A stretch of DNA of 64,000 nt from Heptranchias perlo (lineage: Eukaryota). Below are positions 1 to 64,000 of this stretch, one piece after another. Each line of letters starts with the position of its first letter. Positions within the stretch are counted from its first letter, which is position 1. The position numbers were made by a program, and so were the translations under genes. The notes under the pieces are model-generated. The model had not been told where the DNA came from and did not search any database. It worked only from the letters and a program-made list of their open reading frames with translations. Where the stretch lies: assembly GCF_035084215.1 (NCBI RefSeq), contig NC_090338.1, forward strand, positions 15,438,001 through 15,502,000. The letters are read 5' to 3'.

Positions 1-84
1 CTGAATTTCAGCTCTTGCAGCCAATATATCTGTGCCTTCTGTTAGCAAATCATGAAAGTGCAGCAGGAGGTTAGGGGTCACATG

Positions 85-1960
85 TTTTTTTTTATTCGTT
101 CACGGGATGTGGGCGTCGCTGGCGAGGCCGGCATTTGTTGCCCATCCCTAATTGCCCTCGAGAAGGTGGTGGTGAGCCGCCTTCTTGAACCGCTGCAGTC
201 CGTGTGGTGACTTTTCTCCCACAGTGCTGTTAGGAAGGGAGTTCCAGGATTTTGACCCAGCGACAATGAAGGAACGGCGATATATTTCCAAGTCGGGATG
301 GTGTGTGACTTGGAGGGGAATGTGCAGGTGGTGAAGTTCCCATGTGCCTGCTGCTCTTGTCCTTCTAGGTGGTAGAGGTCGCAAGTTTGGGAGGTGCTGT
401 CGAAGAAGCCTTGGCGAGTTGCTGCAGTGCATCCTGTGGATGGTACACACTGCAGCCACAGTGCGCCGGTGGTGAAGGGAGTGAATGTTTCGGGTGGTGG
501 ATGGGGTGCCAATCTAGCGGGCTGCTTTATCTTGGATGGTGTCGAGCTTCTTGAGTGTTGTTGGAGCTGCACTCATCCAAGCAAGTGGAGAGTATTCCAT
601 CACACTCCTGACTTGTGTCTTGTAGATGGTAGAAAGGCTTTGGGGAGTCAGGAGGTGAGTCACTCGCCGCAGAATACCCAGCCTCTGACCTGCTCTCGTA
701 GCCACAGTATTTATATGGCTGGTCCAGTTAAGTTTCTGGTCAATGGTGACCCCCAGAATGTTGATGGTGGGGGATTCGGCGATGGTAATGCCGTTGAATG
801 TCAAGGGGAGGTGGTTAGACTCTCTCTTGTTGGAGATGGTCATTGCCTGGCACTTATCTGGCGTGAATGTTACTTGCCACTTATGAGCCCAAGCCTGGAT
901 GTTGTCCAGGTCTTGCTGCATGCAGGCTCGGACTGCTTAATTATTTGAGGGGTTGCAAATGGAACTGAACACTGTGCAGTCATCAGCGAACATCCCCATT
1001 TCTGACCTTATGATGGAGGGAAGGTCATTGATGAAGCAGATGAAGATGGTTGGGCCTAGGACACTGCCCTGAGGAACTCCTGCAGCAATGTACTGGATGA
1101 TTGGCCTCCAACAACCACTACCATCTTCCTTTGTGCTAGGTATGACTCCAGCCACTGGAGAGTTTTCCCCCTGATTCCCATTGACTTCAATTTTACTAGG
1201 GCCTCTTGGTGCCACACATGGTCAAATGCTGCCTTGATGTCAAGGGCAGTCACTCTCACCTCACCTCTGGAATTCAGCTCTTTTGTCCATGTTTGGACCA
1301 AGGCTGTAATGAGGTCTGGAGCCGAGTGGTCCTGGCGGAACCCAAACTGAGCATCGGTGAGCAGGTTATTGGTGAGTAAGTGCCGCTTGATAGCACTGTC
1401 GACGACACCTTCCATCACTTTGCTGATGATTGAGAGTAGACTGATGGGGCGGTAATTGGCCGGATTGGATTTGTCCTGCTTTTTGTGGACAGGACATACC
1501 TGGGCAATTTTCCACATTGTCGGGTAGATGCCAGTGTTGTAGCTGTACTGGAACAGCTTGGCTAGAGGCGCAGCTAGTTCTGGAGCACAAGGCTTCAGCA
1601 CTACAGCTGGGATGTTGTCGGGGCCCATAGCCTTTGCTGTATCCAGTGCACTCAGCCGTTTCTTGATATCACGTGGAGTGAATCGAATTGGCCGAAGACT
1701 GGCTTCCGTGATGGTGGGGATATCGGGAGGAGGCCAAGATGGATCATCCACTCGGCACTTCTGGCTGAAGATGGTTGCAAACGCTTCAGCCTTGTCTTTT
1801 GCACTCACGTGCTGGACTCCGCCATTATTGAGGATGGGGATGTTTGCAGAGCCTCCTCCTCCCGTTAGTTGTTTAATTGTCCAGCACCATTCACGACTGG
1901 ATGTGGCAGGACTGCAGAGCTTTGATCTGATCCGTTGGTTGTGGAATCGCTTAGCTCTGT
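85..1960 (-). mobile_element. 5'-truncated non-LTR retrotransposon (CR1/L2-group reverse transcriptase)
   Basis: Frameshifted RT segments NYRPISLLS, ALDIKAAFD, GVPQGSVLGP, MFADD; poly-A tail near 85-95. Confidence 0.85.
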
Positions 1961-2394
1961 CATGCATGTGTCATGCAGACTGGCACCAGAGGAAAGCACC
2001 ATCGCAAATCACGCTGACAACATTTACAATCTGTTAAAATTGTCTCTGGTGTCGATGTTTGGTTTGTCATTTGGGAGGTTACAGTCAGACCAGACTTTAA
2101 GATGGAATATGATGGTATGTGAGCGACAGGGCTGTGAACTGAGAGAGATGGTGGCTTAATTCGGGGCTAGATTTGTTATTAAAATTCCAGTAATTAGAGG
2201 ACGGCACCCTGTTTGCGTACTGGGATTGCAATTATTCCTTGCTATGTTAGGGAATTTACAGCTCGCTTGTCATTATTGCTGCTGTCTTCTTGTTTTGCCA
2301 AGTTTTGGTCATTATGTATTTTCTCCTCCATGGCCTTACACCTTTGCAGAGCAAATTTTTATGCAGCCTGTATATAGAAGTCTATGCACAAGCT

Positions 2395-2540
2395 TCAGTA
2401 TTGATAGATTTTTGTGAACCAAAAGTATTAAGGGATATGGGGCTAAGGCAGCGATATGGAGTTAGGTCAGCCATGATCTCGCTGAATGGCGGAACAGGCT
2501 TGAGGGGCTAAATGGCCTACTTCTGATCCTATGTTCCCAT
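2395..2540 (+). mobile_element. CR1-type LINE/SINE 3' tail fragment
   Basis: Matches the 3' ends of CR1 copies at 17300-17460 and 7270-7400. Confidence 0.55.
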
Positions 2541-2719
2541 AAGAGATGGAAGAGGAGGCAGAGGTCCAGGTGTACTAATTTTACTCTAGGATCCCTGTGA
2601 GGGGAGTGTACTGCACTGCCTCAATCGGTCAAATCATCTGAAACATGGGATCCTGTGTACCTGTATTCTGGCTGTATAAATGGGCCAGCATTGCTCTGGT
2701 CTCCCAGCATTCAGCAGCA

Positions 2720-3078
2720 GATGGGTTGAGGCGGAGGCGGAGACGGACAATGGAGGTGGAAGTAGGCAGTCTTTGTGATGAAGAGGATATGGGTTTGGAA
2801 GCTCAGTTCAGGGTCAAATAGGACACCAAATTGCAAACAGTCTGGTTGAGCTTGAGTCTTCGGTAGGTGGAGGGAGTGGTAGCGATAGAATGGAGTGTGT
2901 GGCAGGGGCCGAAGACAATAGGTTCGGTCTTCCCCATGTTTAATTGGAGAAAATTGCGACTCATTCAGGATTGGATGTTGGACAAGCAGTCTGATAACAT
3001 AAAGGCAATGGAGAGGTTGAGCGAGGTGGTGCTGAGGCAGAGTTGGGTGTCATCAGTGTACATGTGGATCCTGACATC
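2720..3078 (-). mobile_element. L2-like LINE RT fragment
   Basis: Reverse strand reads MYTDDTQL...WMSRNFLQLNMGKTE. Homologous to 40930-41190 and 42230-42380. Confidence 0.65.
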
Positions 3079-3080
3079 AT

Positions 3081-4100
3081 GGGAGTTATATTGGATAGCC
3101 CCCAAAACCAGGCACGGTGTCGCGGTTCGCGACTAACCCACGCACGGTCATTACGATGCAGGCAGCACGTAACATTCGCTCACCAGCAGGGGGCCCAGAT
3201 ATCGCTCGTGACTAGCACTACTTAAAGGCAGCCTGCACCTCTGAAAGGGAAGGTGCAGTGTGTCTGCAGGAAGTGTTGGAAGTCAATTGAGAAGTGAATC
3301 TGTGCTGCAATAAAGTACAACATGGTGATGATGGGACCTGTAGAATTTTTAATGAGCAACAACTGGGCTGCTCAATGTTTGCGGGGCTCTGATATTTGCA
3401 AAATATAAGATATGGGTCCGCACGGAGTTTGAACGGAGATCAGACATTGCACACGTAAAACACAGATGCAGCTCCCATCCCTATGTTTACAAGTGCTGAG
3501 TTACGTTAAAACATTGAATAAAGGTTGTGCACTACTAAATCCCACATAACAGGAGGCAGCAAGTGGTGGAGGCTCCATGGAACATGAGCCTGCTGTCCTC
3601 TCTCAGGATGACAGCATTCCTGTCCCACCCCTTAAACTCCACCAGTGCCCTTGGTGTTGCCTGTCAGCTAGCCAGCCCACTCCCTGTACAGTGTTGAAAC
3701 TTTATTATAGGAACATAGGAAGATAGGAACAGGAGTGGACCATTCAGCCTCCCCATGAGCCTGTTCCGTCATTCAATGAGGTCATAGTTGATCTGAGACC
3801 CAACTCCATATACCCGCCTTAGCCCCATATCCCTTAATACCTCTAGTTCATAAAAATCTATCAATCTCAGATTTAAAATTAACAATTGAGCTGGCATCAA
3901 CTTCCATTTGCGCAAGAGAGTTCCAAACTTTTACCACCCTTGGGTGTAGAAACTTTTGCTATCTTCACTCCTGCAAGTCCTGGCTCTAATTTTTAGGCTG
4001 TGTCCCCTAGTCCTAGTATTCAAGTATAGGAGACCTCCAAAAACAGGTACAAATGAATCAGCAGCCAGAAGCAATAATCCAGCAACTAACATGTAACTCC
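3081..4100 (-). mobile_element. Truncated copy of the composite Harbinger-derived element with a captured CR1 tail
   Basis: Collinear with 25414-27143 (terminal region, internal segment, CR1 3' fragment near 3710-4020). Confidence 0.6.
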
Positions 4101-5084
4101 TGCAACATCCCTTTAGATAGGATTTTACATTGTCATGGTAAAATTTTATTGGAATTTTTTTATGGAGTTGTAGCAGTTACTGTGCTGAGTGCACTCATAT
4201 ATAATGTTAACATTTTTGATACTCAGCTAAAATTAGCATCAGTAACAGCAACACAAGACTTATTGGTTTACGAGAAAATGAAACGTGGTTTGATCTTGGA
4301 TCGCCAAAGTGTGTAGATGTGAGTTAGCTACAGGATCTGACTCAAAAATGGTTTGTTTTGTGGTTAACCACACAGAGCTAAGATATTCATTTGACGGTTA
4401 CCACAGAACCAGAGAGAAATCACGGACTAGAAATTCTTTAGGCCATTTTTAATGCAGTAAATGGGCACAGGGAACAACCCCAGTGCCCAAAGACGGAGGC
4501 CCAAGGATCACAATAAATTTAGGGCGAGTTGCCGACACCTGTCGAGCCTCCACAGGTAGCTCGCACGAGGGGGGTCGATTGCGGCAGACAGCAACCATTG
4601 GGAGTACTGTGGAGCTGGGAAGAGCACTCCTGGGCTCCACAGAAATGTAAAAAAATAATACTTCACTTCCCTTTTCAGAGGCAACCAAGGCTCGGCCGCA
4701 TCTATGTCCCAAAAACCTGAACAGAGAAGGCCCAAGCCTGCTTCGCTCAGAGACACCCAATTCCTTCTTGTAATGTTCCTTAAACAGGCGTTATGCTCTT
4801 TAGTGACATATGCAAGGGACCTGATGCCTGTTTTAGGCGGCTGCGTTGGACACCTGAAAATTGGCCAGATCCAAATTCGGGTAAGACGTTTATCAGGCAT
4901 TCTTGGGGTGCAGGGCTTGTGCTCCCAAATTGGTCATTTTTTGTGCCCGTTTCACGTCTGATATCAAGGTGTTTTATAAATAATTGTAAATGTACCATTT
5001 GTTATTGCTACAGATTTCTTAACTACTTATATTGTTAATAAATAATTCAGTAGTTCACAGTTTAAGCCAACATTTGATAGAATC

Positions 5085-5980
5085 ATAGAATGGTAGAAAG
5101 GTTACAGCACGGAAGGTGGCCATTCGGCCCATCGAGTCCATGCCGGCGCTACGCAACAGCAATCCAGCTAGTCCCACACCCCCACCCTGACCCCAGAGCC
5201 CTGCAAATTCTTTACTTTCAAGTACTTATCCAGTTCCCTTTTGAAGGCCATGATTGAATCTGCCTCCACCAACCCCTCAGGCAGTGCATTCCAGATCCTA
5301 ACCACTCGCTGTGTAAAAAAGTTTTTCCTCATGTCACCTTTGGTTCTTTTGCCAATCACCTTAAATCTAAGCCCCCTGGTTCTTGACCTTTCCACCAATG
5401 GGAACAGTTTCTCTCTATCAACTCTGTCTGGACCCTTCATGATTTTGAACACCTCTATCAAATCTCCTGGCAACTTTCTCTGTTCCAAGGAGAACAACCC
5501 CAGTTTCTCCAGTCTATCCACGTAACTAAAGTCCCTTATCCCTGGAATCATTCTAGTAAATCTCTTCTGCACCCTCTCTAAGGCCTTCACATCCTTAGTG
5601 CGGTGCCCAGAACTGGACACAATACTCCAGTTGTGGCCGAACCAGTGTTTTATAAAGGTTCATTGTGACTTCCTTACTTTTGGACTCTACGCCTCTATTT
5701 ATAAAGTCGAGGATCCTGTATGCTTTTTTAACCGCTTTCTCAACCTGCCCTGCCACCTTCAATGATTTGTGCACATATATCCCCAGATCTCTCTGTTCCT
5801 GTACCCCTTTTAGAATTGTGCCCTTCAGTTTATATTGCCTCTCCTCGTTCTTCATACCGAGATGTACCACTTTGCATTTTTCTGTTTTTAATTTCATCTG
5901 CCACATGTCCACCCATGCCACCAGCCTGTCTATATCCTCTTGAAGTCTATCACTATCCTCTTCACTGTTTACTACCCTTC
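5085..5980 (-). mobile_element. CR1-type LINE 3' part
   Basis: LYKTLVRPQLEYCVQFWAP, ERVQKRFTRMIPG, NFFTQRVVRIWNALP. Confidence 0.85.
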
Positions 5981-6711
5981 TGTGCTCACCAGCCCCTGAC
6001 CTTCTTACCATTAAAGTGAAAGGACAAAGAAAATCGCAGGTTGGAGAATGCAAAAGCAGAAAAAGCCGGCCAATATCTTTACCAATCCCATATAGAGGGC
6101 AGTAACCTGTATCAGCAGCAGAGGTGTTGTGGTCAACATTTATCCCTCAACAAACATCACTCTCACAGATTGGGGGTGGAATTAGACACGGTGGGGACAC
6201 AAAACAGGCGGTATCGCATCGTTCACCCGTTATACGCCCCACCCGATAGTCTGTCCCACGGACTTCAATACAATTGACTATCGGGCGTGTTGTATGACTG
6301 TCGGCAAATGAGATTCCACCTGTTTTGTGTCCCTGCCCATGTCCAATTTCACCCCCATTGTTTGCTGTTTGAGGGACCTTGCTGGGTGCAGATTACTTGC
6401 CTTCTTTCCCTACATTTCAGCAGTGACTACATTTCAAAAAGTATTTCACTGGTTATCAAGACGTCCTGAAGACGTGAAAGTGCTTTAGAAGGACAAGCTC
6501 TTCTTTCTTTAGGTGTGTGTTGTAAAAGATTCAGTTCACATTAGCATATTGTACCCATGTTCAGATTGCTGGACATGTAAAGTTGTATTGAAGTCACTAT
6601 TTATTTTCATATATTTAAAATATCTGAAATTCAGGAGAAATTATTTTTGGCTTGAAAGGTAGAATTGCAGTGGGCCTCAAAATATCAGAAAATGCACCAA
6701 ATAAATGCATC

Positions 6712-8365
6712 GGGCGCTAAATTGGGCCATGAAATGGCCGTTGTTTCGGTGCTACACGACATCTCTGACATCCAAGATGGCGTCTTGGATAAGCACGCAT
6801 GTTTCCAGCGTGACGTGCACCAGATGCCATCTTGGTATAGGAGTTAGAGCAGGTGCAGATAAAGCACACTGGAATCATGTAAAGTAGGGAGAAAATGGCT
6901 TCAATCAGTGTGCAACGCTGATTTAAAGTGATGGACACCATTTTGGGACTTAACGCTCAACTCAATGCACAGTCTTAACCCCGACCATCTGAATGTGTCT
7001 TCGAGTGCCGAATGGACCCCGGACCGGCGCTATTTAAAGGGACCATGCAGGATTTACAGGTTAGTGGCTGGATTACTGCTTCTGGCTCCTGAGACATTTG
7101 TAACTATTATTGGAGGTCTCCTAGACTTAAATACTAGGACATGGGGATTATAGTCTAACATTTAGAGCCAGGACGTGCAGGAGTGAAGTTAGAAAATGCT
7201 TCTACACACAAAGGGTGGGAGATGCTTGGAATGCTCTTCTGCAGACGGCAGTTGATGTTAGCTCACTTGTGAAAGTTAAAGCTGAGATTGATACATTTCT
7301 GTGAACCAAGGGTGTTAAAGCATATGGGGTTAAGGCGGGTATATGGAGTTAGGTCACAGGTCCACCATGATCTCATTGAATGGCAGAATAGGCTCGAGGG
7401 GCCAAATGCCACTGCCACCTCTTGATATGCACCACTTCTCCTGCAAGACAGCGGGACGTGTCTTTGGGTGATGTGCCTGTCATGGTTGAATAGCTGCCAG
7501 TGTGTGTGCCTGTGAGTTGTGGGTGGGCGGTTTGAAACAGTGCTAATGTGTAAGGGTGAGAGGAAGCATCTGGTTGGAAGAGTTGAGTGCTAATGGAAAG
7601 AGTTTGTTGATATATGGAGGATGGGGGGATATAGTGCGTGCTGCAGTTGGTAGGAGACGCCACTTGATAGTTGACCTCACTCAACTTGACCACTCATGTC
7701 AAAACATTGAACTTCTTCCTGCACTGCATCCATGTTCATGATGCTGTGCACCTGGCAATAACTTCGTCCCCTGCTGCCTCCCACTGTCTTTTGGATGTCT
7801 GGAGGGCCTCTTGTCCCCCTGTGGATATTGGATGTCCCTCCTTCTGTCCACAGCTTGCACCCAAGGTCTCTAGTGCATCAGCAGAGAACCTTGGTGCATT
7901 CACTCTCGCAGGCCTGGTACCAACTCAGATCGGTAGATTGGTGAGGTCTGGCGTGCAGATGGGAGAATGTGGGATTTAGCAGTGCACACCCTTCATTCAA
8001 TGTTTTAACATAACTCTTCAGTGTATAAAGATAGGGATCGGACCTGCATCTGTGTTTTACGTGTGTGATGTCTGATCTCTGTTCAGACTCCGTGCAGACA
8101 GTAAACTGTTATTTTCAGCAAATAACAGGTACCAGCTACCTTCAAGAGATTTCGAAGAAACATCCTCCCTTTGTGCTCCTCCTGGTGGTGAAAAGCGCAA
8201 ATTGCATCAATTCCACGTGCAAGGCTCGGAAAGGAAGGCTGATTGCAGGTAAGTCCTCGGGTGGGTCGAAACTCGCGTCCTGCCTGCGCAGGGTCCATCG
8301 GACATGGGGTACTAGCGCATCGCGGTACCCCCGCCCGAAACGGGCTCGAATCCAATTTCTCCCCC
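6712..8365 (+). mobile_element. Non-autonomous Harbinger-derived composite element (Myb/SANT remnant plus embedded CR1 3' fragment)
   Basis: Left end matches 33830-34170. CR1 tail at about 7130-7410, Myb/SANT remnant on the minus strand at about 7680-7930. Reverse-collinear with 25414-27143. Confidence 0.7.
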
Positions 8366-8406
8366 ATACAATCATAACTTTCTGGGGATGTTTCCCTGGA
8401 AAATAA

Positions 8407-9030
8407 GGGGGCGATTTTAACCCTTCCCATCCTGCAGGAACTGGGCAAAACAATTAAAATTGCCTTTTAAAACTTACTGCCCTGTTCCTGCTCTGATCCC
8501 GCTCCAATCCCGCCTGCTCCCACCTTAATTGGGCCCTTTTTTTAGGCAGCCCAGGCGCCCAAGTAACTCAGGCGGGAGATTCATCACTACATGTAAATCA
8601 AGATCTTACGATGTCATTAGGACACAATGGCATTTTAACCATTGACTGATCAGGGTGCCCGTTGTGACTGCCCCACTCGGTAAAACCTCTTGGGGGCGAA
8701 GTGGAAGCCATAAAATGTAAGTTTTAAACTGTTAAATTGTGGGGTCAGGAGGAAAGTCTGAGGCTCTGCTGCCCCGGCCTCCCCCTTTCCCAACTACAAG
8801 GCCCTACCGAAATCAACCCCTCGCAACTTACCTCAGTGCCGGCAGGTGGCCTCTGGGCTGTTCAATCTTCACCTGACAGTAGACGGACAACTGCCTCATT
8901 TCAGGTGGGCAGCTGGCTGGTGAGATGTAAATAAGGCCTGAAGTTAAAATAGCCTCGGCTTGGGAGGGGAGGGTTTGACATTTGCTCCACTCCTGCCTGT
9001 TAGAAACACGCTCCGAGTTAAAATCCTTCA
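8407..9030. mobile_element. MITE-like element
   Basis: Imperfect terminal inverted repeats GGCGATTTTAAC ... GTTAAAATCC. Confidence 0.4.
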
Positions 9031-11120
9031 AAGTCCCATGCCTTCAACATGTGTATTTCATTTTGGTAAGTTTCAAATCCAACACTGCTTTTCTCTTGCA
9101 ATAAAAGTGATGCAGTTTTAGTAATGACTTGCCCGTGTCCCACTGCACTTTCAGTCTAACTTCTCATCTTTACACGTCATAAGGCCATTATTTTGAAGTT
9201 GTCATCTTTTTTGGGGCTGAGTCAGTTTTTACCAGCATGCTGGAATGGCATGTACTCAGACATGATGGTAATGACCCAGATTTTGGGAACAAGCCCTAAT
9301 CAGATGTAACAAGCATTTTGGCAACATTGATGGGAAAGCTTGATTTCACATCAACCAAAGCTTGAATAGACCAGAAACTCCCTCATTCCCCTATGCAACC
9401 TTTCTTGTCCTTCTATCATATTCATACTGTTACTGTTAATGCTTCCCAGAGCTTTTCTCTCTTGTTCCTCCTATTTGCCATCTGACTCATTTTACTTCTT
9501 ACCCACTTCCTCAATGTGTTGAAATCAAGATGCACATCCACGGTAACTGTCGAAAAGCAAACCAACAGTTTCAAAAAAAAAGTTGGCACACCATCAAAAA
9601 GACGTCCAACTCCAAAACCACCCTGAATGTTTCTCTGCAATGTATGAACACTTGTCATTTGTGCTGCAAGTATACCTAAGTTTATTACTCATCTTGAAGG
9701 AGTAAAATCAGAAGTTTATGAAAGTATGATGAGTGATATAAGTTTAGTGGGCACAAGATTTGATTTTTTGAACCTTTATTTGGTACATTTTCAAAAATTT
9801 TAGATTCTCGAGTGAAAATGGGCATTGAATTTTTTTTTTAACATCTAAAAATGGGGAATTTTGAGGATCATCTTGAAATAAAATATCATTGGCTGCAGGG
9901 TCCGTCACCCCGAGAGAGTGGTAAGGTGCCCCTCTGATTTTTCTAGCCATCCTTTGGGGCGGTTGCCCACGAGGAGCTGGAAATAGCACAGGTCTTTGGG
10001 GCAGGGGCAACGATGGGTCATGCTGACAATCGGAAATCTCATCCCCTGCAGTTCCATCAGGGGTACGAGCGTCCAGGAATTTCAGGTCCCGTGTGATTTT
10101 TAGTCCAGGCAACATTTAGTTGGATCTTTTTGGCCTTCGAAGTGGAAGGAATTTCTCACCACATTCATGGAATTATGATTTATTCATCCCTCGTTGTCCC
10201 ATTTTCACCTAAAGTAGGTCTGGTGGAAAATGGGACACAGAGGGATGAATAAATCACAGGGCACTGTGCTGTTTCCTCATGTTACATTGGAGTTGACACA
10301 ATGCAACTCCACCATTAGACCATCACGTATGGTCGGTCTGGGGAATGGTCTAATGGTGGAGTTGCATTATGCAGAATCCACGACACATGACACAATGCAC
10401 ATCAATACTGTCAATCATTTTCACCCATGGATGTGAGCCTGACTCCAATAGACAATATTCTAGTATTTTAGTAGATGTGTTGATCAGGTTATACCATTTG
10501 TTTCATCTGAAAAGAACTTGGAGCATTACCAAACATGTACACTTGATGCTGAAGAAACAGCATGCATGAAGCTGAGTTGTGATTTGGAGTGTTTAATGGG
10601 GGCGTACTGAAAAATGGCAGCATAAGATGGAACTCACACTGGTAACCAAGGATAACAGGAGCAGTAGGTGCATCATTGAATGAATTCATTAAATGCTGGT
10701 GGTTATTAAGGCATGAATTTACCCACATTGACTTCTAATCAGAGACAGAAAAACTCAAGCTTAAGGGATACATTGCACAGTGGAATCATCATTGTTGGTT
10801 ATTACACTTCTGAGAAATTAATCAACAAAATTACATGTAATCTTCAATTCATTTTCCATAACGTAGCAGTTTTTTTTACATAGCATCTGCAGAAGCTGTG
10901 AAAGGTTTGTTGAAACTATATTAAAAGAACCATTTCTATTGCAAGTTATCATTCGTAAGTTATGTTCATATTAGAAAAGCGTGATGCAATGATTATGTTC
11001 CATCAGAGCAGCTACACAGGAAGACAGCTAAGTATCCATTCTTAGGTAATGATATCAATTCCCCAAAATGTTATATTCCACATATCTAACTCCAAGCTCT
11101 TCCTGTCTATCCTGTGCAGC

Positions 11121-11192
11121 TCATTTATATTTTGCTTGTGCTATTTGTGCATAGATAACAAATGAATCATCTTCCTTTGAAGGAGTCAGGTT
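11121..11192 (-). CDS. Terminal coding exon (NLTPSKEDDSFVIYAQIAQAKYK*; ITIM VIYAQI)
   Basis: TTTCTCTCTTGCAG acceptor, phase 0, TGA at 11121-11123. Confidence 0.8.
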   Translation of the reverse strand, partial: NLTPSKEDDSFVIYAQIAQAKYK

Positions 11193-11332
11193 CTGCAAGA
11201 GAGAAATTAACCATTTATAATAATGTGAACTATTACTGCATCTCTTTACATCAGATAACAACTTTACAGATTTGTTGCGGATATTAATATTGTAGGACGT
11301 GTGATTGCACCAATATGAGTCCATATACTTAC

Positions 11333-11376
11333 AGTATCTGAAGATTGTTGATTGCCTTGTGTACCATGTCTGGACC
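11333..11376 (-). CDS. Cytoplasmic exon 4 (GSRHGTQGNQQSSDT)
   Basis: 44 nt, phase 1 to phase 0, AACAG acceptor, GTAAGT donor. It supplies exactly the phase change the last exon needs. Confidence 0.7.
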
Positions 11377-11668
11377 CTGTTATAATTGCAAACACCACAA
11401 TTAAATGATAACATTGACAGATCAGACTGACAAAAAAACTGACAAATAGCATATAAATATCCTTATCTTACTGCATTTCACTCGTACAGCCAATGGATCA
11501 GCAAGATATTGATTGACAGTGAACCCAGTTTTCATCTGTATAACCCAGGTCCACACTAAGCACTGCATTTACACAGGGAGCCATTGGAACGGTCATAAAT
11601 GAACTAAGCTCCAGAAATGACTGTGCAGAGTTTGAGAGTTTCCTTGCTTTTGCAGCTTCAGATACATG

Positions 11669-14600
11669 GGCCCCGATAATAGAGTGGAGGTGGGATGGCA
11701 GCAGCGGGGGGAGTGAATGGGCAAGTGGGTAACCCGACTGATAAAATAACATCCATTTCCCAAGTGATTGCAATTTAATGGTACCACTTAACGTGGCTTC
11801 TGGGTTTGCCATCCGAAAGCTGCGCAGCGGGCAGATTGTGCATCCGCATCACAGGCTGTCAGCTGGAGGAGCTCTATTTAACCAGCCATTGCTCCAATGG
11901 CTTTTCCTGGAGCAAACACCTACACACCACAATGGAGCAGCACAGAGGCAAGGCTGCTCCAAGGTTCAATGATGCCTCACTCGATGGGATGAGGAGGAGG
12001 AGGGATCTATTTTACAGGGCTGACGGGAGGAAGTGGCCTGCCTCTGCCACCAAGAAGGCTTGGCTTGAGGTGGCAGAGGAGGTCACCAGCAGTAGTAACA
12101 TCTCGTGCTTCGTTGCAGGAAGCGCTTCAATGATCTAACGAGATCAGCCAAAGTGAGTACACTTATTGATTCTCCTACACTCCGTCTTCCACATCACCGC
12201 CCCCACTCTCCAACTCATTCTGCACTGCCAACACTACTCTATCACATCACTCCTCACACCCACTTAAGGCTCATCCTCAACTTACCTGCACTTCCTCACC
12301 TCCCCATTACTCACCCCACTACTACCACTCAACCCAATCCTCTGTCTTATACTCACCCTCTGATGCATTGCTTTCACGGTCAGCCTCACCCAAACCAATG
12401 CATTCATCGGTTGGCCACTTCACCATCACTCACTCACACGTCTGCTCTTTGTCCCCTTCTAGGAGAAGAGAGCGCAAAATGCACGGAAGAGGGCGAGGAC
12501 CAGAAGAGGGCTGCAACAAATCGTCATCCTCACAGACGCAGAGCAGGAGACACTGGAGCTCAGCCGAACCCTCGAGTGCCTGTCCGTCGGAGACACCGAG
12601 ACTGGCACCCCACAAACATCTGGTGACACAACTTTAACATTCATCACACACAATATGAATTGATGTTAACATGCCATGCCATCTTCAGCACCTCATCGCA
12701 ACATGACACATCCGTGATGATGCTTGATATTGCCTTCTGTTCTCTTCCAGGGCCTTCAGCTACCGCTGTGACGGCAGAGGGCGATTCCTCAGAGGACCTG
12801 CCGGCCTCTGAGGATGCACCGTCACATCTTAGAGAGCCATCCACCAGAGCAGCTACTCACACCTCGGTGGATCCTAGTAATCAGTTAGTTGGCTTAGCAC
12901 CTGTTGAGTTACCATACACATGTGAGCACGAGCAGACACTGGTGGCAGGGGCAGCATCGTGACGGTGGAAGCACTCCTCTCCAGGCTCTGCTCAGCTGGA
13001 CGCAGATGCGGAACCCTGGGGGCCATCCTTTAAAATGAGAATGATGGAGACACAGCAGCACATTTGCGAGGTGCTGGAACAGGTGCCATGTGCACTCTCC
13101 ACAATAGCGCAGAGAATGGAAGAGTCCAACGCCTGCACGAGTGGAATGGTGGCACAGGTATGGGATGGATTCTCTGAGATACTGTCGCAGGGACGTGAGC
13201 AACTGTCTGAGATAGTGTCTCAGGTAAGTGCAGGAAAGTCTGCAATGGAGAAAAGGCTAGCGTCCATTGAGCTTCAAGCACGGCTCACAAATGAGTCCAT
13301 TCAGGCCCTGACAACAGCCATTCGGACTCAGGGTGAACAATTTTCTGCCGCCTTAAACAGGCAGACAGATAAACTAGCACTGGCCTTAAAATACATCACA
13401 CATGTCCTCCAAACTGTTGTCCAGCAGAGTGGTAGGCGTGATGTGGCCCTGGCCCACGGGAGGGATGATGATAAAGGGGACATGGAAGTGGGGATGCCAC
13501 TCAAAGCGCCCCCAGGTCTCACCCGTTGCCCCCCTCTCAACCAGTATCCGCAATGCTGCCCCTCCTCCAGGTGGCCGAGTCTGCCCCTGCACAGGTGCGG
13601 GTGGAGCAGTCTTTGGAGGGGCCCTCACAAGCTCCAAAACCCAGAGGGTATAGGCCAGAAGCATCTAAGCAGTCAGGGCATGAACATGAGCAACCTGCCA
13701 CTACCTCTGCTGCGGCCACAGGGGATGCACCACGTAGAAGTAGCCACCAGAGAAAGGCGAAGGTTTTGTAAGCACAAAGGGTATGCGCAAGGGTGTTTGA
13801 CAGATGCTCATGTTTTTCATTTATATTTGCTTTTTGTTAAACTCACATTAAATATTATTATTGTCACCACTACTGCCATATCTTGGCCATTCTTGACTGG
13901 CATTTGTGATAGGGCCCTTTCATGAGGTTCACCATGAAAGACGACACTTGATGCCACCCATTGGGTCACTTTTCAGTGGTTGTATGTGTAGTTGCAGGAC
14001 TGTTTTGTGCAGGGAGAGGTGAGCGGCCTAGTGTGGGCGCTCCTCTTTCCAGGTGGTCTGAGGACTGGACTCTTCAAACTTTCTGATGTTAGGAGAACCG
14101 TTCACATATCAGTGACTCCCTGTCCTGATGAGTTGCCAAGTGAGCCGCTGCTCTGCCCATGGGTTCCTCCTCCTCCTCCTCCGCCTCCTCCTCTGCCGCC
14201 TCCTCCTCAATGTGGATGGCAGATGTGGATGCGGCCTCCTCAAGCGGCACCTCTCTCTGTTGTGCCATGTTATGCAGGGCACAACACATGACCATAATGC
14301 GTCCCACTCTGTATGGTGCGTATTGGAGATCTCCCCCAGAACAATCAAGGCACCTAAATCGCATCTTGAGCAGCTCTACAGCATGGTCAATTGTAGACCT
14401 GGTGGCGAGGTGTCTGCTGTTATATCGACGCTGTTGCTCGGTGATAGGGTTCCTTAGAGGTGTCATGAGCCACATGTGCAGGGGTATCCCTTGCCCCGAG
14501 GAGCCAGCTCTTAAGGGTGTTCAGTGCGTGGAAGAGGGGCGGGAAGTTGGATTCCATCAGGATGCAGGAATCGTGGCCAGGGAATCTGGTGCACACGTGA

Positions 14601-15766
14601 AGGAATCTTTTGCGGTGGTCACAAACGAGCTGAGCATTGATGGAGTGATACCCCTTCCTGTTGATGAACAGTCTTGGCTCGTGAGGAGGTGCTCAGATTG
14701 CTACATGGGTGCAATCAATTGCACCCTGCACCTGTGGGAAGCCAGCCACAGCGTCCTCTCCGTCTGGCTGAGGTGGTCCATGGGGAAGTTGACGTACTGT
14801 GAGGCCCTGCGGAACAAGCCATCGGTGACCTGCCTTATGCACTCGTGTGCAGATGACTGAGAAACCCCGACAATGTCCCCAGTGGCACCCTGTAATGATT
14901 CGGAGGCGAAGAAATTGAGGGCAGTGGTGACTTTGACAGCAATAGGTAAGGAGATGCTGCTTGGCCCAGCCGGGAACAGCTTGGCATGAAGGAGGCTGCA
15001 GATGTCTGTGACTACCTGGCGATGGACTCTAAGCCTCCGTATGCACTGCTCCTCAGAGAGGTCCAGGAAGCTGAGCCTTGGTCTGTAGACCCTGTGGCGA
15101 GGGTAGTGCCTCCTGCGACATCGCTCTCTCTGTTGTTGCCCTCTATGCTCTTGTGCAGGTGCCTATGGCGCAGCACTGTGGTGTGGAGCTCCAAGTGGCG
15201 GAGGTGGACGGCGTGCCTGGCGATGTTGCTCGTCCTTGGATATAGTGGTGAATGCAGCCATCCTGATGGTGTGAGTTTGAGGGGGTCCGAAAAGTAGTTA
15301 AATATGTGTGAATAGAAGAATTGTGAGTGGAAATTAAGAATTTTTAACTAAAAACACAAAGATATTGAAGCCAGAAGTTTGTGTGAAAGAACTGATTGCC
15401 CACCTTTTCTCCCCTTCTGTCAAACAAGCATTTGAATGTGCAACTGGCTGCTGGTTGAAACACATCTGTTAGAACATGGAGTGTTTCCCACAGCACGGGA
15501 AACACGCTGAGGATGCTTCAAAATTGGACCCCTGCCTCAATGTGAAGAAAATTAAATACTTCAATAAGTTAAACTATCTGAACAACTGTGTAAAGTATCA
15601 TCCCGCTGGCTTTAATTGCCGGTGGGACCTACGCACTCAGACGCATCCGTGGGGAACCCGGAAATCTGCGGGTTGGAGCTGGGTTCTGAACCTGATCGGG
15701 GTTTCCCCGATTTTCGGAGTCCCCCTGCCCCCAATGCACCCGCTACTTCCCTGCAAAATTGAGTCC
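11669..15766. mobile_element. PIF/Harbinger DNA transposon, decayed two-gene element
   Basis: Myb/SANT-like gene on + from 11932 (MEQHRGKAAPRF...KKAWLEVAEEV...CRKRFNDL). HARBI1-like transposase on - at about 14089-15270 (LLKMRFRCL...CCALHN). GGGCYCGATTTT-like ends. Confidence 0.85.
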
Positions 15767-15964
15767 ATGCTTTTATATAGAAAGCATAGAAATTATAGCA
15801 CAGCAAGAGGCCATTTGGCCCATTGTACCTAGACTGGTGCTAGCTGTTCAACGGCAGCTATCCTTTTAATCCCATTTCCCTGTTTCTTCTGATGAAAATT
15901 TTAAATGTCCTGTTTATTTTTACATGATTTTAGTTTACAATTTATGCTATTTTAGATGTATTCG

Positions 15965-16380
15965 AGAGAAAGCGCGGCAGTCGCCCCCAGTGGCCCGGCA
16001 TAAAGGAGCAGCGGAGAGAGAGAGAGAGAGAGCTCAGAGAAAGCACGGGAATCCCCCCCCCCCCCCCCCCAGTGACCCAGTATAAAGGAGCAGCGAGAGA
16101 GAGAGAGAGAGAGCCCAAAGAAAGTGCGGGAATCCCCCCCGCAGTGACCCGGTATAAAGGAGCAGCGAGAGAGAGAGAGCCCAGAGAAAGTGCGGGAATT
16201 CCCCCCGTAGTGACCCGGTAGAAAGGAGCAGCGAGAGAGAGAGAGAGAGAGAGAGAGCCAAGAGAAAGTGCGGGAATCCCCCCCGTAGTGACCCGGTATA
16301 AAGGAGCAGCGAGAGAGAGAGAGAGAGAGCCCAGAGAAAGTGTGGGAATCCCTCCCAGGAGGGGCAGGATAAAGGAGCAT
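15965..16380. repeat. Minisatellite, about 7 copies of a 55-65 bp unit with C-run, TATAAA and (GA)n
   Basis: Unit approximately CCAGAGAAAGTGCGGGAATCCCCCCCGTAGTGACCCGGTATAAAGGAGCAGC(GA)n. Confidence 0.9.
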
Positions 16381-16563
16381 CAGTGGGTGAGAAGCTTTAT
16401 TCTGTGTTTGGCTGCGCTGTACCTGCCCGAGGAGTGCATGATGCTGAGATTAGGTGCCTAAAGATAATGAGTTTTATTACCCAGCACTAACATTCCTCGC
16501 CTTGATGAACATAAAAATAAAAAAAAGGACAAAGAAAAAAATTTCAACACGAAGTTTCACTAC

Positions 16564-16620
16564 CTTGTGCTTTTTTTTGAAAAATGACAGATGCGTAATG
16601 AATATCTTCTCTTTCTGTGT
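16564..16620 (-). CDS. Cytoplasmic exon 3 (DTEREDIHYASVIFQKKAQ; ITIM IHYASV)
   Basis: 57 nt, TTCTCTGCAG acceptor, weak donor G|GTAGTG. Confidence 0.75.
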
Positions 16621-16699
16621 CTGCAGAGAATAAGATGGAAATAAAGAATTTGTATCTATATACAGAGCCTTAACATAATCCAATGCACTTAACATCTAT

Positions 16700-17462
16700 T
16701 GAATATTTTTTAAAAGGTGAGAGACTAAGAAATGTTGGTGTTCAGAGGGATTTGGATGTCCATGTACATGAATCACAGAAAGTTAACATGGAGGTACAGC
16801 AAGCAATTAGGAAGGCAAATGATATGTTCGCCTTTATTACAAGGGAGTTGGAGTACAAGAGTAAGGAGGTCGTGCTGCAATTATATAGGGCTGTGGTGAG
16901 ACCACACCCGAAGTACTGTGTACAGATTTGGTCTCCTTACCTAAGGAAGGATATACTTGCCCTAGAGGGAATGCAACATAGGTTCAATAGATTGATTCCT
17001 GGGAGGAGAGGGTTGTCCTATGTGGAGACATTGAGTAGAATGGGCCTATGTTCTCCAGAGTTTGGAAGATTGAGAGGTGATCTCATTGAAACGTATAAAA
17101 TTCTTAGAGGCCTTGACAGGGTAGATGCCGAGAGGCTGTTTCCCCTGGCAGGAGTCTAGAACTAGGGGCCATATTCTCAAGATAAGGGGTCGGCCATTTA
17201 GGACTGAGATGAGAAAAAATGTCTTCACTCAGAGGGTTGTGAATCTTTGGAATTCTCTATCCCAGAGGGCTGTGGATGCTCAGCCATTGAGTATGATCAA
17301 GACTAAGATCGTAAGATTTTTGGACACTAAGGGAATCAAGAGATATGGGGATAGGGGAGGAAAGTGGAGTTCGGTAGAAGATCAGCCGTGACCTTATTGA
17401 ATGGCGGAGCAGGCTCGATGGGCCTCATGCCTTACTCCTCCTCCTATGTTCTTATGTTCTTA
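16700..17462 (+). mobile_element. CR1-type LINE 3' part
   Basis: LYRAVVRPHPKYCVQIWSP, LRGDLIETYKIL, FTQRVVNLWNSL; TTCTTATG-type tail. Confidence 0.85.
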
Positions 17463-17727
17463 TACTAGTGACATATACGGTGAATGAAATGACTGAATAA
17501 ATAGGTTTCGGTATTGTGCTTGAAGCTTTTTATAGTGCAGCAGCATCATAAAGATCTATTTTAGTAATGTTTGTTAAAATATCTCATATTTTATCATTCC
17601 ATATCTGACGAGCTTCCTAACCAAAGTATTAAATTAGAACCAAAAATTCAACTCATTGGAACCTGGTAATTTCTATGTTAATAATACCTACACAGTTAGA
17701 GCCACATAAAACGATTCATCTACTTAC

Positions 17728-17805
17728 CTTCTTTTTTTGCCTTTATATTGACAGTTGCATATTCAGAAAAATGACTTGTCTCAGGCACTGATGTCTCGTT
17801 ATCTC
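17728..17805 (-). CDS. Cytoplasmic exon 2 (GDNETSVPETSHFSEYATVNIKAKKE; SxYxxV motif)
   Basis: 78 nt, TTTTTTCCAG acceptor, G|GTAAGT donor. Confidence 0.8.
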
Positions 17806-18619
17806 CTGGAAAAAATATTTTCTGATTAAGACATTAGCATGGTCTGATTTTCAAAAAGCCTTATCAGGTATTTCTACAAAAACTGCTCCATTGATAACGA
17901 GATATATTTGAATGATCAGGGAAGTGGGATCAGTCCTTCAGAGAAAACAATATTGTCTCAATAAGATGTTCATGCAGTACTGAATCTTTGGCACTAGTTG
18001 TCACAAGTGGTTTTAGGAACACTAGAATATTAGTGACACGTGCTAGAGACATCTAATGGTAGTAGTGTGATATCTCAGGAAATGTATGACCATTCTTCCA
18101 GAAGGGAAGTGTTAAGGACTCAATATGCAGCAATGAACTACACTGTAAATTGAGATAGACAGCAAACTTCAACATGATAAGTGAGATTTAAACTAGTGCA
18201 GGCTATCGTTGTGTGATGTGGTTTCTTAATGTTTATGATTTGAACATAGTGTTCAAATGAAGATTAGGAAATATTACAATGCCATGCACATGAAATATGA
18301 CAAATAATGGAAATCACATCATGACATAAAATAATATTGAACTGCATTGTAGAAAATTCCAGATCAATTCCCAGTCTTGAGTTTCAATTACTCTCAATAA
18401 ATGAGCTTCAACAGGTTATCAGTTGGACAACTGCGACTCGTCTCACCAACAGTAGTCTGACTCCTGATTGTCGTTTAGGAAGAGCTGGTAATTGTGATTT
18501 TTCAGTAGTCTCTTTCCCACAGCATCTTAGGCTCTAAGCGTAAGAAAGTACCTGAATAACAATAGTTGCAGTAAAGATCTAACAATAAAAATGTGAAGTG
18601 ATTATGAAGGATAAGAAAA

Positions 18620-20055
18620 TTTCCACCCTTCCCTCGCCTTCACATGGTCCATCTCCGACTCTTCCCTTCCTCGACTTCTCTATCTCCATTTCTGGGGATA
18701 GGCAGTCAACCAATGTCCAGTATAAGCCCACATCGACTCCCACAGCTACCTTGATTACACTTATTCCCACCTCACTTCCTGTAAGGACTCTATTCCCTTC
18801 TCCCAGTTTCTCAGTCTCCCTCACATCTGTTCTGATGATGCCACCTTCCACACCAGTGCTTCCGATATGTCTTCCTTTTTCCTCAACCAAGGATTCCCCT
18901 CGACTGTAGTTGGCATGGCCCTTGACAGTGTCTGTCCCATTATCTGCACTTCTGCCCTCACCCCTTCCGCTCCCTCCCAGAATCATGATAGGGTCTCCCT
19001 TGTCCTCAACTTCCACCCAACCAGCCTCCATGTTCAACGTATTATCCTCCACCATTTCCTCCACCTCCAGTGTGATCCCTCCACCAAATACATCTTCCCC
19101 TCCCCTCCCCTTTCAGCATTCCGATGGGACTGCTTCCTCCGTGACACCCTGGTCCACTCTTCCATCACCCCCAATTCCTGCTCTCCTCCCCATGGCACCT
19201 TCCCATGCGAGCACAGGAAGTGCAACACCTGCCTCTTCACCTCCTCCCTTCCCACTGTCCAGGGCCCCAAACACTTCTTCCAAGTGAAACAGCGATTTAC
19301 TTGTACTTCTTTCAATTTAGTATGCTGTATTCGCTGCACACAATGCGGTCTCCTCTACATTGGGGAGACCAAACGCAGATTGGGTGATCGCTTTGGCTGA
19401 ACACCTCCATTCAGTCTGCAAGCATGACCCTAACATTCCGGTCGCTTGCCATTTTAATTCCCTGTCCCACTCCCACTCTGACTTCTCTGGCCTCGGCCTC
19501 TTACACTGTTCCAACGATGCTCAACATAAGCTCAAGGAACAGCACCTCATCTTCCGTTTAGGCACTTTACAACCTTCCAGACTCAACATTGATTTCAATA
19601 ACTTCAGATCAGAACCACTGCTCCCATTTCTTTGGACAGCAGGTGCTGGTAATGGTTCTGCTGTTGCCATTTACAGCTCCTCTAGACCCATCTTTTGTTT
19701 CTTTACCTCTTCCATTACCGCCCTCCTTACCTTGCACCACCATCTCTTTTTTTCATTTAATCACTCCTGCCCTCCAGCCTATCACAGACTTTCCCTTTTG
19801 TTCTTTCCTCCCCTCCCTCCCCCCCCCCCACCCCCCACCCCCGCAACCCCCCACCCCCCACCCCCCACCTTTCTCTGGCTCTGTACTTACTTATAAACTG
19901 TTTAATCTGCAACTTCTTCCAGTTCTGACGAAGGGTCATTGACCCGAAAAGTTAACTCTTTCTTTCTCCACAGATGCTGCCTGACTTGCTGAGTATTTCC
20001 AGCATTTTCTGTTTTTATTTCAGATTTCCAGCATCCGCAGTATTTTGCTTTTGAT
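18620..20055 (+). mobile_element. Penelope-like element, 5'-truncated (RT thumb, GIY-YIG endonuclease, 3' end with hammerhead motif)
   Basis: LPFLD, CIRCTQCGLLYIGETKRRLGDRF, EQHLIFRLGTLQP. Hammerhead-like core at 19925-19949. Confidence 0.85.
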
Positions 20056-20226
20056 TAAGAAAATGTACTTGCATTCTACAGGATATTTGGATGTAACAGA
20101 ATAAAAGCACAACATTGCTGGTTCTAAGTGTAACTGAAAATCACAAATTGAATACATAATTGCCTTCAACAAAAGGAGTACAGCACTTGTAAAATATCTA
20201 CTATGTTTTTAGTGTTTAAATGTTAC

Positions 20227-20325
20227 CTTGCATTTGCTGTATTTCATTAGCATTTGAATAAAGCTGAGATGCATCTTCTATATTTTCCCTTGGCTGCAGA
20301 GGTTTCTGTCTTTGATTTTCCAAAC
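20227..20325 (-). CDS. Cytoplasmic exon 1 (GLENQRQKPLQPRENIEDASQLYSNANEIQQMQ; YxN motif)
   Basis: 99 nt open, phase 1-1, AACAG acceptor, G|GTAACA donor. Confidence 0.7.
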
Positions 20326-20659
20326 CTGTTCATACAGAGGTCACCTATTAAGATGCATTCAGCTTTCTTCATAACTTTCACGCATTCTAATAACAAACTC
20401 AGTTTTAAAATGGTCCATGAGCACAGATATTTTTTCAAGTATGAAAGACATTGTGACAAGATATTATGGATATCTCTGTATACACTAGATACAGACTTCG
20501 CAAAATGTTGCTGTCCAACTTATTTACTTGTTCTTGAACATTGCAGGTTCAGGACTTGAGCATATAATCTAGGCTGATAATTCAGTCCAAAGTGAGGGAG
20601 TGCTGCATTCTCAGAGGTGAATGGAATATTAAACCCAGACTCTGTCTGCCTGTTCAGTT

Positions 20660-20945
20660 GGATGTAAAAGAAAGAAAGAAAGACTTGTATTTATATAGCA
20701 CCTTTCATGACCTCAGGATGTCCCAAAGCACTTTACAGCCAATGAAGTACTTTTTTGCAGTGTACTCACTGTTGTAACGTAGGAAATGCAGCAGCCAATT
20801 TGCGTACAGCAAGCTCTCAAAAACAGCAATGTGATAATGACCAGATAATCTGTTTTAGTGATGTTGGTTGAGGGATAAATGTTGGCCTGGACACCGGGGA
20901 GAATTTCCCTGCTCTTCTGAGAAATAGTGCCATGGAATCTTTTGT
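20660..20945 (-). mobile_element. DeuSINE-like SINE (resembles shark SacSINE1)
   Basis: Same body and GAAAGGCGCTATATAAATGCAAG-type tail as 32345-32590 and 63350-63790. Family name is from recall. Confidence 0.65.
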
Positions 20946-20954
20946 ACATCAACC

Positions 20955-21175
20955 TTCAGGTCTCTCTGTTCCTGTACCCCCTTTAAAATTGTACCATTTA
21001 GTTTATATTGTCTCTCCTCATTCTTCCTACCAAAATGCATCACTTCACACTTCTCTGTATCAAATTTCATCTGCCATGTGTCTGCCCATTTCACCAGTCT
21101 GTCTATGTCCTCCTGAAGTCAATTACTATCCCCCACATTGTTAACTACATTTCCAAGTTTCATATCAGCTTTGAA
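20955..21175 (-). mobile_element. CR1 LINE fragment
   Basis: WADTWQMKFDTEKCEVMHFG. Confidence 0.75.
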
Positions 21176-21469
21176 GTTATACCCTGTATACCCAAGTCCA
21201 GGTCATTAATATTGTAATATTATAATATATTGGCTTATCCTCGTGCCCTTCAAATTTTCTCATGTCCAGATATAACCAACATAAGTAAAAAATGAATGCA
21301 GCATGAAGATCATTCAGCCCATTAAACCCATTCCTCCTCTAGACCATGTATAGATGGTTCTATTGTGAAATCCACTCAACTTACTAAATGTCTCAAGTTA
21401 TGTTTCCCTGATTTCAAAGATAACTGAGAAATATCCACAACACCCATTTAACCTTGTAACCTAAACTAT

Positions 21470-21880
21470 ACCCGGTCTGGCAATGCCTCGATTTTAAAAT
21501 TCTCATCCTTGTTTTCAAATCCCTCCATGGCCTCACCCCTCCCTATCTCTGTAACCTCCTCCAGCCCTAAAACCCACCGAGGTTCTCTGCGCTCCTCCAA
21601 TTCTGGCCTCTTGCGCATCCTTGATTTTAATCGCTCCACTGTGCCTTCAGCTGCTTCGACCCTAAGCTCAGGAATTCCCTCCCCAAACCTCTCTGCCTCT
21701 CTACCTCTCTCTCCTTCTATAAGACGCTCCTTAAAACCTAACACTTTGACAAAGTTTTTGGTCACCTGTCCTAATATCTCCTCACGTGGCTCGGTGTCAA
21801 ATTTTGATAACGCTCCTGTGAAGAGCCTCGGGGCGTTTTACTATGTTAAAGGCGCTATATAAATGCAAGTTGTTGTTATT
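21470..21880 (+). mobile_element. L2-like LINE 3' end
   Basis: FKILILVFKSLHGL reading and AAAGGCGCTATATAAATGCAAGTTGTTG tail. Confidence 0.65.
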
Positions 21881-22130
21881 CATTTTTGACCAATTGCATA
21901 GCCTAGTGCAGAACTTCCATCATTCCAGCAATTCAGGAACCATTGCCGTCCGAGACTGTTTGACACATCGAAACACAAACACATCTATTTCTCTAATCCT
22001 AGTGGATTATATAATTTATTTTTAAACAAAGATATAATTGTCATTCCTAATTTTTGGAATCATGTGCCACATTCACATTTTATTACATGTATGAAACCTG
22101 AAATTTGTTGCAGCAATTTACAAATCTTAC

Positions 22131-22458
22131 CTGCTGCCTTGAACTTTCTTAGACACAGCACCACTGCCAGGATAATGATGAGGAGAAGAGCCAGACTCCC
22201 AAAAATAACTGTAAACAATTTTACAACACCAAGTTATAGTCCAGCAATTTTATTTTAAATTCACAAGCTTTCGGAGATTTTCTCCTTCCTCATTTACCTG
22301 AGGAAGGAGAAAATCTCCGAAAGCTTGTGAATTTAAAATAAAATTGCTGGACTATAACTTGGTGTTGTAAAATTGTTTACAATTGTCAACCCCAGTCCAT
22401 CACCGGCATCTCCACATCCCAAAAATAACAACATTGGTATGTTTAAAAGTGTAATCAT
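22131..22458 (-). pseudogene. Transmembrane exon (NDYTFKHTNVVIFGSLALLLIIILAVVLCLRKFKAA once the insertion is removed), interrupted by a Penelope-derived insertion
   Basis: Removing 22210-22429 (insert plus one TSD copy) restores a 108-nt phase 1-1 exon. Acceptor CTTCTGACAG, donor G|GTAAGA. Confidence 0.85.
22210..22416 (+). mobile_element. Penelope 3'-end insertion forming a perfect 83-bp inverted repeat, 13-bp TSD
   Basis: Arms at 22210-22292 and 22299-22381, loop TTTACC. TSD TCCCAAAAATAAC at 22197-22209 and 22417-22429. 22291-22416 matches 62389-62514 with one mismatch. Confidence 0.9.
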
Positions 22459-22807
22459 CTGTCAGAAGAAGAAGCATAGATTTCACATTTAGTTTATAGG
22501 TTAATGTAACTTTTTTTAAGCTCCCCTAATGACCCATTAAAAAAACTACTGTCTGATTTACCACTAAGCCGTACAGACCAGAGGGTCTTAGGTTTAATTC
22601 CTGATCCAAGTTAACTGACTTCACTCAGGAATGTAGGAGTGCTACAATTATCCTCAGGACCCTTCAGTTAGGGACAGCGAAAAAAAAAATCACACAGGGT
22701 TCTAGTTCCTGGTTCCAATCCAAAGATTCCTTCTGTAAAGGAGATGTGTGCAAATTACTGTTAAGAAAAGGATGCGATTCAGCTGTGATGCTTCCACTGT
22801 AAAATAT

Positions 22808-23265
22808 ACATAGAAAACAGGAACAAGAGTCGGCCATTCAGGCCTTCAGGCCTGCTCTGCCATTCAAAATGATAATGGCTGATTGTCTAATTCAGTACCC
22901 TGTTTCCCCATATCCCTTGATCCCTTTAGCATTAAGAAATATATCTGTCTCCTTCTTGAATACATCTAATGACTTGGCCTCCACTGCCTTCTATGGTAGA
23001 GAATTCCACAGGTTCACCACCCTCTGAGTGAAGAAATTTCTCCTCATCTTGGTTCTAAATGGCATACCCCGTATCCTGAGACTGTGACCTCGGGTTCTGG
23101 ACTCCCCAGCCATCGGGAACATCCTCCCTGCATCTAGTCTGTCTAGTCCTGTTAGAATTTTATAAGTTTCGATGAGATCACCTCTCATTCTTCTAAACTC
23201 GAGTGAATATAGGCCTAGTCGACCCAATCTCTCCTCATACATCAGTCCTGCCATTCCAGGAATAG
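22808..23265 (-). mobile_element. CR1 LINE 3' end
   Basis: YEERLGRLGLYSLEFRRMRGDLIETYKIL...FFTQRVVNLWNSLP. Confidence 0.85.
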
Positions 23266-23332
23266 GTCAATGATACTCATTGTCTAGGTTAATACATGAA
23301 TAATGTCTATTTGAATGAGAACTGCATTCATT

Positions 23333-23453
23333 GGGGTAGATCTTGTCTTTGTGCGATAGTGTAAAATGGATGGAAATAAAAATGGGGAGAGATGTAAAAT
23401 GGGCTGCCGACTATCACCCATTTTACACAATTACACAAAGTCAAGATCTACCC
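23333..23453. mobile_element. Short palindromic MITE (related copy at about 49020-49154)
   Basis: GGGTAGATCTTG.CTTTG...TGTAAAATGG ... CCATTTTACA...CAAAGTCAAGATCTACCC. Confidence 0.65.
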
Positions 23454-23664
23454 GAACACGGGAGGAGAAGAGGAAAGAGGAGAAAATTGGCAGAGAATTA
23501 GGAAAGAAAATTCGTACAGTACCTACATGGCCATAATATTTAGCAAGAATGAATCCTTGATAATGAAACGTAAGTAATGGCACCACAATGCATATTAGAG
23601 CAGCAAGACACCATCATGGAATGAGTTGGTGACCATGATGTGCCACAAACCAAATATCCAACCT

Positions 23665-25413
23665 TAGTCTACGCATGGAGGCAGAGGTCTTGGCTGAGGT
23701 ACTAAATGAGTACTTTGCATCTGTCTTTACCAAGGAAGAAGATGCTGCCAAAGTCACAGTAAAACAGGAGGTAGCTGAGATACTGGATGGCGTAAAACTT
23801 AATAAAGAGGAGGTATTAGAAAGGCTGGCTGAGCTTAAAGTAGATAAGTCACCCGGTCCGGATGGGATGCATCCTAGGTTGCTGAGGGAAGCAAGGGTAG
23901 AAATTGTGGAGGTGCTGGCCACAATCTTCCAAACATCCACAGATACGGGGGTGGTGCCAGAGGACTGGAGAATTTCAAATATTACACCCTTGTTCAAAAA
24001 AGGGTTTAAGGATAAACCCGGCAACTACAGGCCAGTCAGTTTAACCTCGGTGGTGGGGAAGCTTTTAGAAACGATAATCCGGGTCAAAATTAATAGTCAC
24101 TTGGACAAGTGTGGATTAATAAAGGAAAGCCAGCATTTGTTAAATGCAAATTGTGTTTAACTAACTTGATTCAGTTTTTTGATGAGGTAACAGAGCGGGT
24201 TGATAAGGGCAATGCGGTTGATGTAGAGCATATGGACTTTCAAAAGGCGTCTGATAAAGTGCCACATAATAGGCTTGAAAGTAAAATTGAAGCCCATGGA
24301 ATAAAAGGGGCATTGGCAGCATGGATACGAGATTGGCTTAGTGACAAGAAACAGAGAGTAGTGGTGAATGGTTGTTTTTCGGACTGAGGGAAGGTATACA
24401 GTGGTGTTCCCCAGGGGTCGGTACTAGGACCACTGCTTTTTTTGATATATATTAATATCTTGGACTTGGTTGTACAGGGCACAATTTCAAACTTTGCAGA
24501 TGACACAAAACTTGGAAGTGTAGTGAACAGTGAGGAGGATAGTAATAGACTTCAAGAGGACACAGACAGGCTGGTGGAATGGGGGGGTCTCATGGATGCA
24601 GTTTAATGCAGAGAAGTGCGAAGTGATACATTTTGGCAGGAAGAACGAGGCAGCGCAATATAAATTAAATGATACAATTCTAAAGGGGGTGCAGGAACAG
24701 AGAGACCTGGAGGTATATGTGCATAAATCTTTGATGGTGACAGGACAGGTTGAGAGAGCGGTTAAAAAGGCATATGGTATCTTGGGCTTTATAAATAGAG
24801 GCATAGAGCACAAAAGTAAGGATGTTATTTTGAACCTTTATATAACATTGGTTTGGCCACAACTGGAGAATTGTGTCCAATTCTCGGCACTGCACTTTAG
24901 GAAGGGTGTGAAGGTCCTGGAGAGTGTGAAGAAAAGATTTACTGGAATGGTTCCAGGGATGAGGGACTTCAGTTATGTGGATAAACTGGAGAAGCTAGGT
25001 TTGTTCTCCTTAGAAAAGAGAATGTCGAGAGGAGATTTGATAGAAGTGTTCAAAATCATGAAGGGTTTAGATAAAGTAAATATATAGAAACTGTTCCCAT
25101 TGGCAGAAGGGTCAAGAACCTGAGGACACGAATTTATGGTGATTGGCAAAAGCACCAATGGCGATGTGAGGAAAAATGTTTTTATGCAGCGAGTAGTTAT
25201 GGTCTGGAATGCGCTGCCTGAAAGGATGGTGGAAGCAGATTCAATTGTGGTTTTCAAAAAGGAATTGGATAAATACTTGACGGGAAAAAATTTGCAGGTC
25301 TACAGGTAAAGGGCGGGGCAATGGGACTAACTGGATTGCTCTTACAAAGAGCTGGCACGAGCTCGATGGGTCAAATGGCCTCCTTCAATGCTGTAACCAT
25401 TCTATGATTCTAT
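23665..25413 (+). mobile_element. CR1 LINE (RT domain to 3' end), decayed
   Basis: KSPGPDGMHPRLLRE, NYRPVSLTSVVGK, GVPQGSVLGP, FADD; TTCTATGA-type tail. Confidence 0.9.
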
Positions 25414-27143
25414 GGGGGTTAAATTGAATAAGGCCTGAATCCGGGAGCGGGCACTGGGGTCTGCGATTAACCCACACCCGTTGGTTCCGACGCAGGCAGC
25501 ATGAGACATTCGTGCTGCCTGGCCACTTACCTCTTCGAAGAGCAGCAATCTGGCCTTGCACCAGGTTCGCACTTCTCACCAGCAGTGGGGGCCCAAATAT
25601 CACATGATTTGTTCGCACCTCTTAAGGGTTGTCAGCACCTCTTAAAGGCAGCCTGCACCTCTTATTTGCAAAAAAAAGATATGGGTCCGCACGGAGTTTT
25701 TTTAAATTCGTTCATGGGACGTGGGCATCGCACACGTTAAACATGGATTTGGGTCCCATCCCTATTTACAAACTGAGAGTTACGTTAAAATATGGAATAA
25801 AGGTTGCGCACTACTAAATCCCACATCCTCCAATCTGCACACCAGACCTCACCAATCTGCCGATCTGAGTTTGTACCAGGCCTGCGATAGTGCGTGCACC
25901 AAGGTTCTCTGCTGATGCACTAAAGGCCCTGTTGCAAGAAGTGGACAAAAGGAGGGGCATCCTATATCCACGGGAGGTGGGGGGGGGGGGGAGAGCGGCA
26001 AGAGGCCCTCCAGACATATGCTCAAGAGACAGTGGGAGATTAAATCAATGCCAGGCGCACAGCACCACGATCTTGGAGGCAGTGCAGGAAGAAGTTCAAT
26101 GCTTTGACACGAGTGGTCAAGGTGAGTGAGGCCAACTGTCAAGTGGCATCTCCTACCATCTGCACCACTAGCCGCATCCACTGCTTAATGCTCTACATCC
26201 CCCATCACCCACCTATGAACAAAGTATTTCCATCAGTACTCAATTCTTCCAATCAGAAGCTTACTTTTACCCTCACACATTACCACTGTGGCAAACTGCA
26301 CACCCACAACACACAGGTCACACACACTAGCAGCTATTCAACATGACAGGCACATCACCCAGACATCCTGCAGGACACTCATCGACACACCTCTCGCTTT
26401 CTTGCAGGAGAACATGGTGCATAACAGGAGGCAGCAAGTGGCTGTGGCATTTAGCCCTTCGAGCCTGTTCTGCTATTCATTGAGATCATGGTTGATCTGT
26501 GATCTAACTCCACATACCCGCCTTAGCCCCATATCCCATAATACCCTTGGTTCACAGAAATCTATCAATCTCAGATTTGAAATTCACAATTGAGCTAGCA
26601 TCAACTGCTGTTTGCAGAAGAGCGTTCCAAACTTCTGCCACCCTTTGCATATAGAAATGTTTCCTAACTTCACTCCTGCAAGTCCTGGCTCTAAATGTTA
26701 GGCTATGCCCCCTCGTCCTAGTATTCAAGTATAGGAGACCTCCAAGAACAGGTACAAATGCATCAGCAGCCAAAAGCAATAATCCATCAACTAACGTGTA
26801 AATCCTGTATGGTTCCTTTAAATAGCGCTGGTGGGGGATCCTCCAGGCCGTCTAAGACATGTTCAGGTGTTCGTGTTTAAGACAATGTGTTGAGTGGAGT
26901 GTTAAGTGCCAAAAAGATGACCATCACTTTAAATCAGCGTTGCACAGTGACCTAACGCATATTCTCCCTACTTTACATGCTGCCGGCATTCGTTATCTAC
27001 GTGTGCCCGAAATCCGTAACCAAGATGGCGTCCGGCGCACGTAATGCTAGAAGCGTGCGCACGCATCCCGGACGTCATTTTGGAACTTCGGGAGGCCGTG
27101 TAGCGCCGAAATAACGGGCGCTACATGGCCGAATTTCTAGCCC
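25414..27143 (-). mobile_element. Non-autonomous Harbinger-derived composite element (same family as 6712-8365)
   Basis: Ends GGGGGTTAAATTG ... GAATTTCTAGCCCC, Myb/SANT remnant RAPRFSADALKALLQEV, CR1 tail at about 26455-26722. Confidence 0.75.
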
Positions 27144-28143
27144 CCAGATTCTCTGATTCAGTCAAGGTTTCAGAAGGAGGTCGGAAAAGTGTGGATGAGC
27201 GTTCCCCTGGGAGGGAGAAAAAAATAGTGACAACAACTCACCTCATACTTTTCTCATGCACCTCCCTGTGGCAGGTTAGAGAGTAACTTTAGCAAAGACC
27301 TGGAAATAGGCCACCTGTCCACTCAGGTAGGAAATGGTGCAAAAGACTTGATACCAAAAGAAAAAGTGATAGATTGTGGTATTGGAAATACAGACTACAA
27401 AAATTATATTGTTCGAGATTACTCATTCCAAGTAACTGTGCCCGTGTGATGAATGTTTTGATAACTGATTTTGCAACTAACTACAAAATTTGGGAATTTT
27501 TATTCCTGACTTTGATCGCACGACAAGAACGTAAAGAAATTGCAGAAGGCTTTTTAACCAGCATAATAGCAGAATATGTGATACAAAAGAAGGCCATTTA
27601 ACTCATTAAGCTCACTTCTACCAGACAGCATGAACAATTTTCCTAATCATGGACTCTGTCCTAAACATTTAAGGGGTGATTTTGTGTTTTGCACCTGAAT
27701 AGCACTGCATCTGAATTTTCTGTTTGGTTTTTCAGGTGGTTGGTCCTGAAGTTAGTTGAACAATATAAATTGCATGCAACTAGGTGTCGGAGTCCTGTGC
27801 CCTCAGATTCCCTATTCTGTTGATGGGTGCAATTCGGAGGCAAATTTACTCCGAAACAAGAAACCTGGAGCTATAGTTTCCAGAGCTATAAAGTTAAATT
27901 TCCAAGAGTAAATGGCAAGCAAGTTATTTCTGCTCCCTTCCCAATCCCATTTCACATGGACCTGGGACAGTAAGTCGGCCAGGCAGTCATTCTATAATTC
28001 CTAACCAATCATTCTACGGCCAATCATTCCCCGGCCAATCATTCTCTGGCCAATCACCGCCACTTCCTGGATTTTCTGCTAGAAGTGACACTGGTCAAGT
28101 GTGGGTCGTATTCAAATGAGTTGCAGGGACAGAGTGACATCAT

Positions 28144-30183
28144 GGGCCCGATTTCACCAGGGGTGCGGGTTCTTGGCGGGTGGGCCAGCGGGCGCGTTTT
28201 CAAAATTAGTGGGTTGCCCGCACGATCGTAGCAGGCAACACACTAATTGGGTTCACTTACCTGCTCCTCTGGGTTCCCCGCTGCTGATCTGCGCGTCGGG
28301 CGGTCTGCACATGCGCAGTAAGATCTGTCAGCTGGAGGAGCTCTATTTAAAGGGGCAGTCCTCCACTGACAGATGCTGCCACAAACAGCAAAAATTACAG
28401 CATGGAGCAGCCCAGGGGGAAGGCTGCTCCCAGTTTAATGATGCCTCACCCCAGGTATCATTAGATGGGGTGAGGAGGAGGGGGAGGATAGAGATCTTCC
28501 ACCCGGCGGGCGGGAGGAAGCGGCCTGCCTCTGCCACCAAGAAGGCCTGGCTCAAGGTGGCAGAGGAGGTCACCAGCACCACCAACATATCGCCCACCTG
28601 CATACAGTGCAGGAGGCACTCCATTGACCTCAGTAGGTCAGCCACAGTGAGAACACGTAGTCTTTCCCCTACACTCCATCTGCCACAACACTGCCCCCAC
28701 CCTACATCTCCTTCGGCACTGCCAACACTACTCTGTCACATCACCCCTCATACCCATTCAAACCTCATCCTCATCTTACCTGCACCTACTCACCTCGCCA
28801 GTACTCACCCCGCCACTACCACGCAACCCAATCCTCATACAATCTCATGGCTCTATCCCATACTCACCCTCTCGTGCATCTCTCTCACGGCCAGCCTCAC
28901 TCAACCTGCCACCACCTCTGCTGCAGCCACAGGGCATGCATCACATATGTGCAGTAGGCAGCGTAAGGCAAACGTGTCGTGAGCATGAAGGGGATGCACA
29001 AGGGTGTTTGAGGGTTTGTCATGGTTCTTACTTCTATTGAATTAAAGAACAACTCACATCACACATTATATTGGCACCACTACTGCCATGTCTTCGCGAA
29101 GCCTGTCCGGTTTGTGCAATAATGCCCGCTCCTGGGTATCCCTATGAGGACCCACCACTGATGACATCCAGTGTGTCACTGCAGAGTGGGTGTAGGTGTA
29201 TTTGCAGGGCTCTTCTGCGCAGACGACTGAGAGACATCGGGGATGTCCCCGGTTGCAGCCTGGAAGGCTGTGGAGCAGAAGTTCGGGAGGGCAGTGGTGA
29301 CTTTGACAGCGACAGGTAGGAAGATGGTGCACGGGCCAGCCAGGAGCAGTTCGGCATGAAAGAGGCTGCAGATGTCCACGGCTACATGTCGACTGACTCT
29401 GAGCCTCCGTGTGCACTGCTGCTCAGAGAGGTCCAGAAGGCTGAGCCTTGGTCTGTGGAACGTGTGGCGAGGGTAGTGCCCTCTGCGACGCATCTCTCTC
29501 TGCAGTAGCCCTCCCTCCTGCTGTACAGGTGGATGTGTCACAGCACTCTGTTGTGGAGCTCCACGTGTCAGAGGTGGACGGCGTGGATGGAGAGGCTGGT
29601 GAGGCTGGTGATGCTGTTCGCCCTCCGAGGAGGTCATGACTGCAGCTACGGCGGCCCCCATCCGCAAGATGTACATCTGAGGGGGTCCGCAAGGTAGGTA
29701 CATGTCTCAGGACCCCGGGGTAAGTGTGCAGGTTGGTGATTTCGAGCATCAGGAGGAGGGTGGTGGAGGCCAAACTTTGTCCCAAGTGACAGAGCGGCCT
29801 CCTGCAATGGCTGAGGGTCTCCCCACCCCACCTGTCAAATGGACCTTTGCAGCTGCCACAGGCTGACAGCTGCAACACGTCCATTTCAACTGGGAGTGTG
29901 TGAAACAGTCCCACGTTTATCCAAAATCACACACAGTCCCTTAATCAGGTCAGTTAATGACCTGAACAAGCAAAGTAAATACTCTCAAGTGGCATCCCGC
30001 TGGCTTTAATTGCCTGCGGGATTCCCACCAGTGGGGGCTGCGCGCGCACGCCGGCGCGTCATTGGGGAACCCGGAAGTGGGCGGGGATCGAGGCGTGATC
30101 CGGTCCCGCACCTGGATTTCGGGATTTTCGGGGGCCCCCCCCCGCCGAGAACGCATCTGGTAGCGGGTGCTAAAATCGGGCCC
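28144..30183. mobile_element. Internally deleted Harbinger element, 2040 bp
   Basis: TIR GGGCCCGATTT/AAATCGGGCCC, TSD CAT. Retains the 5' ends of the Myb/SANT (+) and transposase (-) genes. Confidence 0.85.
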
Positions 30184-30502
30184 CATGTGACATATTTTCT
30201 CACATCTAGTCTGATTACAATGGGCAGGAGGGGATTTAACATTTAAAATGCTCCTTACAGGAGTGTAATGGACCACAAATATTGTTTAAAAATTTACTGC
30301 TCTTCAGCTCCTCTCTATTGCTTTGAGCTGTATAGTTTGACTTTTGATGTTAAACTGTTATATGTGAACACCTATGACTTTGAACTCTTAATAACGTTGT
30401 GTGCAACAGGATATGAAAAATAAGAGGTTATCATAATAAAAGAGCAATAAATGGGAAGAACTTTCTATGGAGGTTACTAAGAGCAAAATCTGAGACACTT
30501 AC

Positions 30503-30772
30503 TGTTAACCTTCAGATAATATGGAATTGAAACCTTGGGCGAGTTTTGATGAAACAAAACACATGTCCAGTTCCTTCTGTCTCGATGGGCTTTCTGAATA
30601 ATCAGCTGTAAACATTTCTGTTCCTGCTTCTGTTCCTTAAAAGTTTTCTCTTCAACAGTTTTGCCATCATTATTGATCCAAACAAGCCTAATTGATTCAG
30701 TGACATCCGAGACAGAACAGGTCAGGGTAACGGTGTCTCCCTCAGTCACTGTATCAGATGGTTCAGCTCTGA
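30503..30772 (-). CDS. Ig domain 8 exon (C2-like, W-x-C; paralog of D4)
   Basis: VTLTC..RLVW..RNWTC, 270 nt, acceptor TTACACAG, donor A|GTAAGT. Confidence 0.9.
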
Positions 30773-30850
30773 CTGTGTAAACAAGGAAATCATTTAGATT
30801 TTAAACAATGACTATATTATTAAAAACAGCTGCAACATTCTGTCTCCTAC

Positions 30851-31189
30851 CTTTAACTGTGATTAGTTTAATGGTCACATATGGATATGGCCCCAGAGAA
30901 CATGTGTAAACCCCGGCATCTTCGAACAGTACAGGGACAATCCTCACAATGAAGTACTTGCGATTAAAATTTGCCATTGTGGGTTCCAGTCGAGTCCCAA
31001 AGTAGGTCCTGTTTAGTTTGATAGGCTTAGAGCTGAAAGTAGAAGCTATTTCTTCCTCTTGATTCTGAAAATGATGTGACCTCCAGGTCCATTTAGTTTT
31101 AGTGTACTCAGATTGAGCTTCACAAATCAGGTAGAGTTCACTGTGATCTGTGCCTGACCGATAAAGTGTGTAACTCTTATTATTTAAAT
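30851..31189 (-). CDS. Ig domain 7 exon (V-set; paralog of D3)
   Basis: Open 339 nt, absent from the ORF track: DLNNKSYTLYRSGTDHSELYLICEAQSEYTKTKWTW...FEDAGVYTCSLGPYPYVTIKLITVK. Acceptor CTATTGCAG, donor G|GTAGGA. Confidence 0.9.
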
Positions 31190-31578
31190 CTGCAATAGAG
31201 AGACAGGAAACAAGGTGTTAGAGTTTAACTACTGAGATACAGATGTTCTGAATTTCCACAGGGCCAAACAGAGTCTTCCTGGCATAAGTCAGCTGAGATT
31301 GCAGCATTGGGACAGGAAAATCGGCTGGGGATACATTGGCTGCCAGCCCAGTCTGCCCATTGTTTAAAGGCCTGGTTGTGGTTCACAGTCCATCTGCCCC
31401 AAACATGGCCCCCAATATCAGAGAGAGTTAGAGGCAAAAAGCCTGCAAACTGTGTAGCAAGAGCTATGTGGAAGATAGTGGGACTGGCAGCAAGTGGAAG
31501 ATCTCTTACTTCAGGACACTGTTACAATGTTGCAAGACAATGGCCAGAATCTGTGCCGAGCGGCGTGACAGCGATCGC

Positions 31579-31660
31579 TGCAGCTCCTGTGAATTAAATT
31601 AACAAATGTATTTACTGCAGCTCCTGTGAATTAAATTAACAAATGTATTTACTGCAGCTT
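31579..31660. repeat. Tandem duplication of a ~37-bp unit inside a MITE-like element
   Basis: CTGCAGCTCCTGTGAATTAAATTAACAAATGTATTTA present twice, plus a partial third start. Confidence 0.8.
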
Positions 31661-32344
31661 CTGTGGCGTCGACTTGCTTGATTTTGAAGTTTTGAAAAAT
31701 TGCACGCAGTCTACTCAGCCTCTGAGCAGCGTAAATCGATGCGCATGGAACAGTCTGTGAGAATAGAAGACACGCCCACAAAACCTGTCAGGAAGAGAAG
31801 TCACGCCCACAAGCAGGCAAGCAGACTTCATTCATTTAAAATTAATATTCTGGAAGTCATTGTAAACAAAAAGTTAAAATTTTTTAAATAAAAAGCCAAA
31901 GAAATATTTGAATTAAATTAGAGTCAGAAAAAAAATAATTTTTAAATTTAATTTTTTTTATGGTCAAAAACTATTAAAATAAGAGTAATATGAGACTTCA
32001 CATTTTTTAAAATGTAATTTTTAGTTGTTTCGCAGCCATAAAGAGTTTCTTTTAAAACTTAGTTCAGACCTGTTATTTTTAAGTGGACCTGTTTGGTGGT
32101 GTAATTAGTTACTTTCCAGCTGGGCAGATGAGCAAGTTTGTGATATTTCAGTGATTTCAATGATTGCAGAATGCGATGGCCCTTTAATTCGAAGCTGCCA
32201 AATTGCCGGCGAACCAATAGGATCAAGTTCACGATTAGTGCACACATGCAAACGCGGAAACTTGCTCCTTCGTTTCGCCGTAAAAAATGGAGAGCGCTGT
32301 TCAGCTCCTCTGTTATTTCAGGAGCAATTTCTGCCCCAATGTTG

Positions 32345-32590
32345 CAAGAACAGGGAAATTCTCTCTGGTGTTCTGGCCAATATTTATCCCTCGACCAACT
32401 TCACTAATAACAGATTATCTGGTCATTATCGTATTGCTGTTTGTGGGATCTTGCTGTGCCCAAATTGGCTGATGCATATCCTACATTACAACAGTGATTA
32501 CACTTCAAAAATATTTCATTGATTGTAAGTGCTTTGGGGCATCCTGAGGTCATGAAAGGCGCTACATAAATGCAAGTCTTTCTTTCTTTC
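32345..32590 (+). mobile_element. DeuSINE-like SINE
   Basis: Homologous to 20660-20945 and 63350-63790. Confidence 0.65.
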
Positions 32591-33828
32591 ATTCAATAGT
32601 CTGACAACAACAGCAAAGGTAGGAGCTGTGCCAGCTATGTGGCTAGATTAATACATATCATAAAATCACTGAGACAAGAGCACATCGTAAAACCTGATGT
32701 TCCTGAGTGGAGGCTAAGGAAAGTCAGTCCTTGGCTCCAAAGTGGATAGATGATGATCTTAGGAGTCCTGCTATGAAGAAAAGGATGCTAACATCTGCAT
32801 ATATCCACTTAACAGGGAGGTTTTTAGGCTTCTGAGTGTGTCCAACATGGAAGCATTTACTAATGGAGGCCTAATGGAGAGATCATTGACAACCAGATTC
32901 AGATTTCCACAGAGCAGCTTCTCGGAGTGTTTGGAGGATATCAGGTACACTCTGTCAGGAGTTTGAAGAGACTAAAGATTCCATTTGATCTGTTCACCCA
33001 CAGACCAGCAGTCATCAGCCTTCTGACCCTTCTTTCAGGGGAATCGCAAGAGACTGTTCCCAGGAGCCTATTCTCCCTCATGACAGCAGCTCAGGGGAAC
33101 TCTCAGGACTGTCCTCTCAAATAACTAAGAGTTTCTCTGCAGACCCAGACTGCTGAGGGTCCAAGCCCAGAGAAGCAATTTGTGGTGGGTCCATCCTAAG
33201 ATTCAGCAGTCCTGAGAGGAGGTCAACCTCTGGTCCTAGAGGTTCATTCTGAAGGTCAGAAGCCATCTACATCACAGAACCCAAGGCCTTGAGTGGCAGG
33301 TAGAAGTGTTAGAATAGGGCAAAAGAGATATTGTAAAGCAACAAGGGGTAAGCAGAGTGGTGATTCTTAGTTAATTGTGTTTAAAATTTGTTCAAGACCG
33401 ATAATGATGTTGTCACATTTTGGGGATTCTTTGACCTTTTTTCCAAAGAAAGGATTTGAAAAAAAGAGTAACCTTTAATGTTAGGATTTAAAGCAAAGTG
33501 TATTCATACAAGTTAAAATAAAATATAGGCAGTCAAAATGATTTACAGTTAAACTTTGATTTTCTTTCTCCATGGTCTATGGACAATAACCATTTTGTTA
33601 AGCTGTCTCATCAATCGATGATCAATAAATGCCTCAGACCCATTGTGTTGGGCACCTCTGTTCCCCACGGGTTTTTAACAGAAGGCGATAAAATAGAGAC
33701 AGAGACATAGGCAGACAGGCCGATCCATCAAAGACTGCAACGTCAGTCAAACTTGAAACAGAAAGCTGCAAGGGCAAGTTTTGGCCGGGCTCAGAAGTTT
33801 AGTATGTAGGAGGGTAGTTAGGGATATT

Positions 33829-36800
33829 GGGCGCTAAGTTGGGCCCTAAATTGGGCTGTGAAGCGCTTCTTGGATGCGCACACATGTGTGCCGGATGCCA
33901 TCTTGGTAAAGGGTTTAGCGCATGCGCAGAGAACAAACGCCGGCATCATTTAAATAGAGAGAAAATGCGTATAATCAGTGTGCAAAGCTGATTTAAAGTG
34001 ATACACACCATTTTGTGACTTAACGCTCCACTCAATGCACTATCTTAACCACGCACACCTGAACATGTCTTAGAGTACTTGGAGGACCCCCCAACCAGCA
34101 CTATTAAAGAGATCATACAGGTGTTGCAGGTTAGTTGCTGGATTATTGCTCATAGAATAGGAAGTGTTTGTTGAAGCTCCCTATACTTAGAGAGAGTTGT
34201 TAGGGTATATTTGAGAGTGTTGTGCCAGGTACTGCCTTACAGTTAGGAAAGTTACAACAGTGGTTGAACAAGATTCCTGGCAACCATGGTGATCTGCTAG
34301 GGCTCCTGTTGGACATCGAACACGACTGGGATCATGTAGAGAGGCCACGGAGAGCAGGTCAAACTGCGAGGAGAGGGAGGAGGGGGAGGAGGGGCAGGAT
34401 GCGCAGGGCACTGAGCAGGAGGCCATATCACATTAGGACCTTCAGAGAACAAACCCTTGCCTCAACATGAGTGAAGATCAGTGCATCCAATGGCTGAGGT
34501 TCACCAAAGAGGTTGCGATGGAGATATGTCACCTGCTGCAGCCGCAACTACCGCCTCAGAGCAGGGCAAGGACAGCATTGCCTGTGGCTGTGAAGGGAAA
34601 TGTGGCATTGAACTTCTATGGCTCTGGATCCTTTCAGGCCTTTGCTGGCGATCTGTGCAACATCTCGCAGTTTGCAGTGCAGTGCTGCATAAGGGAGGTC
34701 ACGGAGGCACTGTATGAGATGTGCAACAGATTCATCATGTTCTCTCCTGATAGGGACAAGCAGAACGAGTGAGCACGAGGGTTTTCTCGCATTGCAGGCT
34801 TTCCCATGATGCAGAGTGCCATTGACTGCATGCGTATTGTCTTGAGTGCTCCACATATCAACTCGGCCATCTTCAGGAACCGTAAGGGGTTCCATTCCCT
34901 GAATGTGCAGCTGGTGTGTGACCGCACGCATCGTATCATGGAGGTCGATGCCCGCTATCCTGGGAACAGTCACGATGCCTTCATTATGCAGCATTCTAAC
35001 CTGCCAGCTATCGTTCAACTGGCTCGGCAAGTCAAAGGCTGGCTGCTGGGAGACGAGGGTTATCCCCTCATGTGGTGGCTCATGACTCCGGTGCTGCATG
35101 CACGCACATGTGCAGAGCAGGCCTACAACGAGAGCCATGCAGCCACATGCAACCTCGTCGAGCATACCATAGGCTACGTAAAGACACGCTTCCACTGCCT
35201 GGACTGTTCTGGAGGAGCCCTGCAGTACTCCGCTAAGCGGGTGGGAAGATTCGTGGTGGTATGCTGCATACTGCAAAACCTCGCTATCATGAGGGACCAG
35301 CCCTTGCCACCAATTATCTGGCAAGACTCTGAGCCAAAGGGTGAAGAGGAGGAGGAGGAAAAGGCTGAGGAGGAAATGGCGGAAGATGCCAGGGGGCAAC
35401 AAGGAACATGGGCCTTGTCTGCAAGGGCTCTGCGTGCTCACCTGATCCATGCTCGGTATCAATAATCATCAAATCGCTCTCCATCTGCTAACACATTGAT
35501 TTCTCCCTCAGTTCATCGCAGAAATAAAAACCACCACCAAATGCAAATTCAGAGTCACATTTATCAATTATCAAATTAAATTATGCAAACAAAAAGGAGA
35601 CGATTCACCCTTGTGCATTCCCTTAATGCCTGTTGTTTGTGTGCCTTTACCTGTCCTAGTGCTCCTACGAGGTGCATCTCCAGTTGGCTGGAGCATGGGT
35701 GGTGCAAGGCTGCTGACCTTCAATTGAGGAGTGTGCAGATGGCCTTGGAGGATGACCTTGAGCAGCTCTGGGCCGGGAGGGCCCGGCTTCGGACTGCACC
35801 ATTTCGGCATAGGCTGCAGCAATCTGGCCAGGCTGAAAGGCAACAACAAGGGCACTGGTGGAGAGGCAAGGGTGGGAGCAAGAATGCTGTCATCCGGAGA
35901 GAGGGCAGCAGTTTCGACTGCCATGGCGACACTGCCACTCTCTCAGGGCGAAGCCTCAGCACTCCTGGTGATCAGCTGGAGAACAGATTGCTGGAGTGCT
36001 GTGACGCCCTGGGAGCCCCGTTCCACAGTGGTCCCCAGAGCCACGATAGCAGCAGTCTGCGTTTCCATTGCAGCAGTCTGAGCTTCAACCGTAGCTTGCA
36101 GACCTTTCATCATATCGCTTTGTGATGCAATGGCAGCTGTTTATTCTGCAGTGGAAGCCGCGACATCGGCCATCAGACGCTGCATCATGGTGGGTTCCAC
36201 AGGTGTGCTGATGGAGGTGACCACCCGTTCCATGTGGGAAAGGATGGGCTCTAAGCTCTGCGCAAAGCCCCCTTGACATTGTGCACGGGCTTTCTGGCAA
36301 GCTTTCCAGTGCACCAAGCATCTGGTTCTGTACGTCCATCAGCCATCTTCTGTAGCCTGGGCCTCAAAGTCCTCATCTGACTCCTCTACAGCAGAACTAG
36401 TGAACGACCTTGCCCTCCAGCGAGCTTGCACCTGTGGTATTCGTTCTCCCCGCTCCGGGTCCTGAGCATCTGTGGTCGGTGTCTTACCACATGCAGATCC
36501 CTCCTCCAACCTAGCCTCTAAAGGATGCACAGTGTCAGTCTCTGAGCTGGTGGATGCGAGTGTCAGATCAAATGACGGTGTGGTTTCAGCTTTCTCGTCC
36601 TCCTCCTCCTCAGATGGTGCCGGCTCCTGTTCTTGGGTATCTGCAATGACAAAGGGAAACAGGTTGAGATGTGCACCCTGGTGAGGAGCACATAAGATTT
36701 TTGTGCTGGCAGCACCTGCAGCACTTGAGTCAGAAAAGATTGTGGGAGGATGAGATGTGGGAAACGAGAAGGAGCATTAGATACGCAGAGACCCCCTTCT

Positions 36801-37710
36801 TTGGGACCTCCAGTGCAGCATGTGGTCACAGCTGCAGCGACGGCCCGCTCAATGATCCAAAGCATGGTCTCCTCCATGGGGGTGAAGGTATGTAGGCGTG
36901 CTCGTCCTCCTTCAGGTCTCTCCTGCTGCCGGCTGTTATGCAACACCTTCTCCTGCAAGACAGAAGGCCGTGTGTCAGTGAATATCCTGCAAGGTGTCTG
37001 GGTGATGTGTCTGTCATGGTTGAATAGTTGCCAGTATGTGTGACCTGTGTGTGGTAGTTGTGTGACCTGCAAGTGTAGTACTATGTGAGGGTGAGATGCA
37101 GCATGCCGAGTGCAGCATTGCATATGGATGGGCAATGTTTGTTGGTGGGTGGATGACGGGGGGTGTTGTGTGTGGAGCAGTGGTGCAGTTGGTCGGATGT
37201 GCCAATTGACACTTGCATTCACTCACCTTGACCACTCGTATCAAATCATTGAATTTCTTTTGGCACTGCACCCAAGTGCATGGTGCAGTGCACCTGGCAT
37301 TGACTTCCTGGGCCATAGCCTCCCAATGGCTGCAGAGCTCGAATCTGGAGGGTCTTCTACCACCCTGTGGGTACAGGATGGACCTCCTTTCGTCCACCTC
37401 TTCCACCAGGGCCTCCAGTGCATCGTCGGAGAAGCATGGGGCGCGCTCTCGAAACGGTCCAGCGATCCTTCCTGTCATCTTTCACTCCTCACAGTAGACT
37501 GTGCACCTGCCATTTAAAATGTGCACCTGCACCTTTAAGAGATGCAGGCTGCCTGTGACGAGTGCTGGCCACGCCCCATTTCGGGTTTCCTGATTTTCAT
37601 GCTAATTAGCAGGAAGCTCACTTGCTGCCTGAGCAGGAAGTACCAGGCGCGGGTTAGTCGCAGATCGTGGTCCCCACGCCCGGGTTCGTGCCTTATCCAA
37701 TTTCACTCCC
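33829..37710. mobile_element. PIF/Harbinger DNA transposon, second lineage, decayed
   Basis: HARBI1-like transposase on + at about 34286-35465 (AIDC, NRKGFHSLNVQLVCD, PGNSHDA, LLGDEGYP). Myb/SANT gene on - at about 35571-37478 (APCFSDDALEALVEEV, QCQKKFNDL). Confidence 0.88.
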
Positions 37711-38423
37711 ATTTTGTTTAAGGCAAGTCGTTGACCCCCTGGTGTGGGAATGTGTAGCATGTTCATTATTGTGAACTCATACACAAAGTCAGGTTGCACT
37801 GATTGAAATAAGTGAATCTGATCATATCTGTTACTCTGTATGTTCACTCGCTGTTAAATGAAACAGTGTAACAATTCATTACTTACCTTGTATCACCAAG
37901 GTTTTTTTTGATCCACCTTCAAATTGACTAAAGCAGTACACATGAAAGGGGGTCTTATTCTTACACCCCTGGGTTATGTTATCATATAGTCAGATATTGG
38001 GCCGTATGAGAACATCCCTAAATGTACGACACTGAGACCACTTTTGTGAGTGACCAGCACAACTGCACCCAAGAGAATATCTCAGGAAAGATGCTAACCT
38101 TGTAACACATGTATTGGGTACCTTTAATTTGTTTGTATTTCTCCATTCCAATATAGACCGGAATGGCATTTTCTATTATTGATTGATGGATTTTATTCTT
38201 TTTGATTGATACATGTGAATCGACGAGAATCCATTGAGTCCACCTGGTTGGCGACATCAACTCTTAATGTCACCATTTTTATTTACACCCATTTTCCAGG
38301 GCAAAAACAAGGACTCCATTCTGCAGGAAAATCCCAGTGGTCTCTGTGTTCCCTGTCCTTTGTGTGGAACAGTTTTTTGTCAGTAACTACTTAATACCTA
38401 CTGCATGGTAGCTTTGGACTTAC

Positions 38424-38687
38424 CCTGATTCACATCAACATTTGTGTTTCCAGTGAGAACAATGGAGTCATTTTCCTGCACTTCCCACGTATACAAATTC
38501 TGATTTTTTGTACTGACTGTCAGATAGACTGTGTTATTCAGATGGATCTCATCAGTGTTGTTCCTCCTGTTCTGCTGAGATGAGTCTCTTTGTTTCCAGT
38601 GAAGACTGACTGTATCTGAGAGTCTGGAGATGGTACATCTGAGGGTGATGTCGCTGCCCATTACAGGCCTCTGTGAATCCGTCTCAA
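38424..38687 (-). CDS. Ig domain 6 exon (C2-like; paralog of D2; second Cys replaced by Trp)
   Basis: ITLRC..SLHW..LYTW, 264 nt, acceptor TTTTTTTACAG, donor G|GTAAGT. Confidence 0.9.
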
Positions 38688-38713
38688 CTGTAAAAAAAAT
38701 GACGTGAGATTTA

Positions 38714-40753
38714 GGGCCCGATATTACCAGGGCGGCGGGTTCGCGGGGGGGGGGCGATTGGGCACGTGGGTAATGCGCCCAGTGAAATCAGTCTGCCCCG
38801 CTCGCAATCGCAGGCTAATTGGATCCACTTACCTCTTGTTCCGGGTTCCCCGCTGCTAAGCTGCGCGGCGGGCGGACTGCGCATGCGCAGTAAGGTCTGT
38901 CAGCTGGAGGAGCTCTATTTAAAGGGGCAGTCCTCCACTGACTGATGCTGCAAGAAATAGGAAAAATTACAGCATGGAGCAACCCAGAGGGAAGGCTGCT
39001 CCCAGGTTTAATGATGCCTCACTCCAGGTATCATTGGATGGGATGAGGAGGAGGGGGAGGACAGAGATTTTCCCCCCGGCGGGCAGGAGGAAGTAGCCTG
39101 CCTCTGCCACCAAGAAGGCCTGGCTCGAGGTGGCAGAGGAGGTCACCTGCACCAACAACATATCGCCCACCTGCATACCGTGCAGGAGGCGCTGCAATGA
39201 CCGAAGTAGGTCAGCCAAAATGAGTACACGTACTCATTCTCCTACACTCCGTCTGCCACATCACTGCCCCCACCCCACATCTCCTTCTGCACAGCCAACA
39301 CTACTCTGTCACATCACCCCTCACACCCACTCAAACCTCATCCTCATCTTCCCTGCACTTACTCACCTCGCCAGTACTCATCCCGCCACTACCACTCAAC
39401 TCAATCCTCCTACAATCTCATGGCTCTATCTCATACTCACCCTCTCATGCATCTCTTTCACAGTCAGCCTCACTCAACCTGCCACTACCTGTGCTGCAGC
39501 CACAGGGCATGCATCACATATGTGCAGTAGGAAGCGTAAGGCAAACGTGTCGTGAGCATGAAGGAGATGCACAAGGGTGTTTGAGGGTTTGTCATGGTTT
39601 TTACTTATATTTAATTTCTGATCAACTCACATCACATATTATATTGGCACCACTACAGCCACGTCTTTGGAATCTTGTCTGGTTTGTGCAATAATGCCCT
39701 TTCCTGAGGATCACAATGAAGACCCACACCTGATGCCACCCATTGTGTCACTGCAGAGTGGGTGTAGGTGTATTTGCAGGGCTCTTTTGTGCAGACGACT
39801 GAGACACGTCGGCGATGTCCCCGGTGGCACCCTGGAAGGATGCGGAGGAGAAGTTGTTGAGGGCAGTGGTGACTTTGACAGCGTCAGGTAAGAAGATGGT
39901 GCTCGGGCCAGCCGGGAGCAGCTCGGCATGAAGGAGGCTGCAGATGTCCATGACTACATGTCGAATGACTCTGAGCCTCCGTGTGCATTGCTGCTTAGAG
40001 AGGTCCAGGAAGCTGAGCCTCGGTCTGTGGACCCTGTGGCGAGGGTAGTGCCCTCTGCGACGCAATTCTCTCTGCGGATGCCCTCCCTCCTGCTGTGCAG
40101 GTGGATGTGTCACAGCACTGTGTTGTGGAGCTCCACGTGTCAGAGGTGGACGGCGTGGCCGGTGAGGCTGGTGATGCTGTTCGCCGTCCGAGGAGGTCAT
40201 GACTGCAGCCGGAAGATGTACATCTGAGGGGGTCCGTAAGGTAGGTACATGTGTCTGGACACCGGGGTAAGTGTGCAAGTTGGTGAATTTTATTGTTAGG
40301 AGGAGGGTGGTGGAGGCCAAACTTTGTCCAAAGTGACAGAGTGGCCTCCTGCAATGAGTAAGGGTCTCCCCCCTCCCCCCCACCTGTCAAATGGACCTTT
40401 GCAGCTGCCACAGGCTGGTGGCTGCATCACGTCCATTTCAACTAGGAATGTTTTCCCCAGTACGGGAAACAGTCCCAGTTGTTTGTAAAATCCCAACCGT
40501 CCTAAAATATCTCGTTAATTAGGTCTGTATATGACCTGAAATACCAAAATAAATAGCTTAAGTGGCACCCCCCTGGCTTTAATTGCCGGCGGGAGTCCCA
40601 CATGCGGGTTGCTGTGCGCGCATGTCAATGCATCTGTGGGAAACCCAGAAGTGGGCAGGTTGGAGCCGGGCTCCCGCCCCGCCCCGGGAATCCTCGATTT
40701 TCGGAGCCCCCCCGCCAGGAATGCACCCGATCACGGGTGCTAAAATAGAGCCC
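38714..40753. mobile_element. Internally deleted Harbinger element, 2040 bp (same family as 28144-30183)
   Basis: TIR GGGCCCGATATTA/TAAAATAGAGCCC, TSD TTA at 38711-38713 and 40754-40756. Confidence 0.88.
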
Positions 40754-40889
40754 TTAGTTTTCCATAAATGTAAACTTTCTAAACTATTGCATTCAGAATT
40801 TTCTTTTTACTACGAACAGACTGAGTCAGACAATTGCTAAACAGTTGTGCTTAGTGCTGACAATCAACATTTCCCAGATAGTATCCACT

Positions 40890-41190
40890 TGTCCCCCTTG
40901 GCCCCCTCCTCTTCCTCATTTACATACTGCTCCTTGGCAACATCATCCAAAGACATTGGGTCAGCTTCCACATGTATATTGATGACACCCAGCTCTACTT
41001 CTCCACCACCTCTCTCGACCACTCCACTGCCTCTATGCTCTCAAGTCACTTGTCTAACATCTGGTCTTGGATGAGCTGCAATTTCTTCCAATTAAATATT
41101 GGGAGAACCGAAACCAGCGTATTCCGCCCTCTTCACGACCTCCATACCCTCACCATCAGCTCCAACTCCCTTCCTAGCCATTGTCTCAGG
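40890..41190 (+). mobile_element. L2-like LINE RT fragment
   Basis: MYIDDTQLYFS...WMSCNFFQLNIGRTE. Confidence 0.7.
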
Positions 41191-41437
41191 AATTTTAGCA
41201 AGTTGGGCAAATATTTACAAACAAATGCTAATTCTAACAATCAAAATTACTAGCCCTTAGTGCATAAACTAGTTCTAATGCTGACAGGATTTATACTCAC
41301 CTGACTGTTTTTACTGAGATGTTCATTCTGTGCTGGGTGATAGAACTGGAGGATCCCAACATTCTGTTCGGAATATATGTGGAGTTACTCACAGAAAATC
41401 ATAATGTTGAACCCTCTCTAGTCCTTGTCCCACTTAC

Positions 41438-41782
41438 CTTTGATCCCAAATATTTCGTACTGTTTCAGGGTTTTGTTACTGGGCTGTGTCTGAGTCCAGG
41501 TGAACAATCCCGCAAGTTCAAAGGTGGGGTTTCTGATTCTCAGATTAAGGGTACCCCAGTCCTCACGTATCCTCTGAGAAATGCCTGGTATCTTATTGTA
41601 ATCATCACTCCATTGTACGGCCCACCGCTGACCTTCTCTGTGAAAAGTGCCCAATTGCTTTGTAGTTTGTTGTCCTGAGTGTGGTCTCCATTCCCAGACA
41701 ATGGGGCCATTTCCAGGAAAATCTGGCCCTTTAATTACAAAGTTGCCTTCCTGATGGAAAAAATAAATATAATTGGGGCTTC
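41438..41782 (-). CDS. Ig domain 5 exon (V-like, no cysteines; paralog of D1)
   Basis: Open 345 nt, GSPNYIYFF...VIKGPDFPGNGPIVWEW...LNLRIRNPTFELAGLFTW...EIFGIK. Acceptor TTTCTTGCAG, donor G|GTAAGT. Confidence 0.9.
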
Positions 41783-43838
41783 CTGCAAGAAAGGAGAACA
41801 AACATTTTAAAATTAGATAGCAATCTCCTCAATCCGATCTGTGTAATTATTAATAGTGTGGAGAATTTGTTTTCAGTAAGTTGTTAGTTATCATTCATTT
41901 CAGCACATACACAGCCCAGTAAGGAGCTGTATAGAAGAAAGTGACTTTCACCTATTATAAAGGATTATTGTTTCTCAGACATTCTCTCAGCCCCCATAGC
42001 TTTAACAAAAACAAAAACTTACATTTGTATTGCACATTTAATGAAGAAAACATTCCAAGACTCTTCACAAAGAGTGGAAAAATAGATAAAATGATTAAAA
42101 GACAACAAGCAATGATGTGAAAATTAGGAAATGTAACTGAACATTCAAAAATATGGGTTTGGAGAATGTTTTTATAGGAGCATGGAGAAATGGAGAGGTG
42201 AAGAGATTTTGTGGTAATTCCAGACTGTGACTGAAGACTCTCCCATCAATGGTAGTCATGGTTTTGAGGGAAGTGGTGGAGAGGGAGAGCTGGGTGTCCT
42301 CAACATACATATGGAAGGTAACCCTATGCATGATGTCACCGAGGAGCAGCATGTAGATAAGGATGAGGAGGGAACTATATACTTGGCAATAACCAGCTGT
42401 CTGTTTCAACCTAATCCATTTTTTGCTTTTCCACAGGTATTTGGTCTGTTCATGCAACAAGGGCAGAGAAAAGCTCCAGAACTTTAGGTGGACTTTCTTA
42501 CCCTCCATATGGTGGGGAGCATATTCTGGACCATTTCACACCATCGCCCTGTGATCAAATATCCCTAACACTCCAGGTCATCCTAGACCACTGCAAAATC
42601 TCCTCCTCCAGCACATACCACCTCTTCAGACTTCACTTCCCCACAGCCTCCATTGTGATCTTTGATAAAAAATGCAAAGAGTTCATGGACTTTTTTGTCC
42701 AAAATCAAGGCAGCCTCTGCCTCCTCTGCTCCCTCCTGTCCCCGATCTGACACACTGCTCAGTGATCCTAGGAGTAGATGAGGAAGAAATTTGCTGATCT
42801 TCCAAGGGTTGCTAAGGTAATTGTGCTCACAGTTTGCCTCCTTATATATTCTTACCTTCCAATTCATGCTATCAGCACTTCAAGGTGGGACAATGCACAG
42901 CTCTCTGGCAACTCTTCACCCACTTTCCAAATGCACAGAAACATTGTAAGATTTAACACGCTGCCAACATAAAATATCTACATACTGCATGTTCACAAAA
43001 GTTGGATGGTAGGCTTGACACTAGAGTGGAATTGTATCTGCTTTTCCCAATTCCAGCATGTCTCTTTTGTATCTGCTTGCATATGTGAACAGTTTTTTAT
43101 CTAAATGGGACCGCCCATGCTCACTGACTCAGAGTAAATTCAACAATTCTGCACACCCAGTGTAGTTTCTTTTGACAACAAAATGCAGCACAATCTGGAT
43201 CCTTTGGATATCCACCCTAAAATCAATCTACCCCAATATCCTTGAACATTTTTCCCCTTCCCACGATTTGCCTGTGGAGTTCCCAAATGAATTCATTTAC
43301 TTATATTATAATGAGAGCTAGTAACACTGCAGCCTTGAGTTTCCTGTTTTTACACTCACAATGCATTGGCCCCAAGTTAGAATGAGAGTGATGAGGCACA
43401 GATGTTTCCAGTTTCAGCTGAGACAGGCAGAAAAGAAGAGTTTTTCTGAGCCTGAAGAGTGGAGAGTTTCAATTGCAATGTTTGCAGCTGGGAAATACAT
43501 TTTACTGTGATTTTTTTGGACATTCTGCCTCAGCATTCTGATTAATTTTGGATCAGAAAACCAATGGAAACGGCTCCATTTTGCCGTCAACAATAAATGC
43601 TTGCCCTAGTTCAGTGTGTTTACCAAGAGCGTAGCTGAGACATACAGACCAGGAAGTTTCCAGGCTTGATCCCAGGCGGTGCTGAGTTATCTCAAGGTAA
43701 ATTTTCTGAGGCTCTGCAACACTGGTAGAGCCTCACACACAGGATATAAAGGAGGAGTTACTTCTGGCAAAAAAGAACAACAAGTGACAAGAATATTCTG
43801 TTGTGATAAGTTAAAAGAGCAAAACCTGAGACACTTAC

Positions 43839-44108
43839 CACTGGGCTCCAGATAGTACGGGACTAAAACCAAAGGCCTGTTTTGATAAAACAAAGCACAT
43901 ATCCAGTTCCCTCTGCCTCTGTCAACTTTCTGAATATTCAGTCTCAATGATTTCTCTTCCCCATTCCATCCATTCAATGTTTTATTTCCTACAGTTTTGC
44001 CATCACTATTGATCCAAACAAGTCGGATTGACTCAATGACATCAGAGACAGAACAGGTCAGGGTAACGGTGTCTCCCTCAGTCACTGCATCAGATGGTTC
44101 AGCTATGA
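43839..44108 (-). CDS. Ig domain 4 exon (C2-like, W-x-C)
   Basis: VTLTC..RLVW..GNWIC, 270 nt, acceptor TTACTCAG, donor G|GTAAGT. Confidence 0.9.
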
Positions 44109-44186
44109 CTGAGTAAACAAGAAAATCATTTAGATTTTACACAATGAATTTATCACTGAAAACAACAGCAACATTCAGTCTCGTAC

Positions 44187-44540
44187 CTTTAACTATGATT
44201 AGTTTAACGGTCACCAATTTATGTCGTCCCAGAGAACATGTGTAAACTCCGGCATCTTCAAACAGTACAGGGACAATCCTCACACTGAAGTTCTTGCCAT
44301 TAAAATTTGCCATTGTGGGAACCAGTCGATTCCCAAAGTAGCTCCTGTTTACATTGATGAGCTCAGATTTCGAAGCAGATGCTATTTTTTTCTCCTGACT
44401 CTGAAGATGATGTGACTTCCAGGCCCATGCAGCAGTATCGTAAGAATAAACATAATTATTATAATAATCATAGCAAATCAGGTAGAAGTCACTGTGATCT
44501 GTGCCTGACCGATAAAGTGTGTAACTTTTAGAATATAAAC
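44187..44540 (-). CDS. Ig domain 3 exon (V-set)
   Basis: Open 354 nt, absent from the ORF track: GLYSKSYTLYRSGTDHSDFYLICYDYYNNYVYSYDTAAWAW...FGNRL...FSVRIVPVLFEDAGVYTCSLG...VKLIIVK. Acceptor TTCTATTGCAG, donor G|GTACGA. Confidence 0.9.
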
Positions 44541-44855
44541 CTGCAATAGAAAGACAGAGAACAAATTGTTAGAATTTTTCAGTTACTGAGTTACAGAGAA
44601 AAGAAAGAATAATTAACGGCCACAATTATATAAAACAAATTTGTGTTTTGATCATCATAACTTCATTTGATGAAGTTTTTGTTAAAGTTATGAACTGTTT
44701 ATGAATTGTACAGCATGGGTGAATTCAATTCCCAAAAGGCAATAGAAATTTTTAAATAATGAATCCTTTTTGATTTTTAATATGATGAGATTTTTGTGCC
44801 ATGAATGACTCCATGACATCACACGCCCAATGTTATGAGTTTCGGTCAGTAACAT

Positions 44856-47800
44856 GGGGTAGGATTTCAATATTCCGGTGGGATGCCAGCGGGGGGGGTG
44901 GTCACTCTGCACGTGGGAAACCTGAAAAAAAATTCCACCTTTCTCCATCCGGTCACGACCTAATTGGTGGCCCTTAACGTGGTTTCCGGGTTTGCCGTCT
45001 GAAAGCTGCGCGGCGGGCGGACTGCGCATCCGCATGACCTGCTGTCAGCTGGAGTGTCTGTAGTTAAAGGACCACTGATGCAATGGCTTTTGTTGGGGAA
45101 ATTAGGAATTCTGAAGAAAATGGAGCAGGCGAGGTGCAAGCCTGCCCTACAGTTCAGTGATGCCTCACTTGAGGTGTTGCTGGCCGGGGTGAGGAGAAGA
45201 AGGGAAATATTCTACCCAGCGGACAGAAGGAAGTGCCCTGCCTCTGCCACCAAGAAGGCTTGGCTTGAGGTGGCAGAGGAGGTGACCAGCAGGAGCAACA
45301 TCTCGCGCACTTGGGTGCGGTGTAGGAAGCACTTCAGTGTCCTAACCAGGTCAAGAAAAGTGAGTACACTTACTGATTCACCTGCATTCTGTGGTGTACA
45401 TCACCCCCATGCCTCACATTCTGCCCTGCCAAGCCTACTCCATCACATCACTCCTCACACCTACTTAAGGCTCGTCGTCAACTTACCTTCACTTTCTGAG
45501 CACTTCCTCACCTCCCCATTTGTGAACCCACCACTCCGACTCACCCCAATCCTGATGCAATGTGATTAATCTGTCTGATACTCACCCTCTGATGCACCTC
45601 TTTTTCATTGGCAGCCTCACACTAAGCAATTCATCCATCGGGTGACCATTCACCCTCACTCGCTCACACATCTGTACTTTCTGCCCTTGGAGAAGAGAGC
45701 TCATGCACGGGAGTGGGCAAGGACTGGACGAGGGCCACAACAAATGGTGGACCTCACAGAGGCGGAGGAGGAGGCCTTAGAACTTAACCTCACGGTTGAG
45801 AGCCTCTCCCTCAAGGATGCCGAGACTGGCACCCCACAAATGTCTTGTGACAGAACTTTAACATTCATCACACACAACATGAATTGATGTTATTAATGAT
45901 TGACATGTTGAACACCTCAGTATGCTCATCGCAACATTACATCTGTGATGATTCTTAATATCGCCTTCTGTTCTCTTCCAGGCCCTTCAGACACTGAAGT
46001 GACAGGAGAGGGCGACTCTTCAGAGGAGCTCCTGGCCTCTGAGGGCACACCGTCACATCTTAGTGAGTCATGTAACAGCGCAGATACTCACACCTCGGTG
46101 GGCCCTAGTAGTCAGTTAGTTGCGTTGGCACCTGGTGAGTCACCACACACAAGTGAGCACGAGCAGACGCTGGTGGCAGGGTAGCTGTGGAGAGTCCACG
46201 TCGGTGGGCGCACTCCTCTCCAGGTTCTGCTCAGCTGGATGCAGATGCTGAACCCCAGGGGCCATCCTTTAAAAGGAGAATAATCGAGGGACAACATCAC
46301 CATTGCGAGGTACTGGAAAATATGCCACGCACACTCTCCACAATAGCGGAGAGGATGGAAGAGTCCACCTCCAGCACTCTTGGACTGTTGGCGCAGATAA
46401 GTGCGGGAATATCTGCGATGGAGAGAATGGCAGCCTCCATTGAGCTTCAAACCCGGCTCACAAATGATTCCCTTCAGGACCTGACAACAGCCGTGCAGAC
46501 ACAGGACAAACTCCATTCTGCTGCCTTAAATAGGCTGCCAGAGACATTAGAAGTGGCCTTACAAGGCATCACACATGTCCTCCAAGCTGTTGTCCAGCAG
46601 AATGGTGGGAGTGATGTAGCCCTGGCCCAGAAGAGGGACGATGGTGAAAAGGGACGTGGAAGTGAGAACTCCACTCAAAGTGCTCCCATGTCTCATCCGT
46701 TGCCCCCCTCTCAACTAATATCCACAATGCTGCCTCCTCTCCAGGTGGCCGAGTTTGGCCCTGCACAGGTGCAGGTGGAGCAGTCTTTGGAGGGGCCCTC
46801 ACGGGCTCCAAAACCCAGAGGGCGTAGGCTTAAAGCATCTGAGCAGTCAGGGCATGAACATGAGCCACTACCTCTGCTACAGCCACAGGGGATGCACCAC
46901 ATAGACGTAGTAGGAAGCGAAAGGCTGAGGTTTTGTGATCACAAATATGTTTGACAGAGTGTCATGTTTTTCATTTATATTTGGTTTTTGTTTCAGGAAC
47001 ATTAAATCTTATAATTGTCACCACCACTGCCACGTCTTGCCCATTCTTGCATCCCTTTTGTCAAGGGGCCTTTCATGTGCTTCATCATGAACGGTGAACC
47101 TTGATGCCACCCAGTGGGTGCGTTTACAATGGGTGTATGTGTGGTTGTGAGAATGTATTGTGCAGGAGGTGGGGGTGGGGGGTGCTGGTGTTGGCGGTGC
47201 TCATTCCAGGTGGTCTGAGAACTTGACTATCCTCACTTTGCAGATCTCCTTATGAGAATTTATCAAATATGAGTGACTCCCTGGCCTAACGAGCAGCCAG
47301 GTGAGCCATTGGTCCACCGTCCTCCTCCTCATTGTCCTCGTCCTTGTCGTCGTCATCGTCCTCGTCGTCAATGTTGATGTCAGATGTGGATGCTTCATGA
47401 GGACAAGGGACCTCATCCACCGGTAACCCTCTCTGTTGAGCAAGACGCAACAGACGACTATGATTCGATCCACTCTTGCTGGTGCGAATTGGAGGGCTCC
47501 TCAGATCAATCGAGGCACCGAAAATGGACCTTTAGCAGTCCTATCGCATGTTCAATGACAGACCTGGTGGTGATGTGAATGTCGTTGTGCCGCCGCAGTG
47601 CCTCGCTGAAGGGATTTCTCGCAAGTGTCATGAGCCACGTCTGCAGGTGATATCCCTTGTCTCCGAGGAGCAAACCCTAAGTCTGTTTGGTGCTTGGAAA
47701 AGGGCTGGAATGTTGGATTCCTGCACAATGAAGGCTCTGAGCCTTCGTTGGCACTGCTCTTCAGAGAGGTCCAGGAAGCTCAGCCTCTGTCTGTAGACCC

Positions 47801-48505
47801 TCTCACAAGGGTAGTGCCCCCTGCGACATCGAGCCCCCTGTTCCCCTTTCTGCAGGTCCCTGTGGCGTACCTCTGTCTTGTGGAGCTAAGTGGTGGAACT
47901 ACACGCCATGCCTGCCATGGATGGTGATTTGCCTCCTCCTCGGGTGTACTGGTGAATGCAGCCATTGCGCCCCCCCATCCTGATTTTGTCAGTTTGAGGG
48001 GGTCCAAAAAGTAGATAAATATGTGTAAACAGAAGAATTCTGAGTATGAACCAAGAATTCTCAGTCTAAACGCAAAGAACTCCCAGCCAAAAGTTTGTCT
48101 GAGAGAACTGAGTGCCCTACTGCAATAACTCACCTTTTATCCCCATCTGTCAAACAGAGATTTAAATGACCAAATGGCTGCCGGCTGCAACCCGCCTAAT
48201 TGCCATGGCGTGTTTCACACAGCACGGGAAACACGTTGAGGCCGAGTTAAAATCCTTTCCCTGCATCAATAAATATGAAATTAATCATTTCAACAATATT
48301 AAATACCTTAATTCCTGCTTTAAATATCGTCCCGCCGGCTTTAATTGCCGGTGGAACTTCCGGCTTCCTGAAGCACACCCGATGCATCTGGGTCGCACAC
48401 GTTTTCGGCGGGTTGGAGCCAGGATTCCTTCCCGCTCCAGAAATCCGCGATTTGATTGCTCCCCAGCCCCCAATGCACCCGGACTTCGGGGCTAAAATCG
48501 TGCCT
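44856..48505. mobile_element. PIF/Harbinger element of the 11669-15766 lineage, transposase internally deleted
   Basis: Myb/SANT gene on + at about 45120-46954, transposase remnant on - at about 47240-47970, CAT flanking both ends. Confidence 0.8.
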
Positions 48506-49690
48506 CATGGAGTCCTGCTGGTGGCAACTGCAGGTTGCGAAGAATTTTACTGACCCAAAAATAGTTTCCTTCAGGCAAGTACAATCCTCATTTACATGGA
48601 ATAATTATTCAAAGAAGGCCTTTGCAGAATTTGCCAAGGGTTTGAAAAATTCTGCCTCCAGTGCTCACCTCACCCATGTAAAACGGGCACATGTCTGCTC
48701 CATGGGCCTGACCCACTTTAACAGAAGCCTTAAAGTAAGGTCGCTGTTGTTGGAGTTGGTGGCAACTTGTAGGTTTTTTCACAGTGAACATTTGTCTCCT
48801 TCTGTATTGTACAGAGTTTATAGCTGTTTTTGTTTTCTGCAAGTTCTTTCTTTCTTTCTATTTCTGCTAAATCCTTCAATTTACTCAGCAAGATTATTGT
48901 ATTGCAGTCTTTTTAATTGCTGCTGCAATACAACTTGGCAGCTAACACAATGGGAAGGTTGGGAATACTTTACTGATTGTCCAGGGATCAATAATGATGC
49001 TTTTTTCTAACAGAAACGCGGGAGGTAATTTTGACTTTGCGCGAGTGTAAAACGGGTGATTGTGAATCAGCAGCCTGATCAGGACAGTTGTGAAATGTGC
49101 TGCCCATTCATTATCACTCATTTTACAATATCAGACAAATTCAAAATTATCCCCATGGAATTTTACAACACGAAGGCGGTCATTCAGCCCACTGTGTCAA
49201 TGCTATCCCTTTACCAGAGCAATTCAAATTAACCCCATTATTGTGCTCTCTTAAATATTCAGCTACTTTTCCCTGAAGAGATGCAATCATCTCTGCCTCA
49301 ACTAGTCCCTGTGGCAAAGTATTCTGTGCTTTAACAACCTTCTACATAATGAAATTTCTTCTAATCTTTCTGTTCATTCTCTTACTACAGTTTTATATTG
49401 ATGATCTCTCGGCCCTGGGTCCTCAGCCAGAGGAAATAATCTTTCCCTATTCATCCTATCAATTAAACCTCTTTTAAATCTCCTCTTGGCTTTCTCTGTT
49501 CCAGTAAAAATAGTCCTAGTATCTCAATACTCTTCTCATAACTATAGCTTCCATCTCTGGTATCACCCTGGAGAATCTATGCTGTCCACTCTCTATGGCT
49601 TCAATGTGCTTTCTGTAATGGTGGACCCAAAACTGCACTCTTACTGTGGCCTAAAAATTACCTTTACAAATGTATCAATATTCCTTTACT

Positions 49691-52075
49691 CAAAAGCAAA
49701 ATACTGTGGATGCTGGAATCTGAAATAAAAACAGAGAATGCTGGAAAAGCTCAGCAAGTGAGGCAGCATCTGTGGAGACAGAAACAGAGTTAACAGTTCA
49801 GGTTGAAGACCTTTTGTCAGAACTGGAAGATGTTAAAGAGTTAAAGTTTTTAAGCAAGTACAGAGCCAGGGAAAGGGGGGAGGGAGGGGATGGAGGGAAA
49901 GAACAAAAGGGAAGGTCTGTGATAGGGTAGATGACAGGAGTGATTAAATGACAGAAGGGATATGGTGCAAGGCAAGGAGGGTGGGAATGCGACAAGTTAA
50001 GAAACAAAAGATCAGTCTAGAGTAGCTGTAAATGGCAACAGCAGAACCATAACCAGCAGCCTACAGTCCAATAAATTTTAAAAAAAATTAAAAATGGGGG
50101 CAGTGGTTATGGTCTGAAGTTATTGAAATCAATGTTGAGTCTGGAAGGTTGTAAAGTGCCTAAACGAAAGAAGAGAAGCTGTTCCTCGAGCTTACATTGA
50201 GCTTCATTGGAACAGTGTAAGAGGCCGAGGACAGAGAGGTCAGAGTGGGACTGGGATGGTGCATTAAAATGACAAGCGAACAGCAGGTCAGGGTCATGCT
50301 TGCGGACAGAGTGGAGGTGTTCAGCAAAGCGATCACCCAATCTGCGTTTGGTCTCCCCAATGTAGAGGAGACCGCATTGTCTGCAGCGAATACAGTATAT
50401 GAAATTGAAAGAAGTACAAGTAAATCGCTGTTTCACCTGGAAGGAGTGTTTGTGGCCCTGGACAGTGGGAAGGGAGGAGGTGAAAGGGCAGGTGTTGCAT
50501 CTCCTGTGCTCGCACGGGAAGGTGCTGTGGGGAGGAGAGCAGGTCTTGGGGGTGATGGAAGAGTGGACCAGAATGCTGCAGAGGGAGCGGTCCCTTTGGA
50601 GTGCTGAAAGGGGAGGGGAGGGGAGGATGTGTTTGGTGGTGGGTTTGCGCTGGTGGTGGCGGATATGGCGGAGGATGATACGTTGAATGTGGAGGCCGGT
50701 GGGGTAGAAAGGGAGGCAAGGGAAGGGGTGAGGGCACAAGTGCGGGAAATAGGACGGACACGGTCGAGGGCCATGTCGACTACAGTGGAGGGGAATCCTT
50801 GGTTGAGCAAAAAGGAAGACATATCGGAAGCACTGGTGTGGAAGGTGGCATCATCAGAACAGATGCGATGGAGGCGGAGAAACTGGGAGAAGGGAATTGA
50901 GTCCTTACAGGAAGTGGGGCGGGAGGAAGTGTAATCAAGGTAGCTGTGGGAGTTGGTGGGCTTATAATAGATATTGGTTGACAGCCTATCCCCAGAAATG
51001 GAGATAGAGAAGTCAAGGAAGGGAAGGGAAGAGTTGGAGATGGACCATGTGAAGGCGAGGGAAGGATGGAGATTTTCCAGTTCGGGGCGAGAGCAGGAAG
51101 CGGCACCGATACAGTCATCAACATACCGGAAAAAGAGGTGAGGGAGGGGACCTCAGTGGGACTGGAACAGGGAATGTTCCACGTAGCCCACAAAAAGGCA
51201 GGCATAGCTGGGACCCATACGGGTTCCCATAGCGACACCTTTTATTTGGAGGAAGTGAGTGGAGTCAAAGGAGAAGTTGTTCATTGTAAGAACAAGTTCA
51301 GACAGGTGGAGGAGGGTGGTGGTGGATGGGGACTGGTTGAGCCTCCGTTCAAGGAAGAAGCGGAGGGCCCGCAGGCCATCCTGGTGGGGAATGGAGGTAT
51401 AGAGGGACTGGACGTCCATGGTGAAAAGGAGACGGTTAGGGCCGGGGAACTGGAAGCTGTTAAAGTGGCGGAGGGTGTCAGAAGAGTCGCGGATGTAGGT
51501 TGGAAGAGAATGGACAAAGGGAGAAAAAGAGTCGAGATAGTGAAATCCCTTCTGTCATTTAATCACTCTTGCCTTCTACCCTATCACAGACCTTCCCTTT
51601 TGTTCTTTCCTTGGAACATAAGAACATAAGAGATAGGAGCAGGAGTAGGCCATACAGCCCCTCAAGCCTGCTCCGCCATTCAATCAGATCATGGTTGATG
51701 TTCGACCTCAACTCCACGTTCCCGCCCAATCCCCATAACCCTTGATTCCCCAAGATTCCAAAAATCTATCTATCTTAGCCTTGAATATATTCAATGTCTC
51801 AGCATCCACAGCCCTCCGGGGTAGAGAATTCTAAAAATTCACAAACCTCTGCATGAAGAAATTCCTCCTCATCTCAGTCTTGAATGGCCGACCCCTTATC
51901 CTGAGACTATGCCTTCCCTTCCCCTTTCCCTGGCTCTGTACAAGCTTAAAAACTTTAACTCTTTCACATCTTCCAGTTCTGATGAAGGGTCATCGACCTG
52001 AAACATTAACTCTGTTTCTTTCTCCACAGATGCTGCCTCACTTGCTGACCTTTTCCAGCATTTTCTGTTTTTATT
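49691..52075 (-). mobile_element. Penelope-like element with an inverted copy of its 3' end at the 5' side, inserted in an older CR1 and itself interrupted by a CR1 tail (about 51614-51912)
   Basis: MDVQSLYTSIPH, GVAMGTRMGPSYA, CRQCGLLYIGETKRRL. About 49730-49950 (-) is repeated in + orientation at about 51553-52070. Confidence 0.85.
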
Positions 52076-52941
52076 ATTATTCTTTTACTGTTGTACTTTA
52101 TGCCCATATTTATAAACCTCAAAATGCTTTTGGCCTTTCTATGGTTTTATCTACCAGCATTCACACAATCAGAGAATTATATATTTAAACCCTTAGGTCT
52201 CTTTGTTCATCCACACAATTTCGCATCTTTCCAATAAGTTTATGGCCTCATTCCTAATATTTCTCCCAAAATGCATGCCCATATATTTCTCCATATTAAC
52301 CGTCATCTGTCACCTGTCTGCCCATTCCACTAACCTGTCTATGTTCTCCTGTCTTTATCAATCCTTCTTGCTGTTTGCCAAACTGCACTTTTGCATTCTC
52401 AGCAAATATTGACATTGTGCTCCCTACACCCCAGCACAAAACATCCATGCATAGAGAACAAATGTGAAACCAGGCCTGACTTCTGTGACACAAGATTTCA
52501 AGCCCTTCTCCAATCTGAGCAAGGCCCATTTAACACCAGCCTTTTGCTTCTTGCTCTTCAGCCACCTTTCTATCTGAAAGAGGTCCCTTTCCTCAAAACA
52601 TAAACTGAATGTTTGTAACAAACATCTTGTGAAATATCTTGTTGAATGCCTCATGAAAATCCATACACACTATATCAGAATTTTGGACACCTCTTTTAAA
52701 TCTATTTGAAGCCTAGAGTATACAGCAGCTGGAATCACTTCAAATAGCAGCAGAACTCAGTTGGGAGCAGCATTGAGGGGAGAGAGGCCAGTATTTTGTT
52801 CAATGCTGATATGTGCACCAGGAACCCACATGCTGACTGTAAGCATGAAGTGTTGATGTTTGACATGTATGACTCCACTTTGTATGTAACAGTTTTATAT
52901 TAGTAACTGTTTAATATCTACTGTAAGGTAACTGCACCTAC

Positions 52942-53211
52942 CCTGGCTCACAGGAAAATTTGCTTTTCCTGTGAGAATAATGGATCCATTTTCCTGCACT
53001 TCACACACATACAACTCCTTATCCTCTACTTTGACATGTTTGATTATCAGATAGACTGTGTTCTTTATTCGGATATGATCAGTGTTCCTCCTGTTCTGTT
53101 GACATGAGTCCCTTTGTTTCCATTGAAGACTGACTGTATCTGAGAGTTTGGAGATGGTACAGCTGAGTGTAACGTCACTGCCCACCACAGCACTCTGTGG
53201 ACTTGACACAA
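52942..53211 (-). CDS. Ig domain 2 exon (C2-like)
   Basis: VTLSC..SLQW..LYVC, 270 nt, acceptor TTTTCACAG, donor G|GTAGGT. Confidence 0.9.
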
Positions 53212-54789
53212 CTGTGAAAAACAGATAAATAACATATAGTACAATTTACTGTAAGTAGTGGCATGCTAGAACAATTAGTTTCTACCTGACCTTAGGATGT
53301 GCCCGTTATCAGCACTTATATCTTGTTTCATTAAAGGGTCAGACCAGGTTACACACAAGTGCATCTTGGCAGTAGAATAACACAGTGGGGCCGCAGATTT
53401 TCACTCCTGCTCCGCCAGCAGAAGTGCAGCAGAGCAGGACTGGTGACCTTTACTCCTGACCCTGCCAGAGTATCTGGTCAAGGTTACAGTTTGGATGGCA
53501 TTTGTGAGATGTCGACATCACAATGGACAGGTGATGGAAACTCATCAAAGGAGGGTGTGCTGGAAATGAAGTGACCATATTATCAGACATGGAATAGGCT
53601 CAAGGCCGACTGTGCTCTCAATGTGCCCAGCACACTTCAGTAAGACCTCCCAACACATGCACTGGGAATCTGTGCACAAAATCCACATCAAAAGTCATTA
53701 CTGCCCCAGAGATTAATACAATTATGGAGCTCCTGAATTGCATCTGAACAAGGCCCCAGTTATTGAGCGTCCATTTGGAATGGCACTTCAGGAGAGGCTT
53801 GTTCTAAAAATGCCCAACCTTACTTTCAGTCCCACCTTCAACATGACAAGTAATAACCAAATCTTCAACATGGACTTTATTTCCAATGCCAGGCCAAAAA
53901 CATGGTGGCTTCCATTAGCTGCTGATACCCAACATTCTGGGGAACGATCCATGTGGCATTCCCTCTGTACCATGCACTGTCTACCATGAGCATCACTAAT
54001 AACTGAGTTGATTTTCAATAATGGTCAACTCATTCTGGTGCAGTTGGGGCCAATACCTCAGGAGCAATGGTCCAGGGCAAGTACAGTCAGGATCATATTT
54101 TGGCCTCTGTGACACTTCATGATCGGATTTTATTTGGTATCAACTTCATTTAAGTGTTAAACACATGAACCAACCAGGATATGTCACTGTTTTGCAAAAT
54201 CCTTAGTCGGCAGAATCTAAAGATTTTGGTTTGTTTATATTAAAAGGTCTTAAAGATTATTGAGTTGATACAATTCATCTATTTTTCTCTGCCATGCTTC
54301 TCCCTCATTTCCTGAAGGTGTTAACTCCTTGGCAGAGTACAAGTTCCCCGGACATTGACATCCTCTGGGACCTCAACCAAGTGACACATCAAACAGATTC
54401 ACTGGATAGCAATCAGGAGCAGTTATACTGGACAATCTTATACTTGTCCCATAATCCTGAGGCCTATTACTACAATTGCTCTATTGGGTTGGTAATAGAA
54501 TTTCTTACATCTTACAGAAAGAGCATCAGTGTATAGACCATAATACTCTCTGGAGGAGTGATTTTCTCAGTCTGCTATTTCTGGTGAAATTGTCAATAGG
54601 TTTATCCTTATGTTGACCATTTCAGGAGAAATAATGAACAAAATCTTCCCCCGGTTGTTTTAATGAGAGATGCACTCTGCACTGGGTGATATAAATCTCA
54701 CGTGATCCTGTCAGTCTCTTATCATTACATATGGAATTATTTACAGAGAATCATATTATTGAACCTTTTCCAGACCTTGTCCCACTCAC

Positions 54790-55102
54790 CTTTGATTCCA
54801 AATATTTCGTACTGTTTCAGGATTTTATTACTCGGCTGTGTCTCAGTCAAGATGAACAATCCCGCAAGTTCAAATGTGGGTTTTCTAATTCTCAGATTAA
54901 GGGTACCAGGGTCCCGCTGCACCTCCGGATACAATTTCCTAAAGTGATCGTTCCATTCTACGCTCCCCCAGCCCCAATTATATTTCTGAATAACCTGAGT
55001 GTGGTTTCCATTTCCAGACAACACGACCATTTCCAGGATTGTCTGGTCCTTTTAATGAAACTTTATCTCCCTTATCCAAAAAATAAATAAGATTTGGGTT
55101 TC
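54790..55102 (-). pseudogene. Ig domain 1 exon (V-like, no cysteines), frameshifted
   Basis: GNPNLIYFLDKGDKVSLKGPDNPGNGRVVWKWKPHSG, then a frame change to ...GTLNLRIRKPTFELAGLFILTETQPSNKILKQYEIFGIK. Length is 313 nt (316 with the alternative NAG acceptor), not a multiple of 3. Paralog of 41438-41782. Donor G|GTGAGT. Confidence 0.85.
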
Positions 55103-55554
55103 CTGCTAGAGAGAGGAACAAAGTAAACATTTTAATATTTAAATCGCAACTCCTTAATTCCATGTTTGTATTAATTGATATTGGACTTCATATATTTACA
55201 GTCATATTTTTATATTCAATAGTTTCAGCAATGACACAGACACAGCCCTGTGAAGAGCTGTCTGTCTGGAATAATCAGGCCTCATCCAATGATAGGACAT
55301 TAGAGGGTAAATTTCTGTCACTGCACTCTGACATCGTGGGCTGGTGGTGTCTAATTTCACAATATGTATTTCCAGCATTTAACAGGAGTGCGGAAGGGTA
55401 ATCGTTGCTCCCATATTGTTAAGAAATTTGGAATAACATCACAATAATCGGTATTCTCCTAAAATTGAATATGGTACTGGTGCGATCATACCACTTCAGG
55501 ATCAAAAATCAAGTCAGTGATCTCCAAAAGTGGTCTCCTCTCCTCTTGTGCAAT

Positions 55555-58500
55555 GCACAGTAAGTTGTTGCTTCTCCTGGACCACCGGTGACCAGGCTAC
55601 CCACAGGAGTAGAAGGCGAGAGAGAGGCAGAGGAAAATGTCCCGACTCCAGAAAAGCATGCAGAATCTGCTCCTGCTGCAGTCGATGGGGATCGATGTCA
55701 GGGAGGAACTCAGAGAGGTAAAGGACCAGCAAGCTTCGCTCTTTGCCTCCGAGGCCTCCAAGATCATCTTCCGGTCCAGAGTCCGCTCTGTGGATCAGGA
55801 CGAGACTTGCTCGCGTTTCTTCTTCCAAAAAGTGCACAGAGCTCTGTAATCAGCAGCCTGAAGGAAGTCGACGGCTCGGTCACGTCCTCGCAGCCCGACA
55901 TACTGAGGATCTGCAAATCCTTTTATGCTGGACTGTACTACGGAAAGCCCACAGACAGCGCGGCCTCCCAGTCCTTCTTGTCGTCTATCACGGAGGTTCT
56001 AGACGACAGCAAGCGGGAGGATCTGGATCACCCGCTAACTCTGGACGAACTGACAAAGGCCATCCGTTCCTTTGAGAAGAGTAAGACACCCGGAAGCGAC
56101 GGCTTACCAGTGGAGTTTTACTCGGCTCTGTGGGACTGGTTAGGCCCAGACCTGCTGGAAGTGTACGGGAGTATGCTTCGGGCAGGCAGCATGTCAGACT
56201 CCATGAGGAAAGGCATCAACACCCTCATCTACAAGCAGAAGGGGGAGGGGGAAGAAATCAAAAATTGTCGACCCATCTCACTACTTAACGTGGACTACAA
56301 AATTCTGTCCAAGGTCATCGCCAATCGGGTCAAGTCAGCCCTGGAGGTGGTGATCCACCCCGATCAGACCTGCGCTGTACCCGGCAGGAAGATCTCTGAT
56401 AGCCTGGCGCTACTCAGGGATACGATCGCCTACGTATAGGACAGGGGGGGTGAACACCTGCCTCATCAGCCTGGACCAGGAGAAGGCCTTTGACAGAATA
56501 TCCCACGCGTACATGATGGACGTGCTCTCTAAAATGAGGTTTGGGGAGGGAATCCGCAATTGGATCCAACTGCTCAACACAGACATCAGTAGCGCAGTTT
56601 CAATCAACGGGTGGGAATCAGAAAGCTTTCTGATCAAATCTGGAGTCAGGCAGGGTTGTCTTCTCTCCTCCGTCTTGTTCATGTGTTGCATCGAACCCTT
56701 TGCTGAGTCCATCAGGACGGTTGCGGACATAAGAGGGGTGATGATCCCAGGCAGCGGAGTCACTCAGGTCAAGGCCTCCCTGTACATGGACGACATCGCC
56801 GTCTTTTGCTCAATTCAGCTGTCGATCCGCAGATTGGTGAGCATCTGCGACCAGTTCGAACTGGCCTCGGGGGCCAGGGTAAATCGTGGCAAGAGTGAGG
56901 CCATGTTCTTTGGGAACTGGACCGACCGATCCTTTGTCCCCTTCACCGTCAGGCCAGATTACCTGAAGGTGCTGGGGATCTACTTTGGGGGGGCCGGGGC
57001 GTGCACCAAAAACTGGGAGGAGCGGATTGCCAAGGTGAAGCAGAAACTGGGACTGTGGGATTGACGATCCCTCTCGATTGTGGGCAAGAACCTGGTCATC
57101 AGGTGCGAGGTACTTTCCGTGTTGCTGTACGTGGCGCAGGTCTGGCCCATACCGTGCTCCTGCGCCGCGACAGTCACCCAAGCCATCTTCCACTTTATCT
57201 GGAGATCAAAAATGGACCATGTCCGCAGGGACACGATGTACAAATCTCCAGAGAAAGGAGGGAAATACGTGCCCAACGTGGCTCTCATCCTGATGGCCAC
57301 CTTTGCGTGCGGCTGCATCAAGCTGTGCGTAGACCCTCAGTATGCAAACACAAAGTGCCACTATGTGCTAAGGTTCTACCTGTCCCCGGTGTTGAGAAGG
57401 ATGGGCCTGGCCACGTGTCACGGAATGTTCCATCCAGTTGGACCGTTCCGCCCCACCTGTCCTTCATGGAAACGTTTGTGCAGAAAAACACCTTTGATCA
57501 CAAGGCGATCAGCGTCACCCATCTCCTTCTGGAATGTGCCTTTGCAAAGAAGGTCTGGAGAGAGATGCAGTGGTATCTGTCCAGGTTTGTCCCGAGCAGT
57601 TCCATAACACAGGATTCTGTGCTCTATGGGCTGTTCCCAGGGACGCACTGTAGGGGGTAGTGGTGTGTGTCAGCTTCACCTCTGAATTCTGAGCGGTTCA
57701 AATCGGTCCCACTCCCTTGGTTCTAGACCTTGGACTTATTTGGGGGTTGTGACAAAAATGCAGCAGACAACTGGGTTTGGTGCAAGAAAACTGGGTTTAT
57801 TGAAGTCACAAATGAACTTATAACATTAGGATTACACTGAGATTATACAGACATACAAAAGTACACTTAGTTAAGAATGGGGAATACACGGCACAACGAG
57901 GGAAAATCACCCTACTAATCCCCTTACCCTTGTCCCACCCCCAAAACCTAACTAAATTGAACTAGGAGAGGTCAGGAATCATGATCACCAACAAGGGTTC
58001 CTTGACACTTCGAAATCCAGCTAGGTAAGCCGGTTGCAGTTTTGGGGTACGCTCTTTGTGTCCTTTGGGGCCTGCCGTCCCCACGTGGTCCTGGTCTGTG
58101 GAATCTGCGAAGGTTCTTCAGTTGGGTGGAGTTCGCTGATGCGGTAAGGCGCGGTTGTGGGTGGTCGATCTTCATGGAGAGCTGCGGTTGCGGCCTTGTT
58201 GTCTTCGGTTGAGTCAGCCATGCCATGCCCCTCGCCGTGATGTTGCCTGCGGGCCTGTGAACCTCCGGATCTCCTTCCTCCGCTTAGCTCAGCTATCTCT
58301 CCCTGCTTAAACTCTGCTTAAAACTGCTTAAAACCTGCCCCCTTCGTAACTGGTGGCCCAGTTATACTGTTTTTTGAATTTCTTATCGGAGCGCCAAATC
58401 AAGGTTAGTTCTTTGTCTGATTTAGGTGGGCTTCTTCAGGTGATTATAGTTTTTCGCCTTAACTGGTTTTGGGGTGGTTGTCTCGTTGTTTTTAATGGGC

Positions 58501-59437
58501 TTGCATAATGTTTATCGTTGCCTTCCTACCCCCGTAACTAGTCTTGAACTGAAAGCCATTGTATATGTGAAGTCTTGATGGGCTTGCATAATTGCTCCAT
58601 TGTTGCCTTCCTGCCTTAGTATCTAGTAGTGATTATTTATGCAAGGTTTTGATGAGCTTAAGTTTCATGTAAGATGAAGTCTTTCTCTGGGTTGATTGTT
58701 ATAAAGGGAAGAATGCGTATTCTGTCTCCTCTCGTTGTCTAGTTTCAGGCAACAATCCACACTGCACCCAACAAGCCCGGGCATGTCAAGTCCCAGGCCC
58801 TCATGGGCCTAACCTCCTGTCTGCGGGGTTCCACATTTAACCCAGAAGTTTGGTCCTCTGCCATAAAAGTCCAAAAGTCATATCCTCGTTGATGATATGA
58901 AAAATGTGGGAATTTTGAGAACCCTTCAGCACACCGAGATGGATATCAACTGCTGCTGAAAGACCATCAACTCGATGAAAGAAGCACTTTGGTCTGCCCG
59001 AAACTTGCTAGTCTTCCAGTGCAAGGAGCTGTCCTCGACCAAGTGTTACAGACTGGCACATTCCAAGGTCCAGGGCAGCGTGCTCAGGGACAAACTGATG
59101 CTGGGTGCGGCCGCCGCAAAGGCTCTATGGGGAAAGGCAACCATTTAGAGCCTTCCCGCCATTGTATACTGAGGGGCTGCAATTAGGGAAAAACCCCCTC
59201 GGGCAGAATGTAAAATTCAAATTGATGTAATGTACCTATAATAAATCTGTAATCAATAATCTGTTTCGAGTGTAATGCAATGAGGCATCCTCGAGTGTCA
59301 TGAACAGTAATTATGTACAATATGTTCATTGAACTGTACTTGATGTAATCTGCAAATTGTTTGAAATGTAATATGACAACTGTATTGTATGATTTGTTGC
59401 AAATTTTATGAATAAAGTATAATTTTTGAAAAAAAAT
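55555..59437 (+). mobile_element. Tx1-like (L1 clade) non-LTR retrotransposon, 5'-truncated and decayed
   Basis: KTPGSDGLPVEFY, RPISLLNVDYKILSKV, LDQEKAFDR, GVRQGC, LYMDD, HLLLEC; AATAAA followed by an A tail at 59411-59437. Confidence 0.88.
57649..58928 (-). mobile_element. Solo LTR (1280 bp) inserted in the Tx1-like element
   Basis: TG...CA ends with short inverted repeat TGTAGGG/CCCTTCA, 4-bp TSD GCAC. Removing it rejoins the Tx1 reading PGTH|TE. Confidence 0.8.
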
Positions 59438-59442
59438 AACAA

Positions 59443-60080
59443 AGGGAGGCAGGATTTTCCACTTTGCCATAATCTGGCTGTAGGTCAGTGTGACAGACTC
59501 TGTCTTCTCCCACCGTGAATCTCAGGGAATTTCCTGAGGCCAGGCTAATTTCCATAATTATGGTGCTCCCAGCAGGATTCTATCTTTGATCCGAGGAAGC
59601 CACCTGGGAGAGGGAGGAAGATGGTCGCTGCAGGTCTCGAATGCATGCAGCAGCAGATCAGGACTGGCTAGATGCGAGGCAGCTGATGAGGAGTGACAAC
59701 TTTTGAAAAATTACAAACTTGGCCGTGTGATTGATCAACTCATGATCAATTGACTTGCTTCAGAAAGATCTTTGAAACTTAAATCCCCTCCCACACACCA
59801 TTGCAACGCTGGATGCCGGGAACATGCTGCTGTTCTTTGTGATCCAGCATTGCTATGGGAGTAATGACGGAGAATATAACATCTGATAACACTTGGTCAT
59901 TTGATATCACTTGGCCGTTCAGGCAATGTGAATAAACCTCTTCATATTTGGGTCCGTATATTTAGTGAAGTGACGACAATCTGCAGGGAGCAGGTCGCCG
60001 GATCCCCACCCCTACTTTCTGATCCCGCCGAGCACAATCTGTCCAAAATTGGGCAAGACGGCAGAGCAAAATCCTCTCCC
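59443..60080. mobile_element. MITE-like element
   Basis: Imperfect TIRs GGGAGGCAGGATTTT ... AAAATCCTCTCCC. Confidence 0.45.
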
Positions 60081-61146
60081 ATTATGATTCCAAGAACTTG
60101 GCAAGGCTCCTTCATTGAGGAGTTCCATGCGGAGAAGGTTATAATAACACACAAATACATGAGGAGAAAGCACTGTATCATGTTGCCTTCACTGCAGGCA
60201 GTGTTACAGAGAAAAACAGAACAATTCCATTATACATTCAGTGTATCTATTACTAGAGTTATCAGAACATACATCATTACTACAAAAAGTAACCAAAATA
60301 AAAAGAGAGGACATGGCTAAATTCCCTGTTACAGAAAATAAAGGTCCACATATCCTTGTGACTACTGGTCTACAGTGTGCGGTATCAGGGTGGACAGGAG
60401 CGAGCGGGAGAGAAATTGGGGCAGGACGCAACCCAACCGTTCTTGGAGGTTAAAACTCCCCCCTCATGTGTCTGTAAGTCTAGATTAAATAGCAACTCAC
60501 ATCACAGTTACCAAAAATAAAATGGCTCCGTGCACATTGTATTCACTGTGAAGTTTAAAGACAAAGTTTGGACACTAAACTACGAAATAACCCAAAGTGA
60601 GCATCAGTGACAAAACATCAAACCTTTTCAAATTATGTTTTATCAAGCTGTAATTTTTGTAATTTACACAGGCTCAAATAACAAACAATTCTCAATTATT
60701 CCTAATGTGATAAATATTCATTAACATTTAAAAATAGTTATTACTTTTGAAACCATTCTATACCACATCCAATCTGTTAGGCTGTTGAATTATCAAATAA
60801 AGAAAGTGCTCCACAGAGCGAGTGTGATACTTTGAAATGTGACAGCTTGCTGTGTGATGAAGTTTGCTAAATATAAGGACAGATGGATAGAAGGATGTTT
60901 GGAGAGATTAATAGATAGATCAGGAAAAGGAGTTGAAGAGCAATGAGAAGTATGCCAAAAATTTTCATTTTATTAAGTTGTTCCATTGCTTAAATCTGAA
61001 AAGCAAACTTACTCATCCTGTTTAAAGGAGCAGGGACATGAAAATAAAGACCTTACTTACTTTCTAAATAGTAGGTGCGTGATTTTATTAAACACGATGA
61101 TAAAGTCAAACAATATGAATGTGATTGGTGGAAAAAAGGCACTTAC

Positions 61147-61234
61147 TCTGAGTGAAAACAGACCGAAGTAGAAACACAAAGAAACTTAACATCAAACCAG
61201 CTGGTATTTTGCTGCAGAAAAATCGGAGACACAT
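61147..61234 (-). CDS. Signal-peptide exon, MCLRFFCSKIPAGLMLSFFVFLLRSVFTQ (exon starts at 61256 with 5'UTR)
   Basis: Acceptor TTTCTTACAG ends at 61257, ATG at 61234, hydrophobic core, phase-1 donor A|GTAAGT at 61146. Confidence 0.75.
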
Positions 61235-61285
61235 TTTGCAGATTCAGTCTCTTCGCCTGTAAGAAATATACATGTCAATATATAT

Positions 61286-62514
61286 GGACAGGCCCTGCGA
61301 ATACACAGGGTCTGCTCAGACGAGGAGGAACGCGATGGACACCTACAGACGCTGAAAGACGCCCTAGTAAGAACGGGATATGACGCTCGACTCATCGATC
61401 GACAGTTCCGACGGGCCACAGCAAAAAATCGCATAGACCTCCTCAGGAGACTAACACGGGACGCAACCAACAGAGTACCCTTTGTCGTCCAGTACTTCCC
61501 CGGAGCGGAGAAACTACGCCATGTTCTCCGCAGCCTTCAACATGTCATCAATGAGGACAAACACCTCGCTATGGCCATCCCCACACCTCCACTACTCGCC
61601 TTTAAACAGCCACCCAACCTCAAACAGACCATCGTTCGCAGCAAACTACCTAGCTTTCAAGAGAACAGCGTCCACGACGCCACACAACCCTGCCACGGTA
61701 ACCTCTGCAAGACATGCCAGATCATCGACACAGATACCACCATCACACGAGATGACACCACCCACCAGGTGCATGGTTCATACTCCTGTGACTCAGCCAA
61801 CGTTGTCTACCTCATACGTTGCAGGAAAGGATGCCCCAGAGCATGGTACATTGGCGAGACCATGCAGACGCTGCGACAACGGATGAACGGACACCGCGCA
61901 ACAATCGCCAAACAGGAGGGTTCCCTCCCAGTCGGGGAACACTTCAGCAGTCATGGACATTCATCCACCGACCTTCGGGTAAGCGTACTCCAAGGCGGCC
62001 TTCGAGACACACGACAACGCAAAATCGTCGAGCAGAAATTGATAGCCAAGTTCCGCACCCATGAGGACGGCCTCAACCGGGATCTTGGGTTCATGTCACG
62101 CTACACGTTACCCCACCAGCGAACAAATGTTATCTGTTTTTAATATAATGGGTCATTTGCTGGCTCTCTCTGCCTTCCGGATGTTTCTGCCTCTCTCTTT
62201 TTTTTTTCTCTGTTTTTTTTCCCTGTTTGTTTTTTTATTGAATGTGTATTCGGAGGTTCTGCAGGTAACACCTCTCTGTCTGAACACGGTGATTGCCTTG
62301 GCAACGGGCAGTTGCAGGGGCAGTCTGTAAACACCATGTATTATTGTTCAATATGTATAAATGCGTAGGCTTCAAGGAGATCTTGAAACATTTGCCTGAG
62401 GAAGGAGAAAATCTCCGAAAGCTTGTGAATTTAAAATAAAATTGCTGGACTATAACTTGGTGTTGTAAAATTGTTTACAATTGTCAACCCCAGTCCATCA
62501 CCGGCATCTCCACA
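61286..62514 (+). mobile_element. Young 5'-truncated Penelope-like element (open GIY-YIG frame, hammerhead motif, TSD)
   Basis: Uninterrupted CpG-rich frame to 62143 with VVYLIRC...WYIGETMQTLRQRMNGH. TSD TCAATATATAT at 61275-61285 and 62515-62525. Confidence 0.9.
62390..62430 (+). ncRNA. Minimal hammerhead ribozyme motif of a Penelope element (second copy at 22292-22332)
   Basis: CTGAGGA-A-GGAG-aaaat-CTCC-GAAA-GCTT with palindrome AAGCTT, and stem I ATTTGC/GTGAAT. Confidence 0.65.
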
Positions 62515-62699
62515 TCAATATATATAGTGGCTGAAAGCCGCCAGAACTAAAACTGAGGCATTTGCAAAAGACTTCTACACCATAATTTTAATTTACACAA
62601 AGTCAGATAAAACTGATCAGAAAACTTATGAATTTTATGTAACTGAGTGTATGAATTAACAGCAATTAACATTTTCTTATTCACTGCTGCACAATTTGT

Positions 62700-62982
62700 T
62701 GATCATGTCCATACTTTCAATGGCATTATCATCACCGAATCCCCCACCATCAAAATCCTGCTCAGTGCCCGTTTTATGGGCGCTAAATGACCTCCTAAGT
62801 TTCCAATATGGCGACAAGCAATTTCCTGGGATTGGCCTCCAATGACCACAACTATCTTCCTTTGTGCCAGGTATGACTCCAGCCACTGAAAAGTATTCCC
62901 CCTCCTCCGCATTGACTTCAGTTTTACTAGGGCTCCTTGGTGCCATACTCAGTTAAATGCTGCCTTGATGTCAAGGGCAGTA
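62700..62982 (-). mobile_element. Rearranged fragments of the LINE family at 85-1960
   Basis: FQWLESYLAQRKIVVVIGGQS matches 1100-1250. Confidence 0.65.
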
Positions 62983-63349
62983 TATAAATACAAGTTCTTT
63001 CTTTCTAATGTGTGTGGGCACACACACGTACAGGTGTGTGTGTATGCGTGTGGACCTGGGTTGGAATGAAGTTGAAGAGACACCATTCCTTCCACAAGTT
63101 TTCTGTCTTTCTGTTTGTTCTCTCAGCAGTACTTCTTGTTCCTCTACATCTCAGGCAAAATCTTCACAAGTAAATGACTACCTCCAAGATTGGCCTCTTC
63201 CTGATGGATACAAAGATAATTGCTCACTATAATCTTCAATACCATCCATCCTTTTTAGAGAGCCACTAAAGATTACGTCACAGAGCATTTGGCCCGTCAT
63301 GTCTGTGCCAGCACTTTGCTAGAATGTTCTGCCTCAACCATACCTATAG

Positions 63350-63790
63350 CATTTATATAGCACCTCTCACGACCTCAGGACATCGCAAAGCATTTTACAG
63401 CCAATAAAGTACTTTTGAAATGAAGTCAATGTTGAAATGTTCGCAGTAGCCAATTTGCGCAAAACAAGGTCCCACAAACAGTAATTAAATAAATGATCAG
63501 ATCATCTGTTTTAGGCATTGTAAGAAGGGTAAATGTTGACCAGGACACCAGGAGAACATCCCTGCTCTTCTTTGAATAGTGCCCTGGGATCTTTAATGTT
63601 TGCCTGAAAGGAAGACAGGGCATCCAAATGTCTCATCTTAAAGATGGCACCTCAGACAGTATAGCTTTCCATCAATACTGCATTGAAGTATCAGCCTAGA
63701 TTATGGGCTCAAATCTCTGGAGTGGGACTTTGACAATTTTCTGACTCAGAGCGAGAGTGTTACCACTGAGCCATGGCTGATACCTTATAT
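63350..63790 (-). mobile_element. DeuSINE-like SINE, near full length with tRNA-like head
   Basis: The minus strand begins with GGCTCAGTGGTAACACTC (A-box-like). The body is shared with the other SINE copies. Confidence 0.65.
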
Positions 63791-64000
63791 TTAGAGCCTT
63801 ATGTCTAAAAGTTACGTGAAACTAAGAATTTTTGTATTTGGAATTACAAATAAAACGCATAATACCAACACTGCAATACAAGCTAAAATATATTTTTACA
63901 GATCATCAAAATGTCGGACAATAATGAAATCCTCACGGGATTGTTTAACTGGTTCTGACTTAGGTCATGTGAGTAACCCAAAGCAGTAGATGGTTATCTT

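What the first reader, a model, noticed from the sequence alone, without database searches (positions are those of the whole stretch)
11121..61256. Eight-Ig-domain inhibitory receptor with a doubled CD4/LAG-3-type ectodomain
Seen: 15 phase-compatible exons give signal peptide, (V-C2-V-C2)x2, an uncharged TM helix and a tail of about 120 aa with SEYATV, IHYASV, VIYAQI and YSN. The repaired protein is roughly 1000 aa. Established: V-C2-V-C2 with W-x-C replacing Y-x-C in C2 F-strands is the hallmark of CD4 and LAG-3, which have at most four domains; CD4 tails carry an Lck-binding CxC/CxH and LAG-3 tails lack classical multi-ITIM arrays. Inference: this is neither CD4 nor LAG-3 but a member of a CD4/LAG-3-like ITIM receptor family of cartilaginous fish that I cannot match to a named gene. 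The relationship to CD4/LAG-3 rests only on layout and the WxC motif.
Basis: partly seen in the sequence, partly recalled or inferred. Interest (0 to 1): 0.88.

Follow-up and report, generated by a model that had tools for sequence, protein, structure and literature searches.

The report
Shark CD4-like eight-Ig inhibitory receptor gene
A sevengill-shark gene for a long immune-cell surface receptor, built from two copies of a CD4/LAG-3-like four-domain module plus an inhibitory tail, belongs to a large unnamed receptor family, but this copy carries two damaging lesions.

Summary
The 15 exons are real. They lie on the minus strand (61234 to 11121) with canonical splice sites, and 13 of them match one public model exactly: "uncharacterized protein [Heptranchias perlo]", 849 aa. 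Spliced RNA contigs join D3-D4-D5-D6(-D7-D8), so the doubled ectodomain sits in one mRNA.

The eight-Ig membrane protein is not encoded intact here. The D1 exon is 316 nt, frameshifted with a stop. The TM exon is split by a 208-nt hairpin element, which leaves an in-frame acceptor. The public model skips both exons.

The gene belongs to an unnamed multigene family with a strict d1-d2-d3-d4 unit repeated one to four times. The family occurs in sharks, rays and chimaera, and also in sturgeon, paddlefish, bichir and eel. It has ITIM forms and forms with a lysine in the TM. The doubling predates the shark-ray split.

The CD4/LAG-3 likeness is supported by predicted structure. Continuous V-to-C2 strands are present, and the best PDB matches are LAG-3 and CD4, with TM-score 0.61-0.72 for the two-domain rod. 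It is not robust at sequence level. WxC occurs only in D4 and D8, and no CD4 or LAG-3 tail motif is present.

Verdict: a new variant of a known kind; interest is moderate to high.

The parts
61147..61234 (-). Exon 1: start codon and signal peptide (29 codons + 1 base, phase 1 out)
   Evidence: Exact match to P0041 residues 1-29.
54790..55105 (-). Exon 2: D1, a cysteine-less V-type domain. It is broken: 316 nt (mod 3 = 1) with an in-frame TAA near 54981, and about 23 nt are missing relative to paralogues.
   Evidence: In one search, tblastn with P0075 covers residues 22-57 and 68-136, with 7 nt standing in for 10 residues. The exon is absent from the public model P0041.
52942..53211 (-). Exon 3: D2, a C2-type Ig domain with a canonical YVC F-strand
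   Evidence: Pfam Ig_3 1.5e-08. Exact in P0041.
44187..44540 (-). Exon 4: D3, V-type domain (C...W...YTC)
   Evidence: Pfam V-set 2.2e-05, at 25.0 bits just under the cut-off of 26. Junction 44187|44108 seen in RNA contigs.
43839..44108 (-). Exon 5: D4, C2-type domain with WIC in the F strand
   Evidence: RNA junctions to D3 and to D5.
41438..41782 (-). Exon 6: D5, an intact cysteine-less V-type domain (paralogue of D1)
   Evidence: No Pfam hit. 35 family hits in the HMMER search of 1.84 billion proteins. RNA junctions 43839|41782 and 41438|38687.
38424..38687 (-). Exon 7: D6, a C2-type domain whose F-strand cysteine is replaced (LYTWEV). The replacement is conserved in rays and other sharks.
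   Evidence: The same motif is in P0004, P0001, P0049, P0079 and P0086.
30851..31189 (-). Exon 8: D7, V-type domain (paralogue of D3, 66% aa identity)
   Evidence: It is contained in the 1065-nt RNA contig of run X3.
30503..30772 (-). Exon 9: D8, C2-type domain with WTC (paralogue of D4, 66% aa identity)
   Evidence: Pfam ig 8.9e-10.
22131..22458 (-). Exon 10: transmembrane exon. The ancestral 108 nt are split by an insertion. The new in-frame acceptor at 22208 would leave a 78-nt exon encoding IFGSLALLLIIILAVVLCLRKFKAA.
   Evidence: An intact version is present in paralogues P0082 and P0075. Absent from the public model P0041.
22209..22416 (-). A 208-nt hairpin element inserted in the TM exon, flanked by a 12-nt target-site duplication (22417-22428 and 22197-22208)
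   Evidence: inverted repeat of 172 nt at 97.7%; a second copy at 62389-62514 at 99%.
20227..20325 (-). Exon 11: tail exon with QLYSNA (a YxN motif), phase 1-1
17728..17805 (-). Exon 12: tail exon with the ITIM SEYATV, phase 1-1
16564..16620 (-). Exon 13: tail exon with the ITIM IHYASV, 57 nt, phase 1-1
   Evidence: One search printed the 3' end one base off; I corrected it from the sequence shown.
11333..11376 (-). Exon 14: tail exon GSRHGTQGNQQSSDT, 44 nt, phase 1 in and phase 0 out
11121..11192 (-). Exon 15: last coding exon with the ITIM VIYAQI and the stop codon

Best explanation
The locus is the sevengill-shark (Heptranchias perlo) member of an unnamed, ancient multigene family of type I immunoglobulin-superfamily receptors. 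Each family member is built from a fixed four-domain unit: d1, a cysteine-less V domain; d2, a C2 domain; d3, a V domain; d4, a C2 domain with WxC. The unit folds as two CD4/LAG-3-like rigid V-C2 rods.

This gene carries two such units in series. That distal-plus-proximal arrangement already existed before sharks and rays split. The units are followed by an uncharged TM helix and a tail, spread over five exons, with one YxN motif and three canonical ITIMs.

Inferred mechanism:
- The ectodomain binds an unknown cell-surface ligand.
- Src-family kinases phosphorylate the ITIM tyrosines.
- SHP-1/SHP-2-type phosphatases dock there and damp activating signals.
- Sister genes have near-identical ectodomains but a lysine in the TM and a short tail. 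These would pair with an ITAM adaptor and signal the opposite way.

In the assembled haplotype the gene is damaged. D1 has a frameshifting deletion, and a young hairpin element sits in the TM exon. mRNA is still made. A membrane-anchored product is possible only if D1 is skipped and the new acceptor at 22208 is used, which would give seven Ig domains.

Shown: exons, splice junctions, family membership, lesions, motifs. Supported only by predicted structure: the CD4/LAG-3-like rods. Inferred: ligand binding, phosphatase recruitment, adaptor pairing and the splicing rescue.
For: Gene structure:
- All Ig exons are phase 1-1 with AG/GT boundaries.
- 10 of the 13 exon pieces tested are found exactly in the public protein P0041. 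Three further tail exons match at 97-100%.

Transcription (contigs of runs X1-X3, one sample):
- D5|D6 (41438|38687) in 3 of the 4 runs laid.
- D4|D5 in X1 and X3 (sides of 31 and 32 letters). The same junction also appears with a variant sequence in X2 and X3.
- D3|D4 in X1 and X3.
- One 1065-nt contig reads D5-D6-D7-D8.

Family:
- The HMMER search with D5 gave 35 hits at E <= 1e-3, 24 of them at E <= 1e-10.
- The search with P0008 gave 78 relatives.
- The d1-d2-d3-d4 order is strict in the stored proteins examined.
- Eight-Ig forms occur in Mobula, Pristis, Cetorhinus, Leucoraja, Carcharodon and Callorhinchus.
- The membrane-proximal units form one clade of 17 rows from sharks and rays, SH-aLRT 98.

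CD4/LAG-3-like rods:
- AlphaFold models have pLDDT 80.0 and 80.9, with unbroken strands 132-147, 336-350 and 133-148 across the V-C2 junctions.
- Foldseek ranks 1-3 for the four-domain model are LAG-3, LAG-3 and CD4.
- Ranks 1-10 for the two-domain model are LAG-3 D3-4 and CD4 D1-2, with target TM-score 0.61-0.72 and rmsd 4.2-7.3 A. Fab and TCR chains score about 0.4 with rmsd about 13 A.
- The 33-sequence family profile has LAG-3 as joint top PDB hit (5.3e-10), with WxC aligned.
- hhalign of d1d2 against d3d4 gives 95.5% probability, E 1.4e-8.

Signalling and paired forms:
- The tail has three ITIMs and one YxN.
- Of 102 members, 24 have an uncharged TM with ITIMs and 26 have a charged TM without ITIM.
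Against: - The D1 frameshift and the TM insertion mean the intact receptor cannot be made from this haplotype. The only public model (P0041) has no TM segment at all.
- The RNA contigs differ from the window by 0-4% in the exons. They may come from another allele or an unannotated near-identical paralogue.
- The runs are only guessed to be RNA. A processed DNA copy is not excluded.
- At sequence level the LAG-3 link is fragile. It ties with CEA. A profile of five d3-d4-only proteins ranks CD276 first (2.5e-8) and LAG-3 at 2.5e-4.
- The d1-d2 profile finds nothing specific.
- Single exons find no CD4 or LAG-3 domain match.
- No CD4-specific Pfam family is hit.
- WxC is missing from d2.
- The structural evidence rests on predicted models, not solved structures.
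- No ligand, no expression pattern and no phosphatase binding is known.
Confidence: 0.62

Rival explanations
1. The locus is a recently inactivated pseudogene. Family identity is as above, but the D1 frameshift and the TM-exon insertion have killed it. What is transcribed is decaying or aberrant RNA, or comes from another allele or paralogue.
For: - D1 is 316 nt with an in-frame stop.
- A 208-nt element sits in the TM exon.
- The public model must skip both exons and ends up without a TM.
- The exonic RNA contigs differ by up to 4% from the window.
- D6 lacks its F-strand cysteine. That feature is conserved elsewhere, so it weighs little.
Against: - All other 13 exons are open, with intact splice sites.
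- The insert is very young: its copies are 99-100% alike. It also supplies an in-frame AG acceptor that keeps the whole hydrophobic helix.
- Skipping of phase-1 Ig exons is annotated for the neighbouring paralogue. P0082 lacks d1 and P0075 lacks d4.
- Contigs identical to the window over 128 nt of D5, and at the D4|D5 junction, exist.
Confidence: 0.35
2. The likeness to CD4/LAG-3 is generic or convergent. On this reading the family is an independent IgSF lineage, possibly nearer the B7/CD276 or CTX-type V-C pairs, and 'CD4/LAG-3-like' describes shape only.
For: - The profile of five d3-d4-only members ranks CD276 first (2.5e-8), then MXRA8 and PD-1, with LAG-3 at 2.5e-4.
- PD-L1 aligns over a long V+C stretch with the 33-sequence profile.
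- NCBI's pipeline names two members 'CD276 antigen homolog' and one member 'vascular cell adhesion protein 1-like'.
- d2 has YxC, not WxC.
- The tails and TM types are unlike CD4 and LAG-3.
- In the four-domain Foldseek search, E-values for unrelated four-domain chains are only 1-2 orders weaker.
Against: - No B7-family chain is among the 50 best listed Foldseek matches of the two-domain model. LAG-3 D3-4 and CD4 D1-2 fill ranks 1-10, and they superpose as whole rods.
- The continuous G-A strand is described as rare and typical of CD4/LAG-3 (PMC10768021, section 3.6, read).
- WxC in d4 aligns with WxC of LAG-3 D2.
Confidence: 0.3
3. It is a SLAM/CD2-family receptor. This was my own early idea, prompted by a V domain without a disulfide and by tail tyrosine motifs that recalled ITSMs (recalled from memory).
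For: - D1 and D5 lack the canonical cysteines.
- There is a weak Pfam Receptor_2B4 hit on D2: E 0.02, 15.6 bits, below the cut-off of 21.
Against: - No TxYxx[VI] motif in the tail.
- No SLAM or CD2 chain among the 60 best PDB sequence hits, nor among the listed Foldseek hits.
- The unit has four domain types, not V-C2.
Confidence: 0.03
4. Two adjacent four-Ig genes (D1-D4 and D5-D8) were wrongly read as one gene.
For: - Single-unit members of both unit types exist as separate genes in other species, for example P0008 and P0049.
Against: - RNA contigs join D4 to D5 at the exact splice sites in X1, X2 and X3.
- There is no signal-peptide or TM exon between D4 and D5.
- Eight-Ig proteins with the same order are annotated in at least six other genera.
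Confidence: 0.03

Closest known systems
LAG-3 (CD223)
   Same: - V-C2-V-C2 layout.
- WxC in a C2 F strand, aligned with LAG-3 D2.
- Rigid V-C2 rod with a continuous strand. LAG-3 is the top Foldseek match for both models and the joint top sequence-profile match.
- Inhibitory function is expected.
   Different: - WxC is in d4 only, not d2.
- The tail has three canonical ITIMs on several exons, whereas LAG-3 has one (F/Y)xxL(D/E) motif on a single exon (PMC10768021, section 3.1).
- It is a multigene family with activating twins.
- The unit is repeated one to four times.
- d1 has no cysteines.
- The sequence link is not robust.
CD4 (including fish CD4-1 and CD4-2)
   Same: - Four-domain V-C2-V-C2 unit with one exon per domain, as in shark CD4 (PMC10768021, section 3.2).
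- CD4 D1-D2 superposes on the d3-d4 model with TM-score 0.65-0.72 and rmsd 4.2-5.8 A.
- Module duplication has a precedent in zebrafish CD4-2.2, described in that paper's section 3.4 (passage seen).
   Different: - No Cx(C/H) Lck-binding motif and no cysteine in the tail at all.
- No CD4-specific Pfam families are hit.
- None of the 78 relatives carries a CD4 name.
- It has eight domains, ITIMs and paired activating forms.
Paired activating/inhibitory Ig-like receptor families (KIR, LILR, SIRP in mammals; NITR, LITR, DICP in bony fish). These names are recalled, not tested here.
   Same: - Clustered multigene family.
- Near-identical ectodomains are joined either to an uncharged TM with ITIMs or to a TM with a basic residue and a short tail.
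- The number of Ig domains varies.
   Different: - The domains are of other types and the unit is a fixed four-domain block with CD4-like rods.
- None of these families appeared among the best sequence or fold matches. LILRB1 and LILRB2 appear only as weak single-domain hits.
B7 family (CD276/B7-H3, PD-L1)
   Same: - V-C pair. CD276 is the top PDB sequence hit of the small d3-d4 profile.
- CD276 also repeats its V-C pair (recalled).
- NCBI names two members 'CD276 antigen homolog'.
   Different: - No B7 chain is among the 50 best listed fold matches of the two-domain model.
- B7 proteins are ligands without ITIM tails (recalled).

Membership tests
CD4/LAG-3 family (features as listed in PMC10768021, sections 3.1, 3.2 and 3.6) | Ectodomain unit of four Ig-like domains in the order V-C2-V-C2 | tested here: met
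   Pfam and secondary structure of the AlphaFold model. The d1-d2-d3-d4 order is strict in the stored family proteins. Here the unit occurs twice.
CD4/LAG-3 family | [quoted passage not shown] | tested here: not met
   D4 has WIC and D8 has WTC, but D2 has YVC and D6 has YTW. The family consensus for d2 is LYxCEV. The feature is therefore met in only half of the C2 domains.
CD4/LAG-3 family | Continuous beta-strand running from V-domain strand G into C2-domain strand A (rod-like V-C2 pair) | tested here: met
   This was tested on predicted models only. The strands are 132-147 and 336-350 in the P0008 model and 133-148 in the P0104 model. The two-domain model superposes on CD4 D1-D2 and LAG-3 D3-D4 as a whole rod.
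CD4/LAG-3 family | Overall sequence similarity: the top database matches are CD4 or LAG-3 | tested here: inconclusive
   The 33-sequence profile has LAG-3 as joint first hit with CEA, at 5.3e-10. The 5-sequence d3-d4 profile has CD276 first and LAG-3 at 2.5e-4. The d1-d2 profile finds nothing specific. None of the 78 relatives is named CD4 or LAG-3.
CD4/LAG-3 family | Gene lies in the conserved CD4/LAG-3 genomic region | not testable with these tools
The paper's text gives no chromosome positions.
CD4 proper | Cx(C/H) motif in a multi-exon cytoplasmic tail | tested here: not met
   There is no C.[CH] match and no cysteine in the 115 residues after D8. The tail is multi-exon.
LAG-3 proper | (F/Y)xxL(D/E) motif in a tail encoded by a single exon after the TM exon | tested here: not met
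   There is no [FY]..L[DE] match, and five tail exons follow the TM exon.
ITIM-bearing inhibitory IgSF receptors (functional class) | Type I receptor with an uncharged TM and at least one (S/I/V/L)xYxx(I/V/L) motif in the tail | tested here: met
   SEYATV, IHYASV and VIYAQI are present. The TM remnant IFGSLALLLIIILAVVLCL is uncharged. However, the TM exon is interrupted.
ITIM-bearing inhibitory IgSF receptors (functional class) | Phosphotyrosine-dependent recruitment of SHP-1, SHP-2 or SHIP | not testable with these tools
   This needs biochemistry.
Unnamed d1-d2-d3-d4 receptor family of cartilaginous and basal ray-finned fishes (defined here) | Cysteine-less V (d1), C2 (d2), V (d3) and WxC C2 (d4), in that order, each matched by the family HMMs | tested here: met
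   P0041, this gene's public model, reads d2-d3-d4-d1-d2-d3-d4. The window also holds the broken d1. The D5 exon finds 35 family proteins.
SLAM/CD2 family | ITSM TxYxx(V/I) in the tail; V-C2 ectodomain related to CD2/SLAM | tested here: not met
   There is no ITSM. No SLAM or CD2 chain is among the best listed sequence or fold matches.

The most novel reading that the evidence does not exclude
The family is the closest surviving sister lineage of CD4 and LAG-3. It would be a paired activating/inhibitory, modular receptor system (4, 8 and up to about 16 Ig domains) built from the same V-C2 rods. It has been kept from chimaeras to sturgeons and eels and was not detected in tetrapods or most teleosts by my searches. 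On this reading it preserves the state from which the MHC class II co-receptors arose, and its members bind MHC class II or MHC-like ligands on myeloid or NK-like cells.
Probability: 0.15. Interest if true: 0.85.

Novelty: new variant of a known kind. Interest (0 to 1): 0.6.

Why it matters
As far as I recall, no germline-encoded paired NK- or myeloid-type receptor system has been characterised functionally in sharks. The origin of the CD4/LAG-3 V-C2-V-C2 ectodomain is still argued from motifs alone (PMC10768021, sections 3.1 and 3.6).

A large, conserved and so far unnamed family is now identified, present from chimaera to sturgeon and eel. It uses CD4/LAG-3-like rods, comes in ITIM and charged-TM versions, and multiplies its four-domain block. 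This gives three things:
- an outgroup with which the V-C2 duplication model can be tested;
- candidate inhibitory and activating receptors for shark innate or regulatory cells;
- a natural series of 4-, 8- and about 16-Ig receptors for asking how ectodomain length tunes signalling.

The locus itself also shows a very young hairpin element disrupting a coding exon while supplying a new in-frame splice acceptor.

Tried and rejected
SLAM/CD2 idea. It was raised after because of the cysteine-less V domain and the tail tyrosines. I dropped it.

Two-genes idea. Dropped.

Single-exon searches against PDB sequences (D5, D7, D8) gave only generic Ig hits. The CD4 rows cover just 26 residues around the B-strand cysteine. 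I do not count them as evidence.

ESM Atlas gave generic V-set and Ig clusters. A 'LAG3 protein (Fragment)' cluster stood at rank 4 with score 0.92. I treat this as a lead only.

Run X5, a fish metagenome, covered only the intronic repeats between 38.6 and 41.2 kb and none of the exons. It gives no support.

The first regex classification of tails (last line) was too crude: 17 proteins scored as 'both'. I replaced it with the TM-aware count.

One search printed the 3' end of the IHYASV exon one base off. I corrected it by eye.

Literature. Five searches and reading of PMC10768021 found no description of this family. For that paper I saw the outline, sections 10, 11 and 15, and passages by term search. 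This covers only the held library. Subscription journals and the paper's supplementary files 3-6 (sequence lists, BLAST top matches, trees) were not seen, and they could mention these proteins.

Not done:
- Synteny.
- A phylogeny with real CD4 and LAG-3 sequences.
- A test of D1 inclusion or of TM-exon splicing in reads.
- The joined step. The spliced model of the window was searched exon by exon only. I left the joined step out and assembled no joined product.

Full report
**What is in the window.** The window has no N. A motif scan and a reading of all minus-strand open frames found Ig-like exons only on the minus strand. A local tblastn showed that the V exon at 44.5 kb and the C2 exon at 44.0 kb have copies at 31.1 and 30.7 kb.

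Reading the boundaries gave 15 exons with canonical AG/GT sites:
- signal peptide, 61234-61147, phase 1 out;
- eight Ig exons, D1 to D8, each entered and left in phase 1;
- a TM exon, 22458-22131;
- five tail exons: 20325-20227, 17805-17728, 16620-16564, 11376-11333 (phase 1 in, phase 0 out) and 11192-11121.

Exon lengths are multiples of three, with three exceptions. The leader (88 nt) and the penultimate exon (44 nt) are as the phases require. D1 is the real exception. In Pfam, D2, D4, D6 and D8 score as Ig domains. D3 and D7 score as weak V-set domains (25.0 and 22.4 bits against a cut-off of 26). D1 and D5 hit no family. The language-model search puts D5 among V-set clusters.

**Two lesions.** D1 is 316 nt (mod 3 = 1) and runs into TAA after ...KPHSGYSEI. 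The rest of the domain continues in another frame. Against the paralogue P0075, residues 22-57 and 68-136 align, and 7 nt stand where 10 residues are expected. That is a deletion of about 23 nt.

The TM exon would be 108 nt but is split by a 208-nt element. The element is flanked by a 12-nt duplication and folds as a 172-nt inverted repeat (97.7%). A 99% identical copy lies at 62389-62514. The element ends in ...TTTACAG. This creates an in-frame acceptor at 22208 that would keep IFGSLALLLIIILAVVLCLRKFKAA. I found no evidence that the element is a retroelement.

**The gene is already in the public record.** tblastn of family proteins against the window and exact string matching show that P0041 is a model of this gene. 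P0041 is 'uncharacterized protein [Heptranchias perlo]', 849 aa. SP, D2-D8 and two tail exons are found letter for letter, which is 10 of the 13 pieces tested. The misses are the two D1 pieces and the TM piece. The other three tail exons match at 97-100%. The model therefore skips D1 and the TM exon. It describes a seven-Ig protein without a membrane anchor (one search lists it under 'no TM'). The window therefore comes from this shark or from a very close relative.

**Transcription.** One search found five runs. I laid X1, X2, X3 (one sample) and X5 on 38390-44380. All are contigs, so neither strand nor expression level can be read.

- X5 covers only intronic repeats.
- X1-X3 cover the exons and skip the introns at exactly the predicted sites.
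- D5|D6 (41438|38687, GT..AG on the minus strand) is seen in 3 of the 4 runs.
- D4|D5 (43839|41782) is seen in X1 and X3, with sides of 31 and 32 letters.
- The D4|D5 junction is also seen in X2 and X3 with seven other letters. On reading these, they are the same junction in a variant sequence.
- D3|D4 (44187|44108) is seen in X1 (side 28, below the tool's bar of 31) and in X3 (side 118).
- One 1065-nt contig of X3 reads D5, D6, then 174 letters, then pieces that the tool laid on D3 and D4. The lengths fit D7 (174 + 165 = 339) followed by D8.

So the doubled ectodomain is one mRNA.

Caveats on the RNA evidence:
- The exonic contigs differ from the window by 0 to about 4%.
- Two variants occur in one sample. 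An allele or an unannotated paralogue may be the source.
- D1, the TM exon and the tail lie outside the stretch I could lay.

**The family.** The D5 exon, searched alone against 1.84 billion proteins, found 35 proteins at E <= 1e-3 (24 at <= 1e-10, 7 at <= 1e-30). One of these is a bacterial autotransporter that I regard as spurious.

A full-length member (P0008) found 78 relatives. All those whose names I saw are 'uncharacterized', 'hypothetical' or 'Ig-like domain-containing', apart from two 'CD276 antigen homolog' and one 'vascular cell adhesion protein 1-like'.

The species include:
- many sharks and rays;
- the chimaera Callorhinchus;
- among bony fishes, sturgeons, paddlefish, bichir and eel, with a weak hit in a gadiform.

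HMMs of the four domain types show a strict d1-d2-d3-d4 order. The block occurs once, twice, or more: about 15 domains in a catshark model and 20 in an eel model, though long models may fuse neighbouring genes.

The C-terminal ends fall into two main types. Of 102 proteins examined:
- 24 have an uncharged TM with 1-3 ITIMs;
- 26 have a charged TM without ITIM, 24 of them with the motif YL.VKL;
- 12 have an uncharged TM without ITIM;
- 3 have an arginine in the TM plus ITIMs;
- 37 have no TM (partial or secreted models).

**Age of the doubling.** Within the window, the two units are 51-66% identical in protein, and short intron remnants next to the exons still align. A quick maximum-likelihood tree was built from 55 d3-d4 segments. 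These came from 39 proteins that I chose out of the 118 stored proteins read by the script, and support is SH-aLRT only. The tree puts the membrane-proximal units of sharks and rays, including this gene's D7-D8, in one clade of 17 rows (support 98). This gene's D3-D4 groups with the H. perlo paralogues (support 98). The Cys-to-Trp change in D6 is shared with Mobula, catshark, sawshark and skates. The two units of the chimaera protein pair with each other (support 100), which points to a separate duplication or to homogenisation. The root of the tree is not known.

**Is it CD4/LAG-3-like?** The criteria come from PMC10768021. I read sections 3.1, 3.2 and 3.6 and saw passages elsewhere.

For:
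- The V-C2-V-C2 order.
- WxC in d4.
- One exon per domain, as in shark CD4 and LAG-3.
- AlphaFold models made with family alignments (P0008, pLDDT 80.0; P0104, a natural d3-d4-only member, pLDDT 80.9) show unbroken strands across both V-C2 junctions.
- Foldseek against the PDB ranks LAG-3, LAG-3 and CD4 first for the four-domain model, with E from 1.9e-17 to 5.8e-17.
- For the two-domain model, LAG-3 D3-4 and CD4 D1-2 fill ranks 1-10. Target-normalised TM-scores are 0.61-0.72 and rmsd is 4.2-7.3 A over about 195 columns. Fab and TCR chains reach about 0.4 with rmsd about 13 A.
- The 33-sequence profile has LAG-3 as joint top PDB hit. It aligns the d3 E-G strands plus d4 to LAG-3 D1-D2 with WxC in register, and a second stretch aligns to LAG-3 D3-D4.
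- hhalign finds d1d2 collinear with d3d4 (95.5% probability, E 1.4e-8). Crosswise controls score 0.2-7.5%.

Against:
- d2 has YxC.
- CEA ties with LAG-3.
- A 5-sequence d3-d4 profile ranks CD276 first and LAG-3 at 2.5e-4.
- The d1-d2 profile finds nothing specific.
- No CD4-specific Pfam family is hit.
- The tail has neither Cx(C/H) nor (F/Y)xxL(D/E).
- Synteny could not be tested.
- The two VIA-align libraries were not available.

My reading is that the ectodomain works like CD4/LAG-3 rods. Common descent is plausible but unproven.

**How it most likely works.** The tail holds QLYSNA (YxN) and the canonical ITIMs SEYATV, IHYASV and VIYAQI. It has no ITSM and no ITAM. From general knowledge of ITIM receptors, which I did not test, I infer that phosphorylated ITIMs recruit SHP-1 or SHP-2. 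I also infer that the lysine-TM twins pair with an ITAM adaptor. The ligand is unknown.

**Literature.** Five full-text searches found no paper on this family.

**Earlier notes of this scan.** s1-882991 led me to the TM insertion. The ITIM notes listed concern other receptor types on other pieces of the genome and did not change my reading.

**Verdict.** It is a new variant of a known kind. Interest is 0.6.

Noticed in passing
window 22209-22416 and 62389-62514: A young hairpin-forming repeat: 208 nt, a 172-nt inverted repeat, and a 12-nt target-site duplication at the TM-exon copy. It occurs twice in the window at 99-100% identity. There is no poly-A tail and no ORF, so it looks more like a foldback or MITE-type element than a retroelement.
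   Followed up: partly
window about 38800-40800; also about 14100-15200, 29100-29900 and 47200-47900, minus strand: Several copies of a PIF/Harbinger-like transposon lie in the introns. One copy was scanned: the ORF at 14092-14520 hits DDE_Tnp_4 at 5.9e-12. The other copies were recognised by eye from similar ORF translations. Contigs of runs X1-X3 and X5 pile up on 38.8-40.8 kb at summed depths up to about 290,000, so the repeat family is abundant in those libraries.
   Followed up: partly
window 50110-51560, minus strand: A degraded retroelement in the D2-D3 intron. It has a reverse-transcriptase-like motif (seen by eye) followed by a GIY-YIG nuclease domain (Pfam 1.2e-4). That combination is recalled as typical of Penelope-like elements.
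   Followed up: partly
window 1056-1967 (-) and 55588-56439 (+): ORFs with reverse-transcriptase domains (RVT_1 at 6.9e-19 and 3.7e-07). These are LINE-type fragments, one in the flank and one just upstream of D1.
   Followed up: no
window 43611-43761, and the joint 43761|43839 in run X2: RNA contigs with 11 mismatches cover part of the intron just after D4. One contig joins it to the end of D4 by skipping 77 nt without GT..AG ends. The first 68 nt after D4 and after D8 are 75% alike. Public models of other species end by reading through this donor, for example P0043. This hints at a soluble read-through isoform, or at a paralogue with a deletion. It is unexplained.
   Followed up: partly
window about 15950-16450, minus strand: A low-complexity tandem array that translates to repeated SLSLSL... 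motifs in all three frames. It lies in the intron upstream of the penultimate tail exon.
   Followed up: no
stored proteins P0004, P0036, P0050 (Mobula birostris): The eight-Ig ITIM form of the manta ray has an arginine inside the TM helix (VVITWVVALRLIIILVMVL) together with ITIMs. Its HLYSN exon is duplicated. This suggests a possible dual-signalling variant.
   Followed up: no

Follow-up and report, generated by a model that had tools for sequence, protein, structure and literature searches.

The stretch of DNA analysed here, referred to as the window, comprises 64,000 nucleotides of contig NC_090338.1 of Heptranchias perlo. On its minus strand lies a gene for a receptor with several immunoglobulin (Ig) domains. 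The exon coding for the leader (signal peptide) is found at 61147-61234, and the first Ig exon, D1, at 54790-55102. D1 is 313 nt long and carries a frameshift, with a stop at 54980. The Ig exons D2-D8 (53211-52942, 44540-44187, 44108-43839, 41782-41438, 38687-38424, 31189-30851 and 30772-30503) are all open. These are followed by the transmembrane (TM) exon, which with its insert spans 328 nt (22131-22458), and by five cytoplasmic exons (20325-20227, 17805-17728, 16620-16564, 11376-11333 and 11192-11121) that encode three ITIM-consensus motifs.

The gene sits in a cluster at 15.29-15.97 Mb (G000:C14), where it is among five TM-bearing copies. The number of Ig exons is 4 in paralog A, 8 in C and 12 in D, and all 24 are open; elsewhere in the cluster, certain D1/D5-type and C2 exons are broken too. 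A search with D7 retrieved 71 proteins among 101 candidates, all labelled as shark or ray and mostly uncharacterized. Judging from their sequences, these receptors suggest a paired inhibitory/activating family with CD4/LAG-3-like ectodomains. Like the CD4/LAG-3 family (PMC10768021), they have V-C2-V-C2 repeats, each of which bears a WxC motif in its final C2 domain. In that family, according to the same source, WxC lies in strand F of both D2 and D4 and the genes are linked in the genome; the window copy has WxC in D4 and D8 and not in D2 or D6. The tail of LAG-3 is encoded by a single exon and that of the window copy by five. Neither the CD4 tail motif Cx(C/H) nor the LAG-3 tail motif (F/Y)xxL(D/E) occurs in any of five tails.

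Receptors of the form (V-C2-V-C2)n, in which every fourth domain carries WxC, make up the elasmobranch cluster (P0001, P0007, P0048, P0052 and relatives). Some of its members have multi-ITIM tails; P0052, P0021 and P0044 have a lysine in the TM segment, and the tail of P0052 is short. In D6-type domains (38424-38687 in the window, and those of paralogs C and D), tryptophan replaces the second Ig cysteine. Since this was seen in all copies examined, it is a family trait and not a sign of decay.

The native acceptor AG of the TM exon lies at 22460-22459. Inside the exon sits a Penelope-like stub of 207 bp (22210-22416, plus strand), made up of an 83-nt inverted copy and then 124-126 nt of pLTR, whose sense is the plus strand and thus antisense to the receptor gene. 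It is flanked by two 13-nt copies of the target-site duplication (TSD), the upstream one at 22417-22429 and the downstream one at 22197-22209, both given on the minus strand and 220 nt apart by sequence comparison. The fold-back arms (22207-22292 and 22299-22384) enclose a 6-nt loop and match exactly over 83 bp, or over 86 nt with one mismatch. Beyond the exact arms, a one-sided tail of about 35 nt extends over 22382-22416 (plus strand).

The empty site, a TM exon of 108 nt, was found in 4/4 paralogous TM exons of the cluster, which are 95-97% identical; the insertion and its TSD are therefore real, and the coordinates that had been predicted for the 207-bp insert and the 13-bp duplication all hold. 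The insertion is young and, by comparison with the paralogs, private to one copy. Long palindromes can disturb assemblies (PMC8557442), and among the contigs listed none runs over the junction between insert and exon. Nevertheless, an assembly artefact is exceedingly improbable, as the TSD is exact against four empty paralogs and the same stub unit is found in 29 further places in the genome, each with flanks of its own and in most cases with a short flanking duplication.

The insert had been taken for a retroelement, and this was borne out. It matches at 125 of 126 positions both ends of a 3.08-kb tandem unit, the intact element, and equally well (125/126) the end of a 1.2-kb truncated element elsewhere in the window. 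The parent element is arranged as a pLTR-ORF-pLTR tandem, and the insert is derived from its pLTR. A 918-codon open frame was present in 3/3 loci fetched. It contains a reverse transcriptase (RT) domain (RVT_1, E=3.2e-10, above the cut-off), a CX4CXXC linker and, at the C-terminus, a GIY-YIG-type domain, of which the motif is visible and the Pfam match, on the window copy, is weak and below the cut-off (E=0.0014).

Typically, a Penelope-like element (PLE) lies next to a 5'-truncated copy of itself in inverted orientation and has a tail of 30-40 bp on one side, and a CX2-5CxxC linker upstream of GIY-YIG is the mark of Neptune/Nematis (PMC8557442). The one-sided tail has been explained by two start sites of the RT, and cleavage at ATT has been reported (PMC11167929). 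The tandem pLTRs, the RT with a GIY-YIG-type end, the CX4CXXC linker, the inverted copy, the tail of about 35 nt and the AT-rich targets of the present element resemble endonuclease-bearing (EN+) PLEs of the Neptune/Nematis type; the putative clade assignment is made by the linker motif and not by a tree. Unlike the known Neptune/Nematis layout, the shortest stub here stands alone and has entered a coding exon.

Forty full-length stub copies were scored, with 93-100% identity, and one copy elsewhere is identical. The genome holds 6433 exact copies of the element's 103-nt end and 286 exact copies of the stub's fold-back junction; controls gave 0. The thousands of identical ends indicate that the element is still active, and on the evidence of its copies the Penelope-like family is young, abundant and very active.

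Several other identities of the stub were considered. Stubs L006, L007 (G000:C1349), L015 and L019 have a flipped or lengthened loop, and the variants always occur in both arms of a copy. Such loops, together with the shared arm variants, point to repeated fold-back or arm exchange. A separate non-autonomous SINE was rejected, as arm variants are shared within a copy, loops vary and the pLTR of the intact element is matched; repeated fold-back of the intact element would be simpler, with a master hairpin as the alternative. A miRNA-type hairpin was the strongest of 47 Rfam matches to the stub at E<=10; all of these were below the gathering score and reflect only the palindrome, and no hammerhead family was among them. 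A minimal hammerhead-like motif was seen by eye at 22293-22325 on the plus strand (CUGAnGA, stem II and GAAA, as in the hammerhead consensus), and its stem II folds. A 744-codon element that emerged from a search for the GIY-YIG family has no match to the insert. It forms large, near-telomeric-looking tandem arrays (L103, G000:C4:141571001-141581000; L104, G000:C1:955001-965000), and ahead of its frame, which is of the GIY-YIG/RT kind, lies another long frame, distinct from it, that has a proline-rich repeat together with what is presumably an esterase-like motif. In the open-access literature, supplements aside, nothing was found on a Penelope palindrome or hairpin in sharks or on a transposable-element insertion in a TM exon, and for Penelope exonization only off-topic reviews appeared.

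The TM exon is not the only damaged part of this gene. In paralogs A, C and D, D1 measures 342 nt, so that 29 nt are missing here. When all exons are included, translation ends after 70 codons, within D1. The deletion creates an in-frame GT donor (CAG/GTTATT) at 54995, which is absent in the paralogs and could join a 36-codon D1 stub to D2; it would be in frame with D2 but is weak. The ATG of the leader that three paralogs have in common is ATA in the window copy, and an in-frame ATG upstream remains. A 3.8-kb insertion with LINE-like frames (55612-59435), also private to this copy, occupies the intron between leader and D1. The 1.2-kb, 5'-truncated element mentioned above (61285-62517, plus strand) is a second copy of the same Penelope-like family, in the same orientation as the stub in the TM exon. 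Its site is a run of TA at a distance of about 30 nt above the acceptor of the leader exon, and it is absent in paralogs A, C and D. The window copy is most likely a decaying paralog.

From the native acceptor, the frame reads ...VVIFGMWRCR-stop and ends ahead of the helix at a TGA at 22402-22400, just as had been predicted. The insertion also brings forth a new AG (22210-22209), composed of the terminal A of the insert and the first G of the downstream TSD copy. The hypothetical exon behind it (22131-22208, minus strand) is 78 nt long, has phase 1-1 and encodes the whole helix, IIFGSLALLLIIILAVVLCLRKFKAA; D8 ends at 30503 in phase 1. The coordinates and frame that the original prediction gave for this exon are exact, and among the 17 AGs in the exon this one alone would, as an acceptor, keep the full helix in frame. 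It was further claimed that only 10 stalk residues would be lost. Those ten residues are the whole of the conserved stalk, which would shrink from 17 to 7 residues, while the distance from the last Ig strand motif to the helix is 14-22 residues in 48 of 56 relatives with a predicted TM segment (the remaining 8 gave no match to the Ig strand motif close to the helix).

To judge from sister copies of the stub, the new AG is no more than chance, a common by-product of the arm meeting the target site, and it is likely unused. Of 29 such copies, 23 have A directly behind the arm, 5 have G and 1 has T, so that an AG arises in 5/29; these are the best matches to this locus, and the AG share may be inflated. 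A third of AGs of this kind fall in frame. The tract before the new AG is weak, with a pyrimidine share of 0.53 and a longest run of 3. Among 491 AGs of the upstream intron, 33% do as well or better, against a share of 0.71-0.88 in 10 of the 11 true acceptors scored. Since one true acceptor, that of the cytoplasmic exon at 11376, has a share of 0.47, a weak tract by itself does not exclude the use of the new AG. Another AG, at the apex of the hairpin, has a pyrimidine run of 14 nt, the longest of all the sites scored; the competing cryptic exon behind it (22131-22297, minus strand) would yield only Ser-Lys-stop.

The region 22190-22420 is predicted to fold with -153 kcal/mol. The predicted probability of being unpaired is at most 0.01 for 22245-22210 and 0.01-0.04 for 22209, such that the new acceptor is predicted to be paired throughout, from its branch region over the tract to the AG, within a stem of 86 bp; this is an equilibrium prediction, and the stem could be unwound by helicases or loosened by ADAR editing. 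The earlier suggestion that the hairpin may mask the new acceptor is in agreement with this fold, as the stem covers the new AG. The native acceptor is intact and lies outside the stem. In another system (PMC2275289), splicing is inhibited when a stem sequesters the branch point, and the exon can be skipped as a result. The two are alike in that 3' splice signals are paired; however, the system of PMC2275289 is an engineered short aptamer in human systems, whereas here the stem is natural, 86 bp long and its effect predicted. Removal of the insert and one TSD copy as an internal intron (22415 to 22195, 220 nt) was also tried as an explanation. It would be in frame and change one residue, but its donor (GAT/GTGGAG) and its acceptor ending in GAG are poor, and it was rejected.

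The public gene model offers a different view of the locus. The RefSeq model P0004 (XP_067852706.1, Heptranchias perlo) corresponds to it letter for letter, with the leader, D2-D8 and the five tail exons. This predicted model skips both D1 and the entire TM exon and makes no use of 22208. A public isoform of a paralog, P0048, skips D1 too; D1 skipping is therefore plausible, and the frameshift can be bypassed.

Contigs were taken from one DNA run and three RNA-like runs, all of at most one sample, and compared with the window over 22000-31300, a stretch that does not reach the exon at 20325; the RNA-like runs were taken as RNA by guess, backed by spliced joints with CT..AC ends. The native joint 22458/30503 occurs in 3/3 RNA runs, on a D8 contig that carries the letters of paralog D: it differs from the window at 10 letters, paralog D has 10 differences there, and the 7 that are listed all match. 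Each of the four runs also has the empty TM site, there too with the letters of paralogs. In run X5, a 137-nt D7 contig has 0 differences to the window copy at a depth of 54, the nearest paralog having 6 differences, and the depth of unique intron bins in that run is about 1. Thus, the window copy or its allele is transcribed in one of the three RNA-like runs. The joint 22208/30503 is absent among the 15 joints listed of 516, in contigs that drop rare paths. The lack of reference letters in the RNA contigs of the TM exon is uninformative, as the DNA run shows the same collapse.

These runs also bear on whether the insert is present on this haplotype alone, with the other haplotype, intact or differently broken, supplying the RNA. 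The apparent ongoing activity of the element, the perfect TSD and the origin of the four runs from at most one sample all fit such a situation, and nothing speaks directly against it, the empty-site DNA and RNA contigs carrying paralog letters that cannot be phased. It is held to be a real possibility, at somewhat less than even odds, and is compatible with the explanation preferred below.

The original prediction was that a single insertion could let the gene toggle between two outcomes, a soluble ectodomain (or NMD) and a membrane receptor without its stalk. As stated, this is not supported, given the D1 stop after 70 codons, the predicted pairing of the acceptor and the public model that skips the TM exon. 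A toggle would now require the new AG to be used meaningfully along with the skipping of D1, because the full-inclusion frame ends within D1; the product would be an 875-aa, stalk-less membrane receptor with 7 Ig domains and three ITIM motifs. The frame up to the rescue site is open only with D1 skipped and meets a stop at codon 71 with D1 included. That this particular choice of exons is open, that the new AG alone keeps the full helix in frame, that weak acceptors are in use in the family and that X5 shows transcription of the window copy or of its allele all speak for it. Weighed against these are the fully paired acceptor in the predicted fold, the stronger tract at the apex leading to Ser-Lys-stop, the intact native acceptor, the need for a second skip at D1, the shortened stalk and the public model without the new AG. 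On balance, it is very unlikely. In a bolder form, the stub would bring its own rescue acceptor, gated by the 86-bp hairpin: opening of the stem by ADAR editing or helicases would give the D1-less, stalk-less ITIM receptor and otherwise a soluble 7-Ig decoy would be made, the whole being a dsRNA-sensing splice switch. Its chances are rated just as slim.

Alternatively, the insertion may force skipping of the TM exon, and with D1 skipped as well, the gene would make a functional secreted decoy of 7 Ig domains. The skip form is in frame, is identical with P0004 and would escape NMD, which fits the signal in X5. There is also a precedent in CD274-L2A, the source of a soluble PD-L1 (PMC6877088). 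In both cases, a retroelement would alter splicing so that an Ig protein of an inhibitory pathway loses its TM domain. However, CD274-L2A is old, intronic, conserved in hominids, expressed and active, whereas the present element is young, exonic and found in one paralog, with a product that is predicted. Moreover, the element is very young, having an identical copy elsewhere, and private to the window copy; the product would be a secreted protein without D1 that drags 115 cytoplasmic residues as its tail; there is no sign of conservation, and the protein is a predicted one. A functional decoy is thus improbable, if a little less so than the use of the new AG.

The explanation preferred here, with a probability of roughly 0.7, is that a recent Penelope-like stub in the TM exon ends the membrane form of a decaying, D1-frameshifted paralog of an ITIM receptor. 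A very recent element would have left its shortest fold-back stub and a 13-bp TSD in the exon. In transcripts that use the native acceptor, 269 nt would separate the stop from the next junction below it, and by the 50-nt rule these transcripts would undergo NMD. The upstream arm would be transcribed first and the second arm would zip onto it, so that the new acceptor would not be exposed at its branch region, its tract or its AG; the AG would itself be a by-product of the arm meeting the target site. The most likely surviving in-frame mRNA would skip D1 and the whole TM exon and encode a 7-Ig protein without an anchor. Against this explanation stands the depth of 54 in X5, which is more than a gene fully silenced by NMD might give; the use of a weak acceptor elsewhere in the family and the bypassable frameshift in D1 also count against it, as do the small share of joints listed (15 of 516), a stem that could be opened in the cell and the possibility that the skips of P0004 come from the predictor keeping the frame.

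Such a history would be an ordinary step in the birth and death of an immune receptor cluster, in which the same active Penelope-like family struck one gene twice. The kind of element is already known, and the insertion event is ordinary. Should the rescue acceptor be in use, with the hairpin as its gate, stubs could create regulated switches between membrane and soluble forms at once, and with AG at the end of about one in six stubs, test cases would be plentiful. The elasmobranch multi-Ig cluster, uncharacterised and with both ITIM and TM-lysine members, may merit more attention than the insertion. By title or abstract opening, no paper on the host receptor family was found in the open-access literature (supplements aside). 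A divergent member with four Ig domains lies 11 Mb away from the cluster, at G000:C14:26.62-26.64 Mb (L100-L102), with 35-54% identity per domain.
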